Notes under the pieces: model-generated | Seen by the model: only the letters and a program-made list of their open reading frames with translations | The model's database searches: none | What the model was told of the DNA's origin: nothing | Shown here: piece by piece, positions 1-64,000 of the stretch | How positions within the stretch are numbered: the first letter of the stretch is position 1 | How the letters are laid out: each line of letters opens with the position of its first letter | Program-made: the position numbers and the translations under genes | Virus record (IMG/VR): IMGVR_UViG_3300036851_000550 | Coordinates: 7,076-71,075 of that record | Length of the DNA: 64,000 nucleotides | Direction: 5' to 3' (one strand) | Origin: a virus

Positions 1-9
1 GCTCGCGCC

Positions 10-71
10 GGTCGGATGGAGTCCGTGCATGCCGGGGTGTGACCCCGTCAGGTGCTCGGACTGCACCGACC
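10..71. repeat. Long imperfect inverted repeat next to the presumed genome end
   Basis: GGTCGG..AGTCCG..GCA..TGCCGGGG-tgtga-CCCCGTCA..TGC..CGGACT..CCGACC pairs on itself. Confidence 0.6.
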
Positions 72-93
72 AGGGCAGGCGCGTTGTCGGCGA

Positions 94-429
94 TCAACCG
101 ACCCGCGAGCGCTTGGCGTTATTGCAGGGCGAGCAGAGCACCCCGTAGTTCTCGGGGTCATACGCAAGATCCGGACGTACTGATCGCGGGATCTTATGGT
201 CCCCGGTCAGTGCGCCCGGCGGCACTTCGTGGGCTGGCCTCTGCCAGCCCGGACAGACCCACCCGTGCTCACGCACCCACGCATAGATCACCCGCGCGGT
301 GATCGCTCTGTGCTGGGCGCCCAGGCCACGCTCCGTGGTCGTGCGCTCAGGACCTGATCGGAGCCTGTGCTCGGGGCACCGGGTGCGCTTCGCTGGCCGC
401 CCGCATATCAAGCACGGCCGCAGAGCCAT
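94..429 (-). CDS. HNH endonuclease (packaging-associated, HK97 gp74-like position)
   Basis: N-terminal CxxC..C.EH, GDHKIP...ENYGVLCSPCNNAK HNH motif; last gene before genome end. Confidence 0.85.
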   Translation of the reverse strand: MALRPCLICGRPAKRTRCPEHRLRSGPERTTTERGLGAQHRAITARVIYAWVREHGWVCPGWQRPAHEVPPGALTGDHKIPRSVRPDLAYDPENYGVLCSPCNNAKRSRVG

Positions 430-463
430 CTACTCACTCACCGACCCTTGAGGGGGGACCACC

Positions 464-748
464 ATGACCAAGTTCGCTGAGAGCATCCTGACGGAGCTCA
501 GCGACGACGCCAGCCTGGCCGAAACGGCTCATGAGCTGGACCCACGACAGCTGATCAGCGTGCTGGAGGCGGCGGCCGAAGCCGACGCGAAGGCCCAGCG
601 TGAGGCCCGAGAAAAGCGGGTTCGCCTGAACCTGCTGATCAAAGTCGGGCTGGCGCGGCCCGACGTCGTGAACCGCGACATCGCGCGCGCCACCGGCATC
701 GGCGAGCGCGCCGTGTACAAGCGCGGCCACCCGGACCAGCAGCTCTGA
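464..748 (+). CDS. Small HTH DNA-binding protein
   Basis: C-terminal NRDIARATGIGERAVYKR HTH; SD-like GAGGGGG; downstream hairpin. Confidence 0.65.
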   Translation: MTKFAESILTELSDDASLAETAHELDPRQLISVLEAAAEADAKAQREAREKRVRLNLLIKVGLARPDVVNRDIARATGIGERAVYKRGHPDQQL

Positions 749-752
749 AGAT

Positions 753-789
753 GACGAAGGGCGAGGCGTCCGATCGCCTCGCCCTCGTC
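753..789. terminator. Stem-loop, probable terminator of the 464-748 gene
   Basis: GACGAAGGGCGAGGCG-tccgat-CGCCTCGCCCTCGTC. Confidence 0.55.
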
Positions 790-1033
790 TGGACCCCATC
801 ATCTTGCAACCATGACCGTCGCGTCGACCAAGACACCACGCGCCAGAGTGAACAGTGACACGTTCGCCGCAGGTCAGCAAGCCGGGCACTGGTATAGTCC
901 GGGCTAGCACCTCCGGTGACGGTCCCGCATCCAGCGGGGCACGAGGAGGGGGCCTGTGCATCGGTCGTTGCCAGACGGCGCCTTCATGTGATCTTGGGGT
1001 ATCTGGGCTGGGCTGGATATCGAAGGGCCGTCC

Positions 1034-1228
1034 CTACGGGGGCGGCCCTTCGGTGTGTCTGCGCTCGTACGAACGCTGCGCCGCCGCCATGTCCCACTGG
1101 CGATGCCGGCGCGTGCCGTACGGGTGCCAGCGGTCTTCGCATGCCCACCGGCGGATGGTGCCCGGCGCCACGCCGTGGTGCAGTGCCAGCGCCTCGGTGT
1201 CGAGCAGCCGCAACCTCGGCTTGATCAC
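1034..1228 (-). CDS. Small HTH (MerR-like) DNA-binding protein
   Basis: DTEALALHHGVAPGTIRRWA; coupled to upstream gene. Confidence 0.65.
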   Translation of the reverse strand: MIKPRLRLLDTEALALHHGVAPGTIRRWACEDRWHPYGTRRHRQWDMAAAQRSYERRHTEGPPP

Positions 1229-2037
1229 TAGTCGGCCACCCAGTGACCGGGCACGGGCACCTCATCGGCAGGAGCGTCTTCGCGGTCGAGCAGCTCGCCG
1301 AGCCGCTCCCAATCGCCCTTCTTGCGGTGCCACTCCCGGCGGCAGGCCGAGCACCGGATGACGTCGTCTGGGCTCATGTTCGCGGTCGCGTACAGCGGCC
1401 CCCGGCACACACTGGTGTGATCGCCCTCGTCGATCGTGTTCGGGCATCGCCCGACTCGGATCCGAGGGTCCCCGGTCACCGGCTTGAGCTGGCCCTGCAG
1501 CCGGTACAGCCGGTCGGCCACCTCGACGACTTCCACCGGCTGGCGAGTGAGCCAGTCCATGTGGTTGCAGATGAACCGTTCGAGCCCATCCACACCGGCA
1601 TCCACAGCTGGGGATGAGTCGAGGCCGCGCGCGTCGATGATCTCGTAGACGATCGTGTTCAGCACGTTGAAGACGCTCAACGTGGGGTGCTCGGGCTCCC
1701 GGTGCACCCGCCCGTCTGCGGCCACCCAGACGTGCGCGGTCTCCGACGACCGGACGTCCAGCATCACGATCACGTGATCGTTGGCCGGCGATCGGCTGCC
1801 GAACCCGGGAGCACCGCGCGTGCCTCCGCCGTCACCGCGCTGCGGTGCTGGGTCGAGCCGACTGCACCGGGCCACGATGTCGGCGAGGACCTCGGTCAGT
1901 CGCTCCGGGCACGAGGTGCACGTCGCGTAGCCCCGGTCGGCGAGGCGCCAGCTCTTCCCGTCTTGCGGTGGCCGGCAGAGCACGCATGCGTCCGCCGGAC
2001 GCGTCAGCTGATCTTCGTCGACACGAGGTGAACCCAC
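1228..2037 (-). CDS. Zn-binding phage protein, possible late-gene regulator
   Basis: CxxC pairs at both ends (CVLC, CTSC; GRCP..CRGPL..CSAC); typical position at end of early region next to an HTH gene. Confidence 0.55.
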   Translation of the reverse strand: MGSPRVDEDQLTRPADACVLCRPPQDGKSWRLADRGYATCTSCPERLTEVLADIVARCSRLDPAPQRGDGGGTRGAPGFGSRSPANDHVIVMLDVRSSETAHVWVAADGRVHREPEHPTLSVFNVLNTIVYEIIDARGLDSSPAVDAGVDGLERFICNHMDWLTRQPVEVVEVADRLYRLQGQLKPVTGDPRIRVGRCPNTIDEGDHTSVCRGPLYATANMSPDDVIRCSACRREWHRKKGDWERLGELLDREDAPADEVPVPGHWVAD

Positions 2038-2158
2038 TTCGACCGCCTCCCGATTATGATCTCGGTGAGGCGCTCGGTGAGGTGTCTCGGTTCCAGTCCG
2101 TCGGCGGGCGCTCCACCCGCTCCCCGCGAAGAGGCAGTGGGGCGTCCGCCGAGGGGAT

Positions 2159-2287
2159 CTACCGCCTGATGGCGATGCTGAGAGCGATCAAGACGGCGAC
2201 GCTCACCCCCAGCAGGAACATCCACCACTCGCGGAAGTAGGCGCCCATCACCACGCCAGCGCACAGCGCGATGATCGAAAAGTACAT
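2159..2287 (-). CDS. Small membrane protein
   Basis: Two hydrophobic segments; start uncertain. Confidence 0.4.
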   Translation of the reverse strand: MYFSIIALCAGVVMGAYFREWWMFLLGVSVAVLIALSIAIRR

Positions 2288-2330
2288 GGTCAACGAGGTG
2301 CGCAGCGGGACCTCCGGCCGCCGCGAATGA

Positions 2331-2747
2331 TCACGCCGCGCCATGGGACTCCATCCAGTTCGCGAAGCGCCCCAGGACCAGCGCCTTCGCCCGGCAGTCG
2401 TCGACGTGGTTGCAATTGATCATATCGACAGCCCGGTCGGTGGACTCAGCGCTGACCGAGCTGAGCGCCTCTTTGATCACCTCGTCCACCTCCGGACCCG
2501 GCTCCCCGGTGGCTTCGAAGCTCGCTTCGAGCTGCTCCTGGACCTCCCGGCGGAGCGACGGGTCGGTCATGAACTCCTTCAGCGTCATGTCTGGTCCCTC
2601 CACATAGGATTTATCGTTGATCTCCATGGCGTCGGCGTGCCCGTGGGCGTTGCCGGCGAAGAGCCCGTAGCCGAACGCGAGGATCACGACGGCCAGCCCG
2701 GCGAGCGCCGCCAGCACGGGGCGGCGTCGGCGGTGGGTGCACGTCAC
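2331..2747 (-). CDS. Hypothetical protein with N-terminal signal/TM segment
   Basis: RRRRPVLAALAGLAVVILAFGYGLFAG; 4-nt overlap with upstream gene. Confidence 0.6.
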   Translation of the reverse strand: MTCTHRRRRPVLAALAGLAVVILAFGYGLFAGNAHGHADAMEINDKSYVEGPDMTLKEFMTDPSLRREVQEQLEASFEATGEPGPEVDEVIKEALSSVSAESTDRAVDMINCNHVDDCRAKALVLGRFANWMESHGAA

Positions 2748-2992
2748 GGCGCGCTCTTCGGCTGCTTGGTCGCCTCGTACATGCCGGCGAGCCGGACAGC
2801 GTTCGAGAACACCGTCGAGTCGATGCAGCGAATGTGGTCGTGACAGACCGCGATGCCCTCGACGACCGTGTCAGCCTTGCCGACCAGACCCGGACGGACG
2901 ACCAGGCAGAGCGCGCAGTACAGCCGGAACTGCGGGACCGGCGCGGGCGGAGGTGGCGGTGGTGTGGTGGGCCTGAAATTGCCGGTGCTCAC
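2744..2992 (-). CDS. Hypothetical Cys/His protein
   Basis: CALC, CHDH; coupled overlaps. Confidence 0.55.
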   Translation of the reverse strand: MSTGNFRPTTPPPPPPAPVPQFRLYCALCLVVRPGLVGKADTVVEGIAVCHDHIRCIDSTVFSNAVRLAGMYEATKQPKSAP

Positions 2993-3492
2993 TGGCTCTT
3001 CCCGGTCACGGCCTTGAAGTGGTGCTCCACGCAGATCCGCGCGATGTCGCGCTGCTCGGTGGTCAGCCGCGGGATCCGGAAGTAGAAGTCGTCGGTGATC
3101 CGGTAGCGCATCCCGCTCAGGTGTCCGTGCGCCACGTGCTCGCGGGCGATCTCGACGGCGATGTCCTGCTCGCCCAGCGTCAGGTCGTCGAGCCCGCCGA
3201 AGCTCAGCTCCGCGAGGAAGACCTTCTCCGCCTCGTCGATCGAGCGGACCGCGACCGGCTGGGCGGGCGGCGAGTCTCCGGCGAACGCCGAACTCCAGCC
3301 CACCACGATCGGGGCCAGCAGCCCGCCGACGATCAGCAGCGCGGCGAAGCCGTACTCGACGAGCTTGCGCCAGTTCCGCTGCGTCCAGGCCCGGCGGATG
3401 TTCTCGCTGAGACGCCCGCGGTGGCGCCCTCCGGACGGGGGCGGTTCGTCGATGAGGCTCCGGATGAGGTGCGCCTCGGTCAAATTCGTCAT
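2989..3492 (-). CDS. Hypothetical membrane protein
   Basis: One TM segment; AGGAGTCA SD before ATG. Confidence 0.6.
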   Translation of the reverse strand: MTNLTEAHLIRSLIDEPPPSGGRHRGRLSENIRRAWTQRNWRKLVEYGFAALLIVGGLLAPIVVGWSSAFAGDSPPAQPVAVRSIDEAEKVFLAELSFGGLDDLTLGEQDIAVEIAREHVAHGHLSGMRYRITDDFYFRIPRLTTEQRDIARICVEHHFKAVTGKSQ

Positions 3493-3592
3493 CTGTGACT
3501 CCTGGTTGCTCCGCTGCCGCGTCGGGGGGCGGTGGTTGGTGTCCACGGGTGCTGAAACGAGCACAGGCCCTCTCAGGGCGTGTTTTCGAGGC

Positions 3593-3772
3593 TCACCGCT
3601 GGCCTGCGAGCGCCTGCTGCACGCGCAGCATCGCCACGGCCCACGTGATCGCCGTGCCCGACACCGTGCGGTTGTGCATCGGCACGCGGTACTCCCACAG
3701 CCACGCGCTGTAGAGGTGCTCGCGCTGGTTGGGGAGCGGCCGGTGCGGCTTGGACACGATCGACGCCTTCAT
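3593..3772 (-). CDS. Hypothetical protein (59 aa, not in ORF track)
   Basis: MKASIVSKPHRPLP...; ATGA overlap with upstream gene. Confidence 0.5.
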   Translation of the reverse strand: MKASIVSKPHRPLPNQREHLYSAWLWEYRVPMHNRTVSGTAITWAVAMLRVQQALAGQR

Positions 3773-4404
3773 GCCGAGCTCCCGATGGTCGCGTAGTAGG
3801 AACCGCCCCAGCTCTCAGGACGCCAGATCAGGACCTCGCGTTGCTTCGGCGCGTCCGGGATCGCGACCTTCACCGCTCCCACCGGCGGCAGCGGTCGGTG
3901 CTCCCCGTTGGACGGCCGGCGCGAGGGCACCACCGCGGTCGCTGCGTTGCGGCGTGCCTGGCCGGCGCCCCCGCACTCCCGGGAGCAGAACCGGCGCGTG
4001 GCCAGCTTCGGCTGGAAGTCCCTGCCGCAGCACTCGCACTGCTTGATCGGCAGCTGTGGCCCCGGCCCGCGGTAGCGCTGGCCCTTGTCGCTGCACGCAC
4101 GGGAGCAGAACTTGGTCTTGCCGTGCTTCGGCTTGAAGACCTTCTCGCAGGCGGGGCACTCGATCGGGGCCAGGGCGCGGGAGGCCGTTCCGCAGCGGAT
4201 GGAGCAGAACCGCTGGTCCGCCCGGCTCGGCCGCACCTTGAACGTCTTCCCGCAGCTCTCCAGCGCGCAGGGCTTCTCCAGCCGGTTCTCCTTGCGCGCG
4301 TTGTCCGCGCAGGTCCGGTCGCAGTACTTCGCGTCCGCGAAGTGGCTCATGAACGTCTTGCCGCACACCTTGCGCTGGCAGACGAACTCCCGCTTCGCCC
4401 TCAT
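3769..4404 (-). CDS. Protein with four tandem CxxC...F...CSxxC Zn-finger repeats
   Basis: CQRKVC..CDRTC, CALESC..CSIRC, CPAC..CSRAC, CECC..CSREC. Confidence 0.7.
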   Translation of the reverse strand: MRAKREFVCQRKVCGKTFMSHFADAKYCDRTCADNARKENRLEKPCALESCGKTFKVRPSRADQRFCSIRCGTASRALAPIECPACEKVFKPKHGKTKFCSRACSDKGQRYRGPGPQLPIKQCECCGRDFQPKLATRRFCSRECGGAGQARRNAATAVVPSRRPSNGEHRPLPPVGAVKVAIPDAPKQREVLIWRPESWGGSYYATIGSSA

Positions 4405-4607
4405 GCGGCCATCCCGGCGGGGTACTTCCAGACCTTCGTGGCCTCCTCGCGCTCGCGGTTCTCGAGGTAGCGCTCCTCGACCTTCGCGTAGACCTCCGGC
4501 GCGACGCAGCGGCAGACCGGCGCCTTGGCCTTCCGGCCCGTGTCGGGCCCCGGCGGTACCCGGAAGCAGCGCTCGCAGGGCAGGTACGGGTGCAGTCCGT
4601 TGATCAT
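4401..4607 (-). CDS. Small Cys-containing hypothetical protein
   Basis: CERC..CRC; ATGA overlaps. Confidence 0.55.
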   Translation of the reverse strand: MINGLHPYLPCERCFRVPPGPDTGRKAKAPVCRCVAPEVYAKVEERYLENREREEATKVWKYPAGMAA

Positions 4608-5308
4608 TTTGGGCTCACCCACTCGCGGTCGGCGTCCCACGCGTCCACCGCGACGGTGACGCGCATCGCCCGCAGCTTCATGTAGGCGATCCCGGTCGCG
4701 GTGACGTCGGCCTCTGCGCTGTGGTCGCCGGGTTCCACGCCGAGTCGCTCGCACAGCTCGTGAAGACCCGGCTGGTAGTCCAGCCCGAGCGCACCCATGG
4801 CGTACGCGGAGATGTCCCGCAGCCGGTAGTGGCACGGCTCGGCGGTCCGGCGGACCCTCTTGAAGACCTTCTCCAGCATCCGGGCGTCGAACCGCGGGTT
4901 GCTGCCGAGCATGGTGGCGGGAACCGGCGCGGGAGGATCCGGCGGCGTCTCGCCCCGCTGCTGGGCGTTGAACTGCTCCAGGGCCAGCACGAACGTCGAC
5001 GGCTGCGCAGTGCACCACTCCGGCGTCCGGCCGGCGAGCTGCTTCCACAGCCGGTTGGCCTGCAGGCCGGCGACGTCCTGCGGCTGGTCGGCAATTCGAT
5101 CGATGTAGCGGTTGATCTGCAGCGCCTTGATCGACGCCCGCTTCAGCACCTTGGACACGTTGTGGCGGGGGATGAACACTCCGCGCTCGCTGGTGTCGAG
5201 GTTCCACCAGGCCACCTCGACCGCTTCGTGCACGTCGTGGTCGAGGCCGTTCGTCTCGATGTCGACGACGATCACCTGCCGCTCGGGACGGGCTTTCTGC
5301 TCGGTCAC
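4604..5308 (-). CDS. DnaQ-like (DEDDh) 3'-5' exonuclease
   Basis: VVDIETNGLD (ExoI), GSNPRFD (ExoII), HSAEADV (ExoIII). Confidence 0.85.
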   Translation of the reverse strand: MTEQKARPERQVIVVDIETNGLDHDVHEAVEVAWWNLDTSERGVFIPRHNVSKVLKRASIKALQINRYIDRIADQPQDVAGLQANRLWKQLAGRTPEWCTAQPSTFVLALEQFNAQQRGETPPDPPAPVPATMLGSNPRFDARMLEKVFKRVRRTAEPCHYRLRDISAYAMGALGLDYQPGLHELCERLGVEPGDHSAEADVTATGIAYMKLRAMRVTVAVDAWDADREWVSPK

Positions 5309-5874
5309 GCTGACTCCTGATCGTGCTCCGGGCCGAACATCGGCCACTCGGTCCACTTCACGTCCTTGTGGCGCTCCAGCGTCTTGACGTCCCAGCCGAG
5401 CGCGACCGCACCGAGGTGGGCGAGCGCCACGGCATCGGTGACGTCGGAGCTGGGCGCGTCGAGATCCGGCCAGAGCCGGTGCATCGCCGACGACACGGCG
5501 ACCTTGTCCGCCTTGCCGTTGTCCGTGATCACTTTCTTGAGCGACGTCGGGTGGATGACCGCGATCGGGATCTCCTTGCGGACCAGGCCACCCATCACGA
5601 ACCAGTGCAGGGCGTGGCGGTCCATCATCGAACCGCCGGGGGAGCTGATCGCTCCCTCGATCACCACGAGCACGGTCTTCGGGTTGCCGGCGTACCGCAG
5701 GATGTCCTTGCCCAGCTGGCTCAGCCGGGCGTGCCGCTGCGGGAGCGAGTCGGCGCGCTTGCCCTCGCTGGTGCAGAGCCCGTGGGACAGCACGCACCGC
5801 CCGTCGACGGTCTGCGTGATGATGCCGACCCCGGTCTTGGCCAACGACAGGTCCAGCCCGACGATCAGCTTCAC
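5305..5874 (-). CDS. RuvC-like Holliday junction resolvase
   Basis: IVGLDLSLAKTG, VVIEG, PTSLKK..T.NGKADK, DVTDAVALA. Confidence 0.85.
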   Translation of the reverse strand: MKLIVGLDLSLAKTGVGIITQTVDGRCVLSHGLCTSEGKRADSLPQRHARLSQLGKDILRYAGNPKTVLVVIEGAISSPGGSMMDRHALHWFVMGGLVRKEIPIAVIHPTSLKKVITDNGKADKVAVSSAMHRLWPDLDAPSSDVTDAVALAHLGAVALGWDVKTLERHKDVKWTEWPMFGPEHDQESA

Positions 5875-6056
5875 AGCGGCCTCCCGCACAGCGCGTCCCA
5901 CGCGGCGCGCAGGAAGTGCCACGCGAGCACCAGCCGCGGCGCCTTCTCGACCGCATCGAAGTACCGGCGCGAGGCCGGGCTCCCGCCGCCGAGCTGGTAC
6001 ACGACGGCCATCGAGTGCAGGCGCTCGAACAGCACCTTGCTGTTGATCGCGCTCAC
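5871..6056 (-). CDS. Hypothetical protein
   Basis: GTGA overlaps on both sides, GC3-rich codons. Confidence 0.5.
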   Translation of the reverse strand: MSAINSKVLFERLHSMAVVYQLGGGSPASRRYFDAVEKAPRLVLAWHFLRAAWDALCGRPL

Positions 6057-6262
6057 GGGATCACCGCCAGCCCGGGGAACCCGATCACTCCGAACCCGAC
6101 GAGGATCAGCGCACCGCCCGTCCCGACCAGCGCGAGGGTGAACCACCCGCCCACCGAGTCGAACAGACCGCCGGTGACCCGGGAGAACCAGGCCAGCGCG
6201 CCGAGCGCGACGGCGACGCCCGCGATGACGAACACCAGGTGGATGAGCACGATCATGTTCAT
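6053..6262 (-). CDS. Small two-TM membrane protein
   Basis: Two hydrophobic helices; ATGA overlap. Confidence 0.55.
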   Translation of the reverse strand: MNMIVLIHLVFVIAGVAVALGALAWFSRVTGGLFDSVGGWFTLALVGTGGALILVGFGVIGFPGLAVIP

Positions 6263-7452
6263 GCCGGCACCTGCTCGTCTTCGACGGCCGGCGGCTGCAG
6301 CTGCGCCTTGCGGGCCCCGAAAATCTGCCGAAGCTCCGGCGTCCAGGCCTCGGCGTCCACCGCGCGGGCGTACGCCGCGTCGAGCTGGTCCACCGTGGTC
6401 GCGTAGCGCGCGGTGAGCGCGTAGTCCTCGAAGGACTGCACCGGACGGATGCCGCGCTTGCCGAACTTGTTCCGCCAGTCGTAGACGACGCTGGTGTGCT
6501 TGACCGCCTTGCCGTAGTGCTGCAGGTCCACCCAGTACAGCCGGGCACGGCCCTGTCCGGACGGCACGTGCATGATCACGGCCCAGTCGGTGCGGGGCGG
6601 CGCGTGCGCGATCCCGTAGCGGCTCGCCCAGAGCGCCTTCGCCTCGTCGTCGGCGTCCTCGGCCGGCGCCCAGCCGTAGCGCTCCAGCGTGATCGGGTCG
6701 TACGGCGTGCCGTTGGCGTAGGCCCAGCACTGCTCGCCGAACTTGCAGCCGGCGAAGTCCATGTTCTGCGACGTCTTGACGTCGCCCATGATCACCCAGC
6801 CGGGCTCGATCACGAACCCGGTGTAGGTCTCCAGCGGGCGCAGCACCTCCAGGCACCGGTCGTACCTGCCGCCGATCTTGAACTTGTCCTCGACCACGAT
6901 CCGCTCGGACGACACCGTCCGGAAGCACTCAGACGCGATCTTGTACGCGGCGACGTCGGGGAGGAAGTCCTCCGGCACGTGTCCGGGATCCCGACCAAGA
7001 TCCTCATGCTCCAGGATGTCGTGCAGCGCGGTACCGATCGCCGCAGCGTCGGAGGAGCCCACGATGTCCATGGCCTTCTGGGCCAGCTCGTTCAGCGCCG
7101 CCTTCGCGTCCTTCACGACCTCCGGGTTGGGGTCGTCCAGCCGGTGCTCGGCGCGGGTCACCTCCAGCTGCAGCGCCTTGTTGCGCGAGGCGCCCCGCAG
7201 GACCTGCCGCAGCTTCCACGCGATCAGCAGGTAGTCCGACTCCAGCGGAGCGCCGAAGTTCGACGCGCGCTTGTAGCCGCCGCTGCGGTTCGAGTCCGGG
7301 AACTGGACCTTCGGCCGACCCCACTGGTCGCGGTTGCCCTCCCAGGCCTTCTCCATCTGCCACGCGTAGAGCCGCACCGGGTCGTCGGTGTCCGGCTTCG
7401 GGAAGTCTCGCTCGATCTCGCTGGCTCCGGTGATCTCTTCGGTCGACGTCAT
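6259..7452 (-). CDS. PD-(D/E)XK (Cas4/RecB-like) exonuclease
   Basis: GTALHDILE, GGRYDR, MGDVKTS, Q..AYANG. Confidence 0.8.
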   Translation of the reverse strand: MTSTEEITGASEIERDFPKPDTDDPVRLYAWQMEKAWEGNRDQWGRPKVQFPDSNRSGGYKRASNFGAPLESDYLLIAWKLRQVLRGASRNKALQLEVTRAEHRLDDPNPEVVKDAKAALNELAQKAMDIVGSSDAAAIGTALHDILEHEDLGRDPGHVPEDFLPDVAAYKIASECFRTVSSERIVVEDKFKIGGRYDRCLEVLRPLETYTGFVIEPGWVIMGDVKTSQNMDFAGCKFGEQCWAYANGTPYDPITLERYGWAPAEDADDEAKALWASRYGIAHAPPRTDWAVIMHVPSGQGRARLYWVDLQHYGKAVKHTSVVYDWRNKFGKRGIRPVQSFEDYALTARYATTVDQLDAAYARAVDAEAWTPELRQIFGARKAQLQPPAVEDEQVPA

Positions 7453-7511
7453 CCCGCCGCTGCCTCCATATCGGTCCCTCCTAGAACTTCGTGATCTTTA
7501 GTTCGATCTTG

Positions 7512-7800
7512 GTGACATGAAGCACCTGACGACACGCCCCTTATAGGGGCGGGCGTGTCACAGTTGTCATAGGGATGCTCCGATGATCTTGTGTCACACA
7601 TGTCACCCCCAATGTCACACCATCTGACCTGCGAAAACTCCGTCGAAGATCATCCGATGTCACACTTGTCACCCCCCATGTCACCTTGATCCAATCGATC
7701 TTGGCATGATCATCGGATGTCACACATGTCATAGCCTCTGACCTGCGGAAACTCCGAAAACTCGTCCGCGACGAGACATGCAAGATCACGCATGTCACAC
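7512..7800. repeat. Iteron-like repeat array, probable replication origin
   Basis: Nine direct TGTCAC (7556,7592,7601,7613,7658,7667,7679,7718,7793), two TGTCAT, two TCTGACCTGCGRAAACTCCG (7623,7737), GCCCC-TTATA-GGGGC palindrome; lower GC; directly downstream of primase-helicase. Confidence 0.7.
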
Positions 7801-7802
7801 CC

Positions 7803-10133
7803 TCAGTCGTCATCTCGGAGCCCCAACCTGACGGCCTCGGCGGGGTCCAGCTCGAAGTGCGCGCCGTTGCGCACGAGGACGCCTGCGCTCTCCAGCTCGG
7901 ACCACGAGCGCAGGAACGTGCGGGCCGACATCGCCCTCCCGTTGGGCCCGCGGTCGGTCTTGAGCACGACGGTCTTGATCTCGCCCTTCGTGGCCCCGCT
8001 GCTGCCCTCCACGAAGGTGCGGTAGAGCGCAGCGGCCACCCGGTCGCGGGCGGACGACATCTCGGAGACGGTCACGATCTCGTCGAACGGGTGCCCGTCG
8101 GGCTCCAGCCCGTCCGCCCCCGGCTCGACGAGTACGAGCGAGCTTCGCTGCTTGCCGTCGATGTCGACGTAGACCTTGATCCCCTGCAGCCGGATCGGGT
8201 CGAAGTCCTCCTCGTCCTTCTGCTTCGTCGACAGGATGGCGATCTTCGCCTTGTCCTCGCGGGTCACCTCGATCTCGGCGTCCATCGCCGCGATGACCGA
8301 TGAGTGCCCGCGCCCGTGGTCGCCGGAGTGGCCCTTGTGATGGACCAGCACGATGCAGGCGTCGGTGTACTTGCGGAGCAGCTCCAGCCGTGCCACTAGG
8401 ACGCCCATGTCCTCCGGGCCGTTCTCGTTCGCGCCGGCCGTCACGCGAGCCTGCGTGTCGATCACGATCAGTGCGGGCTGCAGCGCATGCATGGCGGCGA
8501 CCCAGGTCTTCCACTCCTTGCCGGCGACCTGCACCGGGCGCGGCAGGAACTTGACCTTGTCGCCGAGCTCGACCTCGTGGTGTTTCTCCCAGGCCCGCAC
8601 GCGCTTCCGGATCCCGGACGCGCCCTCTGCGACCATGTAGACCACGTCGCCCTGGCTGACCTTGTGCCCGTGCCAGTCCTCGCCCAGCGCCACATGCCCG
8701 GCAATGTCGATCATGAAGAAGGACTTCCCGTGCCCCGACTTCCCGATGACCCGCGCCAGCGAGTTCCGATCGAGAAGCCCATCCACGAGCGGGTCGGGAG
8801 GCGGGATGCCGTCCAGGCCGCTCGCTGGGATCAGCTCCGCCAGGAGCGCCTCTACCGGGTCGGCCGGAGCGGGGTCGACACCCTCCTCGTCGCCGGCATC
8901 GTCTTCCTCGTCCTCTTCCTCGTCGCCGTCGGCGTCTTCCTCTACGTCCGGTACTGGTAGCGCGCGCGAGGCGATCAGCTCGTCGATCTCGCTCTCGTCG
9001 AACGCGGTGCCGCCGCTCTCGACCCGGCGCTCGATGTCCAGGTCCTCCATCGCGGGGCCCATCTCCCCGCCGTGGTCGTGCCACGCAATGAACTGGATCT
9101 TCGAGAAGGTCTTCGTGCCCGCCAGGCCGAGGTCGCCCGGCGGGTTGTCGGTCCAGACGTGGATGAAGCCGTCGGAGGTGTCGAACTCCCCGCAGCCGGG
9201 GTCGTGGGCGGTCGCGCTCTTCGGAGAGCCGTGGTCGCCGGGCGCTGTCCACTCCGGACACCCGCACCGGCTGGCCTTCCCGGAATCCATCCAGCCGCGG
9301 GGTTCGAGGATCGCCGCCCACGGGATCGCGCCCTGCGCCAGCCGGATCATGTCGTCGGCGTCGAGCGCGGCGTCCTGCCGGCGGGCCTGGGTCTCCCGGC
9401 GGCCCGCGGTGTACTCCTGGACGTACTCGATCAGCCAGGGCGGCGCGATCTGCGCGTCCCCGGCCATGACGTACGGGCCCTCCTCGCGCACCGAGGGCGG
9501 CACGAGCACGTAGCCCGCCACCTTCAGCTGCGCGGGGTGCTCGCGGTCGGTGCCGGTCGGGATGGACGTGGTGCCAGCGAGGTCGCCGAAGTCGACGCCA
9601 TCGGGGAGCAGGAACCAGAAGTGGCCGCCCTCGCTGTGCTTCCAGTGCCCGTCCTCGTCCCGCTCGCCCGGGGAGCGCACGGTGGGCGCCGCGTGCAGCA
9701 GCTGCTCGTTGCCCTCCTTGCGGGCCCACAGCGTCAGCCAGCTGGCCATCTCCTGCGACGTGTCCGCGTCGGCCACCAGGACGTTCGAGTCACCGACCGA
9801 GACGGCCAGGTTGATCCCCGGGTCGTCGGCGGCGAGCCGCTTGAACCAGCGGTGAGCCACCTTCGGGTCGGTGGTGGCGTGCACGATGCCGCAGGCGTGC
9901 CGCACGCGCTCCCAGCCGCTGCGGCCGGCGTCCCGCGCGGCGTAGGCCGCCTCCTTGTCCGCGCGCTTCGCCTGCGTCGCCGTCAGCGGGCACACCGGCA
10001 CCTTGGACAGCGGAGCGATGGGGAGCACGGCGTAGCCGGCACGCGCCGCGGCTCGGGCCAGGGTCGCCATGTCGCTGTCGCCTGGAAGCCCCCCGAAGAT
10101 CTCGGAGAACGGCCGCCTGATCACGGCCGTCAT
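7803..10133 (-). CDS. Bifunctional primase/polymerase + RepA-like (AAA) helicase
   Basis: N-term prim-pol motifs (VADAD, GGHFWF, GYVLVPPS); acidic linker; Walker A GKSGHGKS, Walker B IVIDT, LVHHKGH..GRGHSS. Confidence 0.88.
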   Translation of the reverse strand: MTAVIRRPFSEIFGGLPGDSDMATLARAAARAGYAVLPIAPLSKVPVCPLTATQAKRADKEAAYAARDAGRSGWERVRHACGIVHATTDPKVAHRWFKRLAADDPGINLAVSVGDSNVLVADADTSQEMASWLTLWARKEGNEQLLHAAPTVRSPGERDEDGHWKHSEGGHFWFLLPDGVDFGDLAGTTSIPTGTDREHPAQLKVAGYVLVPPSVREEGPYVMAGDAQIAPPWLIEYVQEYTAGRRETQARRQDAALDADDMIRLAQGAIPWAAILEPRGWMDSGKASRCGCPEWTAPGDHGSPKSATAHDPGCGEFDTSDGFIHVWTDNPPGDLGLAGTKTFSKIQFIAWHDHGGEMGPAMEDLDIERRVESGGTAFDESEIDELIASRALPVPDVEEDADGDEEEDEEDDAGDEEGVDPAPADPVEALLAELIPASGLDGIPPPDPLVDGLLDRNSLARVIGKSGHGKSFFMIDIAGHVALGEDWHGHKVSQGDVVYMVAEGASGIRKRVRAWEKHHEVELGDKVKFLPRPVQVAGKEWKTWVAAMHALQPALIVIDTQARVTAGANENGPEDMGVLVARLELLRKYTDACIVLVHHKGHSGDHGRGHSSVIAAMDAEIEVTREDKAKIAILSTKQKDEEDFDPIRLQGIKVYVDIDGKQRSSLVLVEPGADGLEPDGHPFDEIVTVSEMSSARDRVAAALYRTFVEGSSGATKGEIKTVVLKTDRGPNGRAMSARTFLRSWSELESAGVLVRNGAHFELDPAEAVRLGLRDDD

Positions 10134-10417
10134 GCCGGCTCACCCTCGATCTTCTTCGCTGTGTGGTGGCAGTTCGAGGTGTCCGCGGAGACCAGGCACA
10201 TCGACTCGATCAGGTAGACCCACGGGAACAGGGTGCGGCGACCGGACGACAGTTCTTCATCGCAGCGGTACCAGCCCAGGTCGGTCTCGTCCCAGTGGAA
10301 CTTGACCTTCGACAGGCTGATCACGTTCGGCCGGTCCTTGGGCTCCGGATCGGAGCACTGCCAGATCCGGACGCCCGGAGGCACCCGGCTGGGCGGTGTG
10401 CGGTGAGGCGGGAACAT
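10130..10417 (-). CDS. Hypothetical protein
   Basis: Coupled overlaps, GC3-rich. Confidence 0.5.
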   Translation of the reverse strand: MFPPHRTPPSRVPPGVRIWQCSDPEPKDRPNVISLSKVKFHWDETDLGWYRCDEELSSGRRTLFPWVYLIESMCLVSADTSNCHHTAKKIEGEPA

Positions 10418-10659
10418 CAGCCGTCGCCTCCTGTCCAGAGGATGTGGGCGTGCGCGCGCAACCAGCGCCGGAGCTGCATCCGCTCGATCTGCTCGGCGGC
10501 CTTCACCGCGGCCACGTTCTCCGCCAGCTCGGTCTCCGCCGCGATCTCGTCGACCGGCAGCGCAGCCTGCCGGCGGTAAGCCGCTCGCTGGCGCTTCCGC
10601 CGGAGCACCTCGCGCTGGCGCTCCTCCGGCGTGTAGCTCTCCCATCCGCGGCTGCTCAT
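10417..10659 (-). CDS. Hypothetical protein
   Basis: MSSRGWESY...; ATGA overlap. Confidence 0.55.
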   Translation of the reverse strand: MSSRGWESYTPEERQREVLRRKRQRAAYRRQAALPVDEIAAETELAENVAAVKAAEQIERMQLRRWLRAHAHILWTGGDG

Positions 10660-10979
10660 GGCTTCGGCCCGATGATGTGCCGGGCGGTCTTGCGCGCGAC
10701 CGGCCCCTGCTTCTCGTCGGTGAGCACGGCGCTGGCCCGGTACTCGACCATCATCAGCTCCTCGTACCGGCGCCTGGTGATCGCGACGAGATTCTTGGAC
10801 TCCTCGCGCACGTCGGGCGGGCGCTGGTGCACGCGCGTGCTCCACGCCTTCGAGATGTCCTCGGCCAGCGTCAGGTCGGCATCGGAGTACGTGCCGGCGT
10901 GCAGCCGCTCGAGCAGCTCCGCCGCGGTCCGGCGGAACGCGTGGACCATCGCGGTGACCCGCGGGTTAGTCATCGTCAT
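10656..10979 (-). CDS. Hypothetical protein
   Basis: ORF track; GC3-rich. Confidence 0.55.
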   Translation of the reverse strand: MTMTNPRVTAMVHAFRRTAAELLERLHAGTYSDADLTLAEDISKAWSTRVHQRPPDVREESKNLVAITRRRYEELMMVEYRASAVLTDEKQGPVARKTARHIIGPKP

Positions 10980-11148
10980 CCCCCAGACACAGCCGATCCC
11001 GGCCGGGCTCGCACTGCGGGTTCGATGGGCAGATGCCCGTCAGCGAGAACGGGCAGAACGGCATGGCGCCGTCCAGGTCGAGCAGCGCGCAGGCGCAGCC
11101 GGACCCGGTCCAGTAGTGGCACTCCTCCTGTCGGCAGACGACGCTCAT
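10966..11148 (-). CDS. Small Cys-rich hypothetical protein
   Basis: Eight Cys in 60 aa. Confidence 0.45.
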   Translation of the reverse strand: MSVVCRQEECHYWTGSGCACALLDLDGAMPFCPFSLTGICPSNPQCEPGRDRLCLGDDDD

Positions 11149-11163
11149 GGCGTCACCTGCGAC

Positions 11164-11180
11164 CAAGATCGTTTTGGTCT
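11164..11180. promoter_or_regulatory. 17-bp motif CAAGATCGTTTTGGTCT, copy 1
   Basis: Identical to 63952-63968; here part of the GACCAA-gatcgtt-TTGGTC palindrome. Confidence 0.55.
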
Positions 11181-11233
11181 CAGAAATGACCGCGCGGAAT
11201 TTTGCCTGGTAGGGGTCTTGATCCGCTGAGTTC

Positions 11234-13075
11234 TCACGCCGTGACCCCCCGTGGCCAGGACGGGTGGTTGTCCGCGTCGTCCCAGTTGCCGCCCAGGAAC
11301 GCGGCGTCGGTCCGGAGCTTCACGTCCCGGCCGGCGAGCTCACACAGCCGTGGGGGCGGGGTCTCCATGATCTTGCGGATGTCGTGCGCCGCTTCTTCCT
11401 CGACCACCAGCTCGTCGTGCACGGCCAGCTGGATCGCCTCGTCGACCCCGGCGTCCTCGCAGGCCACGATCGTCTCGGCCAGCACGTCGTAGGCGCTGCC
11501 CTGGATCGTGTAGTTGGTCCCCTGGTAGCCCTTGTCCTGGGCGACGTCGACGATCCGGCCCGACACCGTCCAGGTCTTGCCGGTCTCCTCCGACCAGGCC
11601 GCGGACCAGCCGCAGAACTTGCGGGTCATCGGCAGCGGCGCGAGCGTCTTGGCCTGGATGACCTTGGCCTCTTCCATGCTGGTACCGAGCGAGGCGGACA
11701 GCGCGCGCAGCTGCTGGCCGTAGGTCGCGGCGAGCATCACGATCTTGGCGACCTTGTAGGGGACCCCAGCTGCGTCCTCGACGACCTTGTAGAACTTCTC
11801 GCCGGAGGTCTCGAACCGCTCGATCTGCTCGTGGTCGCCCGCGAGGTTCGCGGCCACCACCGGCTCGATGGAGGCCCAGTCGATCGACACCAGCCGGTCG
11901 CCCGCGATGACCGTGCGCGCGTCGCCGGTGAACTGGTGCAGCTCGGGGTTGCCGTAGCTCATCCGGCCGGTCCGCGCGGCCATGACGTTGACCTCGGGGT
12001 GGATCCGCCCATCGGTGTACTCGGCGACCAGGCGGGCGTGCTCCATGTAGAGGAACAGCCGCCGCTTCTGGTCGTGCGACCGGAACGCCCGCACCGCGGG
12101 GTGGTCGACCGCGTCCAAGATCCCCTTGGCCGTCGAGTACTTCCCGGTCTTGGTCATCGGGTAGTCCGGCGGGAACGCGTCGGCCGCAGCGAGCACGGCG
12201 GAGAGCTGGTTGCGGTTGGATGGGTCGGCCACCCCGAACGCGGCGAGCTGATCGCCCAGCTCGAGCATCCGGGCGCGCAGGTCCTCCTGCTGCTGCGTGA
12301 GCCGCTCCTGGTCCAGCGCGAGCCCGCGCGCCGAGCGCCGGAGCATGATCCGGTTGACCCGCTGCTCCCGCTCGATCAGGTAGCGCGCGGTCTCCTCGTC
12401 GGCGCCGAACCGACCGAAGGGGTGGTCGGTCATCTGTGCCAGCGCCGCGGCGTACACGTAGTCCCGGACCAGCCAGGTGATGATGCCGTCCCAGCCGGCG
12501 TACATGACGTAGACCGGGTGGTCGTAGCCCGCCTTCTTGAACGCGGTGGCCTTCGACCAGCCGTTGGCCTTCGACCAGTCGGCGAACCGGTCCTTGCTCC
12601 GGGAGTGGAACCGGCCGGTCAGGTAGCGCTTCTCCAGCGCCTCCAGCCCGTGCTTCACGAAGCCGAACTTGTCCATCGTGGACGTGAGCGCCATCCGCGC
12701 GCAGACCAGCGTGTCGAACACCTTGTCGATGTGCTCGATCCGCATCAGCCCGGCGGTGACCAGCGGCGGCACGTCGAACGCGCTCTTGTGGAAGTTCAGC
12801 TCGGTGGCCGCGTCCAGCGCGTCGGTGAACGCCGCGCAGTGCCGCGGGTTGGTCGCGTCGAGCACGAAGGACTGCGCGCCGTTCGCCACGATCATGACCT
12901 TGACCCGGAAGGCGTCGTCGTTCAGGCCGGCGGTCTCGATGTCCACCGCGACCCGCTTGGACTCGCCGGCCATCCGGGCCACCCCGCGCGCCGCGTCCTC
13001 GCCGACCACGTAGCTGCGTAGCGTCGGGTCCTCCGCCGTCTGCTGGGCGTAGAGGTTGATCTGGCCAGTACTCAT
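11234..13075 (-). CDS. polA: Family A DNA polymerase (3'-5' exo + polymerase)
   Basis: DIET/FHKSAFD/YAGWD exonuclease motifs; ARTGRMS; motif A DWASIE; motif B AKIVMLAATYG; motif C VHDEL. Confidence 0.92.
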   Translation of the reverse strand: MSTGQINLYAQQTAEDPTLRSYVVGEDAARGVARMAGESKRVAVDIETAGLNDDAFRVKVMIVANGAQSFVLDATNPRHCAAFTDALDAATELNFHKSAFDVPPLVTAGLMRIEHIDKVFDTLVCARMALTSTMDKFGFVKHGLEALEKRYLTGRFHSRSKDRFADWSKANGWSKATAFKKAGYDHPVYVMYAGWDGIITWLVRDYVYAAALAQMTDHPFGRFGADEETARYLIEREQRVNRIMLRRSARGLALDQERLTQQQEDLRARMLELGDQLAAFGVADPSNRNQLSAVLAAADAFPPDYPMTKTGKYSTAKGILDAVDHPAVRAFRSHDQKRRLFLYMEHARLVAEYTDGRIHPEVNVMAARTGRMSYGNPELHQFTGDARTVIAGDRLVSIDWASIEPVVAANLAGDHEQIERFETSGEKFYKVVEDAAGVPYKVAKIVMLAATYGQQLRALSASLGTSMEEAKVIQAKTLAPLPMTRKFCGWSAAWSEETGKTWTVSGRIVDVAQDKGYQGTNYTIQGSAYDVLAETIVACEDAGVDEAIQLAVHDELVVEEEAAHDIRKIMETPPPRLCELAGRDVKLRTDAAFLGGNWDDADNHPSWPRGVTA

Positions 13076-13857
13076 CCGTCAGACCTCATCGACTTGATCT
13101 CGCGCTCGATCTCGTCCACCACGTCGTGCAGGTGCGTGGTGGAGCGCCCGCAGAACCCGTTGATGTGGTTGCGAATGACGGTGATGAGCCGGTCCCGCTG
13201 CGCGCGGGCCAGGTTGCGCTCGCGGGTCACCTTCCGGTGGTCCTCGTGCGACGGGTTGTCGAGGATGATCCGACGGCCGATCACGTCGTGCACCTGATGT
13301 GCGGCCAGGTCCAACCGACGCCACAGCTCACGGTTCTCTGCGCGCAGCCTGTCCTCGGTGGCCTTGGCCGCCTCCTTGTCGACCTTGAGCTGGTCGATCT
13401 CCCGGCAGTACTCCTGACGCATCGCGTCGAAGTGCGCGCCGTTCTCGGCGAGCTCCCGCTCCAGCACCCCGATCCGCTGTTGGGCGGCGCGGTACTCACG
13501 GAGGGCGCGGTCGCGCTGCCACCTCAGCGGGCCCCGGCGGCCCGGGTGCTCCGTGGAGAGCAGCTCGGAGGTGGCGTACCGGTTCAGGAAGTCCTCGCCG
13601 GTCGGCATCTCGCCCCGGGCCCCGCGGTGCTCTGGCGGCTCGCCGACCTCGCCCCGCATCACCGCGATCTGAGCCGCGCCGGTGAGCAGGGTGAAGGTGG
13701 CCCCGGGGAACCGCTCGCGCAGCTTCTCCTGCAGCTCGTGCGCCTCCTGCTGGTTCAGCTGCGCGTGCAGCGAAACAAGCACCCGATCCCCCGGGTACAC
13801 GACGATCGCCGGCAGCGGCTCGCCCTTCAGCTCGCCCAGGTTGATCCAGTCGTTCAT
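13072..13857 (-). CDS. Hypothetical coiled-coil protein
   Basis: Heptad-like central region; ATGA overlaps. Confidence 0.6.
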   Translation of the reverse strand: MNDWINLGELKGEPLPAIVVYPGDRVLVSLHAQLNQQEAHELQEKLRERFPGATFTLLTGAAQIAVMRGEVGEPPEHRGARGEMPTGEDFLNRYATSELLSTEHPGRRGPLRWQRDRALREYRAAQQRIGVLERELAENGAHFDAMRQEYCREIDQLKVDKEAAKATEDRLRAENRELWRRLDLAAHQVHDVIGRRIILDNPSHEDHRKVTRERNLARAQRDRLITVIRNHINGFCGRSTTHLHDVVDEIEREIKSMRSDG

Positions 13858-14312
13858 CGGGCCCACGTCCCATCGGGTCGAATGATCGCCGTGGTGGTCC
13901 CGCTGCCCTGGGCGTACTTGATCGTGTACCAGGTGCCGGACCGCGTCCGCGGCCTGGGGAATTCGTTGTTGGGCATCCCAATCAGGAGTCCCACCTCGTC
14001 GACGAGGGCGCGGTCGCGCGGCAGGTAGTCGTCCGGCTCCCGGTCCTCGTCGCTGGGGAAGTGCGCACGCAGCGCGCCGACCATCGGTGGGTGACCGATG
14101 ATCGTGTAGCCGAGCCAGCGGGCGATGTGCGCGGCCTGGTCGTCGCCGCCGACGCAGTCCCCGTGGTGGAAGTACTTCGCGCCCCGGAACTCGATGAGCA
14201 ACCGCAACGCGCTGCGCAGGGTGCGCATCTGCGGCACCGTGATGCCGTCGCGGGTGGCGGTGACCCCAACCCGCTCGTACTGTGGGGCGAGGAAGAGAAC
14301 GTCGGCACTCAT
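13854..14312 (-). CDS. SLOG-superfamily (YspA/DUF2493-like) protein
   Basis: VGVTATR, HHGDCVGGD..A, RDRALVD, RSGTWYTIKYA. Confidence 0.65.
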   Translation of the reverse strand: MSADVLFLAPQYERVGVTATRDGITVPQMRTLRSALRLLIEFRGAKYFHHGDCVGGDDQAAHIARWLGYTIIGHPPMVGALRAHFPSDEDREPDDYLPRDRALVDEVGLLIGMPNNEFPRPRTRSGTWYTIKYAQGSGTTTAIIRPDGTWAR

Positions 14313-14707
14313 GACGACCTCAGCCAGACCCCGTTGCGGCGCACGAGCATCTCGTGCTTCTGGTACTCGCGCTTCCCGTCCACGGTCGGGAACCACCCGT
14401 GGAACTTCACCGCGATGCGCTCGCCAGGCTCCGGCCGCAGCCGCTCCACCGCGTTCTTCAGCACGATGCCGCTGGCCCGCACCACCGAGTACAGGTGGCC
14501 GAACTCGTCGTAGGCCTTCGGCGGTACGAGGATGAACAGGTGGTCGGCGGCGACCCGGAAGCTCGTGACCTTGGTGATCTTGACGAGAGTGCCGTCGACC
14601 ACTTCCCCGGGCTCCGGGCGCCAGCGCACCGGGGGCTCGTATGCCAGAAGTCTCGGCAGGTCGAACGTGCCAGCGGGGATACTGGGGTGCAACAGGGGCA
14701 TCTTCAC
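14309..14707 (-). CDS. OB-fold ssDNA-binding-like protein
   Basis: WRPEPGEVVDGTLV...LRPEPGERIAVKFHG...Y pattern of phage SSB-like proteins. Confidence 0.5.
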   Translation of the reverse strand: MKMPLLHPSIPAGTFDLPRLLAYEPPVRWRPEPGEVVDGTLVKITKVTSFRVAADHLFILVPPKAYDEFGHLYSVVRASGIVLKNAVERLRPEPGERIAVKFHGWFPTVDGKREYQKHEMLVRRNGVWLRSS

Positions 14708-14925
14708 GATGCACCGACCAGCGGTTGCATCATGTGGGTGGTGCTGGTTTGTTGGGCGAGCACCGAGGGTGACTCCTTGGGTGTCTGCACGTGGCGCGGC
14801 TCCCCTATCAGCGCCGATGGGGAGGGACCTGCCGCAGCGTGCGGATGGAAGGCGGACCGGCGGGGTCTTGCGCTGGGGAGCGGTGGGGCCCCGCCGTCCG
14901 CTGAACTACGGGCAGTGGATATCGA

Positions 14926-15141
14926 TCACCAGAACCACGTCCCGAACAGGTAGACGTAGAGCGAGCCGGCCAGCCCGCCCATGGTCCCGAGCAGCACGAT
15001 CGCGCCCAGGACGATCAGCCCGGCGGTGATCCACCGGAGCCTCAGTCGCCGGGCCTCAGCGGCCACGGCCTCCCGCCTGGCCCGGAGCCGGGGGTTCTCC
15101 TCCACCGGCTCCGACCAGACGTCTTCCAGCTCGCAGCTCAT
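14926..15141 (-). CDS. Small membrane protein
   Basis: C-terminal hydrophobic segment. Confidence 0.5.
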   Translation of the reverse strand: MSCELEDVWSEPVEENPRLRARREAVAAEARRLRLRWITAGLIVLGAIVLLGTMGGLAGSLYVYLFGTWFW

Positions 15142-15143
15142 GA

Positions 15144-15779
15144 TCAGAACGGCGGGTCGTCGTCGTCGTCCTCGTCCTCGACGACCCGGCCCTTCCCGCG
15201 GCTGCCGCTGCCGTTCGAGCTGCTCTTCGAGGACCGGCTCGACTTCTTCGCCTTCGACCCACCGTTCTTGGCCTCCAGCGCCTCCTCGACCTCGTCGCGC
15301 AGGGCGTCCGGGTCGTAGGCGGACATGTCGACCTTGCCGAACTTCGTCAGGGCCCGCTTCGCCAGGGCGAGGTCGCTGCGCTTCTCGTCCTCCAGGCCGA
15401 TGTAGGAGTCCCGACGTCCCGGGATCTCGTACCAGCCGACCCGGCCGACCACGTGCTTGCCGGCGGCCTGGTCCTTCAGCTTGTTCTTCAGGCCGCCCTT
15501 GATGATCAGCTGGAACTGGTAGACCTCCCCCGCGTCCTCGCCGGTCAGCACGATCACCCGGGCCACCACCGGGACCTGGTCCCCGTTGCCGAAGTCGATC
15601 GCGGGTCCCTGCGGGTCGACGACCGTGAAGAGCACCGCCGCGCCCTCGTCGGCCAGCTCGTCCCACTTCAAGATCTTCTTGTACTCCTCGCCGTCCTCGA
15701 GCTCAGGGCGCAGCGAGCTGGTGCCCGTGATGTCGAAGTCAGCGTCGTCCTCTACAGCTGTGCTTCCTCGTCGTGCCAT
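15144..15779 (-). CDS. Putative ssDNA-binding protein
   Basis: Beta-rich core, Gly/Ser/Lys linker, acidic C-terminus EDEDDDDDPPF typical of actinobacterial SSBs. Confidence 0.6.
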   Translation of the reverse strand: MARRGSTAVEDDADFDITGTSSLRPELEDGEEYKKILKWDELADEGAAVLFTVVDPQGPAIDFGNGDQVPVVARVIVLTGEDAGEVYQFQLIIKGGLKNKLKDQAAGKHVVGRVGWYEIPGRRDSYIGLEDEKRSDLALAKRALTKFGKVDMSAYDPDALRDEVEEALEAKNGGSKAKKSSRSSKSSSNGSGSRGKGRVVEDEDDDDDPPF

Positions 15780-15836
15780 GGGAGCGGTGTTCCTCTCGGT
15801 GCGGTCCCTCCACGTCCGGCGGTCGCCGGTCGGTGG

Positions 15837-16028
15837 CTATGCGGTCTTGCTGTTCCGGAAGACCTCGGGGACGTCCGCGCCGTAGACGTCCTCCAGGGTC
15901 GCGTCCGGGTCCGGGATGTAGGCGCGCTTCGGGTTGTTGATGAGCGAGACGCCCTTCTGCCCGTAGCGGTTGCGCCCGGTGCGGTTCCCCTTCTTCCTGC
16001 CGCGCTTGTTCGTGTGCTTCGCCTTCAT
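15837..16028 (-). CDS. Small basic hypothetical protein
   Basis: MKAKHTNKRGRKKGNRTGR...; ATGA overlap. Confidence 0.55.
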   Translation of the reverse strand: MKAKHTNKRGRKKGNRTGRNRYGQKGVSLINNPKRAYIPDPDATLEDVYGADVPEVFRNSKTA

Positions 16029-16303
16029 CGCCCTTCCCCCGGTCGGCGAAGTCCGTTGGGCTGCAGCTGGTCGGGCCGGTACCCCAGAGCCATGGTGTGC
16101 GCAGCGCGGCGGTCGTCCAGCGTGGTCTGCAGGTCGGCCGCGTGCACCCTGGCCGGGCTGCCGGGTGCTGCTCCGGCCGCCGCGTACCGCGCGTCGGTCC
16201 AGCGGCTGCCGGCGGTGGAGAGCGCGGTGAACGCGCAGATGCGCATGCCGTACGCCAGCTTCTCGACCCCGTCGGAGCCGACGTACCACTGCGGTCCGCT
16301 CAT
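16025..16303 (-). CDS. Hypothetical protein
   Basis: SD GGAGGG, ATGA overlap. Confidence 0.5.
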   Translation of the reverse strand: MSGPQWYVGSDGVEKLAYGMRICAFTALSTAGSRWTDARYAAAGAAPGSPARVHAADLQTTLDDRRAAHTMALGYRPDQLQPNGLRRPGEGR

Positions 16304-16578
16304 GAGTCGGTCCCCTCCACCCGATCGTTCAGCCACTCCCGCTGGAAGCGCTCCACCCACTCGTGCAGGCCGGTCCCGGCCAGCCCGATCTCCGGGTCGT
16401 TGTACTGCAGGCGACCGGTGGGCGACGTCGAGATCTCGATGATCTTGGCGTCCGGGAAGACCGACGGCGCCAGCTCCAGCGAGTAGAGCCCGACCTGGTC
16501 GATGTAGTGCACGGAGTCGGATCCGGACGCAGGGAGCCTGCCCGGATCCTCCCCCGTACCCCCGACAGTTCCGGTCAT
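16300..16578 (-). CDS. Hypothetical protein
   Basis: ATGA overlaps. Confidence 0.55.
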   Translation of the reverse strand: MTGTVGGTGEDPGRLPASGSDSVHYIDQVGLYSLELAPSVFPDAKIIEISTSPTGRLQYNDPEIGLAGTGLHEWVERFQREWLNDRVEGTDS

Positions 16579-16808
16579 TGCGTCACCACCGGTGGATCCT
16601 CCTCGGTGAGCACGTCCGCCAGCTCGCCGAGGATCTGCACGCCGTGCAGCCGGCAGTACCGCAGCGCCGACGCGGGCGCCGTGCGGTCGTCGTAGAACAC
16701 CCGGCTGTAGATCTTCGTGCGGTTCGGCCGGTGCGTGCTGATGGCCATCCGCGAGGGCTGGCTGCAGCCGTCGCCGCCCTCAGTGAAGGCGCACCCCGTG
16801 TCCTTCAT
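16575..16808 (-). CDS. Small Cys/His hypothetical protein
   Basis: C..C..YCRLH; ATGA overlaps. Confidence 0.55.
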   Translation of the reverse strand: MKDTGCAFTEGGDGCSQPSRMAISTHRPNRTKIYSRVFYDDRTAPASALRYCRLHGVQILGELADVLTEEDPPVVTQ

Positions 16809-17164
16809 TCGTCGTCATCCCCCGGCTCGTAGCCGTCGACGAGGACCCGGATGCCGGGCGCGATCTCGTCGCCCCGCAGGACCGCCTCCACGGCTTCGGG
16901 AGTGAGGCCGGCGACCGTCAGTCGGTGCCGGAGTTCGGCGTCGTCAAGGATGCGCCGGATGAGCACCGCGGTGGGTCCCTTGGTGTTGTCGCACCAGTTG
17001 ATGATCTCGGTCCGGGCCCGGCGGAGGGCGTCCAGCTCGGCGAGCTTGTGGGCCAGCTCGTCCATCCCGCCCGATGGTCCCTCTGCATCTCGGGGGTGGA
17101 GCCAGACGTAGCGGTCGGTGTCCTTGGGGGCAACCGCTCCGGGTCCGGTGGGGGCAGTAGGCAT
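16805..17164 (-). CDS. Hypothetical protein
   Basis: GGAGA SD before ATG; GC3-rich 3' part. Confidence 0.5.
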   Translation of the reverse strand: MPTAPTGPGAVAPKDTDRYVWLHPRDAEGPSGGMDELAHKLAELDALRRARTEIINWCDNTKGPTAVLIRRILDDAELRHRLTVAGLTPEAVEAVLRGDEIAPGIRVLVDGYEPGDDDE

Positions 17165-17351
17165 GGGTCTCCGATCTTCGAGGCGTGCAACTCCTGGTAG
17201 GGCGATTCGTAGCCGCCCACGTGCGCGATGACCCCCAGCGACGCTGTGGCGACGGTGGCCACGAGGGCGAGCACGAGCGCCTGTCCGGCGTCTCTCTTCC
17301 CACGGGTCCATGTCGTCCTCCGGCGCTGCGTCGTTCGGCTGGATCTCTTGA

Positions 17352-17636
17352 TCAACCGCCGGGCGGGCGGTAGCCCGGCGGCGGGATGAGGAACGCGCGC
17401 TCGAGAGCGGCCATCCCCATCTGAAAGATCCACATGGCGTTCTTGTACTCGGCCTCGACCGTGGCGAGGTCCATCTCACTGAGCCTGGCCTCGGCAGCGG
17501 CGACCCGGCGGTCGTTCGCCTTCACGACGTCGGCCCAGCCGCGCACCACGAGGGAGGCGCAGTAGATGATCGCGCTCATCGTGTCGTCTCCCTCCTTCGT
17601 GCCCGTCTTGGTGAAGGGGTCCGGCGGCATCGTCAC
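17352..17636 (-). CDS. Hypothetical protein
   Basis: GTGA overlap; GC3-rich. Confidence 0.5.
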   Translation of the reverse strand: MTMPPDPFTKTGTKEGDDTMSAIIYCASLVVRGWADVVKANDRRVAAAEARLSEMDLATVEAEYKNAMWIFQMGMAALERAFLIPPPGYRPPGG

Positions 17637-17986
17637 GTCGTTCGCTCCTGCTCCACGATCTGGATCCACTCGTCTCGGATCTTGATGTAGCCCTGCTCGG
17701 CCATGTACGCGTCCAGGTCGTAGGAGGGCCGCATGACCTGGCAGCACTCCTCACGCCACAGACCATCTCGGAAGTTGATCCGGCCTTCGTACACGGCCGT
17801 GACCTGCTCGTCGGTCATCCGCACCCCGGGGCACTCGTCGGGCGTGCTGCCCTCCAGGCACCCGCAGACCGAGCAGCCGAACAGTCCGCCGTCGCAGAAC
17901 ATGCAGTACGGCCGGTCGCAGGTGCGGTCGTGCTTGATCGCGAAGTGACCGTTCGGATCCTTGATCTTCCGCGGCTCAGCCCGCAT
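17633..17986 (-). CDS. Cys-rich hypothetical protein
   Basis: CMFCDGGLFGCSVCGCLEGS..ECPG. Confidence 0.6.
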   Translation of the reverse strand: MRAEPRKIKDPNGHFAIKHDRTCDRPYCMFCDGGLFGCSVCGCLEGSTPDECPGVRMTDEQVTAVYEGRINFRDGLWREECCQVMRPSYDLDAYMAEQGYIKIRDEWIQIVEQERTT

Positions 17987-18701
17987 CGCGACGCTCCAGG
18001 AGAGTCCGGGCCAGGGCTTCGAACTGTCCGCGGCGTAGCTCGTTGGCCTTCTCCTGGTCGCTCTGCTCCCGCGTGGCGTTATCGGGCAGCAGCTCACGGA
18101 ACTCCAGCGGGATGCGGCCCTGCGACCAGACGTTGCGCGACTGGATCAGATCGCCGGTGGCGATGTAGCGGAAGGCGAACTGCCGGCCGCCGTGTCCGAG
18201 CGCGCCCATCCAGTGCTGCACGCCGTGCTCGCCCGGCTCCGGACCCAGCGTGTAGTGCTCGTGCTCGCAGCGGATGATCGGCGCGTCCCGGTCGCGGTGA
18301 CGCCCCGGCGCCACGCCCAGCTCCCGCCAGCGGACCTTCGTCATCCAGTAGGCGGTGGCCACCCGGACCTGGCGCAGGATCGCGTCGACGGCGCCCTGTC
18401 GGCCGTCGAACATGTGCGAGCTGGTCGAGATGCCCTCCAGGGTCAGCTGCGCGCCCCACCACCGGTGCTCGCTGCGGTAGACCGCGCACCAGCCGGCGAT
18501 GCCCAGCTCGTCGAACTCCGGGCTGTCGCGGTCCGGCGCCCGTGCCGACAGCGCGTCGACGGTGGCCTGCTCCTCGGTCAGCTCGCCGAGATTATGGATC
18601 TTCGGCACGATGGCCGGCGGCAACGCGCTGGTCTGGGCGGCCTGCTGCAGCCCGTCCGTCACGAACTTCATCTGCGCCAGGTTCAGGTGATCGAAGTTCA
18701 T
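17976..18701 (-). CDS. Hypothetical protein
   Basis: 241 aa; C-terminal GHGGRQF..SRNVWSQGRIP..F..LLPDNA looks like a recurrent phage motif. Confidence 0.6.
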   Translation of the reverse strand: MNFDHLNLAQMKFVTDGLQQAAQTSALPPAIVPKIHNLGELTEEQATVDALSARAPDRDSPEFDELGIAGWCAVYRSEHRWWGAQLTLEGISTSSHMFDGRQGAVDAILRQVRVATAYWMTKVRWRELGVAPGRHRDRDAPIIRCEHEHYTLGPEPGEHGVQHWMGALGHGGRQFAFRYIATGDLIQSRNVWSQGRIPLEFRELLPDNATREQSDQEKANELRRGQFEALARTLLERRDAG

Positions 18702-19180
18702 GCGCTCAGCACCCAGATCGGCTGCGACGGGTTGGCCTTGCGCTCCGGCAGGTCGAGCGGGACGACGACCTTCCCGCGGGTGAAGCGGGAGGCGTGCTCG
18801 TAGAGGTCGCGGATGTTGTTGCGGCCGTTGAACAGCAGGCCCGCCTCGTACGGCGAGAGCCCCAGCCCCGCTGCGGCCACGTGCCGGACGGACGCCATGT
18901 AGTTCTCGGTCGGGTGCTGGACCAGGTCACCGCTGCTCCACACCGGACGCCAGCCCATCATGATCGCGGTCTTGCCCCCGATGCAGCACGCCGTGTCGCA
19001 GACGGTGCCGGCATCGATCGCCCGCTCGGTCCGCTCCGAATCCAGCGAGGACACCGCCGTGAGATCGATGAACCAGGTGCCCTGATTCCACTCCGACGGC
19101 TCACCGCGCAGCGCGCGCTGGTACTGCTCGTAGGCCCAGTCCAGGACCTTCTGCAGCAGGCCGACGTCGATCTTGCTCAT
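18698..19180 (-). CDS. Actinophage-type hypothetical protein
   Basis: WNQGTW...CDTACCIGG...LGLS..EA..LF.G.N; AAGGAGTCA SD. Confidence 0.6.
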   Translation of the reverse strand: MSKIDVGLLQKVLDWAYEQYQRALRGEPSEWNQGTWFIDLTAVSSLDSERTERAIDAGTVCDTACCIGGKTAIMMGWRPVWSSGDLVQHPTENYMASVRHVAAAGLGLSPYEAGLLFNGRNNIRDLYEHASRFTRGKVVVPLDLPERKANPSQPIWVLSA

Positions 19181-19437
19181 GCCGTTGACTCCTTGGGTAC
19201 CTCGATGGGGTCGGGCCAGTCGCCATCGTGGCGCTGGCCGGGGAAGCAGGACGAGCACAGCTCCTTGCGCCGCGCGTCGCCGGCCTTGCCGAACGTGCTG
19301 GTCGAGCCCGCGAGGTAGCCCTTGGCTCCGCAGGCGGCCACCCAGTCGGTGAACCAGACGCCGTGCTGGTTCTCCCAGCGCGTGAAGCTGAAGGGGCGGT
19401 GGCAGGGGTAGCCGACGATCGGCGTCACGGCGCTCAT
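19177..19437 (-). CDS. Small Cys-containing hypothetical protein
   Basis: ATGA overlaps; ACG..LCSSC. Confidence 0.55.
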   Translation of the reverse strand: MSAVTPIVGYPCHRPFSFTRWENQHGVWFTDWVAACGAKGYLAGSTSTFGKAGDARRKELCSSCFPGQRHDGDWPDPIEVPKESTA

Positions 19438-19787
19438 GCAGCCAGCTCGCACAGCTCGTCGCAGAAGCACATCGGGCAGCCGGTGCGGCCACCGAGCGTG
19501 CGCGGCTCCTCGTTCGTGGTGCCCCTCATGCCGCACCGCGTGATGAAGTACAGGCCGCCCGCCTCGAGCCGAACGAACACGAGGATGCGATGCGCCGGAC
19601 GACCGACCACCAGGTAGTCCGGGGCGTCGGTGTCGGGGCCGCACGGTGCCGCCCCGGGGCGTAGGTCGAGCGGTGCGGGGGCTGGCGCAGCGGGCCGCCC
19701 GGAAGCGTCCCTGGTCGACCGTGTGGGGAGCGGTGCGACGTCACGTTCTGTGTTTCGTTCAGGTAGTGAGTTATGGTCACGGTGCAT
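19434..19787 (-). CDS. Hypothetical Cys/His protein
   Basis: AH..TRCG..CPMC; start uncertain. Confidence 0.45.
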   Translation of the reverse strand: MHRDHNSLPERNTERDVAPLPTRSTRDASGRPAAPAPAPLDLRPGAAPCGPDTDAPDYLVVGRPAHRILVFVRLEAGGLYFITRCGMRGTTNEEPRTLGGRTGCPMCFCDELCELAA

Positions 19788-19887
19788 CTCCGACGTGCCT
19801 TTCTGAACGGGACCGTTCGAGGCTGATGCAGTTGAGGGGCCGTTCCGGTGCTGGCCGGCGAGGGACGGCTCCTCAGCTATTTCTCGA

Positions 19888-20100
19888 TCACTCGGTAGCA
19901 TGACGGCGGGTCTTGACCCACTCGTCCGTGTCCTCGGGCGTGATCCGGTAGCGGCCCCGCGGGCCACTCTGTGAGCTGGGGAGCGTGCCGTTCCGCAGCG
20001 CGGTGTAGACCTCGGTCCGGCCGAATCCGGTCCGGGCCATGACCTGCTGCGGGGTCAGCCAGACCTGATCAACTCGCGCTCGGTCCTCTGTCGCATTCAC
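19888..20100 (-). CDS. Excisionase-like (HTH_17) DNA-binding protein
   Basis: WLTPQQVMARTGFGRTEVYTALRNGTLPS..GRYRI..DTDEW; start could be 20133. Confidence 0.75.
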   Translation of the reverse strand: MNATEDRARVDQVWLTPQQVMARTGFGRTEVYTALRNGTLPSSQSGPRGRYRITPEDTDEWVKTRRHATE

Positions 20101-20442
20101 GCGTTTGGTCCACCACCTTCGTCCGTCTGCCACACCTGTCCCTCGGGGGCCGGGAGGGTGTCGGTCAGTGCCGCTACGTGACGGACGGTACCGCTCGGTG
20201 TGACCCAGGTCAAGCTAGAGTCGTGTCTGGTTTGTGTGCGGGAACATAGCACCGGAAGGCCGTTTCCCTGGTGAGCCCGTGGTGGCACACCCCGATACGG
20301 TGAACTTCCTGTGAACGGTCTAGGCCAGCGAAAATCCGCATACGGGCTAATTGAAGATAGGCCAATCGGCCGCCAAAGTTCGTACTGTGCGGATTCGGTT
20401 GGCAGATGGTCGGTGCATATGCGGATGTCGTTGGCCCTGAGG

Positions 20443-20622
20443 TCAGGGCCTTCGGATCGCGCCCCACCACAGCTGCCACTGCCTGCGGGTCTCCGCCCAC
20501 CAGTGGCCGATCGTCCCGCGGGTGCGCCGGCTGTAGAGCACCGGGTTTCGTGGGCAGGAGTCCTCACGGATCGAAGATCCCCAGCCGTAGAGCGGCGGCC
20601 AGAACTCCTCGTGGCGTGTCAC
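20443..20622 (-). CDS. Small Trp-rich hypothetical protein (59 aa, not in ORF track)
   Basis: VTRHEEFWPPLYGWG...WWAETRRQWQLWWGAIRRP; AGGGGG SD. Confidence 0.4.
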   Translation of the reverse strand: MTRHEEFWPPLYGWGSSIREDSCPRNPVLYSRRTRGTIGHWWAETRRQWQLWWGAIRRP

Positions 20623-20730
20623 AGTGCGAGCCCCCTGGTCGATCGGTACCCTGCGTCATGTCGCGGTGTCCCGCCGACGTTGCGACGAACCGTGGTCGCC
20701 TACTGCAGGTGTGGTGGCCGCCCCGCCTTC

Positions 20731-20775
20731 GGGCCCGTGCTGACCTCCAGGTCCCTCCGGTGTCAGCGCGGGCCC
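20731..20775. terminator. Stem-loop
   Basis: GGGCCCGTGCTGAC...GTCAGCGCGGGCCC. Confidence 0.4.
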
Positions 20776-20913
20776 GTCGTGCTCCTAGGCTGCACCCCCG
20801 AGAGCAGCCCGGAACTCGGGACAGAGGGCGCTCCCACACTCCCCACAGTCCGTCCCGGGTCGGTAGTGCTCATGCATCTCGGCCGGGTGTCCGCACACGC
20901 ACATCTCCATGCG

Positions 20914-21153
20914 TCAGTCCTCCGACCGTGATCGCTCCTGCACTCGTACGTAGGGACGTGCACGGCGGTAGAGGGTTGACATGGGGATGCCGGTCATCTC
21001 GGCGATCTTCGGCCAGCTGTAGCCCTGATCGTGGAGGAGCGCCGCGGCCTTGCCGGTCTTCTCGGGGCCTTCCATCCGGATCATGCGCTCGCCGGCCTGG
21101 GCCTGTCGGACGAGCGCAGCGGTCAACTCGTCGGGGTCTCCGGTCAGCGACAC
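20914..21153 (-). CDS. Small HTH regulator (probably leaderless)
   Basis: SWPKIAEMTGIPMSTLYRRA HTH; TACCGT -10-like hexamer 6 nt before GTG. Confidence 0.7.
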   Translation of the reverse strand: MSLTGDPDELTAALVRQAQAGERMIRMEGPEKTGKAAALLHDQGYSWPKIAEMTGIPMSTLYRRARPYVRVQERSRSED

Positions 21154-21239
21154 GGCGGGACGGTAGCACCGGGCTTTCCAATCTGACAAAGGACGCTGTA
21201 GGGTGCGAGCCGCAACCGGCCAGCAACCAGGAGTCACCC

Positions 21240-21488
21240 ATGAGCGAGCTGCCCCACGGCGAGAGCCAGCTACCCCAGACGCGCAGGACCCGCCGCGGCG
21301 GCCTGCTCGCCCAGCCGTACACCGCCAAGCTGGTCGCGAGCCAGCTGTCGATCCGCGTGGACCAGCTGCGCGGGAACGGCGTCACCGAAGGCGAGCCCGA
21401 CTACCGCAGCAACTCCGAGAGGGTCGCGGACAACGACCTGGCGGATCTCCTCGAGACCGCAGCCGAAGAGCTGCGCGCCGTCAGCTGA
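21240..21488 (+). CDS. Hypothetical protein, first gene of plus-strand arm
   Basis: AGGAGTCA SD; TAGGGT -10-like element upstream. Confidence 0.6.
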   Translation: MSELPHGESQLPQTRRTRRGGLLAQPYTAKLVASQLSIRVDQLRGNGVTEGEPDYRSNSERVADNDLADLLETAAEELRAVS

Positions 21489-21769
21489 TGGACATGCGGG
21501 ACCACGCTCGCGACCTGCACGCCGAGCGTTCCAATCGGGTGCCCGTGTCGCTGGGCCGCGTCCTGCTGCTGACCGTCATCGGACTGCAGGCCATCCTCTT
21601 CGTCGCGCTCGAGATCTGGCTCACCGTCAACCTGTCGCTCGGCACCGCGCTGATCGTCGGGGTGATCGTGACCGCGCTCTGGATCGTCTGGCTGCGGATG
21701 GTCGAGTTCGACCGCTTCACGGGGACCAACGCGGCCCCACCCACCCAACGTTTCAAGAGGCCTGAGTAG
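21488..21769 (+). CDS. Two-TM membrane protein
   Basis: Two hydrophobic helices; TGATG overlap. Confidence 0.6.
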   Translation: MDMRDHARDLHAERSNRVPVSLGRVLLLTVIGLQAILFVALEIWLTVNLSLGTALIVGVIVTALWIVWLRMVEFDRFTGTNAAPPTQRFKRPE

Positions 21770-21979
21770 ATGAAGCAGCACCCCAAGCACAAGGGCGTCC
21801 CGCAGCACTACGGACGGGGCAAGCCGTCGAAGGGCGGGCGCGTCATCCGCACGACGCACACACCGGGGATGAAGAAGGCCGAGACGACCAGCGAGTGGGG
21901 CTGCTTCAAGGTCCTGGCGCAGGGTGGAGCGGTGGTGTTCGCCTGCGCGTGGCTGGCTCTTCGAGCTGTCCGACGCTGA
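21770..21979 (+). CDS. Small basic protein with C-terminal TM
   Basis: Lys/Arg-rich N-terminus, hydrophobic end. Confidence 0.5.
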   Translation: MKQHPKHKGVPQHYGRGKPSKGGRVIRTTHTPGMKKAETTSEWGCFKVLAQGGAVVFACAWLALRAVRR

Positions 21980-21990
21980 CCTAGGAGGCC

Positions 21991-22479
21991 GTGGTGCCCT
22001 ACCCGGACAGGGAGGACGACGGCCAGGACAAGAACAAGTCGGAGGAAGAGCTCGACGCGGAAGCCCTGACGATCCTTCACAAGATCAAGCGTGGGGAGAG
22101 TCGTCGGGACGTGGCGCTCACTCTCGGTATATCCCAGGCGACCCTGGTTCGGCGCCTCCAGAGGGCGATCTTGAACCCAGTCCCGAAGTCAGTTCAGCGG
22201 GAGATCGAGGCCGAGCGGCTCGATGATCTAACTCTCCGTGTTCATGAGGCTCTGGAAGCCGGAGTCGCCACGACCGCGGACCTGGCTCTCCTTCTTCGGG
22301 AGGCTCGGGCTCTCTCGGCCGCACGAACCAAGCTCCGGGGACTCGCCGAGGTCACATCCTCGAACGACCCGGACGAGGACGACCTGAACGGTCTTCCCGC
22401 CGGCCTGAAGGCAGCAGCCGAGGAGGCCGAGCGGCGCATCGCCGAGGAGGGGAGGCGGCTCCGTGGTGAGGCTTCGTGA
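21991..22479 (+). CDS. Terminase small subunit-like HTH protein (second copy)
   Basis: N-term HTH SRRDVALTLGISQATLVRRL, E.ERLD.L and RTKLRGL patterns of actinophage TerS; directly upstream of TerL-like gene; AGGAGG SD. Confidence 0.65.
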   Translation: MVPYPDREDDGQDKNKSEEELDAEALTILHKIKRGESRRDVALTLGISQATLVRRLQRAILNPVPKSVQREIEAERLDDLTLRVHEALEAGVATTADLALLLREARALSAARTKLRGLAEVTSSNDPDEDDLNGLPAGLKAAAEEAERRIAEEGRRLRGEAS

Positions 22480-22519
22480 GCTGTGGGACACCGCGCGGGC
22501 GGTGAGTAGGAGGGACGAC

Positions 22520-24067
22520 GTGGCTGCACCGGCTGGCGAGTACGTGCCGTCGATCTACGCCCCGGAGACCTTCGGCCTGGACGATTACCTGGCCCGGCTG
22601 AACAATCCGCTGCTCGATCATGCGCACTACCGGCGCCTCTACTGCCAGTACGACCCGCTGCTCTTCGCGCTGATCTACCTCGAGCGGCACCTGATCAGCG
22701 ACGAGACCGGTGGCAAGGACATCCACCTGTCCCAGCTCCACCTCGACATGGCCGAGCACGCGAAGGCGATGGTCCGCAACGACTGCGGCCCGGCCGAGGA
22801 GCGCCATGTTTTCGTCGCCGCGCGCGACTCCGGCAAGTCGACGTGGGCCTGCCAGCCGATCATCGTGCTCTGGGCGATGGCCTTCAGGCACAAGGAAGTG
22901 ATCGCCTGCTTCACCGCGAACGACACCGCCGCGGGGAAGCTGATGGACTGCGTGCGCACCGAGCTGTCGGAGAACCAGCGCCTGCGCCACGACTTCCCGG
23001 AGCTCTGCCGGCCGGCGAAGAACAGCGCGAACCGCACCCGGGCCGACACCCAGAACATGTACATCGCGGCGTCCGGCGTGACGCTGATGGCCTACGGGAT
23101 CGACTCGAACCAGCTCGGTACGAAGATCGAGAACAAGCGGCCGAAGCTCATCATCTTCGAGGACGTGGAGCCCGACGAGGGCAACTACTCGGACGGGCAG
23201 AAGGCCGCGCGGCTCTCCACGATCCGGCAGGCGATCCTCCCGATGAACGATCGAGCGGTCGTCTGGTGGGTCGGCACGACAACGATGTTCGGCTCGGCCG
23301 TGCACGATCTCGTGCGCACGGCGCTCGGGGATCCGGTCGAGTGGGTGGTCGAGGACGACTGGCAGATCCACTACTACCCGCCGATCGTGATGCTCCCGGA
23401 CGGCACCGAGGAGAGCTGCTGGCCGGCGAAGTGGCCGATCAGCTACCTGCAGAAGATCCGCCACCGGCGCACGTTCGCGCTGAACTTCGAGAACAACCCG
23501 CGCTCGGTGGAGAACGGGCTGTGGACCCCGACCGACATCGTGGTCGTGCCGGACGCCCCGATGGGGGATCAGGTGCTGGCCATCGACCCCGGGGTCACCA
23601 GCCGGCAGACCTCCGACCCGACCGGCATGGCCGTCATCACCTGGGGCGCCCGCCTGGTGGTCGAGTACGCCGAGGAGCTGCGGCTGCAGCCCGACCAGCT
23701 GAAGGACATCACGCTGCGGCTGCTGCACGAGAACCCGCGGCTGAAAACGATCCTGATCGAGACGAACAACGGCGGCGAGGCCTGGTCCGACATCATCTGG
23801 GCCGCGCTCCCGCCCGGTGTCGAGCTGATCGACGTGTGGCACTCCAAGAACAAGAACGGCCGGTTCGAGCGGCTGCTCGACTTCTACCAGGAGCGCAAGG
23901 TCGTGCACGCCGCGGTGCACACAACGCTCGTCCGGCAGATGCTGATGTACCCCAAGGTGAAGAACGACGACGTGATCGACAGCGTCGCGATCGGCGTCGA
24001 GCACCAGCTCGAACACCTCTGGGGGAAGCGGTCCCGGCGCACGATCCAGCGTCGGCGGACGAAGTGA
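22520..24067 (+). CDS. terL: Terminase large subunit, second unrelated copy with no adjacent portal
   Basis: DPLLFALIYL, Walker A AARDSGKST, RPKLIIFEDVE, WVGTT; RNase H-like nuclease motifs LAIDPG..SD, LIETNNGG, NDDVIDSV. Confidence 0.82.
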   Translation: MAAPAGEYVPSIYAPETFGLDDYLARLNNPLLDHAHYRRLYCQYDPLLFALIYLERHLISDETGGKDIHLSQLHLDMAEHAKAMVRNDCGPAEERHVFVAARDSGKSTWACQPIIVLWAMAFRHKEVIACFTANDTAAGKLMDCVRTELSENQRLRHDFPELCRPAKNSANRTRADTQNMYIAASGVTLMAYGIDSNQLGTKIENKRPKLIIFEDVEPDEGNYSDGQKAARLSTIRQAILPMNDRAVVWWVGTTTMFGSAVHDLVRTALGDPVEWVVEDDWQIHYYPPIVMLPDGTEESCWPAKWPISYLQKIRHRRTFALNFENNPRSVENGLWTPTDIVVVPDAPMGDQVLAIDPGVTSRQTSDPTGMAVITWGARLVVEYAEELRLQPDQLKDITLRLLHENPRLKTILIETNNGGEAWSDIIWAALPPGVELIDVWHSKNKNGRFERLLDFYQERKVVHAAVHTTLVRQMLMYPKVKNDDVIDSVAIGVEHQLEHLWGKRSRRTIQRRRTK

Positions 24068-24158
24068 AGGGCCGCACCGGGCACGGCGCGACCCTTCACG
24101 GGGCGACCGGTGAGGGGACACCGGTCTGGTCTGGTGCTCGCTCGGAAGCGGCCAGGCG

Positions 24159-24368
24159 TTACTTCGTCAGCTGGGTGATGCGGCCCTTCGTCACGCCGAG
24201 CATGGCCGCGACCTCCGTCTTGCTGTGGGTTTCGAGCAGTTCGGACACCGCCTCCCTGATGACCCTGGCGACATCCGAGATGTCCTGGTTCAGCTCGCCG
24301 TGGACGGCGCGAGCCCGCTCGATCCGCTCTGCCGGGTCGGCGATCGCCCGCAGCTCGTCGGTGTTCAT
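24159..24368 (-). CDS. Small HTH regulator (leaderless)
   Basis: SKTEVAAMLGVTKGRITQL HTH; TATACT 6 nt before ATG. Confidence 0.75.
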   Translation of the reverse strand: MNTDELRAIADPAERIERARAVHGELNQDISDVARVIREAVSELLETHSKTEVAAMLGVTKGRITQLTK

Positions 24369-24441
24369 GTCCCGAGTATACCCCGCATTGAGCAGGGCAA
24401 AAGGGTTGCGGCGGCAGGTGTACCCCGCCTATACTCAGAGC
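24369..24441. promoter_or_regulatory. Back-to-back leaderless promoters with repeated operator-like sites
   Basis: TATACT on each strand (24375-24380 minus, 24430-24435 plus), each 6 nt from an ATG; TTGCGG 18 nt before the plus -10; direct repeat GTRTACCCCGC x2. Confidence 0.7.
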
Positions 24442-24834
24442 ATGGAAGCAGCGAAGGCCCAGCTCATCGCCGAGATCGGCCCCGTGGTCAACCCGATGGG
24501 CGAGCCCACGATCGAGGTCATCCCGACCCTCATCGTCGGCCCGGTCGGCGACTTCTGCGGCGCCTGCTGGGAGACCGACGCGTGCACCGTGGTGCTCCGC
24601 TGGGTCGCGCCGATCGACGGTGTGGAGCGCGAGTTCGCCGTCACGCTGCACCGCGGCTGCGCGGCCGAGTACATCCGGCGCAGCGCGCTCTACGTGCCCG
24701 AGCTGGTCGTCGAGCTCGGTCTGTACCAGGGCGTCGACGTCGACGTCGACACCGACGAGCACCGCCTGAACGACCCGAGCTACGACCAGGACGAGTTCGT
24801 CGCCATGTACCCGCCGTGCGAGCAGGAGGACTGA
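24442..24834 (+). CDS. Hypothetical protein
   Basis: CGAC..HRGC; leaderless start. Confidence 0.6.
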   Translation: MEAAKAQLIAEIGPVVNPMGEPTIEVIPTLIVGPVGDFCGACWETDACTVVLRWVAPIDGVEREFAVTLHRGCAAEYIRRSALYVPELVVELGLYQGVDVDVDTDEHRLNDPSYDQDEFVAMYPPCEQED

Positions 24835-24839
24835 TCGAG

Positions 24840-25103
24840 ATGCGTATGTGGCTGCTGACCGTGGGCGAGTACGCGGACGAGATGGCGCTCGGTGTGGTGC
24901 GCGCGAGCGACATCGCCGAGGCGCGCCGGGTCGCGGGCGAGATGACGATCAACCGCGTCAGCCGTGGCGAGTCGGACGACATGTGCTACGTCTCCGTGAC
25001 CGAGGTCGAGGACCTGACGCCGCAGGACGAGCAGCACGAGAGCGCGGCGGACTTCGCGGAGTTCCGCGAGCAGCACTACGTCGAGACCGGCGAGGAGCTG
25101 TGA
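24840..25103 (+). CDS. Hypothetical protein
   Basis: AGGAGG SD; GC3-rich. Confidence 0.55.
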   Translation: MRMWLLTVGEYADEMALGVVRASDIAEARRVAGEMTINRVSRGESDDMCYVSVTEVEDLTPQDEQHESAADFAEFREQHYVETGEEL

Positions 25104-25282
25104 TGGTCGGCGGCCGGATCTCGAAGAACGACCTGGAGATGCTGGCCACCGACCTCTCCGAGGCGATCGAGCAGGCCCGCGAGGAGTACGCCCCGGACCT
25201 GCCGGACGTCGGCCCGCTGGAAGTGCTCGCGGCGCTGCCGGAGTTCCTGGCCGCGCTGACCGCCCAAGCTGAGGGGAGTTGA
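25103..25282 (+). CDS. Hypothetical protein
   Basis: TGATG overlap; GAGGAG SD. Confidence 0.55.
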   Translation: MVGGRISKNDLEMLATDLSEAIEQAREEYAPDLPDVGPLEVLAALPEFLAALTAQAEGS

Positions 25283-25284
25283 TC

Positions 25285-25779
25285 ATGAGCGAGCAGACCA
25301 CGATCGCGCGGAAGTGTCCGACCTGCCCCACCGTGCAGACGGTGGTCGTCGACGCCGCGGCTCACGAGCGCTGGCAGGCCGGCGAGTACATCCAGAACGC
25401 GTTCCCGCTGCTGACCGCCAACCAGCGCGAGATCCTCATGACCGGCATCTGCCCGAAATGCTGGGACGCGATGCGCGAGGCGACCGACCCGGACGCCGAT
25501 GCCGAGTGCAGCGGCGTGTGCCTCACCGGTGCCGACGTCGGTGTGCCGTTCGACGGCATCGCCTACGCGCACCCGGACTGCCCGCTGCACGGCGAGAGCG
25601 ATGGCGACATCGAGGTGGCGCCCGGCGAGCACCCCGAGTACGACAACGCCGCCGCGGCCTCCGAGCGCGCCGCCGAGGAGTCCGCCTACGACGCGTGGGC
25701 GATGCAGGACTACGACCGTGACCAGATGGCCAGCATGTACGACGGCCTGGGGCCCGAGGACGTGGAGGAGCAGCGATGA
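25285..25779 (+). CDS. Zn-binding hypothetical protein
   Basis: CPTC..WQAGEYIQNAFPLLTANQREILMTGICPKCWD; C..C..HPDCPLH. Confidence 0.65.
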   Translation: MSEQTTIARKCPTCPTVQTVVVDAAAHERWQAGEYIQNAFPLLTANQREILMTGICPKCWDAMREATDPDADAECSGVCLTGADVGVPFDGIAYAHPDCPLHGESDGDIEVAPGEHPEYDNAAAASERAAEESAYDAWAMQDYDRDQMASMYDGLGPEDVEEQR

Positions 25780-26054
25780 TCGAAACGCTCGCCTGCACCG
25801 CGCTGATCATCGCGATCACGACCTACACGATCATGAACTGGGAAGAGGTCATCGAGCGCGCTGTGCAGCAGCACGCCGTCGAGGTCGCGCACACCGTCGA
25901 CCTCTGGTGCGAGGTGTTCGACCTCGTGATGGTGCTGGCCAACCGGTACCAGCAGTGGTTGGAGAAGGTCGGCGGTCTCCCGGTCGAGCAGACCGACCGC
26001 ACCGCGGCCGTCGTCATGAAGCTGCGCCGCCGGCTCGTGGACGTGACCCGATGA
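25776..26054 (+). CDS. Hypothetical membrane protein
   Basis: N-terminal hydrophobic segment; ATGA overlap. Confidence 0.55.
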   Translation: MIETLACTALIIAITTYTIMNWEEVIERAVQQHAVEVAHTVDLWCEVFDLVMVLANRYQQWLEKVGGLPVEQTDRTAAVVMKLRRRLVDVTR

Positions 26055-26269
26055 CGGGAGAGCTGCTGGTCGCCGGGCTGATCGTCGTGGCGGTGGGCTA
26101 CGCCATCGTCAGCCTGCTGCGGCTCGCACGGTTCAGCTGGAAGCGCAAGACCCGGAAGTTCTGCCGGGTCCGTCTCACGCACGCGGGCCCGCGGATCGTC
26201 TCCCTGTACGTCGACCTGTGGCTGTGGAAGGCCCAGATCCTGCCCCGGAAGAGGAAGGCACGCCGATGA
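26051..26269 (+). CDS. Small membrane protein
   Basis: TM followed by basic tail. Confidence 0.55.
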   Translation: MTGELLVAGLIVVAVGYAIVSLLRLARFSWKRKTRKFCRVRLTHAGPRIVSLYVDLWLWKAQILPRKRKARR

Positions 26270-26607
26270 CGATCAAGGACATGGGTCCGAGGCTGCGGGA
26301 GGTACTCGCCGCCGGGCGCGCCGCAGAGGCCCAGCACGGGCAGGTCGCGCCGCCGTCACGGCCGGAGCCTCCGGCGCCGTACGTCCCCGGTGTCGCCCGA
26401 CCGGCCCCCGAGGCCGCCGCCATCGCCGACGCGGAGGACGCCGCCGCGCAGGCCCGCCTCTACATCGAGCACGCCCCGGCGGGTGCAGGCGGGGTGGCGC
26501 AGGCGAAGGCCACACTCGCCGTAGCGGCCAGCATCGACGCCCTCCGTGAGGCGCTCACGGATCGCCTGGACCTGATCGCCGACCAGATCTCCGAGTTGAA
26601 GGACTGA
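26266..26607 (+). CDS. Hypothetical protein
   Basis: ATGA overlap. Confidence 0.55.
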   Translation: MTIKDMGPRLREVLAAGRAAEAQHGQVAPPSRPEPPAPYVPGVARPAPEAAAIADAEDAAAQARLYIEHAPAGAGGVAQAKATLAVAASIDALREALTDRLDLIADQISELKD

Positions 26608-26608
26608 A

Positions 26609-26911
26609 ATGATCTCTGCGAACACCGCTCCCGCCCCTGCCCCCACGACCGCTTGGAAGCGCTGCACGTGGTGGTGCGGCGACGACGAGTGCCCGGCGGC
26701 CTGCCCGAACCAGTTCGCCCCCGCGGCCGTCGTCGACGCTGCTCCCATCCCCGCTGCGGCTCCCCAGTGTCCGAGCTGCGACGAGCCGATCCGCGACGTC
26801 GCCGGCTACGTCCGGCTGCTCGCCTACCTGGCCGCCATCGCCGACGGGGCCATGACGGCCCACCAGGCCGCAGCCCTGCTGCTCGGCGAGCCTCCGGACG
26901 CAGCCGCATGA
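26609..26911 (+). CDS. Cys-rich hypothetical protein
   Basis: CTWWC..C..C, CPSC. Confidence 0.55.
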   Translation: MISANTAPAPAPTTAWKRCTWWCGDDECPAACPNQFAPAAVVDAAPIPAAAPQCPSCDEPIRDVAGYVRLLAYLAAIADGAMTAHQAAALLLGEPPDAAA

Positions 26912-27132
26912 CACCGCGGGAGCGCAAGGACCAGGCGCTGGAAGAGGTCACCTCACAGCTGGAGGAGCCCGACCGCTGGGCCGTCTCGCTGATGTACGAG
27001 AGCGTGCCGGTCGCGGTCTACCCGAACCTGTCGGAGGCCGCTGCTATGGGTAAGGCCGCCGAGCTCCGCATGCGCTACCCGACCCACGACGTGCAGCGGT
27101 ACCGGCGCACGGTGATCTGGGAGGCAGCGTGA
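26908..27132 (+). CDS. Hypothetical protein
   Basis: ATGA overlap. Confidence 0.55.
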   Translation: MTPRERKDQALEEVTSQLEEPDRWAVSLMYESVPVAVYPNLSEAAAMGKAAELRMRYPTHDVQRYRRTVIWEAA

Positions 27133-27446
27133 TCCAGCGCGAGACGATCGAGGACGCGCTCGAGAACGACCGCTGCGGCATCTGCCACTCAGTCGATCAC
27201 TTCCGCGAGGACTGCCCGCTGTTCACCCAGGGGGACCTGGTCGGCGTCGCCCGGGACCAGAACGGCGTGGACACCGCGACCTGCGAATGCGGCTTCGTCG
27301 AGCTGATCACGGGGGACGGGAACTACCTGTTCGTCCCGACCGGGCTCTACCGCTTCGACGTCGACGCCGAGCACTCGATGGTGTCGCAGGTCCACCAGTA
27401 CCGGTACATCTGCCCGGACTGCTGGGCGAAGCTGCCGGAGGAGTAG
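27129..27446 (+). CDS. Zn-knuckle-containing hypothetical protein
   Basis: CGICHSVDHFREDCP (CCHC), CEC, CPDC. Confidence 0.6.
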   Translation: MIQRETIEDALENDRCGICHSVDHFREDCPLFTQGDLVGVARDQNGVDTATCECGFVELITGDGNYLFVPTGLYRFDVDAEHSMVSQVHQYRYICPDCWAKLPEE

Positions 27447-27449
27447 GAC

Positions 27450-27800
27450 ATGCCTGCAGGAGCTGCGGTCTTCTTCATCATCACGGTGGTGGCCGGCGCG
27501 GTCATCGCGCTGAAGGCGCTGGCCGCGGCGTTCCGGGCGTTCTGGGCCGGCGTGGTCGAGATCGCAACGCACGTGGCCACCGTCATCGGCGTGGTGATCT
27601 GCGTGCTCGGCGGGTTGGCCACGCTGGTCGCCCTGCTCTACGTGGCCGGCACGTTCGCCGAGCGGCTGTACCGGCTGCGCCTGGGCGCGCGGCACCAGCG
27701 CGACCAGCTCGCGATGGAGTGGGACCAGATGATCATGAAGAACGACTCGCCGGCCAGCATCGGTTGGGACGGCCCATTCCCGGAGGACTTCGATGGCTGA
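27450..27800 (+). CDS. Membrane protein
   Basis: Two hydrophobic helices. Confidence 0.55.
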   Translation: MPAGAAVFFIITVVAGAVIALKALAAAFRAFWAGVVEIATHVATVIGVVICVLGGLATLVALLYVAGTFAERLYRLRLGARHQRDQLAMEWDQMIMKNDSPASIGWDGPFPEDFDG

Positions 27801-28128
27801 CGAGTACTACCTGGTTCGGCGCGACGACACGGACGGGTCAGTGATCGAGCTGACGCCGCTGCCGGCAGACACGATCATCGGACCAGTGCCGCACGACCTG
27901 CGCGTGCGCGCGAACGCCGACCCGACGCTGCGGGCGATCCGGTTCGGCACCGACGACGAGGCCCGCGAGGCCTACGACCTGTTGATCAACACGGTGGCCA
28001 CGTTGACCACCGAGAACAGCAAGCTGCGGCCGATGGAGCAGCGGGCCCGGTTCGCCGCCGTCAACCCGCTGTCCTCGGAGGTCGAGCGCGCCACCGGGCT
28101 GGCGATCCTGGGGAGGCCGTCAGCATGA
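27793..28128 (+). CDS. Hypothetical protein
   Basis: GGAGG SD; overlap. Confidence 0.55.
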   Translation: MADEYYLVRRDDTDGSVIELTPLPADTIIGPVPHDLRVRANADPTLRAIRFGTDDEAREAYDLLINTVATLTTENSKLRPMEQRARFAAVNPLSSEVERATGLAILGRPSA

Positions 28129-28478
28129 GCGAGCTGATGTTCGTGCGGCTGCACGAAATCAACGACTGGGAGGGCGAGTCCTGGAGCTGGTGGTTGCAGC
28201 TGACCGGGAACGAAGCGGAGATCAACAAGCTCGAGGAGATCCTCGACGTCTGGGCCCCAGACTGGTCCCCCGACGACCCGCCGTTCTTGCTGCACCGCAG
28301 CGACGTCGAGCCGGAGGTCGTTGTCGACAAGCTGGTGCAGTACGCCGCGGTGAACTACTACCCCCTGCACAACAAGATCACCGGTGTACTCACCTGCCCC
28401 GACGACCTGGGCGTGAACCCTGAGCTGCTCTACAAGGGCGCGATCAGGACCTGCTTCCGGAGGCCGTCCGATGGCTGA
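28125..28478 (+). CDS. Phage hypothetical protein
   Basis: [16 protein letters not shown]...LYKG pattern. Confidence 0.6.
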
Positions 28479-28788
28479 GTCCCTGCACGTCACGCACATC
28501 GGCCGCTCGTGGGACGGCACCTCGCTGGAGGACGAGTGCCCGTGCCCGAAGGCGCCGTGCGGCCTGGTCAGCTCGGACGCCGTCGACCCGGCGTGCGATC
28601 AGCACCCGTCGGAGCGCCGCAAGACCATGCGGCAGATCCACACCGCAGCGGTCTGCCCCGGCCCGCGGGCCATCGTCCGCTACCAGGTCGACGCCCGCTG
28701 GTTCTTCGACGACCGCGAGAAGGCACGCCGGTTCGCCGAGGCGCTGCTGCTGATGGGGGCCGACTCGGCGACGGCGGGGCGGCTATGA
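28471..28788 (+). CDS. Cys/His hypothetical protein
   Basis: [19 protein letters not shown]. Confidence 0.6.
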
Positions 28789-29090
28789 GCTGTCTCGACT
28801 ACGAGGTGGAGGCGGTGCTGGCCGCATGGGCTGCGCTGAAGGCCCGCAAGTCCCCCCGCCCTGTCGACGGCCGCCCGGTCGGCGCCGAGCTGCGGGCCGC
28901 GCTCGTCCTGCTGGAGGACAAGTGGGAGATGACGTCCGGGCACCGCGCGCTGGAGCGACTGGCCGCCGCGGCGGTCGAGCTGCGCGACGCCGCGTCGTCG
29001 CAGGACTCCGCGCGCGTCACCCGGGCGTACACGGAGTTCATCACGACCCTGGAGGCGATCGACGCCATCGACGCCTGGCAGCGGACATGA
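28785..29090 (+). CDS. Hypothetical protein
   Basis: ATGA overlap. Confidence 0.5.
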
Positions 29091-29266
29091 CGTACGAGGG
29101 CGGCTGGGCATGGGTCTGCGAGTCCTGCGAGGTCGGCGGTGTATCCGCCGATCGGCCGCCGGTGTGCTGGTGCTGCGGCGCGCCGGCCACCCCCGTGACC
29201 GCCCGGACGGCGGTCGACCAGCTCCGGCAGTCGATCGCCGGATACGAGGTGGTGCGGCCGTGGTGA
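29087..29266 (+). CDS. Small Zn-ribbon protein
   Basis: CESC..CWCC. Confidence 0.5.
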   Translation: MTYEGGWAWVCESCEVGGVSADRPPVCWCCGAPATPVTARTAVDQLRQSIAGYEVVRPW

Positions 29267-29430
29267 CGACGTGGTTCCGGTGGTTCTTCCTGTGCTGGGC
29301 GGTGTGGATCGCGCTGGTCAGCTGGTACTACGGGCTGGTCCCGACCGAGGGCATGGGGCTGTTCGCGCTCGTCCTCATCATCGTTTTCCTGAAGATCGCC
29401 CAGACGAGAGCGGGGCCACGTCATGGCTGA
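29263..29430 (+). CDS. Small membrane protein
   Basis: Two hydrophobic segments. Confidence 0.5.
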   Translation: MTTWFRWFFLCWAVWIALVSWYYGLVPTEGMGLFALVLIIVFLKIAQTRAGPRHG

Positions 29431-29695
29431 GACCACCTGCTCGCGGGGCTGCACCTGCACCCGGTGCCAGCGCAACCGCACCGCCTTCGCCCAGGTGATG
29501 GCCGAGCGAGCGGAGGCGAACTCTCAGCTGGCCGCGGCGCTGAACACCTGGCGCTGGTGTTGGGACTGTGCCGCCACGAAGCAGACCTGCGACGAGGCCC
29601 GGATGGAGGACCCGCCGCGGAAGTGCTGCCCGGACTGCCGACACCGGAACGCCAAGGACGCCCGGGTCAACTGGCTGACCACGGAGGACGGATGA
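29423..29695 (+). CDS. Cys-rich hypothetical protein
   Basis: CSRGCTCTRC, CWDC, CCPDCRH. Confidence 0.55.
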   Translation: MAETTCSRGCTCTRCQRNRTAFAQVMAERAEANSQLAAALNTWRWCWDCAATKQTCDEARMEDPPRKCCPDCRHRNAKDARVNWLTTEDG

Positions 29696-29856
29696 CCCTG
29701 CGCGAGTGCGACGAGACCTTCTTCTGGTTCCTCACCCTGCTGACCGACGAGGGCGAGCTGAACCTGTGGCCGTGCCGGAAGTGCGGGGCGATGGTGCACG
29801 GCGGGCTGCGTGGCCGACACCGGAAGTTCCACGAGGAGCTGGAGGAGAAGAGCTGA
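29692..29856 (+). CDS. Small C2H2-like protein
   Basis: CRKCGAMV..H.KFH. Confidence 0.5.
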   Translation: MTLRECDETFFWFLTLLTDEGELNLWPCRKCGAMVHGGLRGRHRKFHEELEEKS

Positions 29857-29858
29857 TC

Positions 29859-30275
29859 ATGGGACAGACGATCGACTACCTGGTGACCATCGAGACCGTC
29901 TCGTGCTGCAGCTGCGGCGTGCTGTTCGGGATGCCGGAGCAGATGCTGCGGGCTCGGCGCGATGACGGGCAGGAGTTCTTCTGCCCGTCCGGCCACCGGC
30001 AGCACTTCACCGAGACCGAGGCGGCCCGGTTGCGGAAGAAGCTCGAGAGCACCGAGCGCAGCCTGAAGTACGTCCAGACCTCCCGGGACGCCGCACGCGA
30101 CCAGCTGCAGGCGGCCGAGCGATCGCGTCGGGCGCTGAAGGGCGTGGTCACCCGGCAGCGCAACCGCGTAGCCGCGGGGGTGTGCCCGGTCGACAACTGC
30201 CGCCGCCACTTCAACGACCTCGGCCGGCACATGACCACCGAGCATCCGGACTACGCGCACGAGGAGTCGACGTGA
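29859..30275 (+). CDS. Zn-binding coiled-coil phage protein
   Basis: CCSCGVLFGMP..FFCPSGH, coiled coil, GVCP..C.RHF.DL.RHM..H. Confidence 0.65.
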   Translation: MGQTIDYLVTIETVSCCSCGVLFGMPEQMLRARRDDGQEFFCPSGHRQHFTETEAARLRKKLESTERSLKYVQTSRDAARDQLQAAERSRRALKGVVTRQRNRVAAGVCPVDNCRRHFNDLGRHMTTEHPDYAHEEST

Positions 30276-30826
30276 CCGAGAACTGCGGCCAGGGCCACGA
30301 CACCACGAAGATCGGATGTAAGCACGCTGCCGCTGCGCGCGAGCTGGAGCAGCTGCGCGCGCAGATCTCCGAGATCGTCGAGAAGCTGCTGCTCACCCCG
30401 GATAGGCCGCTCATGCCCTGGCCGGAGCTGCCGCAGGACCTGGCGCTGATCTGCGTCCAGCTGGACGGCTACGACGCCATGGTGAAGGCGCTGGGCAACG
30501 AGCTCGACCGGATGCGCAACAGCCACCGTGCGGTGACGGCCGGTCTGTTCCGCGAGCTGTCGAAGCTGCGCAATGAGGTGGCCACCGACCCGCACGACGA
30601 CGCTCGCGACTACCGCACGCTCGCCGACGAGGTGATCAAGTGGTTCAACCCGGCGGACGACGACGTCGCCGAGGTGGCCATCCACATGGACGCCGTGAAG
30701 GCGGCGGCCCGGTACATCGAATCGCTGGCCTGCCGGTGCACGCCGGAGGCCGTCCACTACGACGACGAGCCGTGCGCACGCTGCGCCGCGCTCGGTCGCG
30801 TCGCCGACCGGCCCGAGGAGCGCTGA
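30272..30826 (+). CDS. Hypothetical protein
   Basis: GTGA overlap; CRC..CARC. Confidence 0.55.
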   Translation: MTENCGQGHDTTKIGCKHAAAARELEQLRAQISEIVEKLLLTPDRPLMPWPELPQDLALICVQLDGYDAMVKALGNELDRMRNSHRAVTAGLFRELSKLRNEVATDPHDDARDYRTLADEVIKWFNPADDDVAEVAIHMDAVKAAARYIESLACRCTPEAVHYDDEPCARCAALGRVADRPEER

Positions 30827-30987
30827 TGCTGATCCTCGGCTTCCTGTTCGCGGGAATGACGATGGTGGCCTGCCTGGTCACCGTGGCGATGCGGGGCGCG
30901 ATGGGCCCGGACGAGCTGTTGGCCTGGGTCATCGTGGCCGCGGTGTTCCCGGTCAGCGGCGCGCTGGCCGGACGAGGGAGGGACTGA
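30826..30987 (+). CDS. Small membrane protein
   Basis: Two hydrophobic segments. Confidence 0.5.
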   Translation: MLILGFLFAGMTMVACLVTVAMRGAMGPDELLAWVIVAAVFPVSGALAGRGRD

Positions 30988-31127
30988 TGGAAGCACTGTT
31001 CGGATTCGACTGGTGGGACGTCGGCATCGTCGTGCTCGTCCTCCTCGGCCTGCTGGCATTCGTGACCAGCGTCGAGAAGGGCAAGCGCCGCAGCGAGCAG
31101 AAGCGTTGGGAGAGGCACAACCGGTGA
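30987..31127 (+). CDS. Small membrane protein (46 aa, not in ORF track)
   Basis: MEALFGFDWWDVGIVVLVLLGLLAFV...; TGATG overlap. Confidence 0.5.
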   Translation: MEALFGFDWWDVGIVVLVLLGLLAFVTSVEKGKRRSEQKRWERHNR

Positions 31128-31447
31128 CGGAGATGATCGGGGTCGGACAGTACGTCGACGGCGGGCCCCACGAGACCGACTGGGTCAAGAGAATGCGCGG
31201 CCTGCTCGCGAAGCGCGTGGTCGTCACCCTGAACGACGACGCATCGGTCCAGCTCCGCGGCGTGCTGATCGCCTTCACCGACCAGGGCGAGGTCTGCCTC
31301 ATGGAGCCGTGGACCGGCGAGACCACCTGGGGCTGGCCGTGCCTGCACGTCGCCGAGCTCCCGCCGCAGTGCGCAGTGTTCGCGATGCCGCGGCCGGCGC
31401 AGGTCGTGGTGTCGCGAGAGCTGCTCGACGACCGGAGGGACAGATGA
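31124..31447 (+). CDS. Hypothetical protein
   Basis: GTGA overlap; beta-rich LLAKRVVVTL..LRGVLIAF..GEV. Confidence 0.55.
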   Translation: MTEMIGVGQYVDGGPHETDWVKRMRGLLAKRVVVTLNDDASVQLRGVLIAFTDQGEVCLMEPWTGETTWGWPCLHVAELPPQCAVFAMPRPAQVVVSRELLDDRRDR

Positions 31448-31848
31448 AGGTCACGTACTACACCGTCGCCACCACCACCGGAGCCGCCGCGCACCTGTCG
31501 AACGTGCGGGAGGGGAACACGCTGTGCGGACGGGCGATCGCCAACCGCGGGATCCCGTTCGCCGCCCCCATGTGCACCCGGTGCGAGCGGACCGCGCTCA
31601 TCTACATGCCGCTGACCGAGTCGCCCGCCGAGCCGGAGAAGCCGCCCACCTGCCCAGCGCACGGCGAGGAGCGCTGCATCCGGTGCTCCCGGATCGGCAC
31701 GGCCTACCTGGTGGAGGAGCCCGAGGAGGGCCCGGCGCCAGCCTGCTGCGGCTGCGACTACTGGGCCGAGACCGGCATGCACTGGGACACCTGCCCGTGC
31801 CGGATCCACGGGGACGTCGTGATCCACCCGATGTTCCGAGAGGAGTGA
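31444..31848 (+). CDS. Cys-rich hypothetical protein
   Basis: AH..TLCG..CTRC; CPAH..CIRC; CCGC..HWDTCPC. Confidence 0.6.
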   Translation: MKVTYYTVATTTGAAAHLSNVREGNTLCGRAIANRGIPFAAPMCTRCERTALIYMPLTESPAEPEKPPTCPAHGEERCIRCSRIGTAYLVEEPEEGPAPACCGCDYWAETGMHWDTCPCRIHGDVVIHPMFREE

Positions 31849-31850
31849 CC

Positions 31851-31997
31851 GTGGATCTCGACTGGAACGATGAGGACCTCTGGGACAAGGTCGACGAGGG
31901 CTTTGGCGTCCGGGACCTGGAGCCCGCGTTGCGGGCTTTCCTCGCGTACCTGATTTCTATCGGATGGACTCCCCCGATGAAGGAGAGCGGGTCATGA
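31851..31997 (+). CDS. Small hypothetical protein
   Basis: AGGAG SD; ends GWTPP. Confidence 0.45.
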   Translation: MDLDWNDEDLWDKVDEGFGVRDLEPALRAFLAYLISIGWTPPMKESGS

Positions 31998-32173
31998 GCG
32001 GTTGCGGGATCTTCTGCGACGGCACCGACGGGCCGATGACGGCCAAGCAGCGTCGTGAGTACGACGCCACGGTGGAGTCGTTGGGCGGCCCAAGCAGCAA
32101 GGCCGGGAAGAAGTGGATCGACGACCAGCACAAGAAGTTCAAGGCCGCGCAGCGGGCGCACAAGCACCGGTGA
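31994..32173 (+). CDS. Small hypothetical protein
   Basis: AGGAG SD; CGIFC. Confidence 0.5.
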   Translation: MSGCGIFCDGTDGPMTAKQRREYDATVESLGGPSSKAGKKWIDDQHKKFKAAQRAHKHR

Positions 32174-32412
32174 CCGGTCAGAGCTGGCCGACCGGTGCGG
32201 ACTACACGATCGTCCTGCCGTTGGCGGACGGCACGGACCCGCGCCCGGTGCTCTGCGACGCGACGCTGCGGCACGCCCACGGCGTCACGCGGTGCACGCT
32301 GCCGGCCGGGCACCGGGACCCGCTGAAGCACCGCGGCCACTGCTATCGGGAGGAGTGCTGGGACGTGGTCCTGGAGTGGACGCAGCAACACGAGAGCTGG
32401 CCGATCGCATGA
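32170..32412 (+). CDS. Small Cys/His hypothetical protein
   Basis: C..CTLPAGH..H. Confidence 0.5.
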   Translation: MTGQSWPTGADYTIVLPLADGTDPRPVLCDATLRHAHGVTRCTLPAGHRDPLKHRGHCYREECWDVVLEWTQQHESWPIA

Positions 32413-32891
32413 CCGACCCCGAGATCGGCTTCGAGAAGGTCTTCCTGGAGAAGCTGCGGTTCGCGGTCACCCAGGAGATCGCCGAGGAGCAGGCGCACGC
32501 GCTCACGATGGACGTGGCCATGAGCAACTGGTTCGCCCGCCGGATGATGGTGCGGCTGGACCGTGAGGTCTACGCGCACCGCACGCACGTGGAGACCCGC
32601 ACCTTGCCGGTGTCCGGCCGGGTGGTGCTCGACGAGCCGCCGACGGACGTGCTGGTCGAGCTGCCGCGCGGGTTCTGGCGCTGGCTGTTCCGTCGGCCGC
32701 CACGAGCGCGCTGGCTGCCGGTGGCCGGATATGCCGCGGTACGGCCGTATGTCGAGGGCACCGCGGACGTGCGCGCTGAGTACTTCTCCGCGTTCCCCGA
32801 CCCGACGATGCGGTTCCCCGACAGCCTGGGCCCGATCGTGACCTACGTGCAGACCTCGTCCCCGGAGAACATCAGGTGGGAGGAGCGCTGA
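32409..32891 (+). CDS. Hypothetical protein
   Basis: ATGA overlap; GC3-rich. Confidence 0.55.
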   Translation: MTDPEIGFEKVFLEKLRFAVTQEIAEEQAHALTMDVAMSNWFARRMMVRLDREVYAHRTHVETRTLPVSGRVVLDEPPTDVLVELPRGFWRWLFRRPPRARWLPVAGYAAVRPYVEGTADVRAEYFSAFPDPTMRFPDSLGPIVTYVQTSSPENIRWEER

Positions 32892-32904
32892 TACCCTAGT
32901 TATC

Positions 32905-33408
32905 ATGACTGGTCGCAGGCCATGGCCCCGATCTCCGGAACGGTACGAGGTAGACGAGGACGGCACGGTCTTCCACCGCGGTGGTACGGCGCTGACCACG
33001 TTCCCCGACCCGAAGGGCTACCTGCGAGCGAACGTCTACGACGACAGCCGCGGCGGGAAGCGGATCCAGATCCAGGTGCACGTGATGGTCTGCGAGACCT
33101 TCCACGGCCCTCGGCCAGACGGGAAGCAGGTCGCTCACGACAACGGGGTCAAGACGGACCTGCGGCCGGGGAACCTCTCCTGGAAGACGCCGCTGGAGAA
33201 CTCCGCCGACTCGATCCGGCACGGCGTGCTGTTGGCCTCAGCGGGGGAGGGACACCACCTGGCCAAGCTCAACCCGGACAAGGTGCGCACGATCCGGGCC
33301 GAGCACGCGGGGGGCGCGTCGATCTCCGACCTCGCACGGCGGTTCGAGGTCAACTACACGGCCATCTCGCAGGTCGTCCGCGGGATCAGCTGGAAACACG
33401 TCACGTAA
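32905..33408 (+). CDS. HNH homing endonuclease with C-terminal HTH
   Basis: YEVDEDGTV, KGYL, VHVMVCETFHGPRP..AHDNGVKTDLRPGNLSW, GEGHHLAKL..SWKHV. Confidence 0.85.
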   Translation: MTGRRPWPRSPERYEVDEDGTVFHRGGTALTTFPDPKGYLRANVYDDSRGGKRIQIQVHVMVCETFHGPRPDGKQVAHDNGVKTDLRPGNLSWKTPLENSADSIRHGVLLASAGEGHHLAKLNPDKVRTIRAEHAGGASISDLARRFEVNYTAISQVVRGISWKHVT

Positions 33409-33429
33409 GAAGATCAACTAAGGAGTCAC

Positions 33430-33651
33430 ATGTTCCGGAAGATACTGCTCCCCCTGGCCGTGCTCGGCCTGCTCGTCGGCGTGCCGGCGTGCGGGTCCGA
33501 CCCGTGCCTGAAGCTCCCCGCACCGACCGAGCAGGAGACCGCCATCGTGGTGTCCGGCGCCGAGGTCGAGCGCACACTGGCCGGCGGCTACGAGTGCGAG
33601 CTCGTGCAGCACGAGGATGGGCACTGGAGCTGGGCGCAGGAACGCGACTGA
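33430..33651 (+). CDS. Small putative lipoprotein
   Basis: Signal peptide with VPAC lipobox; AAGGAGTCA SD. Confidence 0.6.
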   Translation: MFRKILLPLAVLGLLVGVPACGSDPCLKLPAPTEQETAIVVSGAEVERTLAGGYECELVQHEDGHWSWAQERD

Positions 33652-33664
33652 CCCCGGACACGCC

Positions 33665-33710
33665 AAAGAGAGCCCCCGCGCACCTGGTCTGGTGCACGGG
33701 GGCTCTCTTT
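33665..33710. terminator. Bidirectional intrinsic terminator between convergent arms
   Basis: AAAGAGAGCCCCCG..GCACC-tggtct-GGTGCA..CGGGGGCTCTCTTT. Confidence 0.8.
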
Positions 33711-33748
33711 GCTGCCGGGGAGCGGCGTCTGTCTACTTCGGCCGGAGG

Positions 33749-33913
33749 CTAGCGGGTGATGGGTGTGCCACCGGGGGCCGACGTCGGGCGACGGCGACAG
33801 GTCGTGGTGTGCGCCTCGCGCCGCCGCTCGGTGGTGTGCTCGAACAACGACGTCGTACGCCACAGGCAGCCCGGATACGGGCAGTGCGCGGTGACGATCG
33901 TCGGCTTGGCCAT
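33749..33913 (-). CDS. Small Cys/His protein
   Basis: CPYPGC..H..C; TGATG overlap. Confidence 0.4.
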   Translation of the reverse strand: MAKPTIVTAHCPYPGCLWRTTSLFEHTTERRREAHTTTCRRRPTSAPGGTPITR

Positions 33914-34794
33914 CAGCCGTGGATGACGATCCGGTACTCGCCCGCGGTGGTCGCGACGGCGAACCGCACGGTGACGTTGTTGACGTCGGTCGCCTCCCAG
34001 TCGGTGATGACCGCGTCGAAGGAACCGGTCGTCCGGACCACCGCGACCGTCACGTCCCGGGTGTTGAGGTTGTGGTTGCACACGGTCGATGTCGCCGCCG
34101 CGGTGTTGAACGCGGCCTTCCGCACGACCACCGAGGGGTTGATCGCCACGTCGTCGGCGTTCACCGTGATGCCGGTGCCGGCCCCGACCACCAGCGCGCC
34201 GGTGGAGAACGTCAGGCCGGCGCCCGCGTCCACTGACACGTCGTCGGCGGCTACGTTGATCCCGTTGCCTTCGCCGACGTTGAACGTGTTCGCGGGCGAA
34301 TCGGTCAGGCCGCCGCCCGCGGTGTAGACCGCACCGCCGCCCGCCCCGAACTGGACCCAGACCTGCGGCGTCGTGCCCACCGTGGTGACGGTGGCGGTCT
34401 GGGTGTACGCGGTGTCGGCGTTGACCGTGCCCTCGCGGATGAACACGGTGGCGTTGTGCAGCTCGGCGGTCGTATCCGCGTCGGTCGCGCGGGTGGGCGC
34501 GCCGGAGACGTTGACGGTGTAGATGCCGTTCTCTTGCCCAGCCGACTGGTTCTTGATCAGGATCCGGTCGCCGGTGACCAGCGCGACACCGTCGATCGTG
34601 TCGCCGTTCTCGAAGGCGGAGGCCAGCGTGCCGTTCGCGGTGGTGGCGGCCCGGACCGCTGTCTTCCACGTCAGCCCCGCGAGGAGCGCGTCCACGTACT
34701 GCTTGTTCGCAGCGTCGGTGGCGACCGACGGGTCGGCCAGCGCCTGGATGCGCTGATTCGCGAGGTTGAGCCCGTTCAGGACCGTGGTGGCCAT
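33913..34794 (-). CDS. Virion fibre/decoration-like protein
   Basis: LADP..TDAANKQYVD, VRAATTAN, GDRILIKNQ..ENGIY, AGxGL repeats, HNLNTRDVTV. Confidence 0.7.
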   Translation of the reverse strand: MATTVLNGLNLANQRIQALADPSVATDAANKQYVDALLAGLTWKTAVRAATTANGTLASAFENGDTIDGVALVTGDRILIKNQSAGQENGIYTVNVSGAPTRATDADTTAELHNATVFIREGTVNADTAYTQTATVTTVGTTPQVWVQFGAGGGAVYTAGGGLTDSPANTFNVGEGNGINVAADDVSVDAGAGLTFSTGALVVGAGTGITVNADDVAINPSVVVRKAAFNTAAATSTVCNHNLNTRDVTVAVVRTTGSFDAVITDWEATDVNNVTVRFAVATTAGEYRIVIHG

Positions 34795-34807
34795 GCTCTA
34801 TCCCTTC

Positions 34808-35125
34808 TCAGACGAGACGTGCAGACCCGGTCTGCGGACTGGCGAAAGTGATCGTGATGGTGTTCAGCGACCCGTAGTCGACGTCGGCGATGACCTGCTC
34901 GTCGGCGACCCGAATCGAGACGGCGGGGTAGAGGCCGAGGTTGTGCGTGATGATCCAGTTCGACGACGGGTCGGTCTGGGTGTGGACGAACCCCGCGCCC
35001 GCGGCGCCCGGCGGTCCCTGCGGCCCGGCGACCGGCAGCACCAGCACATCCGGCGGGACGTTGCCGGGCACGTTGGTGATCTGGACCGGTGCCGGGTCGA
35101 CCTTGACCTCAAGGGGAGACGTCAT
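34808..35125 (-). CDS. Small structural protein with short collagen-like stretch
   Basis: GPQGPPGAAG; W.ITHNLG.YP.V. Confidence 0.65.
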   Translation of the reverse strand: MTSPLEVKVDPAPVQITNVPGNVPPDVLVLPVAGPQGPPGAAGAGFVHTQTDPSSNWIITHNLGLYPAVSIRVADEQVIADVDYGSLNTITITFASPQTGSARLV

Positions 35126-35438
35126 GGATCAACCCCTGCGCTAGCAGCAGCTCCGGCGCGCCGACACCGCCCACGTAGTAGAGCCGGCTGGCCACCGGCA
35201 AGAGCCCGAGCAGCGCGGCCACGACGGCCTTGTCCTCGTGGAACGTGGCCGTGTCGGTGACCACGGCTGCGGTCCAGGTCGCGAGCACCGCATCGGCCGC
35301 GCTGAGGAACTTCAGCTGCATGGTCGTGCTGGCCGGGAAGTTGCTCCCGTCCGCCGTCCGCACGACCTGGAAGAAGTCGGCGTCGCTGGAGAGCGTGAAG
35401 CTCGACCGGACCGGGAGGACCCCGAAGTTGATCGTCAC
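35109..35438 (-). CDS. Minor structural protein (BppU/LtfC-like size and position)
   Basis: Beta-rich 109 aa after holin; GTGA overlap. Confidence 0.5.
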   Translation of the reverse strand: MTINFGVLPVRSSFTLSSDADFFQVVRTADGSNFPASTTMQLKFLSAADAVLATWTAAVVTDTATFHEDKAVVAALLGLLPVASRLYYVGGVGAPELLLAQGLIHDVSP

Positions 35439-35815
35439 CCGAGCTCCACCCGGGAGTGCCGGCCGGTGGCCACCAGCTCGACCCGCGCCCACACCTGGGT
35501 GCGCACGAACATGCCGGCCACCAGGGCGACGAATCCCATCACGGTGGCCTGCTCCTCCGGAGTCAGCTGCAGCCCCCAGGCGATGCCGAGCGCGAGCAGG
35601 GCCTGCACGAGGCCGAGCACGAACGGCAGCATCTTGTCCGCCGCGACCCCCCAGGCCGTGATGATCCCAGCGATCGCTGCGGCCACGGCGTTCACCGCGC
35701 CCTGCATGTCCGGCGTCAGATCCATGAACACGACGGTGCCGGCCTGCGCCAGCAGGGACACGAAGGCAGTGAGCAACGCGGGCTCACGCCCGAGCCGAGA
35801 CAGGTTGATCGTCAT
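35435..35815 (-). CDS. Holin
   Basis: GREPAL..., four TM segments, EQA.VM..FVRTQV; next to endolysin. Confidence 0.75.
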   Translation of the reverse strand: MTINLSRLGREPALLTAFVSLLAQAGTVVFMDLTPDMQGAVNAVAAAIAGIITAWGVAADKMLPFVLGLVQALLALGIAWGLQLTPEEQATVMGFVALVAGMFVRTQVWARVELVATGRHSRVELG

Positions 35816-36045
35816 CGCGGCACCTTCTCCTTGATCCGGTAGATGTGGATCGTCAGCCAGAACCAGGCCGACAGGAACGCCGCCATGCCCAGGTGGGCGT
35901 GCCGGGCACGTGGATGCACGCCGAGCCAGCGCGCCAGACAGCGCGACAGCGTCTCGTGCTTGCAGTAGCGGAAGGCCGCGAGCTCGAGCACGGAGAAGCT
36001 GACCGCCGTGGAGACGACCCACGCCGGCCAGGCCCACCGCCACAC
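35812..36045 (-). CDS. Small membrane protein in lysis cassette
   Basis: W..F..LE..A..TLS..W..WL..H pattern; two TM. Confidence 0.55.
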   Translation of the reverse strand: MWRWAWPAWVVSTAVSFSVLELAAFRYCKHETLSRCLARWLGVHPRARHAHLGMAAFLSAWFWLTIHIYRIKEKVPR

Positions 36046-36047
36046 GA

Positions 36048-36914
36048 TCAGGCCTTCGGCTGGACGATCAGGGAGACCCCGATCGTCGTCTTCGGGTCCA
36101 GTCGGCGACCCTCGACCGTGAAGCTCCGGACGCCCGCGGGGAGCTTCCAGAAGTCCTTCTTCGGGTCGGCCTCGCCGATCGGCTTCAGCGCGTCCCAGGC
36201 CACCACCCGCATAGTCGCGGTGCCCCAGTGGAACGCCCACCGGACCCATGCGTGCGCGACGACCGCGGAGTTGTCGCCGGCCTCGGCCGGGCAGCTGGCC
36301 CGGAAGTTCAGCCCGGCCGGGTCCGGGGCCCAGTCGTCGTTGTAGAACTTCAGGTCGATCGTCTGCACGGGGTCTCCCAGTTGCGGCGGGGTGACGGGCG
36401 GTGCCCCTTCCCAGGGCAGGTTCATGTCGGCGATGCGCTCGTAGGCGTGGATGCCGGGGCACGCGGTCTGCTTCACGTCCCGGTGTCCGCCGTTGAGCTG
36501 CGGGACGCGCCACCAGCCGGCAATCTGCCCGCGCCAGAGCAGCCACCGGATCGCGTCGACCTGGTGGTTGGTCGGCGACAGCACCTCGTAGTTGCCGATC
36601 AAGCAGATGGCCCGCGACGTGCTGTTCCGCCCGCCGGTGTGCGTGCCGCGCTTCGTGACCGAGTGGCCCTGGAAGATCCGCCCGCTACGGGGGATGACGA
36701 ACGTGTAGGAGATGCCGGCGCCGAACCGAGCCTGGCCGATCTGCTCCATGAGCTTCACGGCGTTGCGGTCCTGCTCGAAGCTCGCGCTCTCCGGCGGCGC
36801 CTGCGTGACGCTGTGGTGCAACCAGACCTCCTTGGCCGGCTGCGTCGTGGTGTGGCCGTCCCCGTCCGGGTGCTCGGCGCCCCACTCCTTGCGCGTGATG
36901 ATCGGGCCGGGCAT
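36048..36914 (-). CDS. Endolysin, N-acetylmuramoyl-L-alanine amidase (Amidase_2/PGRP)
   Basis: IITRKEWGA, WLHHS, GISYTF, GTHTGGRN, GHRDVKQTACPG. Confidence 0.9.
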   Translation of the reverse strand: MPGPIITRKEWGAEHPDGDGHTTTQPAKEVWLHHSVTQAPPESASFEQDRNAVKLMEQIGQARFGAGISYTFVIPRSGRIFQGHSVTKRGTHTGGRNSTSRAICLIGNYEVLSPTNHQVDAIRWLLWRGQIAGWWRVPQLNGGHRDVKQTACPGIHAYERIADMNLPWEGAPPVTPPQLGDPVQTIDLKFYNDDWAPDPAGLNFRASCPAEAGDNSAVVAHAWVRWAFHWGTATMRVVAWDALKPIGEADPKKDFWKLPAGVRSFTVEGRRLDPKTTIGVSLIVQPKA

Positions 36915-37117
36915 CAGTCGGCCGCTTCAACCCGGTGGTGCCGCCCGGAGTCGGAGATGCCGGCGATCGCCGTCGAGTCCCACGGCTCCGAGCACGGGGT
37001 CTCGGCCGGCGGGCCGAACAGGTGGTCGGCGGTCTCGTTGAAGATCAGGAGGTCGGCGTCGTCCTCGCGCTCTTCGTCGCTGAACCAGCCGAACGGGTCG
37101 TCGTACCGCCAGGTCAT
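36914..37117 (-). CDS. Small acidic hypothetical protein
   Basis: AAGGAGTCA SD; TGATG overlap. Confidence 0.5.
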   Translation of the reverse strand: MTWRYDDPFGWFSDEEREDDADLLIFNETADHLFGPPAETPCSEPWDSTAIAGISDSGRHHRVEAAD

Positions 37118-37126
37118 GCTGACTCC

Positions 37127-37744
37127 TTAGCTAAGGCGTGCGCGGACCACCCAGTTGTCGTCGTAGTGGCCGGCGCGCGTGGTCCCGAAAGCGCCACCAC
37201 AGGTGATCAACCGCAGCTCCGGCGTCTCTGTCGGGGCGTAGATCTCGTCGGTCGGGAACGCGGCCTTCGCGTACCGGTCGACGCGGTAGACCAGGAAGCG
37301 AGCGCGCGAACCGTCCAGGCGCTCGATGAGCACCTCGTCGCCGACGTGCAGCTCGGAGAGCCGGTGGAAGATCCCGGGACGGCCCTTCACGCCGTCGATC
37401 GGTCCGTCGACGTGGCCGACCACCACCGCGGGGATGCCGAGCTCGCCGGGGAGCGGGTCGTCCGCAACGCTCTTCGGGTCCCGGCCGCCGTACCAGGCGG
37501 CCTGCAGGGTGTGCAGGTCGCTGACGTCGATCTCGTCGTCGGCGTTCAGCACGACCGGGATGAGCGAGGACTCGGCGCCGAGCGTGGGGAGCGTCAGCCA
37601 GTTCGGCGGCGACTGCGACGGCACCGGGGTGGTGATGGCCGGCGGCTGCTCGACCGGCTGCAGCACGCTGGAGGCCGGGACCCCCGGAGCGCTGCACCCG
37701 ACCAGCAGGCACAGCGCTCCGAGGATGAGCCAGAACGGCCTCAC
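37127..37744 (-). CDS. Class F sortase, lipoprotein-anchored
   Basis: LLVGC lipobox; PGELGIPAVVVGHVDG, GIFHRLSELHVGDEV, FPTDEIYA, ELRLITCGGAF..HYDDN. Confidence 0.88.
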   Translation of the reverse strand: MRPFWLILGALCLLVGCSAPGVPASSVLQPVEQPPAITTPVPSQSPPNWLTLPTLGAESSLIPVVLNADDEIDVSDLHTLQAAWYGGRDPKSVADDPLPGELGIPAVVVGHVDGPIDGVKGRPGIFHRLSELHVGDEVLIERLDGSRARFLVYRVDRYAKAAFPTDEIYAPTETPELRLITCGGAFGTTRAGHYDDNWVVRARLS

Positions 37745-37745
37745 G

Positions 37746-38402
37746 TCAGGCCGGGCCGCCACCGGTGTCGACGCCACCGGAGGGCACGTCGACGTCAACA
37801 TCCACATCGATGTCGTTGTCGTCGTCCACGCCGTCGTTGTCGTCGGGGTCCTCGACATCGACCCCGTCGCCCTCACAGGCCACGCCGTTGTTGTTGGCGT
37901 CGAGCTTGTGCGGGTCGTTGGCGTCCTGGTTGAGCACGGTCTGCGCCGAGGTGCCGTCCGGACGCGGGAAGTCACCGCAGTCCAGGTCGACGAAGTCGAT
38001 CACGGGGGGAGCGGGCTCGGTCGTCGGCGCGGGCGTGGTGGTGGGCGCGGGGTCGTCCGCGGCGCACGCCTCGGTCTGGTCAGCCACAGAGGCCTCGAGA
38101 AGTGTCTGCTTGTCCGCGAGCTTGCGGTCGGCCTTCTCGATCTCGTCCCGCTTGTCCTCGATGGCCTGGAACGGCTTCGGCTCCGTGTTCTCCAGGACCA
38201 CCAGCTGTGCGTTCAGCAGGTCGACCTTGTCCTGCGCCTCGTCGCGGGCCTTCGTCGCCTTCGTGGCGGCCTTACCGGCCTCCGTGCACGCGGAGGTGCC
38301 TGGACCGGTGTCTCCCTCCTGCGCCAGCGCGGCAGGCGCTGCCAGGGCCAGGCCGATCCCCAGCGCCAGAACGGCGCCGGCTACAGCGAACTTCCTCTTC
38401 AT
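37746..38402 (-). CDS. Secreted protein with Excalibur-like Ca-binding domain and PSGGVDTGGG C-terminus (putative sortase F substrate)
   Basis: Signal peptide, coiled coil, PT linker, DLDCGDF..AQ..DPHKLDANNNGVACE, terminal VPSGGVDTGGGPA. Confidence 0.75.
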   Translation of the reverse strand: MKRKFAVAGAVLALGIGLALAAPAALAQEGDTGPGTSACTEAGKAATKATKARDEAQDKVDLLNAQLVVLENTEPKPFQAIEDKRDEIEKADRKLADKQTLLEASVADQTEACAADDPAPTTTPAPTTEPAPPVIDFVDLDCGDFPRPDGTSAQTVLNQDANDPHKLDANNNGVACEGDGVDVEDPDDNDGVDDDNDIDVDVDVDVPSGGVDTGGGPA

Positions 38403-38424
38403 GGGTCTCCCTTTCGGGTTTCCG

Positions 38425-38448
38425 CCCGGGAGCCAGGTGGCTCCCGGG
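38425..38448. terminator. Stem-loop upstream of sortase-substrate gene
   Basis: CCCGGGAGCCA-gg-TGGCTCCCGGG. Confidence 0.4.
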
Positions 38449-38452
38449 ATGT

Positions 38453-38728
38453 CTATGGCCGAGTTGGCCGGTACGCGCGGTGCGGGCCGGAGCCGACCAC
38501 CGCCTCGATGCCCGCCAGGCGTTCTCCGTGCCTGGTCTGGACCGTGCGCAGCTCGCGGACCTCGGTCTCGATCCGATTCACGGCGTCCGCCATGGACGAG
38601 CCGCCGTTCGCGGTGACCGCGCTGACCACGCTGTCCTGCTTCTTCCGGGCCCGGACCATCTCGACGAGCACGCCCGACATCACCAGGCCGACCGCGGTCA
38701 CCACGGCCACCATCACCGGCTCGGTCAC
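38453..38728 (-). CDS. Single-TM lysis-region membrane protein
   Basis: N-terminal TM, NGGSSMADAVNRIE, coiled coil. Confidence 0.6.
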   Translation of the reverse strand: MTEPVMVAVVTAVGLVMSGVLVEMVRARKKQDSVVSAVTANGGSSMADAVNRIETEVRELRTVQTRHGERLAGIEAVVGSGPHRAYRPTRP

Positions 38729-38730
38729 GG

Positions 38731-39294
38731 CTAACGACCCGCGAGGCTGGGCGGGCCGGGGAGTCCCGGCTTCACCAGGCCTTCGAGCGTCACTCCATCA
38801 CGGAAGATCATCAGCTCTACCCCCTGGTCGGTGAACAGAACGGGCTGCAGCTCGGTCTGGAACTCGGACTCATCGCCCTCGGGGCGCGGGTTCTCGTCGT
38901 CGGCGTCCGGCACGTAGGCCACCCAGATGACGACCACCGCCCACCCGACGATCGGCTCCTCCCAGTCGTCTCCGTGCTCGTTGGACAGCCGCGCGAGCCA
39001 GCCGCTCGAGTCCGGGGCGAAGTGCAGGACAGATCCGACAGTGGGCCTCACGTCATCGACTCCTTGGTTGAGGTCTGGTGCGACGGCCGGCAGCTCGAGG
39101 ACGACCGGGCCAGCCCCGAACTGCTGGACCTGGGCCATGAGCTGCTCGGCGATCGCCTGGCCGAAGTCGACCGCCGCGGAGCCTCGCGTCCTGGGGGGCA
39201 GGAAGCCCAGGCCCATCTGCGGTGCGCGGATGGTTCTGGGCATGCGGGAGCTCCGCGGCGGCCGAGGGTTCGGTATCCGCGGTGGGTGGGGCAT
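38731..39294 (-). CDS. Hypothetical protein
   Basis: Fills gap between tail and lysis genes; PIVGWAVV. Confidence 0.5.
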   Translation of the reverse strand: MPHPPRIPNPRPPRSSRMPRTIRAPQMGLGFLPPRTRGSAAVDFGQAIAEQLMAQVQQFGAGPVVLELPAVAPDLNQGVDDVRPTVGSVLHFAPDSSGWLARLSNEHGDDWEEPIVGWAVVVIWVAYVPDADDENPRPEGDESEFQTELQPVLFTDQGVELMIFRDGVTLEGLVKPGLPGPPSLAGR

Positions 39295-39297
39295 CGG

Positions 39298-40251
39298 CTA
39301 CTTGGTGTAGGTGACCCGGATGTAGGGCCGCCGGTCCAGGTTGTCGACCCCGGCGAACTTCGTCTGCGCGTTCAGGATCGGCGAGCAGACGTGCATCGCG
39401 TTGTCGCCGCCGATGATGTCGTCCAGGAAGTCGCCGAGGATGTCGACCTCGTGGAACTGACCGGTCGGGAAGTCGTCGTCGAATCCGTACTCGATGCTGC
39501 CGGCGCCCAGCGTCCCGGGCGGAGTGGTGGCGGTGGATCCCTCGAAGCCCAGCGAGCCGTTGGTCTCCTGGGTGGAGTCGCACCACATGCCGAGCACCGC
39601 GGACTGGATGGTGGCTCCGGTCATCTCCGTCCGGATGTCCGCGCCGTCGAAGATGACGATCGACCGCGTGTTGCCCTTGCCGTCGCCCCAGTTGCCCCGC
39701 CAGGCCAGCTCGTCGTCGGCGAACGGGTTGCTGGATCCGTCGTAGGACTGCGAGTCCGTAGCGCGCCAGGTGGTGGTCCGCTGGAAGGTGCCGGACGGGT
39801 TGCCGGTGCCGCCGCTGTTCATGGCCGCACCGAGCGCGCCGACGTCCATCGCGTAGAGGTTCCAGCCGCCGCTGTTCACGAACGTCAGGTTGGTGCCGCT
39901 GGGGACCTCACGGGACTGCAGCGCGAAGGTCACGGTCGCGGTGTCGAACGGGTCCTCGCTGAGCGCGAACAGCACGCCGGGGGAGATCATCCCGTAGTTG
40001 TCGATGGTGAGCCGGCCAGCGCCGAGGTCGGTGGGGCCGTTGCCGAGCGAGTCGGTGACCACCCACTTGTACTCGAGGTCGTTCGCCAGGCCGCTGGCGT
40101 TGTCGCAGCGCAGCGGGGTGGTGCTGATGAAGTAGAGCCGGCCGCCCTCTGCGGGGAACCGGAACCACCCGGTGCCGGTGAAGGTGTTGTCGCCCGGTGC
40201 GGGCGGGGTGCCGAAGGTGCCGTGGAAGCCGACGAGGTCTCCGGATGCCAT
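39298..40251 (-). CDS. Minor tail protein
   Basis: Beta-rich Gly/Thr/Asp composition; C-terminal RPYIRVTY; end of tail operon. Confidence 0.65.
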   Translation of the reverse strand: MASGDLVGFHGTFGTPPAPGDNTFTGTGWFRFPAEGGRLYFISTTPLRCDNASGLANDLEYKWVVTDSLGNGPTDLGAGRLTIDNYGMISPGVLFALSEDPFDTATVTFALQSREVPSGTNLTFVNSGGWNLYAMDVGALGAAMNSGGTGNPSGTFQRTTTWRATDSQSYDGSSNPFADDELAWRGNWGDGKGNTRSIVIFDGADIRTEMTGATIQSAVLGMWCDSTQETNGSLGFEGSTATTPPGTLGAGSIEYGFDDDFPTGQFHEVDILGDFLDDIIGGDNAMHVCSPILNAQTKFAGVDNLDRRPYIRVTYTK

Positions 40252-40268
40252 GTTCTTGATCTCCTAGG

Positions 40269-40841
40269 TCACTGAGTGCCGAGCCAGCGCGCGGCGAAGA
40301 ATGTCTGGGTGTCGTTGCCGTTGTTGACGTTCAGCGAGGTACCGCTCCTGTTGCGTACCACAGCGGTGACGTAGTCCCCCGCGGTGAAGAAGTGCTGCAG
40401 GTAGATGTGGTTCACCTGCGGGGCAATGGTGTCGCTGGGCGCCACGTTCAGTGCGTCCGAACCGAGCTCGTCGGCGGTGCCCATCGTGACGCTGGTGCCG
40501 TGGTTCTTCTGGACGGTGGCGAACCGCGTAGCGGCGTTGGAGTCGTTCAGCGGCTGCCAGTCGATGTGCAGGATCACCTCGTAGACCCCGGACGTGGTGA
40601 ACGTGATCCGCTCGGGGCTCACCGACGGGCTGTGCATGCCGTCGGTGTCGAACGACTCCGAGTTCCAGGTCAACAGGACCTCTCCGGAGGAGGTGTCGAG
40701 CGAGACCCCAACGGTGTCGTATACCAGCACCCGCGGGCGGTTGAGCAGGAACTGCTGGGCGTCCCGCAGGACACCGTTGAACGCCACGGCGGTGACGGTA
40801 TCGCCGGTGGCCCAGGTCCGTTGGGCCGGAATGGTGGCCAT
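40269..40841 (-). CDS. Minor tail protein, paralog 3 (C1q/TNF-like jelly roll)
   Basis: RTW..GD.VTA..FN..LRDA..FL; W.SE.FDTDGMH; TSGVY. Confidence 0.65.
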   Translation of the reverse strand: MATIPAQRTWATGDTVTAVAFNGVLRDAQQFLLNRPRVLVYDTVGVSLDTSSGEVLLTWNSESFDTDGMHSPSVSPERITFTTSGVYEVILHIDWQPLNDSNAATRFATVQKNHGTSVTMGTADELGSDALNVAPSDTIAPQVNHIYLQHFFTAGDYVTAVVRNRSGTSLNVNNGNDTQTFFAARWLGTQ

Positions 40842-41396
40842 CTACAGGCTCCCGATCCAACGAACGGACAGCCAGGTCCGAAGGTCCGTGGACGACATCA
40901 TCGCGTCCAAGTTGCCGGCGCTGGTCTGGCGGCAGTACAAGAGCGTTTGGTCTCCGATTTCCAGCTCGACGTAGGTGGCGAGCTGCAGCGCGGTCTGGGT
41001 GGTCCCGGTGCCCCCGGGCAGGTTCGCGTTCCGCTGCCCGCTGCGGCAGAACGCGGGGGTCAGCACCCCGTTGCGGACGACGTCCAGCGACAGCCCACGC
41101 ACCCCGGTGGAGTTGTCCGCGAACATCACCTGCGCGGTGATGGCGTAGCACCCCGGGGTCTTGATGGTGACGGTCGTGCCGCCCGAGTGCATGTCGTCGT
41201 GATCGACTAGGGGGACGTTCCAACTCAGCGCGGTCCAGTCGGTGTTGTTGATGGACTGGCCAGATGACCCGGTCAGCAGCGCCCACGGCGAGTCTTCGCC
41301 GATGAAGAACTCGATCGCGTCCCGGATGTGGGTGTTGAGCTGGGAGAACGTGGCGAGCTCGCCGGGAGACCAGGTCCTCGGCACGGGTGCCGGCAT
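40842..41396 (-). CDS. Minor tail protein, paralog 2
   Basis: RTWSPGE..T..QLN..IRDA..F; W....DHDDMH; TPGCY. Confidence 0.65.
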   Translation of the reverse strand: MPAPVPRTWSPGELATFSQLNTHIRDAIEFFIGEDSPWALLTGSSGQSINNTDWTALSWNVPLVDHDDMHSGGTTVTIKTPGCYAITAQVMFADNSTGVRGLSLDVVRNGVLTPAFCRSGQRNANLPGGTGTTQTALQLATYVELEIGDQTLLYCRQTSAGNLDAMMSSTDLRTWLSVRWIGSL

Positions 41397-41409
41397 GGGC
41401 GTGACCTCC

Positions 41410-42006
41410 TTAGGGAGCGATCCAGACCATGCCGAAGAAGCACGATCGGACGTTGTTGCTGTCGGGGATGTTCCAGAACTCGCAGTTGGAGTTGTCGCCG
41501 TTCAGGGCGAACGCCTCCACGTATTCACCGGCGTTGAGGTGCACGAACCCGGTGCAGCTGGCCATACTGCTGCCCGTGTCGCCCAAGAGGGCGAACTCGG
41601 AGGCGGCCCGCCGGTCCGAGCACACCTCGTCACCGTTGCCCGCGGTCCCACCGGCGTTCTTCTCGACTGCGATCGAGCGCCCACCCTGCATGAAGCCGTC
41701 CGGGATGAAGAGGAGCACCTCCCAGCGCGAGGACAGCCAGACCTGGTAGTAGCCCGCGGTCACCGCGATCAGCCGAGAGTTGTTCGTGCTGTCGTCGTGC
41801 ATGCCGGCCTCGGTCTCGGTCACCGTGGTGTCCCACTGCAGCCGGGTCCAGACGTTCTCGAGCAGGTCCGGGTTGCTCGAATGGCGCACGAGCACCCGCT
41901 GCGGGCCGTTGCAGAAGTTCGTCGCATCCCTGATGTCGGTGTTGAAGTCGGCCGCGGTGGGGACGTCGTTCAGCGCCCAGGTCTGGGGGTTGGGGACGGT
42001 CGCCAT
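41410..42006 (-). CDS. Minor tail protein, paralog 1
   Basis: QTW...D.PTA.DFN..IRDA..F; WD....TEAGMH; TAGYY. Confidence 0.65.
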   Translation of the reverse strand: MATVPNPQTWALNDVPTAADFNTDIRDATNFCNGPQRVLVRHSSNPDLLENVWTRLQWDTTVTETEAGMHDDSTNNSRLIAVTAGYYQVWLSSRWEVLLFIPDGFMQGGRSIAVEKNAGGTAGNGDEVCSDRRAASEFALLGDTGSSMASCTGFVHLNAGEYVEAFALNGDNSNCEFWNIPDSNNVRSCFFGMVWIAP

Positions 42007-42012
42007 CTCAGG

Positions 42013-45000
42013 TCACCCGAGGAACGTGTCGACGTCGAGCGTGCTGGCACCCAAGATCCATCCAGTCTCTCCGGGGTAGGTCGTGAGCAGGAACGGCGCG
42101 AGGCTGAACGTGGTCTCCCAGCGGTTCGGCATGACCCGATGCGCGATCTGCTCGATGGAGCAGTCGAGCTCGATCGGCTCGCTGCTGCCGAACGGCCGGC
42201 GGCGCACGGTGACTCGGTCCCCGATCTCCACGCCCAGCGCTACCGGCCACAGGTCCGGGTTGGCCGACGGGGCGATCGTGATCCGGGACAGCCGGAGCCG
42301 CGGCTGCGCGTAGTTCTCCAGCACCCAGTCGACTTCGGCCTCGCACTGCGACACCGACGCGACGCCGCTGGTCTTGTCCAGGTTGCGGGTGAAGTACGAG
42401 TCGATCGACGCCTGGTCGCGCTGCCGGGCCGACGCGTTGCCGCTCGAGGTCTTGCCGGCCGCTCGGGTGATCTTGACGTCGTTGTAGACGTACTTCGGGT
42501 CGTAGTCGATCTGGACGTCGGTCTCGTACGGGATCTCCCCGTTGGCCTCGTCCTCGCCGAAGACCCACTTCGTGGTCTGGTTGAAGCGGTTCGCGCGGTC
42601 GATGAACCGGAAGTTGCCCGAGCTGTCGGCGAAGACGATGCCGTTCTCCCAGTTCGCCACGTCCTGCACCGCGGCCAACAAGCTCTGGTTAGCGATGGTG
42701 TTCGCCGCGCCGAGCAGCGACAGCCCCTCATCGATCGCCCGACCGCCGGTCCAGCCGGCGTAGTTGAGCAGCCGGGACATCCGGGCGCCGCTCTTCTCCG
42801 GGAAGCCGAACAGCCCGGAGTTGGCCCGCACCGCGATGCGTCGAGTGTCCGCCACGGCCAGCTCGTACACCGCGGCGTGGGCGAAGTCGCCGACCGCGAA
42901 GTTCTGGTTGGGGAACTCGTCGGCCAGTCCGCCGATGTAGATCCGATCGATAGTGCTCGCCGGGACCGACGGCAGGACGCTGTTGATCTGCTGCACGCCG
43001 TCGATCCACAGCTGGATCGTGGTGGCGGTCAGGTGCAGCACGTAGTGGTGCCACTCGCCGTCGTTGCGCCCGGACACCCCGGAGTTGAAGCCCTGCGCGA
43101 CCCCCGCCGCGGAGTAGACGTTGACCGCGACCGAGCCCGAGGCCGAGTCCATGTAGAGCAACGCGACCCGCCGCAGCGGCTCCGAGCCGAAGCCGCTGGC
43201 CTTCAGCCCGATCAGCCCGTAGTCCTGACCGACAGTGGTCTCGGAGATCTTCGCCCAGGTCTCGACGAGGATCCCGTTCGGCGACAGCTGCGGCAGGGTC
43301 AGCTGGCCGACCAGGCAGGTGCCGTAGATGGAGTTCGGGGCGTCATCGGTGGCGGTGATGCTGCGGGTCTGGCGCCAGCAGGTCGACTCCTCGCCCTGCA
43401 GGTCCAGATCGGCGTTGAAGCTGCCGGTGCCGCCGCCGTTGGCCGATCTGGTGGCCACCAGCGCGTCGGTGGTGGTCTCGCTCTTGTTGGCCGCGGTGGT
43501 GGCCAGCGAACCGTCGTCGAGCGGCCAGTACGCGTGCGGCTCGTCGGCGAGGATCTCCGCGCCGAGCGTGCCCTCCAGCCGGGTGGCGGCCAGCGTGGCG
43601 AAACCGTCGACCCCCTCCAGCGGGCTGGTGCCGTACTCCTCGTCCCACATCTGCGGCCAGCGCTCGACGTACCCGGTGAACAGCGGGTACGTGGTGCCGT
43701 TCCACACCGCGCGGATCCGGTACGGGGTGAAGACCTTCACGTTAGGGCTGTAGATCGACAGAGAGTTGCTGGGGTCCAGCGCGCCGTCGTCGTTGCGCAT
43801 CCGGACGTCGGCCTCGCCGGCCTCGGTGCGGGTGAGCTCGTAGTCCCGACCGCGGCGGGTGTTGAAGCTCAGCGCCCGGGTGGTGACGTTGGTCCAGGTC
43901 GGGACCAAGTCCGGGTCGTTCGGGTCGTCCCCGAACCCGATCTGGTGGGTCATCGCCGGCCAGTTCGGGTTGACGTTGGTCGTGACCGGCGCGCCCTCCT
44001 TGAGCGCGATCATGGACCACACCGAGTTGGCGTCGGGAGCGACCGTCCAGGTGGTGGAGTACGCCGTCGCGACACCGACCACGCGGTACGCGCAGCGCAT
44101 CATCACGTCGTCCTCGGGGACCGTGTTCGCGTCCGACGTGATCAAGCCGAGGTCGGTGAAGCTGTTCGGCGTGGTGTGGGTGAGCGTCCGGTCCGAGAAG
44201 CCGGTGGCCGCCGCTCCCACGATCAGATCGTTGGCGACCGAAGTGGTCACCGTCGCGACGATGGCGGAGTCGTCGTTGTCGTCGGCGCTGATCGAGGCGT
44301 CTACCGTGCTGACGTTGGTGACCCCGGAGGCCTCCAGGATCTGCAGCGCCATCGAATCGCAGGTCTCGGTGGCCGTCGCCGTGATCTGCCGGACCGCCGC
44401 AGCGTTCGCGCAGTACCAGACCGACAGCCGCACCGCGCTCTCCGGTGTGCCGGGGAACCCGGCCACGAAGTCGGTGCCGTCCGGGACCTCGATCCAGGCG
44501 TTGTGCGCGTCGTCGATGACCGAGGAGATCTTGCACGCGGTGCCGTCGTCCGAGCCGGCCGAGTTGGCCGCCACGTACGCGACGAGCGCGTTGCTCGCCG
44601 TGCTCCAGTACGGCGTCATGACGCTGGGCAAGCCGGTGGAGGTGGCCTGGCCGGTCGGCGAGGACAGCGCGAACGCCACCGCCACGTAGGGGACGTTGCC
44701 GGCGGTCGAGTTGACCGTTCCGGTAGGGCCCGCTGGTCCAGTCTGCTGGGACTGCACCGACAGGCTGTTGGCGGCGTTCGCCACGGTGTCCTGGTGCTCG
44801 GTGTAGTCGACCGCCGTGGAGTGCGCAGCTCCGCCGCTCTCCGATGCCCAGGCCCGGATCAGCCGGTTGGTCGCCACGGCCATGGTGATCGTCGGCGAGA
44901 CCTGGGTGGCGCTCGTCCCGGTGTTGAACGTGGGCTCGACGTCCCACAGGAACTCGCCCCCGCGGGTGTCCCAGTTCGGGATCACCAGGACGACGACGTT

Positions 45001-45300
45001 GCCGTCCCCGTCGCCGCCGAAGGTCCAGCTGGCCGGCTCGTTACTGGCGGTCCGGTACCAGACCTTCATCCGGCCGAACGTCGCGTCGCCACCGGAGCCC
45101 CGCAGCTCCCACGCGAACCCGGTGGCGGACGGCGCGGTCATCGCCGCCGCAGTGCCGTCGCTCTGGGACTGGATCCCGATCAACAGCTCGCCGTTCACGC
45201 ACCCCGGGTTGATCACTACCCGGTTAGCGGCGCCGATGCCGTCGTCGGCGGCCGAGAGCCGGACCTGAGGCGATGTGCGAGCGATGACCGCTGCGGGCAC
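42013..45300 (-). CDS. Large baseplate/tail-tip protein with LamG-like domain
   Basis: RRGR..EL...EAG, NDDGALDP, LFTGYVERWP, YWPLDD, NDGEWHH..L..LWIDG; follows tape measure. Confidence 0.75.
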   Translation of the reverse strand: MPAAVIARTSPQVRLSAADDGIGAANRVVINPGCVNGELLIGIQSQSDGTAAAMTAPSATGFAWELRGSGGDATFGRMKVWYRTASNEPASWTFGGDGDGNVVVLVIPNWDTRGGEFLWDVEPTFNTGTSATQVSPTITMAVATNRLIRAWASESGGAAHSTAVDYTEHQDTVANAANSLSVQSQQTGPAGPTGTVNSTAGNVPYVAVAFALSSPTGQATSTGLPSVMTPYWSTASNALVAYVAANSAGSDDGTACKISSVIDDAHNAWIEVPDGTDFVAGFPGTPESAVRLSVWYCANAAAVRQITATATETCDSMALQILEASGVTNVSTVDASISADDNDDSAIVATVTTSVANDLIVGAAATGFSDRTLTHTTPNSFTDLGLITSDANTVPEDDVMMRCAYRVVGVATAYSTTWTVAPDANSVWSMIALKEGAPVTTNVNPNWPAMTHQIGFGDDPNDPDLVPTWTNVTTRALSFNTRRGRDYELTRTEAGEADVRMRNDDGALDPSNSLSIYSPNVKVFTPYRIRAVWNGTTYPLFTGYVERWPQMWDEEYGTSPLEGVDGFATLAATRLEGTLGAEILADEPHAYWPLDDGSLATTAANKSETTTDALVATRSANGGGTGSFNADLDLQGEESTCWRQTRSITATDDAPNSIYGTCLVGQLTLPQLSPNGILVETWAKISETTVGQDYGLIGLKASGFGSEPLRRVALLYMDSASGSVAVNVYSAAGVAQGFNSGVSGRNDGEWHHYVLHLTATTIQLWIDGVQQINSVLPSVPASTIDRIYIGGLADEFPNQNFAVGDFAHAAVYELAVADTRRIAVRANSGLFGFPEKSGARMSRLLNYAGWTGGRAIDEGLSLLGAANTIANQSLLAAVQDVANWENGIVFADSSGNFRFIDRANRFNQTTKWVFGEDEANGEIPYETDVQIDYDPKYVYNDVKITRAAGKTSSGNASARQRDQASIDSYFTRNLDKTSGVASVSQCEAEVDWVLENYAQPRLRLSRITIAPSANPDLWPVALGVEIGDRVTVRRRPFGSSEPIELDCSIEQIAHRVMPNRWETTFSLAPFLLTTYPGETGWILGASTLDVDTFLG

Positions 45301-45301
45301 G

Positions 45302-47083
45302 TCAGGACCTCACCGAGGTGGCCAGCGTCGAGCCGGCGTTGCGGGATTCCTTGCGCAAGGCGGCCTCCTGGATCGCGGCCTGCAGCTCGCGCTCGCTGAT
45401 CACCGAGCCCTGCACGGTGACGTAGATGTTCTGGACGGACCCGCCGCCGCCGGACATCGGGATCACCGGCGTGCCGGAGGCTCCCGGGGCGGCCGGCATC
45501 ATCGGCATGGCCACCGAGTTGGCCAGCTGCTGCGCCGCGGCCGTGACGAGACCGGTCGATGAGGCGATCCCCTCGGCGAACATCTCGCCCAGCTTCCGGC
45601 CGCGCGCGTCCGGTGAGCCGTCGCCGGACAGCGGACCCTCCTCGGCCGGCGAGCGCGGCAGGAACATCGCGATCGCGGCGACCAGGCCAGCGACGATGCC
45701 CATCAGTGGGCTGATCATGAAGCCCAGCCCGGCGATGATGCCGACCACGAGGGCCCGCCCCGCGTTGAACCCGGCATCGCCGAACAGGCCGGTCAGCCCG
45801 AGGACGCCGTCGGTGATCGCGGAGACCGCGTTCAGCACCGCGCCGACCGCCGTCACCACGAACGTCGTGATCTCGCCGAAGATCTGGCCGACCATCCGGG
45901 CGGCCGGGATGATCGCCTCCAGGCCCATGATCAGCGCCTCGGACCAGGTCACGTCGCCGAGCACACCGATCAGGGGCGCGATGCCCTCGATGAAGCCGCC
46001 GATGAAGGCCGAAGCCACCCGGGCCACCGAGACCAGCACCATGCCCAGCTGCGGGATGAATACCGACAGCGACTCCCACAGCGGCATCAGGTGCTGGTTG
46101 GTCTCGATCACGACCTGCAGCAGGCCTTCGAGCACCGGGCCCAGCCCGGTGAACATCGCCTGGACGAACGGGCCGAGGTGGACCAGCTCGTCGATCATGC
46201 CGCGGAGCTGCGGACCGATCCCGTCGAGCAGCGCGACGAGCCCCAGACCAAGATTCTCGAGCGTGCCCCCGAAGTCCGCGAGGCTCGGGGTGATCTCTGC
46301 GATCACGTCCGCCCAAGCGATCTTGAGGGCATCCGAGACGACGGCCAGCGCGGTGAAGAAGGGCCCGGACAGCTGGGCCGCCGCCTCGATCACCGAGCCG
46401 AGCATCGAGAGCAGGTTGCCGATGAACTCGCCGAAGGGCGGGAGGCCGTCCTTCAAGATCGTCGGACCGAACTCGATCACGGCCTGGTACATCTCGTCCC
46501 AGCCGGCCCGCATGTTGTCCGTGAAGGCGTCCCAGGCCGGAGCGATCTCGTTCAGGAAGTCCAGGGCGTTGTTGACCATGGACGGCATGCGCAGGATCAG
46601 GTCGGCGAACCAGTCCATGAAGGACACCGCGAGGTCCTCGAACACCGGCGCGAGCCGGTCGAAGACCTGTGTGATCGCCGGCTGCACGGAGTCGAACACC
46701 GTGCGCGTCCGCTCGGCCAGCCGCTCGAGCACCGGGACGTAGGACCGGGCGGCGTCGAGCATCCCCTTGCGCAGGTGCTCGCCGGTTTGCCCCCAGGCCT
46801 CCTGCACGGACTCCGCCTGGAAGGCGCTGACGACACCCAAGGTCATCAGCACACCGATCGAGGCCATGAAGGCGGTGGCGATGATGCCGGCGGTGAACAG
46901 CGAGACGGTGGCGAAGGTCGCCATGGCAACGGCGGCCGTCGAGAAGTGGTTGGCCACCCCGCCGATCTCGCGACCGAACAGCCGGGCCTCGCCGCGCGCA
47001 TGCACCAGACCGGTGGTGAAGTCCGAGGTGTCCAGCGTCAGGCGGGTCCGCAGGTCAGGCATGTTGCTGGCACCGAGCGCCAT
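45302..47083 (-). CDS. Tape measure protein (short, 593 aa)
   Basis: LRTRLTLDTSDF start, helical repeats, FLPRSPAEEGPLSG, C-terminal VTVQGSVISERELQ. Confidence 0.8.
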   Translation of the reverse strand: MALGASNMPDLRTRLTLDTSDFTTGLVHARGEARLFGREIGGVANHFSTAAVAMATFATVSLFTAGIIATAFMASIGVLMTLGVVSAFQAESVQEAWGQTGEHLRKGMLDAARSYVPVLERLAERTRTVFDSVQPAITQVFDRLAPVFEDLAVSFMDWFADLILRMPSMVNNALDFLNEIAPAWDAFTDNMRAGWDEMYQAVIEFGPTILKDGLPPFGEFIGNLLSMLGSVIEAAAQLSGPFFTALAVVSDALKIAWADVIAEITPSLADFGGTLENLGLGLVALLDGIGPQLRGMIDELVHLGPFVQAMFTGLGPVLEGLLQVVIETNQHLMPLWESLSVFIPQLGMVLVSVARVASAFIGGFIEGIAPLIGVLGDVTWSEALIMGLEAIIPAARMVGQIFGEITTFVVTAVGAVLNAVSAITDGVLGLTGLFGDAGFNAGRALVVGIIAGLGFMISPLMGIVAGLVAAIAMFLPRSPAEEGPLSGDGSPDARGRKLGEMFAEGIASSTGLVTAAAQQLANSVAMPMMPAAPGASGTPVIPMSGGGGSVQNIYVTVQGSVISERELQAAIQEAALRKESRNAGSTLATSVRS

Positions 47084-47177
47084 CGGACCTCCTGTAGTTG
47101 ATCGTCAAATGCGTGACCTGCGGGAACACGCCGAATCGGGGCAGGCCGGCGTTGGCCGTCAAGTACCGTGATCAGTG

Positions 47178-47204
47178 CTGGCCACGCTTGAACCGCGTGG
47201 CCAG
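47178..47204. terminator. Stem-loop in the 220-nt spacer before the tape measure gene
   Basis: CTGGCCACGC-ttgaacc-GCGTGGCCAG. Confidence 0.45.
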
Positions 47205-47302
47205 AGCTGGTGGCATCCCGGCCTCACCCGCGAGGGGCAGGCAGAGAATGCGAATGGACGTCCGACAAGCGACACGCGAACGGGGCCCTGCGCGACCAGC
47301 GC

Positions 47303-50300
47303 TCAGCGGGTCCACTGCGGTGTGCGGCTGCGACTGGTCCGGATCGTCCGGGCCGCCTTGCCCTGCGCACTGCCGATCTTCACGATCCGGCCGGTGTTCG
47401 CCGAGCGGACGAACCCGCGGCGGAAGTCGCTCTTGCGCAGCCCGGCATGGGTGCGAACCGTGCGGATGTTCGTCGGCTTCCGCTGCGTGGTCATCCGGCG
47501 GCCACGCTGCACGCTGGGGACAAGCTTCTGCTTGGACCGGTTGAGCGTCCGCGTGGCCTTCCGACCCGGCTTCATGTTCGACCGGACCGGCCGACCGAAC
47601 TGGCTGCGGCCGATCACGTTCCGAGACATCGTGTTCGGGATGCCTCCGGTCCGCTTCGCCGCCGGCTTCTTCGGCGGGGGACGACGCGGCGTCGGCTTCC
47701 GGATCGGGGTGTTGCGGGTCGGCGGCCGAGCGGGGCTGCGGCGCGCGGTGTTGACCACCCCGGTCCGTGTCGCCGTGCGCATCGGCGCTCGGCCTGCCAC
47801 CCTGGAGGTCCGGCCGCCCGCCGCTGGCCGCCGGGCAGCCGGCCGACCCCCAGCCGGTGTGCGGCGGGTGACCGGCTTGGCCCCGGGCTTCCGGACCTTC
47901 GAAGTGGCCTTCGGCAGGTTCCGGCTGCGCGTGATCGGCTTCGAGCCCGGCTTCTTCCCGGCGGTCCGGGCGCGACCGCCCGTGGCGCGGGTGGCGGGAC
48001 GGCGGGAGGTGGCCTGGGCCGGTCGGCGCACGCCGCCACCGCGGGAGGCCTTCGGCGCGCCCTGGCCACGCGGGCGCATCCTCGAGCCGGCGCGGGCCCC
48101 CTTCGGCATCTTGCGACCGCCGCCTCCGGGAGCGGCGGTGCGACGGCCCCCGGTCGGGCGGGGTGGCGGGGCCCCGCCCGACCTCTGGGGCGCACGCCGA
48201 GCTCCACCGCGGGCGGGACCGGTCCGGGTGGGGCGAGCGTTGCGCGACAGGGTGCGGGGCCGGGCCCCGACCTTCACTGGCGTCTTGCGACCGCCGCTGG
48301 CCCCGGTTCGCCCGGTCTTCCGGACTCCGGAGCGGCCGGCGCCCGGACGGCCCTGGGGAGCGCGACGCTGGCCCGGTCGGGCGGCTGGCCTACGACCTGC
48401 TCCCTGCGCGGGGCGACGTGTCCCAGTCGGACCGCGCCGCGCTCCGCGATCAAGCGTACGAGGGCCTGCACCACGCCGCGGCGTCTGCTTGCCCGTCCGA
48501 CGGACCGGAGCGCGAGAGGGCGTCCTACGGCCGCCTGAGCGGACCGCTGCGGGCTTACGGGCGGGAGTCCGGGGTGTCCGTACCCCCATGACGCGCCCGG
48601 GAGGCTGCCCACCGCCGCCTCCGCCACTGCGGTCGCTGCGCTGGGCGCGACGGGCACGCGGGGGTGTAGTCCGACGTGGACGGGGGGCGGTGCTCCGGCC
48701 GCGTCCTCGAGCTCGACCCGGACCGGAGGTGCGCGTGGTCCGGCGAGTCGTGGTCCGACCTCGGGTGCCCGGGGCGGTGGTCCGACGCGGGCGCGCCGTG
48801 GGGCGGGACGAGGTGGACCGTCGCGCGCCGCCGGTCTGGCGCGCTGTGGGTCGACGGGTGCCGGACGGGCGAGCGGTGGGTGTCCGGCGAGCACCGGAGG
48901 GCCGAGTGGCACGGCGGGTGGCCGGTCGCGAGGTCCCCCGACGGGTGGTCGGACGTGCGGTTCCTCGCCGCGCGGTGCCCGGGCGTGTCCCCCGCTGTGT
49001 CCCGGGTCGTGTCCCGGTTGGGCGTCGGGTACCGCCGCGTGCCGGCCGGCGAGCTCCGGGCCGCGTGGAAGTGCCCCGACGGGCCCCCGGCCGAGCCGCG
49101 GTGCCCCGGCGGGTGGTCGGCCCGGAGGTACGTCCCGGACGAGCGCCTGGTCGCGTGGTGGGCCGTCGCGCGCCCGATCCCCGACGAGGAGCCGTGGTGG
49201 GCCGGCGCCGAGCACCGCCGGCACGCCCGGGACGGCGCGCGCCGCCGGTGGTCGTGGTGGGTCGACGGGATCCGGTTCCCCGGCGGGTCGTGGGACGCCG
49301 CGACGGGCGGCCAGCGGGCCGACGAGCGCCCGGACGGCGGGTGGTGGGGGTTCCGGGACGCCTGGGGCGCCCGGCGCCCGTCCTGCGCGGTGTGGGACGC
49401 ATCGGGCGAGCACCGGTGCGACGTCCCGGACGGGCAGTAGTGGGCCGGCGGGCGCCGCGACGAACCCGGGTGGGCTGGGTCGGGCGAGCGCCGGTCCGAC
49501 GGCCCGGGGCCCCGCGCCGTGGGGTGGGTCGAGCACCTCGGCGGGTGCGGGTCGGCTGACCGGTGCCCCGGCGGGCCGGCGGCCTGGTCGTGGGGCGACG
49601 GCGCTGCGCAGTGCGAGGCGGACGAGGCCGCGGGGTGGTCCGAACACCACGACGGGATCGGGTCTGCGGCCGGGTGCCCTGCGCGGTGCGAGGCCGGGGC
49701 GTCGGACGTACGGCACGCCGCCGCGTCGGGCGGGCCGGCGGCCGACGAGTGCCGACGCGCTGACGGTCGCGCTGTGGACGGGCAGTCCGTCGACGAGTCG
49801 GCTGCCCGGTGCGGCGCTGGGTGCGTGTGCGCGTCTGGGTGCGCGTACGTGCCTGGGTGCGCTGGCGGGTCGGACCGGTGGTCGCCCGCTTCGTCGGAGA
49901 TCCGGTCTTCTTCCCGGTGCGGACCGGAGCCCGAGTGCCCGTGATGGTCTTGGTTGGGCGGCGAGCCGGCGTGCGCACTCGCGATGGACGCGCTGCGCGA
50001 GCGGGCGCCGCCTGGTCTATCCCCCGAGCTCGTGGTCGAGCGGCTCGGGTGATTGCGTTGGGATTGACCACCCGAGCCGCCCGGGGCGCTCCGGACGAGA
50101 TGCGAGGTCGTCCGAAGAGGCCGCCGCTGGACACCGTGGTCGGGGCCATCCCCCGGGGTGCAGCTCGCCGGATGGGCGCGATCATGGCCGCCGGACCTGC
50201 ACCCCGGAACAGCCTGCCGCGCAGGATGGAACCTAGCCCGACAGCGGCCAGGATGCGCAGGAACAACCCGTTCAGCGCGCTGGGCGCGACCGACCGGATC

Positions 50301-50824
50301 CGGATCGGTGGCGTGGGCGCGGTGCCAGCGCCCTGTCGGCCGTGCGGACCGCGCAACGCGTCGGCGATCGGGTCCCGCAGCTTCCGGTACGCCTTCGGCC
50401 GAACCAGGACCGCGGACGTGGTCATGAAGCGGGCGCCGCGCTGGTGGAACCGGCGGCCGAGGCGGTCCGGGCCGCGGAAGCCGTACTCGATGCGCTTCCC
50501 GTACACGATGTCGGTGCCGATGACGGCCGTGTACTCGGAGTCCGGGCTGTTGAAGCCCATCACCCCCTGGATGGGGATGGCCTGCCGCACGGACACCCCG
50601 GAGCCACCGGTGCCGCCGAACGACATCGAGTAGGGGCCCTCGATCTGCGCGACGATCGATGCCGCGAGCGCACCGGAGCGCTTCGGCGCCTTCTTCTGGA
50701 TCTCCTGCTGGATGGCCCGCGCCGCGGCCTCGATGCCGATGTAGGACGCGCCGTCGACCTTGAACTCGACCTCGTGGGTCGCGTCGACGAACTCATCCAC
50801 ATCGACGTCGACGAAGCGGGCCAT
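47303..50824 (-). CDS. HK97 gp10-like tail protein fused to an ~1000-aa Arg/Thr/Pro/Gly-rich polycationic extension
   Basis: N-term APKRSGALAASI...IGTDIVYGKRIEYG...ARFM gp10 motifs; GGAGG SD; after ~aa 155 no Glu and only about five Asp. Confidence 0.8.
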   Translation of the reverse strand: MARFVDVDVDEFVDATHEVEFKVDGASYIGIEAAARAIQQEIQKKAPKRSGALAASIVAQIEGPYSMSFGGTGGSGVSVRQAIPIQGVMGFNSPDSEYTAVIGTDIVYGKRIEYGFRGPDRLGRRFHQRGARFMTTSAVLVRPKAYRKLRDPIADALRGPHGRQGAGTAPTPPIRIRSVAPSALNGLFLRILAAVGLGSILRGRLFRGAGPAAMIAPIRRAAPRGMAPTTVSSGGLFGRPRISSGAPRAARVVNPNAITRAARPRARGIDQAAPARAARPSRVRTPARRPTKTITGTRAPVRTGKKTGSPTKRATTGPTRQRTQARTRTQTRTRTQRRTGQPTRRRTARPQRDRQRVGTRRPPARPTRRRAVRPTPRPRTAQGTRPQTRSRRGVRTTPRPRPPRTAQRRRPTTRPPARRGTGQPTRTRRGARPTPRRGAPGRRTGARPTQPTRVRRGARRPTTARPGRRTGARPMRPTPRRTGAGRPRRPGTPTTRRPGARRPAGRPSRRPTTRRGTGSRRPTTTTGGARRPGRAGGARRRPTTAPRRGSGARRPTTRPGARPGRTSGPTTRRGTAARPGARRGTSTRPGARRPARGGTRRPTGTRPGTQRGTRPGTARRGTARPTTRRGTSRPATRRATRPSGARRTPTARPSGTRRPTARQTGGARRSTSSRPTARPRRTTAPGTRGRTTTRRTTRTSGPGRARGRGRSTAPRPRRTTPPRARRAQRSDRSGGGGGGQPPGRVMGVRTPRTPARKPAAVRSGGRRTPSRAPVRRTGKQTPRRGAGPRTLDRGARRGPTGTRRPAQGAGRRPAARPGQRRAPQGRPGAGRSGVRKTGRTGASGGRKTPVKVGARPRTLSRNARPTRTGPARGGARRAPQRSGGAPPPRPTGGRRTAAPGGGGRKMPKGARAGSRMRPRGQGAPKASRGGGVRRPAQATSRRPATRATGGRARTAGKKPGSKPITRSRNLPKATSKVRKPGAKPVTRRTPAGGRPAARRPAAGGRTSRVAGRAPMRTATRTGVVNTARRSPARPPTRNTPIRKPTPRRPPPKKPAAKRTGGIPNTMSRNVIGRSQFGRPVRSNMKPGRKATRTLNRSKQKLVPSVQRGRRMTTQRKPTNIRTVRTHAGLRKSDFRRGFVRSANTGRIVKIGSAQGKAARTIRTSRSRTPQWTR

Positions 50825-50837
50825 CCGTACCGCCTCC

Positions 50838-51110
50838 TCAGAATCGTCGTCGCATGCGGGCTGACGCCTGCTGCTGTTTCGCCTCGCGCTCCTGCTTCTT
50901 GCGCTGCTGTTCTTCGAGCTCCCTCTCGACGCCCTGGATGGCCAGCAGCCAGTCCAGGATCTCCACGTCGAGTCGGTCGACGACGTCCGGTGACCAGCCG
51001 TAGACCTTGCCGATCACGTGGTACTGGTACGGGATGTCCGGGTACGTACGCCCCGGGATCCGTCGACCGATCTCGAGCGCGGCCTTCAGCCGTCGGAGGG
51101 CTTGGTAGGG
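50838..51110 (-). CDS. Tail assembly chaperone C-terminal extension (probable -1 frameshift product)
   Basis: -1 frame PYQALRRLKAALE..YGWSPDVVDRLD..WLL overlaps end of TAC with no good start of its own; candidate site TCC CCT ACC. Confidence 0.6.
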   Translation of the reverse strand, partial: PYQALRRLKAALEIGRRIPGRTYPDIPYQYHVIGKVYGWSPDVVDRLDVEILDWLLAIQGVERELEEQQRKKQEREAKQQQASARMRRRF

Positions 51111-51496
51111 GAGTTGGGGTCCGGAGTCGGCTTGAAGTTGATCGTCATCCGGTCCATCCACCACTTCGCCGCGCCGAGCAACAGGTCCTCGACGTCGGTG
51201 TCGAGCGCATCCAGCGACTCCAGGTGCTCGTACCCGGTGACCTGCCCGTCCTTCCACACCACCCGCGGATGTGGCGCGTCCATCCACCACCCCGTGATCA
51301 GGTGGGCGAGCATGTGCCGCATCAGCTCAAGGCTGCCGCCGGCCGATTTCTGGTCGACGGCATCGGCGACCTCGAAGAGCTTCCGTCGTTCGCCGGCCTT
51401 GAACCGGTCGCGCGCACCGCGCAGGTTAACCCAGCGCTCGACGTCGTCTTCGTCCTCGGCGGGCAGGCAGATGCGTTGGGGAGCGGACGTGGTCAT
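51086..51496 (-). CDS. Tail assembly chaperone
   Basis: Directly after major tail gene; LITGWW..; AAGGAGTCA SD. Confidence 0.7.
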   Translation of the reverse strand: MTTSAPQRICLPAEDEDDVERWVNLRGARDRFKAGERRKLFEVADAVDQKSAGGSLELMRHMLAHLITGWWMDAPHPRVVWKDGQVTGYEHLESLDALDTDVEDLLLGAAKWWMDRMTINFKPTPDPNSPTKPSDG

Positions 51497-51534
51497 TTCG
51501 TTGACTCCTTGGTTGATCTTCTAGGTGGAGCTTC

Positions 51535-52536
51535 TTACGCCTGGAGCATGTAGACGTCTTCGGGGATGGAGTTCGTCAGCAGGACCCCTGCGGGGGAGAA
51601 GCCCCCGGAAGCTCCGGTGGCGTCGAAGATGTTGGCGATCGCGTCGAACTGCGCGCTCACCTGGGTGAAGTCCTCGCCGCGCTCGACCTTCGCCGAGTTG
51701 TACACGACCTTGGACATCGTCACGGCCAGCGAGGCAGTGCCCTGGGCGAAGGAGAAAGCCATGGGCACCTGACCGTCCGGCGAGCCGCCGTCGTTGACCG
51801 CCAGGTACTTCAGGAACTCCGTCTCGTCATTGGCCACGAACATCACCCGGCCGGACACCGTGATCGGTCCCTGCCAGATCTGCAGCGGGTTCTGGGTGCC
51901 GTCCACGGTCTGCACCACGGAGACGTTCCGCGAGAAGTTGATCTCAGCTTCCTCGACCAGCACGTTGCCGGCGCCGCCGATGGTGACCGTGCCGACCCAG
52001 CCAGGTACCGGGTCCAGCGTGCCGAACGACGGGACGAGGTCGGTGTCGGTGACGCTGGCGTGGGTGGTGAAGCTCGCCGAGTAGGTGAGCAGCTCCTGCG
52101 CGGACACCCGCAGCGACAACGACGAGCAGGTGGCCGCGGCGTACTTGCGGACCTGCAAGCCCTGGTAGTCGAAGATCGTGTAGCTGGGGCACTGGCCCTT
52201 GGTGACCGCGTGGTCGTTGTTCAGCGTGAACTCGTGCGCGAACGGCCCGGGCCCGGTGGTCTCGGACTCGCCGAAGATCGCGGCCAGGAAGAACCCGAAG
52301 GTGTCCAGGTGGACATTGCCCTCGATGTCGTAGGACGCGCTCTTCGTGCCCGCGACGGCTCCGTACATGGTGGCCATCGAGCCCCGCATGCCCTGGTCGG
52401 GCAGCACCTCGGTGGCGTCGTCGCCGTCCGCCCGGGTGACCGGGATGCCATGGGAGGGCGCCGCGATCGGGGTGCCCTTGGTGACTTCCAGGGCGATGCC
52501 GGTCCAACCGAAGCCCGTGCTGCCGGGACTGGTCAC
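51535..52536 (-). CDS. Major tail (tube) protein
   Basis: GIALEVTKGT, DQGMRGS, HEFTL, PSYTI..; position. Confidence 0.8.
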   Translation of the reverse strand: MTSPGSTGFGWTGIALEVTKGTPIAAPSHGIPVTRADGDDATEVLPDQGMRGSMATMYGAVAGTKSASYDIEGNVHLDTFGFFLAAIFGESETTGPGPFAHEFTLNNDHAVTKGQCPSYTIFDYQGLQVRKYAAATCSSLSLRVSAQELLTYSASFTTHASVTDTDLVPSFGTLDPVPGWVGTVTIGGAGNVLVEEAEINFSRNVSVVQTVDGTQNPLQIWQGPITVSGRVMFVANDETEFLKYLAVNDGGSPDGQVPMAFSFAQGTASLAVTMSKVVYNSAKVERGEDFTQVSAQFDAIANIFDATGASGGFSPAGVLLTNSIPEDVYMLQA

Positions 52537-52706
52537 AGTTCCTCCTCATCCCGTGCGAACGGGGTCGGCTTGTTCTCCGGCTCGAGCTCGAACCAGTAGG
52601 GGTCGGGGTTGTCGTCGGCCTCGATCACGTCTCCGGGGCCGACGATGGCGGGCCGCATGTGCGGGAAGATCCGCTCGTCGCTGCCCTTGAAGCGGTACCG
52701 GCTCAT
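52533..52706 (-). CDS. Small virion-associated protein
   Basis: YRFKGSDERIFP..VGPGDVIE; GAGG SD. Confidence 0.55.
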   Translation of the reverse strand: MSRYRFKGSDERIFPHMRPAIVGPGDVIEADDNPDPYWFELEPENKPTPFARDEEEL

Positions 52707-52713
52707 GTCGTCC

Positions 52714-53202
52714 TCACGAAGTGATCCACTGGGTGATCTCGAACCGCATCCGGGCGCGGAGCTCGGTCGGCTCGCCGCCGACGTTGGTGTCCGGTCGCTC
52801 GAACTCGGTCTGGATGCCGTAGCCGCCCTCGCCGGCCTGCCAGATGACCGACTCGTCCGCGGACAGCCGGCGATCGGCCCGCAGCCGCTCCTTGAGCTCG
52901 TCGAGGATCCGGTCGAAGTTGTCCATGCCGTGCGCGGTGTCCGGGTCGGTGGACCGGTGGAAGATGTCCAAGCAGACGAGGTAATCGATGCGCTTCTTGC
53001 CGCTGTGCTCGCCGCCGAGCGCGATCCGCAGCTCCCCGTCGGCCTCGAAGTCGATCGAGATCTGGCAGCGGTGGTTGCCGGACCCGTGGGTGGTGAAGTC
53101 CCAGCGCAGCGGATAGGTCGGGTAGATCCGGTCCACCCCAACGATCTCGGCGTTCGTCAGCCAGTCGACCAGTGCGGCGCGAGCGTCAGCTCGAGCTCCC
53201 AC
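52714..53202 (-). CDS. Tail terminator-like protein
   Basis: E.RIALGGEHSGKKRIDY..FD..LD.LK.RLRADR.L; position. Confidence 0.6.
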   Translation of the reverse strand: MGARADARAALVDWLTNAEIVGVDRIYPTYPLRWDFTTHGSGNHRCQISIDFEADGELRIALGGEHSGKKRIDYLVCLDIFHRSTDPDTAHGMDNFDRILDELKERLRADRRLSADESVIWQAGEGGYGIQTEFERPDTNVGGEPTELRARMRFEITQWITS

Positions 53203-53203
53203 G

Positions 53204-53905
53204 TCAGGCCACCACGGTGACGCGCAGCGGCTGGAGCAGCGCCTCGGCCTCGGGGTCGAACACCGGGGCCCGCAGCCGGGTGAAGCGAGCACCGCGGCCG
53301 AACTGCTGGCCGGTCAGGTCCCGGGTGAACCGGGTGCCGGTGCCGTACTGGCCGGCGATGCTGGTCAGGTCCTTCGACTTGAAGTGATCAACGGCCAGGA
53401 TCTGGCAGGCCGAGACGACGTCGCCGGGCACCGCCGGCCAGCCCCAGCTGGCGGTGATCTGCACCCGAGCACGGCGCGACACCCGGCGGTATCGCGAGGC
53501 GTTGCCAGTAGTGAACCGCTGGTTCGGAATCGGGAACTCTGCGGCGCCGAGGGCGACGATCATCTCGTAGGGGTGGGTGCCGTTCAGCCGGTCGAATGGC
53601 TCGAGCTGGTAGTCGGTGGCCGCCCAGGTGGTCTCGAAGACGCCGTCGTCGTCCATGTCGGTCTGCACGATCAGGCCGACCGAGGTGGCGATGTCACCGG
53701 TCCACACCTCGTCGCACTGGTATGGCCGGAAGAGCTTCGCGGTCGGGGTCTCGACCTTGTAGAAGTGCCGGCCGCAGTACTCGTCGATCTGGCGCGACGC
53801 TGCGGTGATGGCGCGGTCGTACTCGTCGTCGTGCGCGGTCATCTGGTCCCGGAGAACGTCCTGCAGCTGCTGGCGCTCCATGTAGCAGTTGACCAAGTCG
53901 GCCAC
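53204..53905 (-). CDS. Head-to-tail adaptor
   Basis: AITAASRQIDEYCGRHF, DYQLEP, VQITASWGWPAVPGDV..AC. Confidence 0.8.
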   Translation of the reverse strand: MADLVNCYMERQQLQDVLRDQMTAHDDEYDRAITAASRQIDEYCGRHFYKVETPTAKLFRPYQCDEVWTGDIATSVGLIVQTDMDDDGVFETTWAATDYQLEPFDRLNGTHPYEMIVALGAAEFPIPNQRFTTGNASRYRRVSRRARVQITASWGWPAVPGDVVSACQILAVDHFKSKDLTSIAGQYGTGTRFTRDLTGQQFGRGARFTRLRAPVFDPEAEALLQPLRVTVVA

Positions 53906-53927
53906 CGGTCCTCCTCAGGGCGTTGGG

Positions 53928-53974
53928 CCTGACGAACCAGGCCAGGGGAGTCAGTCCTGGCCTGGTCCGTCAGG
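53928..53974. terminator. Stem-loop after head genes
   Basis: CCTGACG..ACCAGGCCAGG...CCTGGCCTGGT..CGTCAGG. Confidence 0.5.
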
Positions 53975-53978
53975 GGCT

Positions 53979-54185
53979 TCAGCGGGTTTCCGGCTTGGCC
54001 GCGGCGGCCTTGCGACGACCGCGCGCCGGCTTCTCCGGGGTCTCGGCGGCCTCCGGCTCCGCAGCGGACTCCGGATAGATCAGCTCGGCTCGCCCGGAGT
54101 TGATGTGGGCCTGCGCGACCGAGTCCTCGAACTCGGCCACCATCCCGGCGCTGGGACCGTGCGTGATCCGGACCTGCATGATCAC
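53979..54185 (-). CDS. Small capsid-associated protein
   Basis: G.VAEF.D..A...I.SG.AE pattern; after capsid genes. Confidence 0.55.
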   Translation of the reverse strand: MIMQVRITHGPSAGMVAEFEDSVAQAHINSGRAELIYPESAAEPEAAETPEKPARGRRKAAAAKPETR

Positions 54186-54601
54186 AGACCACCCGGGATG
54201 GCCAGGACCAGTGCCGTACAGGTGTAGGCCTCGGTCCCGGAGTTGGTCGCCCGCAGCCGCAGCCAGGGGCGGTCCGTCAGGTAGTTGACGCCGATGATCG
54301 CCGTCGTGTCACCGGCCACCGGCGCGGGGAGTGCGTCGGTAGCCGTGGCAGGGGCTGTCGCGCCGATCGCTCCGGCGTTGTCCGGAGCGTCCTGGACCGA
54401 GAAAGTGATGTTGCTCGTCGCGGCGGCAGCCGTGGCCCGGAAGACGACCACGATCCGGTCGCCCGACCTGAGGGCCAGGTTGTTCAGCTTCAGGTCGGTA
54501 GGTGACCCGAAGTTGAAGTTGGACGTGGTGGCGGTGCTGATCGCCAGCTTGGCCGTGGCCAGAACCCTGATCTCGGCACCGATGCGCTCGCGTGCGCCCA
54601 T
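54182..54601 (-). CDS. Putative capsid decoration protein
   Basis: Beta-rich, ITFSVQDA..RPWLRL; directly after MCP. Confidence 0.55.
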   Translation of the reverse strand: MGARERIGAEIRVLATAKLAISTATTSNFNFGSPTDLKLNNLALRSGDRIVVVFRATAAAATSNITFSVQDAPDNAGAIGATAPATATDALPAPVAGDTTAIIGVNYLTDRPWLRLRATNSGTEAYTCTALVLAIPGGL

Positions 54602-54629
54602 CGATATTCCTCTCTGGGAGTGGGGGACC

Positions 54630-54663
54630 CGATCCGGAGCTGGATGACAGCCAGCTCCGGATC
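54630..54663. terminator. Stem-loop after major capsid gene
   Basis: GATCCGGAGCTGG-atgacag-CCAGCTCCGGATC. Confidence 0.55.
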
Positions 54664-54678
54664 AGGGGGTGCCGTAGA

Positions 54679-55950
54679 TCAGGTGAGCACCAGGGCCTTG
54701 ACGGCTGCGGCGTCGTCCGGCACGGCGTCGAGACGCATGAAGCCGAAGAAGCCGACCTGCAGCATCTCCGCGTAGCGCTCGGCCAGGCGGACCATCTGCA
54801 CGTCGAGCGCCTGGCGGACCAGGTAGCCCGCGCGGAAGTCGCCGAACAGGATCGGCCGGTTCGTCGCGATGTACGGAGTCGACGGCATGGCCTGGTCGAT
54901 CTGGTACGGCTGGCCGTTGACCGTTGCGGGCATGCCCGCGACCGGAACCGGCAGCCACAGCGGGCGGTTCTGGGAGTCCTTGACCTTCCGCAGCACCGCC
55001 AGCGTCCTGTCGCTGAACAGGTACCGGACGTTGCCCATCTGGCGATACGCCGGGTCGACCGAGTGCTCGAGGTCGATGATGGCGTTGTAGATGAGCGCGT
55101 GGTCAGCGGCGGTGTTGCCGTTCCACGCCGCGGCGGTGAGGACCGCGGACGACGGGGTGGCAGTCGGCAGGATGCCGAACGGCTCGGTGGTACCGGTGCC
55201 GTTCACCAGGTCGTCGGCGACGGCCCGGCCGATGCGCTCACCGAGCTTGCGCGGCAGCCAGTTGTCCAGGTTGAACGCCGAGTCCTGCAGCAGCTGCAGC
55301 GACACCCGGACCAGCTTCGAGGTGTACATGAACGCCCCGACGGTCTTGGTCCCGAACGTCGCACCCAGCTCGACGATCGCGGTGTTCTCGTTCAGGATCG
55401 CGCCGACGTTGCCGGTGTCGTCGTTGGTCGGCCACTGCAGCGGGTTGCCCGTGCTGGTGGTGACCACGTTGGCGTGGTTGATCAGGCCGCCGTAGGCCTT
55501 CAGCGTCTCCGTCATCACCGCCCGGTAGCCCGGGGGCACCAGGAACCCACCGTCGGCCGGGATGCCGACACCCTGCGGCGAGGCCCGGTGCTCGGCCATG
55601 ACCGTGCGCTGCTCGGTGGTCAGAGCACCCATACCACCGCGGAGGAAGGCACCGAAGGTCTCCTCGTGGCGTGCAGCGCGCTCCTCGTCGGTGGCCTCGG
55701 GGGCCTCCGGCTCACCGGTGCCCTGGCCCTGAATGACCTGGCGGTAGTCGATCTTGTCGAGCTTCGCGTTCTTCTCGAGGCGCTCGATGTCGGCGGAGAC
55801 CACGTCGATGTCGGCGTTGGCCGCATCCCAGTTGGTCCGCTCCTCGGCGGTCCAGTCGCGGTTCTCCTCCTCGGCCGCGGCCAGGATGTCCTGCATCCGG
55901 TTGTGCAGGCGGTTCTGCTTGTCGATGAGCCGCTTCAGCTGCTCGGACAT
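54679..55950 (-). CDS. Major capsid protein (HK97 fold with delta domain)
   Basis: Coiled-coil N-term, GGFLVP, SKLVRVSLQLLQDS, NGTGT.EP.GI, LRKVKDSQNRPLW, ILFGDF. Confidence 0.92.
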   Translation of the reverse strand: MSEQLKRLIDKQNRLHNRMQDILAAAEEENRDWTAEERTNWDAANADIDVVSADIERLEKNAKLDKIDYRQVIQGQGTGEPEAPEATDEERAARHEETFGAFLRGGMGALTTEQRTVMAEHRASPQGVGIPADGGFLVPPGYRAVMTETLKAYGGLINHANVVTTSTGNPLQWPTNDDTGNVGAILNENTAIVELGATFGTKTVGAFMYTSKLVRVSLQLLQDSAFNLDNWLPRKLGERIGRAVADDLVNGTGTTEPFGILPTATPSSAVLTAAAWNGNTAADHALIYNAIIDLEHSVDPAYRQMGNVRYLFSDRTLAVLRKVKDSQNRPLWLPVPVAGMPATVNGQPYQIDQAMPSTPYIATNRPILFGDFRAGYLVRQALDVQMVRLAERYAEMLQVGFFGFMRLDAVPDDAAAVKALVLT

Positions 55951-56041
55951 GAGTCCACGTGTCCTTTCTGCGGGCACGCCGGACACCCCCAGCTGCTCGC
56001 CCTGTAGGCGAGCGGGAGGGGGTGTGGGTGGTTCGGGTGGG

Positions 56042-56971
56042 TTAGGCGGCGGGACGGCGGAGCTGAGCCCTCAGGGCCCGCAGCCGTGCCTTCGCCAGGT
56101 CGTGCTCCGACGGGCGGTTCCGAGTGGACTCAGCCGGCTCGGGGGTGTCGTCGGTTCCTTCCTCGGTACGAGTGGTCTCAGCCGGCTCGTCCGAGTGGGT
56201 CTCTGTGGGGTCGGCCGGCGAGTCGCCGGCCTCGGTGGTCACCGCGGTGGTCGTGCCGATCGTGATGCGCTCCTGGCCGTCCACCTCGGACACCTCCAGG
56301 TCGGCGCGCTCGGCGGGTAGCTGCTCCAGGAGCTTCCGCAGCTCCGGCTTGTGCTCGGCGCGGCTCAGGATCGCGGCGCGGTCGCCGCGGGCCAGCAGGG
56401 CGGCCTCGACGTGGCGCAGGCCAGCGTCGGTCGTCGGGTAGGCGGGGAACGTGACGGCGCTGACCTCGATCAACCTGACCTCCAGGATGCGGCGGATCTC
56501 GACCTCGGCGCTGTTGCCGTCGGAGGTCTCGACGGTCTCCGTGCTCCAGTCGTCCTTCGTGACGTAGAAGCCGAAGGACATCCCGGTGATGTTCTTGATC
56601 CGGATGTTGACCTTGAGGTCTCGCACGTAGGACAGCTCGTCGTCGAGCGCGGAGTCGACCTGCAGGCCGACCGCGTCCTGAGCGAGCAGCAGCGTGCCGG
56701 CGGACACCCGGGAGACCACGTAGTAGCTGTCGTGGTCGATCAAAAACCGGGCGTCGCCCTCACTGATCGTCTTGGTGAAGGCGCCCGCCGCGACTTCCTC
56801 GTAGAAACCCCAGCGCAGCGGGTTGCCGATCGCGGTGCGGGTGTCGAACACCGCGGCGTGCCCGTAGAAGCGCGGCTTCTTCTTGGCGGCGTCCTCGGCG
56901 TCGAAGCGCAGCTCTGCGTGCGCGTCGGCCAGCGACAGGCTCCGCAGCTCGGGGATGAGGGCGTTGCCCAT
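56042..56971 (-). CDS. HK97-family prohead protease
   Basis: FYGHAAVF, FLIDHD, GMSFGF, EVSAVTFPAY. Confidence 0.9.
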   Translation of the reverse strand: MGNALIPELRSLSLADAHAELRFDAEDAAKKKPRFYGHAAVFDTRTAIGNPLRWGFYEEVAAGAFTKTISEGDARFLIDHDSYYVVSRVSAGTLLLAQDAVGLQVDSALDDELSYVRDLKVNIRIKNITGMSFGFYVTKDDWSTETVETSDGNSAEVEIRRILEVRLIEVSAVTFPAYPTTDAGLRHVEAALLARGDRAAILSRAEHKPELRKLLEQLPAERADLEVSEVDGQERITIGTTTAVTTEAGDSPADPTETHSDEPAETTRTEEGTDDTPEPAESTRNRPSEHDLAKARLRALRAQLRRPAA

Positions 56972-56994
56972 CTGCTGGTCCTTTCGTTCGTAGA

Positions 56995-57234
56995 TCAGGG
57001 GAGCGGGGGGAAGACCCGGGTGGCGGTCTCGGTGTGCATATCCGCGGTGACGAGCGTGTAGCCGGTCTCCGCCTGGATGGCGGTCGCCAGGATGGTGCCG
57101 ACCTGCAGGGTGAGGTCGTCGGTGGAGTCGCCCATCCGGCGGGAGCTCAGGTGGACGACCGCCTCCCGAGTCACCCCGTTGTCGAGGAACTCGAAGCGCA
57201 TCGTGGCCACGGTCTGACCAGTTACCGAGGGCAT
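56995..57234 (-). CDS. Hypothetical protein (inserted head-region gene)
   Basis: GGAGG SD; GC3-rich. Confidence 0.5.
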   Translation of the reverse strand: MPSVTGQTVATMRFEFLDNGVTREAVVHLSSRRMGDSTDDLTLQVGTILATAIQAETGYTLVTADMHTETATRVFPPLP

Positions 57235-57253
57235 TCCGGGACCTCCATGGTGA

Positions 57254-57454
57254 TCATGAGAAGAAGGCGAAGAAGGCATCGCCCCGGGCGACGGCGCGCC
57301 GCCGGTACTCCGGCGTGACCCCGAAGAACGCGTCGTTCAGAACGGCGGTCAGCCCCGCGTCCTCATCGGAATGGTCGTGCTGCCGGACCACCATCGCGGC
57401 GGCCACAGCGCCGTTCGGATAGGAGAGCGGGACGATCCGTCGCTCGTTGGCCAC
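57254..57454 (-). CDS. Small hypothetical protein (inserted head-region gene)
   Basis: Ends GDAFFAFFS; operon spacing. Confidence 0.45.
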   Translation of the reverse strand: MANERRIVPLSYPNGAVAAAMVVRQHDHSDEDAGLTAVLNDAFFGVTPEYRRRAVARGDAFFAFFS

Positions 57455-57457
57455 CGG

Positions 57458-58270
57458 TCAGCCCCAGGCCACGGCCATCGAGAAGCCCACGTTCACCGCG
57501 GCCGTAGCCGTCTGGGCCCACAGCGCGAACGGGACCGTGTTGTCGTACAGCCGAGGGAACCCGCCGGTGACCGCGTTGATCTCCACCGCGCCGCCGACGG
57601 TCGGTACCGCGATGGAAGCCAGCACGCGGTAGGCGACCAGGTGCACCGTCCCGGTCACGTAGGACGTGCCGAGGCTGAGCGACTGGACCGATCGGACCCC
57701 GGTGTCGCCGGCCGCCAGGTTGAACGGAACGAACGTGCCGGCGTTCGCGCCCGCAGGCCAGGCGGTCATCGTCCCGGTCCGGCCGGCGGTCCCGGCCTGG
57801 TTCGTGTAGCTGATGGTGGTGTTCGTGACGTTCGCGCCGTTGGTGGTGGCGACGGAGCACTCGAGCCCGATCAGCACCCCGTCCCCGTCGGTGGTGCCGC
57901 TCCGGTCCCGCGCCGGCAGACCCGGGAAGGTGGTCGACTGCGCGCCGGTGGTAGTGATCGTGTAGCCGCCGTTGTGCCACAGCCGGTCATAGATCTTCAG
58001 CAGCCCGGCGACGTTGGCGGTGACGACGACCCGCGACAGGTAGGCGTTCTGCCCCCCGGGCGGATTGGTGTAAGGGATCTGCCCAGCGAGGCTGGTCAGC
58101 GCCGCTCCGTTGAGCGTGGCGTTCTGAGTGGCGGCGCCCGGGATGCCGGTGTTCAGGAAGAACGAGTGCATGTTGAGGGCCCCGACGGCCTCCATCGTGT
58201 TCCCCGCCTTGACGCAATCCACCGGAGGCTGCGCCCCCGCGATCACCTGATCCAGCGTGGTGATGGCCAA
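57458..58270 (-). CDS. Putative virion structural protein (inserted head-region gene)
   Basis: MAITTLD, YDRLWHNGG, ISYTNQAGTAGRT, LAAGDTGVRSVQS; AGGAGG SD. Confidence 0.65.
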   Translation of the reverse strand: MAITTLDQVIAGAQPPVDCVKAGNTMEAVGALNMHSFFLNTGIPGAATQNATLNGAALTSLAGQIPYTNPPGGQNAYLSRVVVTANVAGLLKIYDRLWHNGGYTITTTGAQSTTFPGLPARDRSGTTDGDGVLIGLECSVATTNGANVTNTTISYTNQAGTAGRTGTMTAWPAGANAGTFVPFNLAAGDTGVRSVQSLSLGTSYVTGTVHLVAYRVLASIAVPTVGGAVEINAVTGGFPRLYDNTVPFALWAQTATAAVNVGFSMAVAWG

Positions 58271-58282
58271 GATCTACACCTC

Positions 58283-59116
58283 CTAGTAGATGATCCCGAG
58301 CGTGTCCTGAACCACGGTCGGCCCCGCATCGACAACCGACAGAGACATCGGCCGGTCGGAGGCCGCAGTCCACCTCGCCTGGACCGCTCCGACGGGGACG
58401 AACGAGACGACCGCAACGCGCAGGAAGCCGGTAAAGGTCGCCTCGTAGGGCACCTGGATCACCGTCGGCACCGGGATGCCGTTCGCGTTGTAGATCAGAC
58501 CCCGACCGATCTGGGGGTCTGTGATCTCCGGTTCGGTGTCGTCCGTAGTGATCCGGAACTCGTTCTGGATCGTCGCTTCGACCGCGCCGCCGCCGCCGTT
58601 GTCATGCTCGATCTCCCCGCTGACCGTGACGAAGTACGTCCGCCCGTCGACCACCGGGGCACGGCAGGAAAGGATCCGCACCTTCGGGGTGTCGTCGAAG
58701 AACGCACTGTTCGTGGTGCGCGTCCGCCACCCGGCGATCTGCCCGGTCTGCGTCGTCTCCACGATCAACGACGCTAGGCACTCCCACTTGCTGGTCGCGG
58801 AGTTGTACTGGAACCCGAGGACATCGGTGGTGCCCGCGGTGTTGCTCAGTAGCGGGGTGTCGCCGGTGAATGTGTAGATCGCGTTCCAGCTCGGCTCCCG
58901 ACCACCGGTCGCGTCCTGCGTCAGGCGCATCACCAGCTGCTGACCGTCCGTCGGCGTGCCGGTGGGAGCCGCGATCGTGTGGTTGCCGTCGAGCGTGCAG
59001 GTCATGACGTCGGTGGTCGCCCCGTTGGGGGTGATCGTTCCACCGGCGTCGGTCACTGCGACGACACGCTTCAAGATCCCCGACTGCGAGATGACGGAGA
59101 GGATCTGGGTGGTCAT
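58283..59116 (-). CDS. Putative fibre/structural protein, paralog B
   Basis: PTDGQQLVMRLTQDATGGR..W..TDVLGFQYN...W fibre-type domain plus C-terminal domain shared with 59120-60010. Confidence 0.65.
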   Translation of the reverse strand: MTTQILSVISQSGILKRVVAVTDAGGTITPNGATTDVMTCTLDGNHTIAAPTGTPTDGQQLVMRLTQDATGGREPSWNAIYTFTGDTPLLSNTAGTTDVLGFQYNSATSKWECLASLIVETTQTGQIAGWRTRTTNSAFFDDTPKVRILSCRAPVVDGRTYFVTVSGEIEHDNGGGGAVEATIQNEFRITTDDTEPEITDPQIGRGLIYNANGIPVPTVIQVPYEATFTGFLRVAVVSFVPVGAVQARWTAASDRPMSLSVVDAGPTVVQDTLGIIY

Positions 59117-59119
59117 GAG

Positions 59120-60010
59120 CTACGAGACGACGCCGTCAGGCGAGATGTTCGGACCGACGTCGATGATCGAGATGTTCATCGGCCGGTCGGTGTCTGCGGT
59201 CCACTGGCATGTCGTGCTGCCGGTCGGGCGCCACGAGACCACCGCGGCTCGCAGGACCTGGCCCAGCGGCGGCGAGTACACCGCGCGGACGTGGACCCCG
59301 GTCGGGAGTCCACCGGGGTCCTGGGAGACCACCGTGCGGCCGACCTGCTTGCTCGACGTGGTGGGCTCGGTATCACTTTCCGTTACCCGGATCTCGTGCT
59401 GAGTAACCACGCCACTTGCGGCAGTCGTCATCTCCACTTCGCCGTCGACGACGATGGCGTACGAACGCCCGACGACAACGGGCGTTCGCGCGGACAGGAT
59501 CTTCGTCGGAGTGCCCTGGAAAGTCGGGCTGTTCGTGTAGCGCTCCTGCCACCCAACGAGCGCTCCGGCCGACTTCCTGCGCAGCAACGTGACCGTTGCG
59601 GTGCGGATGTCGATGTCGCACGTGTTGTGGAACGCCGTCTCGGGCGTGACGAAGACCTTGGGGTCGCGAAGGCTGTCCACTTCCGCGGACAGGGTGACGG
59701 TCCCGCTCGCACTCGTTGACGCGACTCCGGTCGCCAGAACCCCATTGGCCTGCGACTGGAGTCGCAGACGAAGGCTTGGACCGTTCCCTCCGGGCCCCAC
59801 CACCAGGTCCGAGTAGTCGGCCTCGATCTCCACCAGGTAGACGCCCTCACCGTCCAGGTTGAAGATCGTCTGATTGCCGTTGCCGTCATCCGACATCGAC
59901 AGCCCGCTGCCGACGGTGGTCGGCACTCCCTCGAACGGGATGACCAGTCCTCCGGGAGGGTCGGTGACCGCGAAGGTGGCGGTGTCGGTGATGGTCAGGC
60001 TGTCAGCCAC
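59120..60010 (-). CDS. Putative fibre/structural protein, paralog A
   Basis: C-terminal GW..R.TNS..F...ILS.R.PVV.GR.Y..RPM..S..D.GP shared with 58283-59116; AGGAG SD. Confidence 0.6.
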   Translation of the reverse strand: MADSLTITDTATFAVTDPPGGLVIPFEGVPTTVGSGLSMSDDGNGNQTIFNLDGEGVYLVEIEADYSDLVVGPGGNGPSLRLRLQSQANGVLATGVASTSASGTVTLSAEVDSLRDPKVFVTPETAFHNTCDIDIRTATVTLLRRKSAGALVGWQERYTNSPTFQGTPTKILSARTPVVVGRSYAIVVDGEVEMTTAASGVVTQHEIRVTESDTEPTTSSKQVGRTVVSQDPGGLPTGVHVRAVYSPPLGQVLRAAVVSWRPTGSTTCQWTADTDRPMNISIIDVGPNISPDGVVS

Positions 60011-60021
60011 GTGTAGATCTC

Positions 60022-61404
60022 CTACTCGTTCACGATGCCGTCGCCGTCCCCGTCCTTGGGGCCGGTCTTCTTGGGTGCGGGCTTCTTCTTCGGCCCGTCG
60101 CTGCCGCCGCCCCCGACGACGCCGCCGGCCGGCTTGCTGCCGCCGTTGCCCTTCGGAGTGCTGCCGGTGATCGGGTCGGGCGGGATGTAGCCGAGCGGCA
60201 CGAAGTTGGCCGGCTGCAGGAACAGGTCGCCCACCGGGTCCTCGTTGCCCTCCGAGTCCTGGATCGGCGGCAGGTCCTCGAGCGCCCTGATGTCGTTGCT
60301 GTTCAGCACGCCGAGCTCGCGCAGCGTCCGGTAGAACTCGGAGCGCGCCGTGGTGTCGCCGCGGAGCAGGCCCTCCAGCTTGTACTTGGCGTAGTGCCCG
60401 CTCGGGAGCAGCTCCTTGGTGATCCGGGCCTCGAGCGGAGCCATCCACTGCGGGTGCAGGTCGAAGACGACGAACCCGGTCGCCTGCGCCTCCAGCCCGG
60501 TGCCCCACGACGTCGACTTCTCCGTCTGGAACATCAGGTACGGGGGGATGCCGAAGTACCGCGCGAGCTCCGTGATCTGGAAGTCCCGGGACTCCAGCAT
60601 CTGCGCGTCGTCGGCCGGCATCGTGAGGCTCTGGAACTCCGCGCCGCTGTCGAGCACGGCCACCGAGTGCGCTCGGTCGGCGCCGGTCATCTTGGACTGC
60701 CACCGGGACTGCAGCGTCTCCGCGGCCTCCTGGGTCAGCCGCTGCTCGGTCTGCAGGATGCCGGACAGCATGTTGCCGCTGCCGAACAGCTTCGCGGCGG
60801 CCTTCTCCGCGGCCAGGCCGGTGCCCACGGCCTGCGCGGCGGCCCGGATCGGCGACACACCGCAGATGCCGTCGTAGCCCAGGCCGGGCACATGGAAGAC
60901 CTCGTGCGGCGTCAGGTCGTGCTTGACGCCGTCCTCGTCCGTGTAGCAGAAGACCTTGCCGGTGGGGTTCAGCTCAGTGATCTTTTCGGAGCGGACCTTG
61001 CCGCACTGCATCCGCCACGGCGCCAGCGGGTAGAGCCACCGGACGCGCCGGCCCTCGTCCCGGATCTTCTGGAAGTAGCTGTTGCCCCAGAGGCAGCGGT
61101 GGACCTGGGAGAGCTTCCACAGCTCGTAGGTGGTCATGTCCGGGTGCGGGTTCTGCAGGAGCAGGTTGGTCACCGGCTCCTTGGACTCGCGGTTGTAGAC
61201 ATGGATCGGCAACGCGCCGGCCAGCCCGCCGAGCAGCGACGTGCCGCGCCAGACGGCCGACATGGCCAGCGAGCCCACCTCGGTGACGTTCACGCCCGCA
61301 TCGGTCGGCAGGCCGCCCAGGACCTCCAGCAGGCTGGTGCTCGTCAGCGGGTAGCTGGGGTTCTCGAGCGACCGCGCGCCGAAGAGGTCGAACAGGGACC
61401 TCAC
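60022..61404 (-). CDS. Portal protein (HK97 family)
   Basis: MSAVWRG..L.GALP, LWGNSY, EVFHVPGLGYDG..GVSPI, DAQMLESR, LARYFGIPP, LLRGD. Confidence 0.92.
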   Translation of the reverse strand: MRSLFDLFGARSLENPSYPLTSTSLLEVLGGLPTDAGVNVTEVGSLAMSAVWRGTSLLGGLAGALPIHVYNRESKEPVTNLLLQNPHPDMTTYELWKLSQVHRCLWGNSYFQKIRDEGRRVRWLYPLAPWRMQCGKVRSEKITELNPTGKVFCYTDEDGVKHDLTPHEVFHVPGLGYDGICGVSPIRAAAQAVGTGLAAEKAAAKLFGSGNMLSGILQTEQRLTQEAAETLQSRWQSKMTGADRAHSVAVLDSGAEFQSLTMPADDAQMLESRDFQITELARYFGIPPYLMFQTEKSTSWGTGLEAQATGFVVFDLHPQWMAPLEARITKELLPSGHYAKYKLEGLLRGDTTARSEFYRTLRELGVLNSNDIRALEDLPPIQDSEGNEDPVGDLFLQPANFVPLGYIPPDPITGSTPKGNGGSKPAGGVVGGGGSDGPKKKPAPKKTGPKDGDGDGIVNE

Positions 61405-61634
61405 GAAGCCCGCCTAACCTGCGGCGCGACCCGCGGCCGGCGTGCCATCTTCCGAGCGGCCTCTGCGGCCATCGAGCGTTCCATCGCCCACACCCCGGCG
61501 GTGCCGCCGACGATCAGCGCAGCCGGCGGATAGATCCACCAGAGCCCAACCAGCACGGCCGCTGCGAACAGGACCTCGACGAGGATGAAGAACCACTGCA
61601 GCACTTCGGGCCTCCTCTCGTCGTCTCGGGTCAC
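61401..61634 (-). CDS. Small membrane protein upstream of portal
   Basis: GLWWIYPPAALIVGG, typical pre-portal gene. Confidence 0.65.
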   Translation of the reverse strand: MTRDDERRPEVLQWFFILVEVLFAAAVLVGLWWIYPPAALIVGGTAGVWAMERSMAAEAARKMARRPRVAPQVRRAS

Positions 61635-61804
61635 TGCTTGTCGTTCGCCACGCACACCGCGACGGCCGCTGCGATCCAGGCGAGCTGGATCTCGTCGTTC
61701 AGGTCTCGCCAGGCGGGTAGCTCGAGCCCGGAGACCAGCGAGTGACCGCCGGCCGCCTTGCTGTAGGCCTCGTAGGCCGCCTGTCCAAGATTCACATCCG
61801 CCAT
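61631..61804 (-). CDS. Small hypothetical protein (57 aa, not in ORF track)
   Basis: GQAAYEAY..SLVSG.ELPAW..L...Q.AW.AAA; AAGGAGTCA SD. Confidence 0.6.
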   Translation of the reverse strand: MADVNLGQAAYEAYSKAAGGHSLVSGLELPAWRDLNDEIQLAWIAAAVAVCVANDKQ

Positions 61805-61817
61805 GCTGACTCCTTGA

Positions 61818-63410
61818 TCACCACAGGTTCGGCGCGCCCATCAGGAGCGCGCCGTGCTCGATGGCCCACCCACGGGCCTCCAGGGCGAGCAGCCCCGCCT
61901 GGAAGGCGCTGATGGGCGCCCTGCCCTTACGGACCACACGGCGGTAGTTCTCCGGCTGACCGGGCAGCCGCTCCTCCGCCGAGCTCCGCTTCCGGCCGTT
62001 GGCCAGCGCCGCGGCGAGCGCATGCGCGGTAAGCGTCTCGTCGCCGTCGTGGGTGAACTCGTCTTCGCCGTAGTGCGCGGTCTCGAAGCGCTCGACGATC
62101 TGGTCCATCCGCATCTCGCTGTTGAGCCAGATCTCGAGGACGCGCTTCGGGTACTCCCCGGCCCAGACGTTGACCTCGGTCTGCCAGGTGTGCGGGGAGC
62201 ACATCATCGTGGCGACGTCGTAGGTCTCGAAGGCCAGCTTCACCGTGGCGTGCACCTCGGGCCGCGGGATCTGCCAGTCCGCGTCGCCGAGGTGCGCGGG
62301 CCGCTCCCACGTCCGGATGTGGAAGAGCCGACCGTCCCGCAGCCGGCACGCGACCAGCGACGTCGCCTCCCGGGTCTGGCTGCCGAGGAAGCCCAGGCCG
62401 ATCTGCTCGAACTTGTCGAGCGTCTCGCCCGGCCGGGCCTGGTTCGCCCAGAGCAGCGGGTCCACCGCGGCCTTGCTGCCGACCGTGATCTCGTTCAGGA
62501 AGAAGCGCCGCGCCTCGTTCTCGCCGGTCGAGGCGTCCTTGGCCTCTTCCAGGATCCGGTCGATGTTGACCCAGCCGCCCGCTTCGGCCGCCGAGTCGCC
62601 GTAGACGTAGACGAGCTCGGCGCGCAGCGCGGCCTCGTCGTCCATGTCGATGTGCGCCCGCGGCGGGCGGTAGTCGATGTAGACGCCGGGGGCCTTCGCC
62701 TCGAACGTCCGCTGCGCCGTGGACTGCTCCGCGGGGTCCCAAGCGTTCGTCAGCTCCATCCACCGGCCGTCCATGCCGGCCAGGCCGCGCTTCATGGTCT
62801 TGGCCAGGGACACGCCGCCGCTGGCGTCGGTGTACAGCCCGGACTCCGTGAAGGTGGCGTAGGTGATCCGGGCGCCGAGGCGGGAGCGGGCCTGCGCGGT
62901 CACGGGCTCGATCCGGCCGCCGCCGGGCAGGTTGACGCGGGACAGCCCCACGTCGAGCCCGGGGAGATCGGCGAGGGGCCCCTCGGTGAGCATCGCGAAG
63001 ATCGGGTCGTAGGTGTTCGCGACCTGGTCCTCTGCGTTCGCCGCACACTGGATCCACGGCGTCGGCATCGGCATCCCGACCGGCTCCCCGTCGGCGTCCC
63101 AGCCGGCGAAGCGCACCGGGCCGAGCGCCTGCGCGCAGCACTGCGCCGCGCCGAGCGGGTCCTTCCCCGACTTCTGCGCGCGGACCAGGAGCGAGCCGTA
63201 GTAGCTGAAGGCCTGGCTGCCCATGTCCGGGCGGGCCGTCGGTCGGAGCCGATACGTCCAGATCAGGTGCTTCCACTGTTCGTCGGTCAACTTCCACGAC
63301 AGACCACGTGCCGCGCGATCCGGGACGATCAGGTTGGCTTCCATCCAGTCCCCGACGAGATAACCGAGGGTGGGGAACTCTCCCTTGTACTCGGGGCCCC
63401 GCCAGGGCAC
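61818..63410 (-). CDS. terL: Terminase large subunit (head module); nuclease domain apparently inactivated
   Basis: PTLG..V.DW.E, LTDEQ, Walker A RAQKSGKDP, PWIQCAA..EDQ, TNAWDP, EARRFFLN; position between terS and portal; nuclease Asp positions read GFLGS, CSP, PISA. Confidence 0.88.
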   Translation of the reverse strand: MPWRGPEYKGEFPTLGYLVGDWMEANLIVPDRAARGLSWKLTDEQWKHLIWTYRLRPTARPDMGSQAFSYYGSLLVRAQKSGKDPLGAAQCCAQALGPVRFAGWDADGEPVGMPMPTPWIQCAANAEDQVANTYDPIFAMLTEGPLADLPGLDVGLSRVNLPGGGRIEPVTAQARSRLGARITYATFTESGLYTDASGGVSLAKTMKRGLAGMDGRWMELTNAWDPAEQSTAQRTFEAKAPGVYIDYRPPRAHIDMDDEAALRAELVYVYGDSAAEAGGWVNIDRILEEAKDASTGENEARRFFLNEITVGSKAAVDPLLWANQARPGETLDKFEQIGLGFLGSQTREATSLVACRLRDGRLFHIRTWERPAHLGDADWQIPRPEVHATVKLAFETYDVATMMCSPHTWQTEVNVWAGEYPKRVLEIWLNSEMRMDQIVERFETAHYGEDEFTHDGDETLTAHALAAALANGRKRSSAEERLPGQPENYRRVVRKGRAPISAFQAGLLALEARGWAIEHGALLMGAPNLW

Positions 63411-63414
63411 TTGA

Positions 63415-63903
63415 TCAGTCCTCGGCGGAGGGGTCAGCCACCCGCAGCCGGGGCTTCTTCGCCACGGGGGCGTCCTCGCCGATCTCCGGCTCCGCGATCT
63501 CCCAGCGCAGGCGGAGCAGGGCGAGCGGGGACAGGCCGAGCCGGTCCTCGAGCTGGCGCACCTCGGAGTGGAGATGGGCGGTCGCCACGGTCAGCGCGCG
63601 CTTCCGCTCGCGGTCCTCGGCGTCGTCATCGTCGTCGTAGCCGCCCTCGACCATGATCGCGCAGCGAACGTAACGGGCGACGATCAGGTCGATATGCATT
63701 CGCACCCAGGCCTTCGCCATGGGTGTTTTCCAGAGCCTTTCCCAGCGCTCCAATTCCCGATCGGTGCAACCGTGGAGGGGCCAGTCGGGCACGGGGCCGT
63801 CGTAGCCCTCCATCGGAAGCTGGAGGGTATCCGGGGCCAGGTTGCGCCGGCGCCTCTTCGACGGGTCCGTGGGCGGCGGGCCACTGTTCAGGACGGCTCC
63901 CAT
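63415..63903 (-). CDS. terS: Terminase small subunit
   Basis: GPPP..RRRRN, PDWPL, W..LWKTP.A..W, EVRQLEDRLGLSP..L.RLRWEI; GAGGAGG SD. Confidence 0.85.
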   Translation of the reverse strand: MGAVLNSGPPPTDPSKRRRRNLAPDTLQLPMEGYDGPVPDWPLHGCTDRELERWERLWKTPMAKAWVRMHIDLIVARYVRCAIMVEGGYDDDDDAEDRERKRALTVATAHLHSEVRQLEDRLGLSPLALLRLRWEIAEPEIGEDAPVAKKPRLRVADPSAED

Positions 63904-63951
63904 TGGATCTTCCACCTCCTCGATGTGGGGTCTGACCTGGGGAAACGTGTT

Positions 63952-63968
63952 CAAGATCGTTTTGGTCT
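63952..63968. promoter_or_regulatory. 17-bp motif CAAGATCGTTTTGGTCT, copy 2 (upstream of terS)
   Basis: Identical to 11164-11180. Confidence 0.55.
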
Positions 63969-64000
63969 AGAACCCGTACACCGGGCGACGGAGCGATGAC

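What the first reader, a model, noticed from the sequence alone, without database searches (positions are those of the whole stretch)
21991..63903. Candidate new system: split DNA packaging with a nuclease-dead motor TerL plus a separate cutter
Inference from two independent observations: the portal-linked TerL keeps its ATPase motifs but lacks the nuclease aspartates, while the distant TerL keeps all nuclease acidic residues, has its own TerS and has an atypical Walker B. The complementary pattern suggests division of labour between translocation and cleavage. Alternatives: the terminal HNH (94-429) does all cutting, or unit-length genomes are produced without terminase cleavage. I know of no described phage with this arrangement but could not search.
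Basis: inference. Interest (0 to 1): 0.9.

Follow-up and report, generated by a model that had tools for sequence, protein, structure and literature searches.

The report
Phage with nuclease-dead terminase plus spare
A soil actinobacterial phage packs its DNA with a motor protein that has lost its built-in DNA-cutting site, so another enzyme it encodes (a small HNH nuclease, or a second complete terminase found elsewhere in the genome) must cut the genome to length.

Summary
The window is the right 64 kb of a 71,075-bp linear phage contig. The portal-linked HK97-type TerL1 (61818-63410, -) has lost all three RNase H catalytic Asp: HK97 D302/D388/D471 correspond to L342/S405/S501. A second, T7-like TerS2-TerL2 pair (21991-24067, +) keeps every nuclease residue.

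The loss is clade-wide: 72 of 120 listed family clusters lack all three Asp and 48 keep all three. The dead clade is monophyletic and still under purifying selection.

TerL2 occurs in 6 of 7 informative dead-clade genomes and in 0 of 20 nuclease-intact relatives sampled from the TerL1 side.

Three results weaken the "dedicated cutter" reading:
- One complete dead-clade genome (G004) lacks TerL2.
- TerL2 belongs to a clade of orphan second terminases. These also sit beside nuclease-intact main terminases (5 HK97-type, 1 of another family).
- A catalytically intact HNH is conserved upstream of terS1 in every assessable dead-clade genome. The physical genome end lies 46 nt from terS1, as in HK97.

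Best reading: TerL1 is a pure motor and the cos cut is made in trans, most likely by the HNH. TerL2 is a possible contributor. This is a new variant of terminase packaging.

The parts
61818..63410 (-). TerL1: portal-linked HK97-type large terminase. It keeps the ATPase residues (K83, E189; Walker A GKD, Walker B TE). The nuclease fold is kept but the three catalytic Asp are replaced (L342, S405, S501).
   Evidence: PHROG hits; alignments; model pLDDT 87 with L342 and S405 at the ends of strands 336-342 and 398-405 and S501 at the start of helix 501-518; best PDB match HK97 TerL 6z6d, E 8.9e-21
63415..63954 (-). TerS1: small terminase candidate directly upstream of TerL1
   Evidence: Terminase_7 match below cut-off (E 4.9e-5); phrog_226 E 3.7e-16; homologues upstream of TerL1 in G001-G004, G006 and G051c
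63955..64000 (.). Right physical genome end (cos-type), 46 nt from the terS1 start. A conserved TACGGGT motif (minus strand, 63972-63978) lies 22 nt from the end.
   Evidence: The window end is the contig end. G000, G003 and G006 contigs all stop exactly 22 nt before the motif. A second assembler's contig from run X1 starts at the same base (table 8, record 1).
60022..61404 (-). Portal protein
   Evidence: PF04860 E 1.1e-83
54679..56971 (-). Prohead protease (56042-56971) and HK97-fold major capsid protein (54679-55986)
   Evidence: Peptidase_S78 E 1.5e-34; Phage_capsid E 5.2e-58
94..429 (-). HNH endonuclease of the packaging-associated kind (phrog_144). The zinc-ribbon Cys and the H78/N94/N103 motif are invariant.
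   Evidence: PF01844 E 1.4e-7; phrog_144; alignment A4; homologues 45-49% identical upstream of terS1 in G001, G002, G003, G004 and G051c and in G005
21991..22479 (+). TerS2 candidate: a small protein with an HTH and a coiled coil, overlapping the TerL2 start
   Evidence: Weak HTH_50 and phrog_664 matches; 35-36% identical ORFs upstream of TerL2 in G001 and G002; HTH_23 and Sigma70_r4 look-alikes (a lead only)
22463..24067 (+). TerL2: complete T7/T4-like large terminase homologue with no portal beside it. The database gene call is 515 aa, about 19 codons shorter at the N terminus than this 534-codon frame.
   Evidence: phrog_38 E 1.3e-52; motifs; model pLDDT 89, best PDB match T7-like PhiV-1 terminase 8dgc_E, E 2.3e-18; profile hit to T7 gp19
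24064..24099 (+). Hairpin (16-nt arms, 88% complementary, 4-nt loop) overlapping the TerL2 stop codon. It is terminator-like and closes the TerS2-TerL2 cassette.
   Evidence: Inverted repeat I13

Best explanation
The window is most of a roughly 71-kb linear siphophage genome of an actinobacterial host, with fixed (cos-type) ends.

Shown:
- Its canonical packaging module (HNH ... cos - terS1 - terL1 - portal) is HK97-like.
- TerL1 has lost all three catalytic aspartates of its RNase H nuclease, as has a whole monophyletic clade.
- The ATPase and the nuclease-domain fold stay conserved.

Inferred:
- TerL1 works as a pure translocating motor.
- The staggered cut at the site 46 nt upstream of terS1 is made in trans. 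The most likely cutter is the conserved HNH endonuclease, recruited by TerS1/TerL1. This would be the HNH-assisted cos cleavage of HK97-like phages taken to its limit.
- TerS2-TerL2 belongs to a separate clade of orphan 'second terminases'. These sit in actinophage genomes beside main terminases of several kinds, whether or not those keep their nuclease.
- TerL2 may add a nick or act as a back-up. Its presence may have made the loss in TerL1 tolerable. It is not a dedicated partner of the dead TerL1.
For: - Triple Asp loss. 72 of 120 listed family clusters lack all three and 48 keep all three, with no intermediates. In the length-filtered set, the first site is H49/I3/T2/Y2/F2/L1/Q1/R1, the second S37/T20/N2/F1/A1 and the third S59/A1/gap1 in 61 dead sequences, against D in 48 of 48 live ones. 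Among IMG/VR loci, 20 of 80 are dead at both sites scored, 59 are D/D and 1 is odd.
- The dead clade is monophyletic, support 100.
- Purifying selection persists. Mean pairwise identity is 0.70 for the ATPase domain and 0.64 for the nuclease domain within the dead clade, against 0.60 and 0.55 within the live set. Several dead homologues carry inteins.
- The fold is intact and closest to HK97 TerL.
- The HNH has invariant catalytic and zinc residues. It is present in 5 of 6 dead-clade records searched, the miss being the 61%-complete G006, plus G051c and the window's own genome. It is also present in G004, which has no TerL2. Among nuclease-intact relatives it is present in 17 of 20, so the HNH link is ancestral.
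- Fixed end next to terS1. Three independent contigs end at the homologous base, and a second assembler's contig does too. HK97 terS starts at nt 50 of its genome.
- Circular or permuted assemblies of G001 and G051c show that junction-spanning DNA exists, so cutting is needed.
- TerL2 clade A holds five dual-dead rows (G051c was not in this tree), five dual-live rows and G084. Clade B holds 19 complete single-terminase records and the satellites MiniFlayer and Mulchroom.
Against: - No assay or read-level termini map exists. The cutter is inferred.
- In HK97 the TerL nuclease is thought to make the terminating cut at the portal (PMC10359639, passages read). gp74 is described as stimulating TerL cleavage (PMC9410871, passages read). 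An HNH acting alone is therefore unproven.
- TerL2 is present in 6 of 7 informative dead-clade genomes across the clade's whole depth, including near-basal G003. Its nuclease residues are invariant. This is what a required cutter would look like.
- The nearest live sister lineages with complete genomes (G012, G013, G016) lack TerL2. The loss of the TerL1 nuclease and the presence of TerL2 thus map to the same stem.
- G004 is a metagenomic contig. Its viability and its completeness (CheckV 100%, no end repeat) are not proven.
- The window HNH lies 7.5 kb from terS1 across the genome ends, with opposite-strand genes between, not adjacent as in HK97.
Confidence: 0.5

Rival explanations
1. TerS2/TerL2 recognises and cuts the concatemer, alone or with the HNH, each nicking one strand. 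It hands the end to the nuclease-dead TerL1 motor on the portal, so cutting and translocation are split between two terminases.
For: - TerL2 is present in 6 of 7 informative dead-clade genomes against 0 of 20 live relatives sampled from the TerL1 side.
- It is the only RNase H-type terminase nuclease left in these genomes, and all its acidic residues are kept.
- Its P-loop is relaxed in many clade-A members: AKST in 4 of the 6 TerL2s of dead-clade genomes and in 15 of the 28 other clade-A rows of that alignment. Its nuclease motifs are strict.
- Two-terminase genomes with a live TerL1 offer a redundant ancestral state from which TerL1 could lose its nuclease.
Against: - G004 has a dead TerL1 and no TerL2, and is nested in the clade.
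- The same TerL2 clade accompanies nuclease-intact main terminases in 6 genomes. Its primary role therefore cannot be to replace a dead nuclease.
- The fixed end adjoins terS1, not terS2.
- TerL2 has its own HTH partner and a full ATPase, as an autonomous enzyme would.
- The TerL2 and TerL1 trees disagree. G001 and G002 TerL2 are 91% identical, yet their TerL1s lie in different subclades, and G002's TerL1 is nearest G051c's. There is no sign of co-evolving partners.
- TerL2 is a cassette closed by its own hairpin, outside the late operon.
Confidence: 0.3
2. TerS2-TerL2 acts on other DNA. It could be a selfish or competitive cassette that cuts or packages DNA of rival phages, satellites or the host, or that spreads like a homing nuclease. 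On this reading it plays no part in packaging this genome. This rival concerns only TerL2's role and is compatible with HNH cutting.
For: - It is an orphan in all 12 clade-A genomes with enough context, beside main terminases of at least two families.
- Its place in the genome varies. In G084 it lies inside the head module; elsewhere it lies beyond the lysis genes.
- It diverges faster than TerL1: 31-48% identity between genomes, apart from the 91% G001/G002 pair, against 59-69% identity of their TerL1s to the window's.
- Its tree disagrees with the TerL1 tree, and it has been lost sporadically (G004).
- The sister clade B includes the terminases of the Streptomyces satellites MiniFlayer and Mulchroom.
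Against: - It has been kept through the whole depth of the dead clade with all ATPase and nuclease residues, which implies steady selection within these phages.
- No target, immunity gene or homing-site signature was found.
- No described precedent was recalled.
Confidence: 0.2
3. TerL1 still cuts DNA, using a rebuilt active site.
For: The replacement residues are not random: H in 49 of 61, S or T in 57 of 61, and S in 59 of 61. The domain stays conserved.
Against: - The window's own protein has Leu at the first site. Ile, Phe, Tyr, Arg and Gln also occur there.
- RNase H-fold nucleases need the carboxylates for two-metal catalysis (established knowledge; PMC10359639, passages read).
- No new invariant acidic residue appears in the dead clade.
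Confidence: 0.06
4. No cutting is needed, because unit-length genomes are made directly as in phi29. Alternatively, the two-terminase layout is an assembly chimera.
For: phi29-type motors carry a vestigial nuclease (PMC9410871 introduction passage read; PMC7672431 from the search listing only).
Against: - The replication genes are a Pol I-type polymerase, a primase-helicase, an exonuclease and a RuvC-like resolvase. No terminal-protein system was seen.
- TerS1 and the HNH are kept.
- Circular or permuted assemblies of relatives span the junction.
- The same layout recurs in 6 independent assemblies of the dead clade and 5 of live relatives. A chimera is therefore excluded.
Confidence: 0.03

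Closest known systems
HK97-type cos packaging with an HNH endonuclease (HK97 gp1/gp2/gp74; Staphylococcus and lactococcal cos phages)
   Same: - TerS, TerL, portal, protease and HK97-fold capsid follow in the same order.
- TerL1's fold is closest to HK97 TerL.
- The genome end lies about 50 nt upstream of terS.
- A small zinc-ribbon HNH is associated with the module across the genome ends.
   Different: - All three catalytic Asp of the TerL nuclease are gone, in a whole clade.
- The ATPase uses GKD/TE in place of GKT/DE.
- The HNH lies 2-7.5 kb from terS1 rather than adjacent to it.
- A second complete terminase is present elsewhere in the genome.
phi29-like packaging ATPase with a vestigial nuclease domain
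   Same: It is a packaging motor whose C-terminal RNase H-like domain is kept without catalytic residues.
   Different: - phi29 packages protein-primed unit-length genomes. It has no TerS and needs no cut.
- This phage has TerS1, fixed cos-type ends, concatemer or circle junctions in relatives, and no terminal-protein system.
T7-type / Terminase_6 large terminases of Streptomyces phages and of the satellites MiniFlayer and Mulchroom
   Same: - TerL2 is 35-38% identical to them.
- It shares their ATPase and nuclease motifs.
- It is preceded by a small HTH protein.
   Different: - In those genomes the gene is the only terminase and is followed by a portal.
- TerL2 is an orphan beside another, portal-linked terminase.
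- It falls in a separate clade.
Split large terminase of some Gordonia phages (ATPase and nuclease domains annotated as two adjacent genes)
   Same: The ATPase and nuclease activities lie on different polypeptides (annotations under hits H32-H41).
   Different: - There, one TerL gene is simply split in place.
- Here, TerL1 is full length with a dead nuclease domain. Any other nuclease is an unrelated HNH or a second whole terminase 39 kb away.

Membership tests
HK97-type large terminase (Terminase_1: TerL_ATPase + TerL_nuclease) | ASCE ATPase with a Walker A lysine and a catalytic Walker B glutamate | tested here: met
   K83 and E189 are invariant. The motifs are atypical: GKD and TE.
HK97-type large terminase (Terminase_1: TerL_ATPase + TerL_nuclease) | RNase H-fold nuclease with three catalytic Asp (HK97 D302, D388, D471) | tested here: not met
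   The fold is present. The residues are L342, S405 and S501.
HK97-type large terminase (Terminase_1: TerL_ATPase + TerL_nuclease) | Sequence or structure match to the family, and a gene next to terS and the portal | tested here: met
   phrog_9 and phrog_19179; hhalign to HK97 gp2, probability 86%; Foldseek 6z6d E 8.9e-21; gene order. There is no Pfam hit at E<=0.01 for the window protein itself. PF20441 is on record for two live relatives.
T7-like / Terminase_6 large terminase (for TerL2) | Walker A GK[ST], an acidic Walker B, and the nuclease carboxylates | tested here: met
   GKST; ED in place of DD; D375, D385, E433, D503 and D506 kept. PF17289 is on record for relatives.
T7-like / Terminase_6 large terminase (for TerL2) | NCBIfam equivalog score for T7 terminase | tested here: not met
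   36.6 bits against a cut-off of 150. It is a distant relative only; the profile hit to T7 gp19 has E 0.011.
T7-like / Terminase_6 large terminase (for TerL2) | Acts as the packaging enzyme: gene linked to the portal and head genes | tested here: not met
   No portal or capsid gene lies within the plus-strand block 21991-33651. The same holds in G102 and G108.
Packaging-associated HNH endonuclease (HK97 gp74-like) | HNH catalytic motif with zinc-binding cysteines | tested here: met
   PF01844. C6, C9, C18, C59, H78, N94, C99, C102 and N103 are invariant in 11 sequences.
Packaging-associated HNH endonuclease (HK97 gp74-like) | Conserved linkage to terS/terL across the genome ends | tested here: met
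   It lies 2-7.5 kb upstream of terS1 on the same strand in G000-G004 and G051c. G005 also has the HNH, but its position relative to terS1 was not checked. It is also present in 17 of 20 live relatives. It is not immediately adjacent.
Packaging-associated HNH endonuclease (HK97 gp74-like) | Required for cos cleavage | not testable with these tools
   This needs an in vitro cleavage assay or a knockout.
phi29-like packaging (vestigial nuclease, no cutting) | Protein-primed replication, no TerS, pRNA | tested here: not met
   TerS1 is present. The polymerase is Pol I-type and a primase-helicase is present. No terminal-protein gene was recognised. pRNA was not searched for.

The most novel reading that the evidence does not exclude
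In a whole clade of cos-type actinophages the two activities of the terminase have come apart. TerL1 is only the motor. A second, autonomous terminase (TerS2-TerL2) matures the concatemer in trans and hands it over. More widely, the clade-A 'orphan terminases' found beside ordinary terminases in many actinophages would then be a previously unrecognised class of trans-acting DNA-maturation enzymes.
Probability: 0.27. Interest if true: 0.9.

Novelty: new variant of a known kind. Interest (0 to 1): 0.72.

Why it matters
In textbook terminases, one protein both cuts the concatemer and pumps it into the head. How it switches between the two modes is a long-standing question. Here, nature has removed the cutter from an otherwise standard, concatemer-processing HK97-type motor in at least 72 sequence clusters, while keeping the domain. 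That offers three things:
- A natural separation-of-function system for asking what the nuclease domain does besides cutting.
- A direct test of whether a packaging HNH can be the sole cos nuclease.
- A reason to look at a widespread, unstudied clade of second terminases.

It also has a practical consequence. Calling packaging type or 'the' terminase from a single TerL hit will mislead for these phages.

Tried and rejected
- Near-identity DNA search of window 20000-40000 against the isolated-phage collection found no match. tblastn of the HNH against the same collection also found none.
- Single-sequence searches of both TerLs against PDB sequences gave nothing usable. Profiles were needed.
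- Complex prediction of TerL1 with the HNH returned no verdict: score 0.01 against a mark of 0.32. It is not used either way.
- Earlier findings of this scan were not open.
- The idea that the block 21991-33651 is an integrated MiniFlayer-like satellite was rejected. It has no portal, capsid or scaffold gene. TerL2 also falls outside the satellites' clade.
- The idea that the window holds two tandem prophages was rejected. There is one structural module, and the same layout recurs in relatives.
- A lifestyle explanation for G004's missing TerL2 was rejected. G002 has both an integrase and TerL2.
- A search for repeats or a second cos- or pac-like site around terS2/terL2 found only short two-copy matches of chance quality, apart from the hairpin after terL2.
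- No tRNA genes were found.
- The cos overhang could not be derived by comparing the internal junction of G002 with the ends of G000, G003 and G006.
- Run X2 holds only a small share of the stretch and was not used for any claim.
- Literature searches for a phage with two large terminases, or with a nuclease-dead terminase that still needs cutting, found only phi29-type vestigial nucleases and genome notes on split genes. The library lacks most subscription journals. The original HK97 gp74 and staphylococcal HNH papers were not read, and what is said of them comes from passages in PMC9410871 and PMC12967558.

Full report
**What the window is.** The window is bases 7076-71075 of a 71,075-bp IMG/VR virus record. 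Its last base is the contig's last base. G+C is 69%. Gene calling by third-position G+C, with Pfam and PHROG scans, gives one minus-strand structural module running from the right end:
- TerS1, 63415-63954
- TerL1, 61818-63410
- portal, 60022-61404
- protease, 56042-56971
- HK97-fold capsid, 54679-55986
- adaptor, tail tube, tape measure and tail proteins
- amidase, 36048-36914, and holin

A minus-strand replication block occupies 1000-21800. It holds a Pol I-type polymerase, a primase-helicase, an exonuclease, a RuvC-like resolvase and two HNH genes. Between the two blocks lies a plus-strand block, 21770-33926. It opens with a small HTH protein (TerS2, 21991-22479) and a second TerL homologue (TerL2, 22463-24067), followed by about twenty small unknown ORFs and a third HNH. 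There is only one portal and one capsid gene.

TerL1 matches HK97-type terminase PHROGs and TerL2 matches phrog_38. TerL2 also matches the NCBIfam T7 terminase model weakly.

The HK97 TerL catalytic centre is D302, D388 and D471 (PMC9410871, section 15, passages read). I checked those positions on HK97 gp2. The equivalents in TerL1 are:
- D302 aligns with L342 (MAFFT).
- D388 aligns with S405 (hhalign, probability 86%).
- D471 aligns with S501.

In an AlphaFold model (pLDDT 87), L342 and S405 end strands 336-342 and 398-405, and S501 starts helix 501-518, which is where an RNase H fold places its carboxylates. The model's best PDB match is HK97 TerL (6z6d, E 8.9e-21).

TerL2 keeps GKST, the nuclease residues D375, D385, E433, D503 and D506, and a Walker B of FEDVE against a consensus of LDDIE. 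Its model (pLDDT 89) is closest to a T7-like terminase (8dgc_E, E 2.3e-18).

**The loss is clade-wide and old.**
- Of 120 listed clusters of the TerL1 family, 72 have all three Asp replaced and 48 keep all three. None is intermediate.
- In the length-filtered set of 61 dead sequences, the first site is mostly His (49) but also I, T, Y, F, L, Q and R. The second is S or T in 57. The third is S in 59. All 48 live sequences have D at all three sites.
- The dead sequences form one clade with support 100.
- Both domains remain conserved within it, at 0.70 and 0.64 mean identity. Several members carry inteins. The protein is therefore still needed.

- Sampling from the TerL1 side, TerL2 is found in 5 of 11 dead-clade IMG/VR records, 3 of 4 that are at least 90% complete. 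It is found in 0 of 20 records of nuclease-intact relatives, 0 of 7 complete.
- A sixth dead-clade genome with TerL2 is a 69,366-bp contig in a MAG whose record title names Nocardioides.
- A TerS2-like ORF precedes TerL2 in G001 and G002.
- The relative order and orientation of the two terminases is conserved.
- So the association is real. It rests, however, on essentially one clade.

**What speaks against TerL2 as the dedicated cutter.**
1. G004 (69,151 bp, CheckV 100%) has a dead TerL1 but no TerL2, even by tblastn at E 10. In the TerL1 tree it is nested among TerL2-bearing genomes, so TerL2 was lost there.
2. Sampling from the TerL2 side gives a different picture.
   - 20 records with TerL2-family genes lack any TerL1-type gene.
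   - A second scan of 37 records found five that have one. In all five, TerL1 keeps D/D/D and TerL2 looks intact.
   - G102 and G108 have the same architecture as the window.
3. The TerL2 family tree splits in two, with support 99 on each side.
   - Clade A holds all five dual-dead rows in this tree (G051c was not included), all five dual-live rows, and G084.
   - G084 turned out to have a phrog_2 terminase next to its portal.
   - Clade B holds 19 complete single-terminase records and the satellites MiniFlayer and Mulchroom.
   - Clade-A TerL2 is therefore an orphan 'second terminase' in all 12 genomes with enough context, whatever the state or family of the main terminase.
   - Portal adjacency of the main terminase was checked only for the window, G102, G108 and G084.
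4. The TerL2 and TerL1 trees disagree. G001 and G002 TerL2 are 91% identical, but their TerL1s lie in different subclades.
5. TerL2 forms a compact cassette closed by a hairpin at its stop codon.

**The HNH and the genome ends.**
- The HNH at 94-429 has an invariant zinc ribbon and H-N-N motif.
- Homologues 45-49% identical lie 3-7.5 kb upstream of terS1, on the same strand, in G001, G002, G003, G004 and G051c. Another is in G005.
- The only miss is G006, a 61%-complete fragment that ends at terS1.
- 17 of 20 live relatives also have one. The HNH link therefore predates the loss of the nuclease.
- Oriented with terS1 forward, the contigs of G000, G003 and G006 all begin exactly 22 nt before a TACGGGT motif, 46-101 nt upstream of the part of terS1 that aligns with the window's (46 nt from the terS1 start codon in the window). 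These come from three different records. The left ends of G000 and G003 also resemble each other.
- A contig made by a different assembler from the probable source run starts at the same base.
- G000 and G003 have no terminal direct repeat.
- This argues for fixed, non-redundant ends next to terS1, as in HK97, where terS starts at nt 50.
- G001 (127-bp end overlap) and G051c (contig broken inside the head genes) show that junction-spanning DNA exists, so a cut is needed.
- Contigs cannot exclude a collapsed terminal repeat. Read-level mapping is the missing test.

**Reading.**

Shown:
- TerL1 lacks the nuclease catalytic triad, and the loss is clade-wide.
- The ends are defined and lie beside terS1.
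- A conserved, active-looking HNH is present.
- An intact orphan second terminase is present.

Inferred:
- TerL1 is a pure motor and cutting is done in trans.

I put about 0.5 on the HNH as the cos nuclease, with TerL2 accessory. I put 0.3 on TerL2 as the cutter, alone or with the HNH. Small odds go to a rebuilt TerL1 site or to no cutting at all.

The dual-live genomes suggest a route. An ancestor with two nuclease-competent terminases plus an HNH could afford to lose the TerL1 nuclease.

**Comparison with what is known and with the literature.** The nearest known systems are HK97-type HNH-assisted cos packaging and the phi29 motor with its vestigial nuclease. This phage differs from the first by lacking the TerL nuclease. 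It differs from the second by still needing a cut.

Four full-text searches found no description of a cos phage with a nuclease-dead TerL, or of a clade of orphan second terminases. The library omits most subscription journals, so this is not proof of absence. No isolated phage in the collection searched is closer than 60% identity to either terminase.

Noticed in passing
window 61818-63410 (TerL1 residues 83-84 and 188-189) and loci L006-L085: Across the TerL1 family, the residue after the P-loop lysine and the Walker B position co-vary as a swap. GKD goes with hhhhTE in 71 of 80 loci, and GK[GS] goes with hhhhDE in 8 of 80. One locus (L038) has GKD with G-E. HK97 has GKT and DE. It looks like a compensated exchange of the Asp and the hydroxyl residue around the Mg site.
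   Followed up: partly
relatives of TerL1: P0103, P0116, P0123-P0126, P0159: Several nuclease-dead TerL1 homologues are 869-916 aa long, or carry PF14528 or PF05204 (intein or homing-endonuclease domains). Inteins thus sit in a terminase that has lost its own nuclease.
   Followed up: no
G004 (L091:4931-8082), the slot that holds TerS2-TerL2 in relatives: In the one dead-clade genome without TerL2, the plus-strand operon just after the integrase starts with two small ORFs and a 710-aa FtsK/SpoIIIE-like DNA translocase (phrog_12531, E 3.6e-26). G004 also encodes a Ku-like protein and an Lsr2-like protein.
   Followed up: no
window 37127-37975 (-): An ORF between the tail genes and the lysis genes has a Sortase domain (PF04203, E 1e-15). 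This is unusual cargo for a phage structural or lysis region.
   Followed up: no
window 47303-50824 (-), especially 48000-50000: G+C rises to 80% over 2 kb inside a 1,173-aa ORF with no family match. The adjacent 593-aa ORF (45302-47083) carries the tape-measure matches. The tape measure may be split or fused oddly here.
   Followed up: no
window 94-429, 3769-4404, 32905-33408: The phage carries three HNH endonuclease genes of different PHROG families (phrog_144, phrog_1271, phrog_59). Only the first is conserved across the clade in linkage with terS1.
   Followed up: partly
G108 (L375:14396-15226, -), next to its TerL2: A queuine tRNA-ribosyltransferase homologue (phrog_1279, E 4.9e-76) lies directly downstream of the orphan TerL2 in a 73.8-kb relative. 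This hints at DNA or tRNA base modification in that phage.
   Followed up: no
whole contig G000: CheckV rates the record 71% complete. Yet both contig ends look like physical genome ends: they are homologous to the ends of G003, and the right end is confirmed by a second assembler. The record is probably complete.
   Followed up: partly
L084 (12.3-kb IMG/VR contig): A distant TerL1-family member with canonical GKS/DE ATPase motifs has N and S at the first two nuclease sites. This is possibly a second, independent loss of the nuclease. The third site and the gene context were not examined.
   Followed up: no

Follow-up and report, generated by a model that had tools for sequence, protein, structure and literature searches.

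The common assumption for tailed phages is a single terminase coupled to a single portal. In the soil virus sequence studied here, a second pair of small and large terminase subunits (TerS2 and TerL2) is located far from the head genes and without a portal, which raises the question of what this pair does and how it came to be kept. The analyzed stretch of DNA, hereafter called the window, comprises 64,000 bp and corresponds to bases 7076–71,075 of a 71,075-bp soil virus record.

Two terminase sets in one phage genome

The 71-kb genome encodes a polymerase, a primase-helicase, and a full virion module. Its canonical packaging genes are as follows:

60022–61404, minus strand: portal, the sole one in the genome (phrog_12, 2e-94)
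61818–63410, minus strand: TerL1, canonical large terminase adjoining the portal (phrog_19179, 2e-72; phrog_9, 2e-31)
63415–63966, minus strand: probable TerS1 (Terminase_7, E-value 6e-5, below cut-off), adjoining the physical right end of the record

The genes for the protease and the major capsid protein were also found on the minus strand in this canonical head block, and the block of TerS1, TerL1, portal, and capsid genes forms the right end of the window. Homologs of TerL1 in relatives revealed identities of 60–69%. Searches for a near DNA match to the window in the phage collection, for close PolA relatives in IMG/VR, and for Rfam families in the window resulted in no hits. An interpretation of repeats of 70–120 bp at positions 1–7 kb of the genome as tRNAs was rejected after ARAGORN had found 0 tRNAs, and an identity of the window with the helper phage MindFlayer was likewise rejected, since MindFlayer is a 131-kb BE2 phage with a GC content of 49.5%. 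The second terminase pair is located on the strand opposite to TerL1 in the following region:

19888–20133, minus strand: Xis/MerR-type HTH gene, a syntenic marker at the edge of the divergent region (HTH_17, 1e-8; phrog_66, 7e-9)
20134–21239, no strand: low-coding stretch of about 1.1 kb according to codon scores, holding one 107-aa HTH ORF alone
20914–21237, minus strand: this HTH ORF of 107 aa (HTH_23 and HTH_7 matches)
21240–21488, plus strand: first gene of the plus-strand block, 82 aa (gene call, codon score)
21488–21769, plus strand: small membrane protein of the module, 93 aa (hydrophobic stretch at residues 18–74, Kyte-Doolittle)
21770–21979, plus strand: small protein of 69 aa with a single C-terminal hydrophobic stretch (Kyte-Doolittle)
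21991–22479, plus strand: TerS2, 162 aa (HTH_50, E-value 2e-4, weak and below the Pfam cut-off)
22463–24067, plus strand: TerL2, full-length large terminase with ATPase and RNase H-like nuclease, ORF of 534 aa
24159–24368, minus strand: small HTH protein of 69 aa, last gene of the module and convergent with TerL2 (phrog_686, 7.5e-5)

This arrangement agrees with a preliminary description of the DNA, according to which a TerS-like HTH gene is followed by a TerL of about 515 aa, preceded by two membrane-protein genes (21488–21769 and 21770–21979, both with hydrophobic stretches), and flanked by HTH regulators (20914–21237 and 24159–24368). The pair had also been placed on the opposite strand about 38 kb from the head genes, and 37.7 kb separate the end of TerL2 from TerL1. 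At 19–25.5 kb, no repeats, promoter-like, or terminator-like sites were found beyond chance.

For TerL2, a start at position 22520 (515 aa), following an AGGAGG Shine-Dalgarno sequence, seems more likely than the start at 22463. As described before, its reading frame is intact with normal codon use (GC3 of 0.95); the deduced protein matched phrog_38 (“terminase large subunit”) with an E-value of 1.3e-52 and contained the previously named motifs AARDSGKST, RPKLIIFEDVE, AIDPG..SD, IETNNGG, and NDDVID with the key residues K125, E233-D234-x-E236, D375, D385, E433, D503, and D506. The Walker A motif GKST, K125 included, shows no variation in an alignment of 25 rows or in the TerL2 family alignment of about 217 rows, and D234 and E236 of the Walker B motif (E233-D234-V-E236) are invariant in the family alignment. 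The preliminary description had given D as the family norm at the remaining Walker B position, which was confirmed: D occupies position 233 in 100% of the other aligned family members as well as in the next 12 relatives, and E was detected only in the six sequences closest to TerL2 of the window, which is a conservative but unusual change. The E in this sub-clade might weaken the ATPase. As a mark of the portal-less state, D233E was rejected, since the portal-less TerL2s outside the window's sub-clade have D at this position. The window's TerL2 also displays A at P120, and altogether it keeps 52 of the 64 family-wide conserved columns, including the Walker A Lys, D234, E236, and 5/5 acidic residues of the nuclease.

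Structure prediction with AF2 resulted in a confident two-domain model (pLDDT 86.9), for which Foldseek revealed the TerLs of PhiV-1, T4, D6E, Sf6, and HK97 as best matches (E-values of 1e-17 to 1e-10), with alignments to solved TerLs over about 460–580 columns. The ATPase domain, modeled with high confidence, matched the ATPase domains of T4 gp17 and P74-26, and the predicted fold of the nuclease domain matched terminase nucleases including those of HCMV UL89 and T4. At the level of sequence and model, TerL2 is thus shown by its PHROG match, predicted fold, and motifs to be an intact two-domain terminase; in sequence and fold it is a TerL, but its context differs, as no portal or head genes adjoin. 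Between TerL2 and TerL1, no significant similarity was detected (best BLASTP E-value of 0.89).

The gene for TerS2 ends at 22479, directly upstream of the TerL2 start (22463 or 22520) and in the same orientation. Its ORF is the best coding frame at this position, yet it revealed an atypical codon use (GC3 of 0.75) with negative codon scores mid-gene; GC3 values for TerS2/TerL2 were 0.75/0.95 in the window and 0.76/0.84 and 0.71/0.82 in the related records G406 and G407, respectively. An AF2 model based on only six input sequences (pLDDT 74) displayed helices at residues 18–33, 38–45, and 49–61, long helices at 66–90 and 95–119, a disordered linker, and a helix at 137–161. The prediction thus comprises an HTH at the N-terminus, a hairpin of long helices, and a final helix at the C-terminus, in agreement with the TerS layout of an HTH DNA-binding domain, a helical oligomerization core, and a C-terminal segment. 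Homologs were found in five protein clusters with 60–99% identity, and homologs of TerS2 and TerL2 occur on common contigs if contigs of equal size are equated. Using a TerS2 family profile, 55 proteins were found, and 41 members were scanned: 21 matched phrog_645 (labelled “Rnase E”), two phrog_309, one phrog_7067 (both TerS families), and one the Pfam family Sf6_terminase. TerS2 of the window itself revealed HTH matches only (Pfam, PHROG), and a sequence search against the PDB with the family profile also resulted in HTH-domain matches only. In 75 of 140 loci, the ORF immediately preceding TerL was matched by the profile, as was the ORF preceding TerL2 in G405, G406, and G407, and the protein is strongly conserved, with 84 invariant columns across six sequences. 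Judged by position and family, TerS2 is the small-subunit partner of TerL2.

Integrity, distribution, and portal context of the module

A 67,589-base contig obtained with another assembler from the same run revealed 0 differences over window positions 16500–36499 (20 kb) and a uniform depth where it crosses the two edges of the block. Among the public runs, none from RNA is listed as containing the record. Since the block also recurs with the same layout in four further records, an assembly artefact is contradicted, and a chimera of two phages can be dismissed for all practical purposes, even though the record is of metagenomic origin and the only public run containing it may be its own source. 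Comparison of G405 with G219:C94, the sole testable pair, resulted in dN/dS values of 0.16 (membrane protein), 0.26 (TerL2), 0.41 (TerS2), and 0.48 (HTH protein), according to which the module is under purifying selection in this pair. Based on the identical second assembly, the recurrence in four records, and this selection in one pair, the block is neither chimeric nor decaying. The preliminary description had named such a block as what would speak against it, had proposed the dN/dS analysis, and had regarded the pair as retained, intact, and unrelated to the main terminase; this view was borne out by these results together with the motifs and the BLASTP comparison.

A search for genomes with both terminase types, also proposed there, revealed four more IMG/VR records (G406, G407, G410, and G412), of which G406 and G407 carry a TerL1-type (60%) and a TerL2-type gene in the layout of the window. 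Of 80 TerL1-type loci, 30 were searched for TerL2 (contigs of at least 30 kb only), and TerL2 was detected in 4/30, namely in four of the seven loci with a TerL1 identity of at least 59% and in none of the 23 loci with 48–54%. In the complete relative G413, the module is absent. The relatives found via the portal (G402–G404) are fragments without TerL2 and hence uninformative. The closest homologs of TerL2, P0002 and P0003, revealed identities of 85% and 73%; a scan of IMG/VR for them with clade-specific patterns found 0, and their gene context was deduced from equal contig sizes only. Contigs with the closest homologs measure 17,213 and 44,691 bp (JGI) and 3,107, 7,344, and 30,289 bp (Logan). 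Overall, the module was found in at least seven elements (the window, G405, G406, G407, G219:C94, G410, and G412), whose TerL2s are 31–90% identical pairwise with intact frames. The motifs of the window's TerL2 are intact in G405, G406, and G407, and the TerL2s of G410 and G412 carry the variants AKTT, DE.E, and D for E433.

Sequence comparison revealed a conserved multi-gene module consisting of the small membrane protein, TerS2, TerL2, and the small HTH protein. A homolog of the membrane protein (21488–21769) is encoded just upstream of TerL2 in G407 (36% over 69 aa, E-value 4e-9); the C-terminus of the window protein reads RFKRPE, and membrane proteins at the same position in G405, G406, G219:C94, G410, and G412 end with RF[KRV][RK]P[DN]. 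Homologs of the HTH protein (24159–24368) with 79–80% identity were detected, one of them on a 17,213-bp contig shared with TerS2 and TerL2 homologs (contigs equated by size), and the protein revealed 30% identity (E-value 7e-6) to the product of the convergent gene following TerL2 in G406. The product of 21240–21488 had no PHROG or Pfam match and is weakly similar to that of G407 25895–26224 at the same place (30% over 50 aa, E-value 0.006). For 21770–21979, no homolog was found in the module-bearing relatives, so that this gene is restricted to the module version of the window.

In four elements the module is located beside an integrase, which is of the serine type in G405 and G410 and of the tyrosine type in G219:C94 and G412. 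The integrase site of these four corresponds to window positions 20134–21239, and in G219:C94 and G412 a homolog of the gene at 19888–20133 precedes the integrase gene. The window genome revealed no match to either integrase type of the relatives. Comparing G410 with G412, TerL2 is 90% and TerS2 79% alike; the integrase types differ and the neighboring genes are only 30–45% alike. As judged from these similarities, TerS2 and TerL2 move jointly as a cassette between phages whose neighboring genes differ, and the carriers appear as a lineage of soil actinophages with the module in a central, integrase-proximal region.

As already described, no portal or capsid gene follows TerL2: none was found in the TerS2–TerL2 block, and the whole 71-kb genome harbors no second portal and none of the type of the TerL2 family. 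A portal of this type was also not found in G405, G406, G407, G219:C94, and the examined parts of G410 and G412. In contrast, a portal is located within 2.5 kb downstream in 141 of 162 loci of distant TerL2 homologs among the matches listed; of the other 21 loci, 16 run out of sequence, three have a portal 3–7 kb further on, and two have head genes downstream. The identity of TerL2 to portal-linked TerLs is at most 44% among the matches listed. In the phylogeny, the TerL2s of the window, G405, G406, and G407 group in a single clade from which portal-linked TerLs are absent (SH-aLRT 100, stem 0.30). TerL2 of G410 and G412 fell outside this 19-member clade (FastTree only, long branch), so that the history would not be one simple capture. 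Major differences were also detected at the C-terminus, where an aromatic residue within the last eight residues was found in 113 of 125 portal-linked TerLs compared to 2 of 19 in the portal-less clade; the sequences counted are related to each other, and one event may underlie this difference. Hilbert et al. propose that binding of the tail to the portal restrains the TerL nuclease; a portal-binding tail in TerL2's own family is assumed by analogy only. Compared to the preliminary description, the conserved module, the integrase adjacency in temperate relatives, the absence from G413, the loss of the tail, and the restriction of the D-to-E change to a sub-clade are new.

Possible functions of TerS2 and TerL2

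The preliminary description had proposed a retained trans-acting nuclease for end generation, cutting of host or competitor DNA, or pac-type transduction, each of which would be a putative role. The explanation we tentatively favor, at somewhat less than even odds, is that TerS2–TerL2 might be a nuclease that is guided by TerS, dependent on ATP, and uncoupled from any capsid, and that serves in conflicts among mobile elements. The lineage of the window phage would package its own DNA with the unrelated TerS1–TerL1–portal set at the genome end, and TerS2 would bind a specific DNA site via its HTH and recruit TerL2. Having neither a portal neighbor nor the aromatic tail, TerL2 would not be restrained by a portal and could therefore act as a free ATP-dependent endonuclease or translocase. 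The likeliest targets would be the sites at which packaging starts in competing phages or in capsid-forming satellites with a terminase of TerL2's family; capsid-uncoupled cutting there would wreck the concatemers of the rival. Thus, the pair would be an exclusion or counter-parasite weapon, expressed early or, in temperate relatives, from the prophage, possibly together with the membrane protein. In a more specific and rather doubtful form, a domesticated portal-independent terminase holoenzyme would serve as a packaging-site-directed restriction weapon, with TerS2 reading a pac- or DTR-type site of rivals, TerL2 cutting without a capsid, the membrane and HTH proteins controlling the pair, and the cassette being exchanged among temperate and lytic soil actinophages. 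The suggested role in defense is drawn from position and analogy. Against a nuclease weapon, the conserved ATPase motifs would not be needed by a plain nuclease and would fit a real packaging motor equally well. Moreover, the low GC3 of terS2 could mean a DNA signal inside this gene, as in pac phages, in which case the enzyme would cut the phage's own genome.

Such a signal would be expected if the pair provided a second packaging specificity, which we consider unlikely, though still a serious rival. TerS2–TerL2 would then be adapted to the phage's own portal, with a second start site probably in or near terS2 (pac/headful or prophage-end), and temperate relatives would also transduce flanking host DNA. 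Every ATPase and nuclease motif expected in a working motor has been retained, as has a proper TerS partner, the module would sit at the prophage border beside the integrase in the prophage form, and the clade has co-existed with the TerL1/portal lineage long enough for adaptation. However, the complete relative G413 manages without the module, the aromatic tail of the portal-linked relatives is absent, and both assemblies stop at the same base (window position 64000) beside TerS1/TerL1 with no terminal overlap found in the record, as would be expected if the canonical set produced fixed ends, although contigs cannot show molecule ends. To our knowledge, there is no phage with two unrelated terminases on one portal, and a literature search for such a case found none, which also counts against a second packaging route.

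A role in the DNA metabolism of the phage's own cycle seems quite improbable. The pair would introduce a site-specific double-strand break, e.g., for starting recombination-dependent replication or for processing replication or excision intermediates, which would be in line with its location at the head of the plus-strand block by a divergent regulatory region, opposite the replication genes, and with integration/excision genes adjoining it in relatives. It is, however, dispensable in G413 and swapped as a cassette between phages with unlike neighbors, and a literature search found no precedent. Similarly, we give little credit to a relic or selfish passenger, i.e., a recombination leftover from a phage or satellite with another terminase that is neutral, decaying, or persisting only by cassette spread. 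While the absence from G413, the cassette-like exchange, the E at the otherwise invariant D233, the A at P120, and the odd codon use of terS2 would agree with a leftover, the frames and motifs are intact in seven elements with TerL2s only 31–90% identical, dN/dS values range from 0.16 to 0.48 across the module (one pair), TerS2 kept its 84 invariant columns in six sequences, and the gene order with membrane and HTH genes is conserved. Capsid piracy, in which TerS2–TerL2 would use foreign procapsids for the phage's own DNA, namely those that a co-infecting phage or satellite with a matching portal provides, is highly improbable: the nearest characterized relatives are indeed main terminases of Streptomyces BR- and Wentworth-type phages (68–82 kb) and of capsid-forming satellites, and the motor motifs are intact, but the conserved C-terminal tail is gone, the identity to portal-linked TerLs is low as given above, and piracy would demand that the phage genome itself contain a recognition site and that co-infections be frequent.

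Altogether, a second, unrelated, and apparently active (motif-intact) terminase pair is kept without a portal in at least five phage genomes and exchanged as a cassette. If the favored nuclease reading holds true, it would represent a programmable DNA cutter of a new kind, guided by TerS, and, if directed against the packaging sites of rivals, a new principle in phage–phage and phage–satellite conflict in actinomycetes. As a restriction weapon, it would form a new class of phage-borne defense or counter-parasite system derived from a packaging motor, while a second packaging route would change the view of packaging specificity and transduction in these phages. Either way, extra TerL copies can mislead TerL-based packaging typing and TerL phylogenies of viromes.

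Comparison with known systems

A search against PADLOC-DB 2.0 resulted in no match for TerL2 and the membrane proteins and in weak, HTH-level matches only for TerS2 and the HTH protein, which makes a known system less probable but not a function in conflict. In cluster N mycobacteriophages, prophage defense genes are located in the central region by the integration genes and often encode a cytoplasmic protein together with a membrane protein (PMC7542560). The module resembles these in its central site by integration genes, in combining a cytoplasmic with a small membrane protein, and in a content that varies between relatives; in contrast, there is no sequence relation, no terminase-like protein takes part in the mycobacteriophage systems, and a defense role of the module is proposed by analogy.

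In regard to the terminase itself, the main TerLs of Streptomyces phages KimJongPhill and Zuko (cluster BR), of the Wentworth/Yara/Gibson group, and of Microbacterium phage OscarSo belong to the TerL2 family (34–38% identity over 85–90%) and share phrog_38 and the motif set with TerL2. While these TerLs are the sole terminase of their phage, with the portal following downstream (Wentworth), TerL2 comes in addition to a first terminase and has no portal, and the aromatic C-terminal tail kept in most of the family is missing in TerL2 of the window. The satellites MiniFlayer, Mulchroom, and Ando also harbor a TerL of this family (35–37% identity). According to deCarvalho et al. 2023 (PMC10690885) and Kabuu et al. 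2026 (PMC13587820), they are capsid-forming Streptomyces satellites. Their genomes comprise TerS, TerL, portal, scaffold, and capsid genes and lack replication genes, whereas the window belongs to a full phage with only TerS and TerL of that type; they show that a terminase module of the TerL2 family moves between phages and their parasites. Measured against capsid-forming (cf-PICI-like) satellites, the block differs in having no portal or capsid and in being located inside a 71-kb phage genome. An integrated satellite was rejected as its origin, since head genes are missing and the module is syntenic in related phages.

In SaPIs and PICIs, a TerS or Rpp of the satellite retargets the helper terminase, as summarized in PMC10690885. 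These elements add a small subunit or adaptor to the TerL of the helper, and none of these systems represents a second complete TerS–TerL pair inside a phage. What they would have in common with TerS2–TerL2 is the use of packaging-specificity proteins as weapons between mobile elements.

Genome organization and two terminase pairs

The window (bases 7076–71075 of the virus record; GC content of about 0.69) revealed only distant relatives among known phages, with best matches of 41% for the large terminase TerL1 and 39% for PolA, and no near DNA match among them. Neither tRNA genes in the window genome nor a terminal overlap in the 71,075-bp record were detected. A codon-based gene map, complemented by PHROG and Pfam scans, led to a grouping into four blocks.

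Blocks and canonical packaging and head genes (window coordinates)
Far left of the genome, plus strand: block 1, small genes (codon-based map)
1.2–19.6 kb, minus strand: block 2, replication (HNH nuclease, RuvC-like resolvase, exonuclease, primase-helicase, PolA)
21.2–33.7 kb, plus strand: block 3, mostly small genes (codon-based map)
From the right end, minus strand: block 4, lysis, tail and head (codon-based map, PHROG and Pfam)
63415–63966, minus strand: TerS-like gene of block 4
61818–63410, minus strand: TerL1
60022–61404, minus strand: portal
Block 4, listed between portal and major capsid protein, minus strand: protease
54679–55950, minus strand: major capsid protein

A preliminary description, made from the sequence only, had claimed a second TerS/TerL pair with intact motifs and no portal, and this observation was confirmed. 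An ORF with an HTH (TerS2, 21991–22479, 162 aa) is followed by a large terminase (TerL2, 22463–24067; phrog_38, E 1.3e-52), in which every motif quoted earlier was found; the form of about 515 aa proposed there is obtained from a GTG at 22520 downstream of AGGAGG (515 aa). Two upstream genes described as encoding membrane proteins (21488–21769 and 21770–21979) both possess hydrophobic stretches, and the HTH genes noted on both sides of the pair were identified. As also stated there, the two terminases appear unrelated, with no significant similarity between TerL1 and TerL2, and the portal type linked to the TerL2 family is absent from the whole window genome. The AlphaFold2 model of TerL2 (pLDDT 86.9, 25 input sequences) gave as Foldseek top matches the full-length TerLs of PhiV-1, T4, D6E, Sf6, and HK97.

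The single public run harboring the stretch is a soil metagenome, possibly the source of the record itself. A contig of 67,589 bases from a second assembler showed 0 differences over window 16500–36499 with even depth, so that the block is not a chimeric artefact. By the alignment coordinates, this contig starts precisely at the last window base; both assemblies thus end at one point beside TerS1/TerL1, which is compatible with a fixed physical genome end there, as we infer. TerS1 and TerL1 abut in the window, and their homologues are separated by c. 3 kb in the relative G404 (34241–37242) and c. 1.8 kb in G407 (64618–66378). The second assembly also breaks within a repeat zone (genome 1–7.1 kb, right edge at window 1–750), where at least seven copies of a 70–120-bp repeat, 80–92% alike, are interspersed with small plus-strand genes; an identity as tRNAs was rejected. 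The HNH endonuclease (3769–4404, minus strand) and the RuvC-like resolvase (5305–5889, minus strand) of the replication block are distant from both terminases. Between the tail genes and a tape-measure-like gene (45302–47083), a 1173-aa ORF (47303–50824, minus strand) begins with about 150 ordinary residues, followed by about 900 of extreme Arg/Thr/Pro/Gly-rich low complexity; GC reaches 0.80 over window 48–50 kb.

The module in related elements

The second terminase pair is intact and kept as a module without a cognate portal. Exact-cluster look-ups, matched on contig size in bases, placed the closest TerS2 and TerL2 homologues on shared contigs of 3,107, 17,213, and 44,691 bases, the 17,213-base contig also carrying a homologue of the downstream HTH gene. 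We searched 30 of 80 loci with TerL1-type relatives, namely those on contigs of at least 30 kb, for TerL2; four have both terminase types: G406 (42,200 bp), G407 (66,853 bp, CheckV 97%), G410 (68,738 bp, completeness 100%), and G412 (completeness 91%). The layout of G407 is that of the window, its TerL1-type gene (62987–64618, 60% identity; portal 58%, capsid 53%) lying on the opposite strand to the TerL2-type gene (27575–29170). TerL2 was present in four of the seven loci with TerL1 of at least 59% identity, the other three being two half-genome fragments and the complete relative G413, and in none of the 23 searched loci at 48–54%.

Fragment G405 and contig C94 of the Streptosporangiaceae genome bin G219 (G219:C94) carry the module as well. 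In total, it occurs in at least seven elements, and for five of these the presence of a canonical terminase was demonstrated too; at least one complete relative (G413) does without it. In G405, G406, G407, G410, G412, and G219:C94, TerL2 directly adjoins a TerS2-family ORF; a small membrane protein with the C-terminus RF[KRV][RK]P[DN] is encoded ahead of this ORF, and a small HTH gene comes after TerL2. An integrase lies beside the module, of the serine type in G405 and G410 and of the tyrosine type in G219:C94 and G412. Neither integrase matched in the window, where coding potential is poor over about 1.1 kb at the corresponding place (20134–21239) and a resolvase-type HTH (20914–21237, minus strand) is the sole ORF; an integrase was probably lost in the window phage.

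Phylogeny and sequence conservation

Phylogenetic placement, as proposed earlier, located the window TerL2 together with those of G405, G406, and G407 in one clade with zero portal-linked members (FastTree: 19 rows, support 100; IQ-TREE quick, LG+C20, on 46 rows selected out of 235: 17 rows, SH-aLRT 100, stem 0.30). The G410 and G412 TerL2s group together on a long branch within the neighbouring assemblage (FastTree only), so that the history may include replacement of the pair. Since these two share 90% (TerL2) and 79% (TerS2) identity while their integrase types differ and their neighbours are just 30–45% alike, the pair behaves as an exchangeable cassette. Mosaicism around the module is sharp: a 111-aa upstream gene is 87% identical between G405 (22836–23171) and G410 (locus L283, 8976–9311), with TerL2 only 36% and the serine integrases 50% identical.

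The rest of the TerL2 family shows 64 columns with a conservation of at least 93%; the window sub-clade retains 52 of these, all catalytic residues among them. The unusual Walker B noted previously holds for this sub-clade only (E at position 233, D in the rest of the family), other portal-less TerL2s retaining DD.E or DE.E; P120 is replaced by A in the window copy only. The suggested dN/dS check, run on one pair (G405 vs. G219:C94), gave 0.26 for TerL2, 0.41 for TerS2, 0.16 for the membrane protein, and 0.48 for the HTH gene. Compared with G406/G407, the window TerL2 is 38–44% identical and TerL1, portal, and capsid 53–75%.

TerS2 has five homologous clusters (60–99% identity; 84 invariant columns across six sequences), and its profile detected 55 proteins among 1.84 billion representatives. 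It did not itself match curated TerS models, and 21 of the 41 family proteins scanned (14 longer multi-stretch or partial matches being left out) matched phrog_645, labelled "Rnase E". Of 140 loci with enough upstream sequence, 75 have a member of this family immediately ahead of TerL, as do G219:C94 and locus L147; the label looks wrong, since phrog_645 members occupy the small-terminase position upstream of TerL2-family genes. Because position, family, and the predicted architecture (HTH, long helical hairpin, C-terminal helix) agree, TerS2 is the putative cognate small subunit of TerL2.

Possible roles and comparison with known systems

An aromatic residue (Y, F, or W) occurs within the last eight residues in 113 of 125 unique portal-linked TerLs and in just 2 of 19 of the portal-less TerL2 clade; as the counted sequences share kinship, the loss may be a single event. 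According to Hilbert et al. 2017 (PMC5389665), several lines of evidence map portal binding to the TerL C-terminal tail, and it is proposed there that this binding restrains the nuclease from cutting. By analogy, both might extend to the TerL2 family. TerS2/TerL2 would act as an ATP-dependent nuclease that is guided by TerS and works away from the capsid. Its most likely use would be against rival phages or capsid-forming satellites of the same terminase family, as the module is accessory and cassette-like, diverges fast, lies beside integration genes, and is paired with a membrane protein. None of the known defence models matched, which counts against this reading, as does the retention of all motor motifs. 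Alternatively, a pac-like site hidden in terS2 could provide a second packaging route in the phage's own genome; the atypical codon use of terS2 (GC3 0.75 vs. 0.95 in TerL2) would favour this if it masks such a site. In the open-access literature, we found nothing comparable on a second or orphan terminase.

Distant TerL2 homologues (37–44% identity) occur in 162 loci among the matches listed from IMG/VR and metagenomes, some duplicated between both. In 141 of them, a family-type portal follows within 2.5 kb downstream; of the other 21, 16 run out of sequence, three have the portal 3–7 kb on, and two have scaffold/capsid genes downstream. Relatives of TerL1, portal1, or MCP1 (the window's canonical set) occur in none of the 162. 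The best characterised relatives of TerL2 (34–38% identity) belong to Streptomyces phages KimJongPhill, Zuko, Wentworth, Yara, and Gibson, Microbacterium phage OscarSo, and the satellites MiniFlayer and Mulchroom. In all of these, the family member is the sole terminase, in the window it is a second one; and while in MiniFlayer and Wentworth the portal follows the terminase gene, TerL2 of the window lacks one. With regard to anti-rival use, prophage defence genes of cluster N mycobacteriophages are described in PMC7542560 as located in a central variable region and often as pairs of a cytoplasmic and a membrane protein, and the window module likewise pairs TerS2/TerL2 with a membrane protein.

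Follow-up and report, generated by a model that had tools for sequence, protein, structure and literature searches.

The locus analysed here raises the question of whether a tailed phage can use a sortase of its own and, if so, how that enzyme would handle a substrate that ends directly after the sorting motif. By textbook account, a membrane helix and a basic tail after the motif are obligatory. An earlier note on this DNA, made from the letters alone, had pointed to a class F sortase gene inside the lysis region, with a secreted, anchor-less protein encoded next to it, and had proposed a phage-borne surface-modification system.

Position of the pair in a probable late operon

The window is a stretch of 64,000 nucleotides of soil-phage DNA (positions 7,076 to 71,075 of IMG/VR record IMGVR_UViG_3300036851_000550). 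On its minus strand, a gene for a 218-aa secreted protein is followed, after 1 base, by the gene for a 205-aa lipoprotein sortase. The pair sits between tail genes (upstream) and the genes for an amidase endolysin and a holin (downstream), and the proposed location in the lysis region was correct in this respect. The features are as follows.

38453..38728, minus strand: membrane protein directly upstream of the pair, 91 aa, with an N-terminal helix and a charged helical tail; weak PHROG membrane-protein matches
37746..38402, minus strand: substrate gene, 218 aa (open reading frame and translation); relatives share architecture and terminus
38322..38402, minus strand: signal peptide of the substrate, residues 1-27, A-L-A then Q, read from the sequence; position conserved in aligned relatives
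38067..38321, minus strand: helical N-terminal domain, residues 28-112, flanked by Cys; fast-diverging
37869..38066, minus strand: Pro/Thr linker and Excalibur-like domain, residues 113-178; Pfam PF05901 at 16.4 bits, sub-threshold
37749..37787, minus strand: predicted sorting tag VPSGGVDTGGGPA, residues 206-218, with the stop codon TGA at 37748-37746; conserved in relatives
37127..37744, minus strand: class F-type sortase gene, 205 aa, GTG start 1 nt past the substrate stop
37694..37744, minus strand: lipoprotein signal peptide of the sortase, residues 1-17, lipobox L-V-G-C, read from the sequence
36914..37117, minus strand: acidic open reading frame between sortase and endolysin, 67 aa, GC3 0.94
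36048..36914, minus strand: endolysin (N-acetylmuramoyl-L-alanine amidase); Pfam Amidase_2 at 51.4 bits, PHROG endolysin/amidase
35435..36043, minus strand: holin open reading frame; phrog_9752 holin, E 6.3e-17, the match covering residues 84-191, such that the true start may be internal

The substrate stop and the sortase GTG (37744) are separated by the single base C at 37745, and AAGGGAG stands 6 nt ahead of the substrate ATG. The sortase gene is translationally coupled to that of a secreted protein with a conserved 13-residue C-terminal tag. The positions and sequence features that the earlier note had given for the sortase, its lipobox, the 1-nt spacing and the tag were all found. Tail genes, pair and lysis genes all run on one strand, spaced by 9 to 50 nt, and no promoter-like or terminator-like sites were found around the pair. 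GC3 is 0.89 in both genes, like that of neighbouring genes. A 67.6-kb contig from a second assembler is identical over 36900-38500, with zero differences. The host of this phage is a high-GC actinobacterium, and the pair is probably part of a tailed actinophage's late operon. The phage is probably virulent, and a search for an integrase in three phage records (G000, G001 and G002) found none.

Neither the substrate nor the sortase was assigned to any family in PHROGs or PADLOC, and the 67-aa acidic open reading frame had no family match in PHROG, Pfam or PADLOC-type searches. The 91-aa upstream membrane protein was considered as a further part of the module. It showed no sequence similarity to the similarly built proteins encoded upstream in two other phages, and it was not counted in.

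The enzyme, its neighbour and the C-terminal tag

The enzyme matches the Pfam Sortase family (PF04203) over residues 90-204, with 57.8 bits against a cut-off of 26.6. The best and only NCBIfam model matched is class_F_sortase (NF033748), at 127 bits, below its cut-off of 166. Relatives in the phage clade score 135-152 bits on this model and chromosomal relatives 186-215, and the class E model (NF033747) scores the relatives of the window enzyme at only some 25-28 bits. The named relatives are annotated as 'class F sortase' of Amycolatopsis, Actinokineospora and Pseudonocardia, and the phage-clade enzymes carry two short insertions that chromosomal class F lacks. Judged by these scores, the window enzyme is a divergent branch beside class F as NCBI delimits it. 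An alignment of 46 relatives shows no variation at His111 (GHVD), Cys182 (ITCGG), or Tyr194 and Asn197 (YDDN). In the same alignment, Cys182 is followed by no invariant Arg but by the invariant Tyr194 and Asn197. Because the canonical catalytic Arg is thus not conserved past the Cys, the chemistry of this sortase may differ from the canonical one.

A profile search against PDB sequences gave weak matches only, in which the His and the T-C motif align with those of solved sortases, and phmmer against PDB sequences gave nothing at E up to 0.01. An AlphaFold2 model (pLDDT 86.8, pTM 0.76) has the sortase fold, an eight-stranded beta-barrel: the best PDB matches listed for it are all sortases (Foldseek probability 1.0; TM 0.46-0.54, normalised by query length), with class C sortases and the Thermobifida sortase E among the best. 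The BFVD viral structure library contained no match to the model at E up to 0.001. At the N-terminus, inspection by eye found what is expected of a lipoprotein: a basic n-region with Arg2, then a hydrophobic core, then L-V-G-C (residues 14-17), which fits the lipobox pattern [LVI][ASTVI][GAS]C. A lipobox-like x-x-[GA]-C occurs at the same place in about 32 of 41 viral relatives, again as read by eye from a listing. These sequence features support the assignment as a class F-type sortase lipoprotein.

The substrate begins with a Sec-type signal peptide, for which the site A-L-A|Q was chosen by eye. The domains downstream of it have diverged unequally: the nearest relative (P0002) shares only 39% identity over the helical domain (28-112) versus 97% over residues 113-178. 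The earlier note had described a signal peptide, a coiled coil, an Excalibur-like calcium-binding domain and an acidic DVDVDV run. The signal peptide was found, as was an Asp-rich run with DVDVDV between the Excalibur-like stretch and the terminus. For the coiled coil, Pfam gave only weak coiled-coil matches in the putatively helical part, and a protein atlas search returned only generic helical hairpins with TM below 0.5 as structural look-alikes. The Excalibur assignment fell short for the substrate itself (16.4 bits against a cut-off of 22), whose loop reads D-x-N-x-N-G-x-x-C-E where the family loop is D-x-D-x-D-G-x-x-C-E. Five of seven aligned relatives match Excalibur (E up to 0.05; best E 2.2e-5), and this stretch of the substrate is probably homologous to it.

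The substrate terminates in VPSGGVDTGGGPA, followed by TGA. V-D-T-G lies 5 residues from the end, with only G-G-G-P-A after it before the stop. With respect to the elements of a sorting signal, the window substrate has a T-G motif near the C-terminus and a signal peptide, and it has neither a hydrophobic segment that could form a membrane helix after the tag nor a positively charged, basic tail. The four or five residues that follow the T of the tag are conserved within clades (GGGPA, GDGS..). Many diverged relatives keep the tag at their extreme C-terminus, which puts its occurrence far beyond chance. Furthermore, the same tag is found elsewhere with a membrane helix and an Arg cluster behind it, which marks it as a true sorting signal. 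A complex prediction that paired the sortase domain with the 84 C-terminal residues of the substrate scored 0.22 against a mark of 0.32 and speaks neither for nor against an interaction.

We also considered whether the missing helix could be supplied by a programmed frameshift or read-through that fuses the substrate to the signal helix of the sortase. The frames past the substrate stop do encode the sortase's own signal peptide, and they are different frames in different loci: there is a +1 gap here and a 4-nt overlap elsewhere. This possibility was rejected because the frame offset differs among loci. The observation that no transmembrane segment follows the motif is thus genuine, given the varying frame offsets and the identical second assembly.

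Recurrence in viruses and actinobacterial chromosomes

A related sortase was found at 42 loci in IMG/VR. Upstream DNA was available for 41 of these, of which 29 have an anchor-less tag, five have a tag plus helix, three have other tails and four have none; a tag was counted as anchor-less if the upstream gene ends in [V/I]P...TG with at most 9 further residues. In 20 of the 29 anchor-less viral loci, the substrate gene overlaps the sortase start by 4 nt. The same gene order is present in two whole phage records, one with terminal repeats (G001) and one that is 100% complete (G002), and the window sortase falls in a mostly viral clade. The anchor-less tag also occurs in 44 of the best 150 cluster representatives of the substrate family. 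A peptidoglycan hydrolase or holin family is encoded within 3 kb at 13 of 34 viral loci scanned, and no recognisable lysis gene was found within 3 kb at the other 21. Terminase or capsid genes are neighbours of the pair at two loci (L066, L086). Some carriers are prophages: the viral locus L071 is the same as L023, a prophage-like locus in the cultured Pseudonocardia parietis DSM 45256.

The earlier note had suggested searching phage databases for a sortase with an adjacent motif protein. This search succeeded in IMG/VR, with the 29 of 41 loci given above, and came back empty among GenBank phages (50,697 records), where there was no DNA match to 36000-39300 and where tblastn with the sortase or the substrate gave nothing at E up to 1e-3. 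In the literature, we found no description of this tag or of a phage class F sortase.

Tag loci in genomes and metagenomes were collected with a degenerate DNA pattern of the tag. We dropped 9 of 23 metagenome matches and 2 of 9 genome matches as chance, judging by eye that they were Arg-rich and non-coding-looking with no sortase nearby. In the genomes, all seven tag loci whose gene looks plausible have a class F sortase within 2 kb. In the metagenomes, the same holds for 12 of the 14 loci, and the other two contigs end immediately behind the motif gene. A pattern for the exact tag matched only five of 201 Pseudonocardiaceae genomes (three of these at loci already known), versus seven matches of a reversed control pattern. 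The exact wording of the tag is thus rare; it is a looser tag that is common.

Chromosomal counterparts of the pair allow a direct comparison. The chromosomal class F sortases of Pseudonocardiaceae (NF033748) belong to the same enzyme family as the phage sortase, with 40-52% identity, and share its lipoprotein design. As in the phage, the proteins encoded upstream end in the same tag, P-x-G-[GA]-x-[EDQ]-T-G-[GD]-G, often without a helix; this consensus was read from listings of viral and chromosomal tags, not from a position-by-position profile. Among 30 sampled sortase-neighbour pairs on Pseudonocardiaceae chromosomes, 16 are anchor-less, eight are helix-tailed and six are unclear. The anchor-less form is therefore the commoner state in the sampled chromosomal loci too, and not peculiar to phages. 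Amycolatopsis suaedae (L019) has three tandem paralogues ahead of one sortase, two with tag, helix and RRR, and one that ends after the tag. A chromosomal pair in P. adelaidensis (L018) has the Excalibur and acidic design (Excalibur at 50.1 bits) and lies in a housekeeping neighbourhood. The two groups differ in that the N-terminal domain is helical in phage substrates, whereas chromosomal substrates have small Cys-containing beta-type domains, and in that the phage pair, unlike chromosomal class F pairs, lies in a late or lysis operon. The claim that such tags are common beside actinobacterial class F sortases was thus borne out by the genome loci and chromosomal pairs, and the sequence data favour the view that the gene upstream of the sortase encodes its likely dedicated substrate.

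Proposed role of the module and its meaning

We consider it somewhat probable (about 0.6) that the two genes form a dedicated sortase-substrate module which, late in infection, attaches an acidic, helical protein covalently to the envelope of the infected cell. After Sec export of the substrate, the lipid-tethered sortase would cleave within the tag, with the T-G bond of V-D-T-G as the most likely site, releasing a short GGGPA peptide. An envelope amine, most likely on a stem peptide of the peptidoglycan or on lipid II, would then take over the carboxyl group of the Thr. Spanning the wall would fall to the Pro/Thr stalk, with the helical domain and the acidic, putatively Ca-binding part displayed on the infected cell. 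What the module does for the phage we only infer. In the most speculative step, the graft would alter the wall late, lowering adsorption of progeny or competitor phages to infected cells and debris. The corresponding proposal, that tailed actinophages mask receptors covalently by using a private, helix-independent sortase to graft a fast-evolving helical shield before lysis, is tentative and, in our judgement, doubtful. If it were true, the burst would be saved from loss on debris and competing phages would be shut out, and the signal that class F sortases naturally recognise would be revealed, together with a first physiological role for the class.

Several points speak against the module. 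A secreted substrate without a helix could diffuse away before capture. The window enzyme and its phage-clade relatives, by their sequence scores, fall under the curated class F cut-off (127-152 versus 166 bits). Moreover, adjacency alone ties the module neither to lysis nor to adsorption, as the interval between tail and lysis genes also houses accessory genes. A description as 'late, lytic only' may not be general, because some carriers are prophages.

Other explanations account for parts of these data. The sortase could be a protein-protein ligase or polymerase that joins the tag Thr to a Lys or the N-terminus of a secreted or membrane protein, with the substrate itself (pilus-like) or the membrane protein encoded upstream as candidate acceptors. 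This would fit a substrate without a membrane retention signal, the four or five conserved residues past the T, which exceed the needs of a mere leaving group, the membrane proteins with extracellular helical or collagen-like parts encoded directly upstream in several phages, and the class C sortases among the best structural matches. We nevertheless regard it as unlikely, as the upstream proteins are not conserved in sequence among phages and the helix-tailed paralogues resemble ordinary wall-sorting signals. The position of the pair directly upstream of endolysin and holin, and the hydrolase or holin families nearby at 13 of 34 viral loci, could instead indicate an accessory role in lysis. 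Late loading of protein onto lipid II or stem peptides would weaken or re-time wall synthesis, or an acidic graft, which could hold Ca through its Excalibur and poly-Asp part, would prime the wall for the endolysin. Such a role seems quite unlikely given that the same type of pair occurs amid chromosomal housekeeping genes, as in P. adelaidensis, that 21 of the 34 loci lack a recognisable lysis gene within 3 kb, and that terminase or capsid genes are the neighbours at two loci.

It is also conceivable that the enzyme only trims: as a hydrolase it would clip a few C-terminal residues off the secreted protein, thereby maturing or releasing it, and would transfer it to no acceptor. Sortases are known to hydrolyse their substrates in the absence of a nucleophile, and the catalytic Arg is not conserved here. 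Yet taking off 2 to 9 residues serves no obvious purpose, and the paralogues with a helix tail point to the classical pathway. Anchored proteins that span the wall typically have a Pro/Thr stalk directly ahead of the tag, as here; overall we take mere trimming to be very unlikely. Finally, the earlier note had itself named two outcomes that would undo its proposal: a frameshift that removed the membrane tail, and a recent, unexpressed capture from the host. The anchor-less paralogue beside two helix-tailed ones in A. suaedae could be read as such decay. There is next to no chance that artefact or decay explains the window pair, as this is already contradicted. A tail lost by frameshift or assembly error conflicts with the second assembly, with the same terminus in dozens of independent relatives, and with downstream frames that encode the sortase signal peptide, differently in different loci. 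Recent silent capture conflicts with the GC3 of both genes, with the mostly viral clade of the sortase and with the recurrence of the pair in dozens of viral contigs.

The dedicated module that we favour can be set against known systems. Phage lipoproteins such as T5 Llp and Ltp of Streptococcus phage TP-J34 reportedly block adsorption or injection non-covalently, by acting on a known receptor or tape-measure protein. Like these, the present substrate would be a phage-encoded envelope protein able to shield the infected cell or its debris, whereas its attachment would be covalent and made by an enzyme. Modules of sortase B and substrate have been described in huge gut phages (bioRxiv 10.64898/2026.10.24.761521); as here, the candidate substrate is encoded immediately upstream of the sortase, and wall display of phage proteins was proposed. 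Those enzymes are class B, in phages of >200 kb with Bacillota hosts, and their substrates have the full tripartite signal of PXTG, hydrophobic segment and basic tail; the present enzymes are class F-type lipoproteins, the tag of their substrates has no helix, and the phages are of roughly 50-120 kb and infect high-GC actinobacteria (comparison with bioRxiv 10.64898/2026.10.24.761521). Among cellular enzymes, the class E sortases SrtE1/E2 of Streptomyces coelicolor, which act on chaplins with an LAxTG signal, are likewise actinobacterial and tolerate a small residue in place of the Pro two before the T, and the present tag core, [GA]-[VA]-[ED]-T-G, resembles LAxTG (PMC5148588). As a housekeeping enzyme, the class E sortase serves many substrates, and these carry tripartite signals, in contrast to the helix-less tag here (PMC5148588). 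The only characterised class F enzyme is SrtF of Cutibacterium (Propionibacterium) acnes, reportedly a housekeeping enzyme for LPXTG proteins, whereas the present sortase is paired with one neighbour; no helix-less tag is reported for SrtF in two reviews (PMC8225981, PMC11231552). In general, class F is the least understood class of sortase. Reviews describe the function of these enzymes as unclear, with no structure solved (PMC11231552), and their cellular role is obscure because Actinoplanes missouriensis showed no phenotype when its four class F sortases were all deleted (PMC13251363).

Against this background, the conserved tag beside class F genes, in phages and on chromosomes, provides a concrete candidate signal and candidate natural substrates for class F. 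Cultured carriers exist in Pseudonocardia parietis DSM 45256 (L023/L071) and P. adelaidensis (L018). If the tag is processed in vivo, membrane retention would be no general requirement of sortase pathways, and the tag would be a natural minimal 'sortag'. A sortase in ordinary-sized actinophages, usually coupled to a substrate and often beside lysis genes, extends what was very recently reported on sortase B in huge gut phages and would add covalent remodelling of the host wall to the late functions of these phages.

The gene pair in the late operon

The virus record G000, of which the window is a part, is a 71 kb virus with a G+C content of about 69%, and its late operon runs on the minus strand from 63410 to about 33900. 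The sortase and its candidate substrate are part of this operon:

Late-operon head (-): terminase, portal, protease and major head protein
Late-operon tail section (-): tape-measure and minor tail proteins, then two small genes, then the substrate/sortase pair
38402-37746 (-): substrate gene, with a Shine-Dalgarno-like AAGGGAG ahead of the ATG
37744-37127 (-): sortase gene
After the sortase, before the endolysin (-): 67-aa ORF
36914-36048 (-): endolysin, Amidase_2
36043-35435 (-): holin ORF, after the endolysin
After the holin, at the end of the operon (-): tail-fibre-like genes

Read from its N-terminus, the substrate opens with a signal peptide and a helical part; a Pro/Thr linker then leads into an Excalibur-like stretch, which is followed by an Asp-rich run. 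The protein closes with the terminus VPSGGVDTGGGPA, which contains a motif resembling a sorting signal (the tag) and has no membrane helix and basic tail after it (helix-less). The GTG start of the sortase, at 37744, lies 1 base after the substrate's TGA. In a single comparison, of the window substrate with its nearest relative, the helical domain is only 39% identical, whereas the linker and Excalibur-like part are 97% identical; such divergence would be compatible with diversifying pressure on a surface-exposed part, or with domain exchange.

The sortase matches the Pfam Sortase family (57.8 bits), and its sole NCBIfam match is class_F_sortase at 127 bits, below the cut-off of 166; chromosomal relatives score above this cut-off (186-215 bits), and relatives in the phage clade, whose sortases carry two short insertions, score below it (135-152 bits). 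At E <= 1e-10, 419 proteins match the enzyme, and its named relatives, at 40-50% identity, are annotated as class F sortases of Amycolatopsis, Actinokineospora, Pseudonocardia and others. Its N-terminus is a typical lipoprotein signal with the lipobox L-V-G-C. An AlphaFold2 model built from an alignment of 46 sequences has a pLDDT of 86.8, and every best PDB match listed for this predicted structure is a sortase of class C, E or A. Across the 46 aligned sortases no invariant Arg follows Cys182, and His111, Cys182, Tyr194 and Asn197 are invariant; because of this invariance, the asparagine that the earlier note had taken for the class F residue is a genuinely conserved position.

Several other features of the G000 genome were observed. 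Downstream of the holin, the region 33913-35492 (-) encodes an LtfC-like beta-sandwich protein, a 105-aa protein and a 293-aa protein, the last with matches to head-decoration, collagen-like and tail-fibre families, and the fibre-like genes are therefore placed after the lysis cassette. Between the tail genes and the tape-measure gene, a stretch of 80% G+C holds a 1173-aa ORF (47303-50824, -) with a structured N-terminus of about 130 residues and a remainder made up almost entirely of Arg, Pro, Thr and Gly, which may represent either an overprinted frame or a basic protein of extremely low complexity. There are also two unrelated genes resembling the terminase large subunit (TerL), at 22463-24067 (+) and, at the head of the structural operon, at 61818-63410 (-), with no similarity to each other on direct comparison; the plus-strand gene is 32% identical (E 1e-75) to a TerL-like gene beside the lysis genes of another phage record, G001.

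The substrate terminus and its tag

The absence of a helix could have arisen by assembly error or by a frameshift that removed a transmembrane tail, the latter having been raised in the earlier note, and both explanations are contradicted by the data. The substrate/sortase junction varies, with a 1-nt gap in the window and a 4-nt GTGA-type overlap in most other loci, so no conserved frameshift could join both frames. The frame downstream of the substrate codes for the sortase's own signal peptide, and a 67,589-base contig from a second assembler, probably from the source sample, is identical to the window over 36900-38500. The sortase/substrate module is real and conserved, and not an artefact.

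Substrate relatives found by sequence share the same design and end in VPSGGV[DA]TGGGP[AE]-stop; in one further match, P0008, RRRRR and, before it, a hydrophobic segment come after a similar motif. Viral, genome and metagenome contigs were queried with a degenerate DNA pattern of the tag. This query added one viral contig and returned nine genome loci, in seven of which the tag ends a plausible secreted protein (in Pseudonocardia, Amycolatopsis, Haloechinothrix, Thermocrispum and an Actinomycetota MAG). In all seven, a class F sortase is encoded no more than 2 kb away; the tag lacks a helix in four of them and is followed by a helix and basic tail in three. The other two genome loci looked like chance matches and were set aside. 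Metagenomes gave 23 loci, nine of which were dropped as chance matches and 14 of which have a plausible tagged gene, with a sortase beside it in 12; the other two contigs end directly after the motif gene. The exact wording of the window's tag is rare, with matches in 5 of 201 genomes against 7 control matches. A looser consensus, [V/I]-P-x-G-[G/A]-x-[E/D/Q/A]-T-G-[G/D]-G, was read from the viral and chromosomal loci.

In Amycolatopsis suaedae (L019, 1400-3130), three tandem small secreted paralogues lie upstream of one class F sortase; two end in the tag, a helix and RRR (a tripartite signal), and one ends directly after the tag. This locus is a natural comparison of the tripartite and helix-less signals. 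Judged from such termini, the tag is a sorting signal that elsewhere forms part of a tripartite signal.

Distribution among viruses and hosts

Scanning IMG/VR with the sortase alignment gave 42 loci (L074 and L075 are duplicates, and L094-L096 are identical), 41 of them with upstream DNA. The upstream gene ends in a [V/I/T]P...T[G/D] tag plus 1-9 further residues in 29 of the 41, in a tag and hydrophobic tail in five and in other tails in three, and four lack a tag by pattern. Sortase starts were set by a simple rule, on which gap lengths depend; by this rule, the genes overlap by 4 nt in 20 of the 29 helix-less loci. About 32 of 41 viral sortases have a lipobox, as judged by eye.

G001, a 50-kb phage record with terminal repeats, and G002, which is 52.8 kb long and rated 100% complete by CheckV, share the local gene order of G000: membrane proteins come first, then the substrate and the sortase, and after these small Cys-rich proteins, the amidase and small membrane proteins. 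Because no tyrosine or serine recombinase domain was found in G000, G001 or G002, all three are probably virulent. Other carriers are prophage-like; L071, taken from an isolate genome, and L023 of Pseudonocardia parietis are one and the same locus of this kind. In a Pfam scan of 146 flanking proteins at 34 viral loci (L075 and L095-L101 left out), 13 loci had a holin or peptidoglycan hydrolase family no further than 3 kb away, located downstream on the same strand in 10 of these.

The neighbourhoods show further recurrent genes. Small Cys/His-rich ORFs with zinc-finger-like spacing lie directly 3' of the sortase (L051 6058-6315, L052 10128-10488, L031 1340-2041); they occur in G001, G002 and one metagenome contig and are conserved between phages by eye. 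Several phages of the 50-kb type encode a membrane protein with collagen triple-helix repeats just 5' of the substrate gene (L052 12069-12812, L051 3288-4328, L036 66-1010). In the viral contigs L072, L074 and L079 (34-122 kb), the pair adjoins a YdjM-type membrane protein, without lysis genes, and a DUF2786 protein on the opposite strand; L072 and L074 carry the tag variant ..P-A-P-T-G-G-G plus 7 residues, and the differing tail of L079 was classed as 'other' by pattern. In L067 and L071, the genes upstream of the pair include ones for Rpf-like 'Transglycosylas' domain proteins.

Sortase relatives were found in 55 of 61 sampled Pseudonocardiaceae genomes (53 of 59 without two genomes flagged as unpublished), with up to nine per genome. 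At the 29 best-scoring host loci, a sample biased towards the closest relatives and leaving out the unpublished L122, 16 of 30 pairs are helix-less, eight have a tag, helix and basic tail, and six are unclear. The pair in Pseudonocardia adelaidensis (L018) sits among housekeeping genes, and its substrate combines an acidic region with an Excalibur domain that is clearly recognized (50.1 bits). A substrate-family profile matched 3,618 of 1.84 billion cluster representatives at E <= 1e-3; the best 150 comprise 44 with a helix-less tag, 14 with a tag and helix, three others and 89 without a tag, 82 of which have an Excalibur-like loop.

A quick maximum-likelihood tree was built from 72 catalytic domains (37 viral, 35 bacterial) after removal of L122, of duplicate or truncated sequences and of those whose start was uncertain. 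On this tree the viral label must change at least 8 times, and well-supported branches force just two of these changes; the label is clustered, since none of 500 shuffles gave so low a number. The window sortase belongs to a 12-row group in which every row except L018 is viral (SH-aLRT 92), on a tree of modest resolution. We read this as pointing to a module that has resided in phages for a long time and has been exchanged with hosts several times. What the earlier note observed is confirmed, and its interpretation holds in part; the helix-less signal is a general trait of this sortase branch and not a phage oddity.

Proposed working and role

According to reviews, the first class F enzyme to be studied was that of P. 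acnes, which recognizes LPXTG and has a housekeeping role, and class F structure, and function outside P. acnes, are described as unknown (PMC8225981, PMC11231552). A quadruple class F deletion in Actinoplanes had no phenotype (PMC13251363), and another study reports that huge gut phages carry 24 genes for sortase B, with substrates of the canonical type (10.64898/2026.10.24.761521). In the literature covered, which lay mostly outside subscription journals, no description was found of the tag, of class F substrates without a helix or of a class F sortase encoded by a phage.

The enzyme of the pair has the sortase fold and the His and Cys, carries a signal for lipid anchoring and is coupled to a secreted protein with a conserved tag. 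The pair would be made together with the late genes, since both of its genes are on the same strand as these, tightly spaced and without promoter-like or terminator-like sites around them, although this test is weak for actinobacteria. Because the core [G/A]-[V/A]-[E/D]-T-G resembles the LAxTG of class E (PMC5148588), the sortase may cut the tag between T and G. This would set free a peptide of 2-9 residues from the substrate end, and the cut substrate would be passed to an envelope amine. A Pro/Thr stalk spanning the wall is an established feature of anchored proteins, and the Pro/Thr linker ahead of the tag could serve as such a stalk. On these grounds, and because the divergence of the helical domain would fit a surface-exposed part or an exchange, we favour a wall graft that would alter the encounter of phages with infected cells or with their debris.
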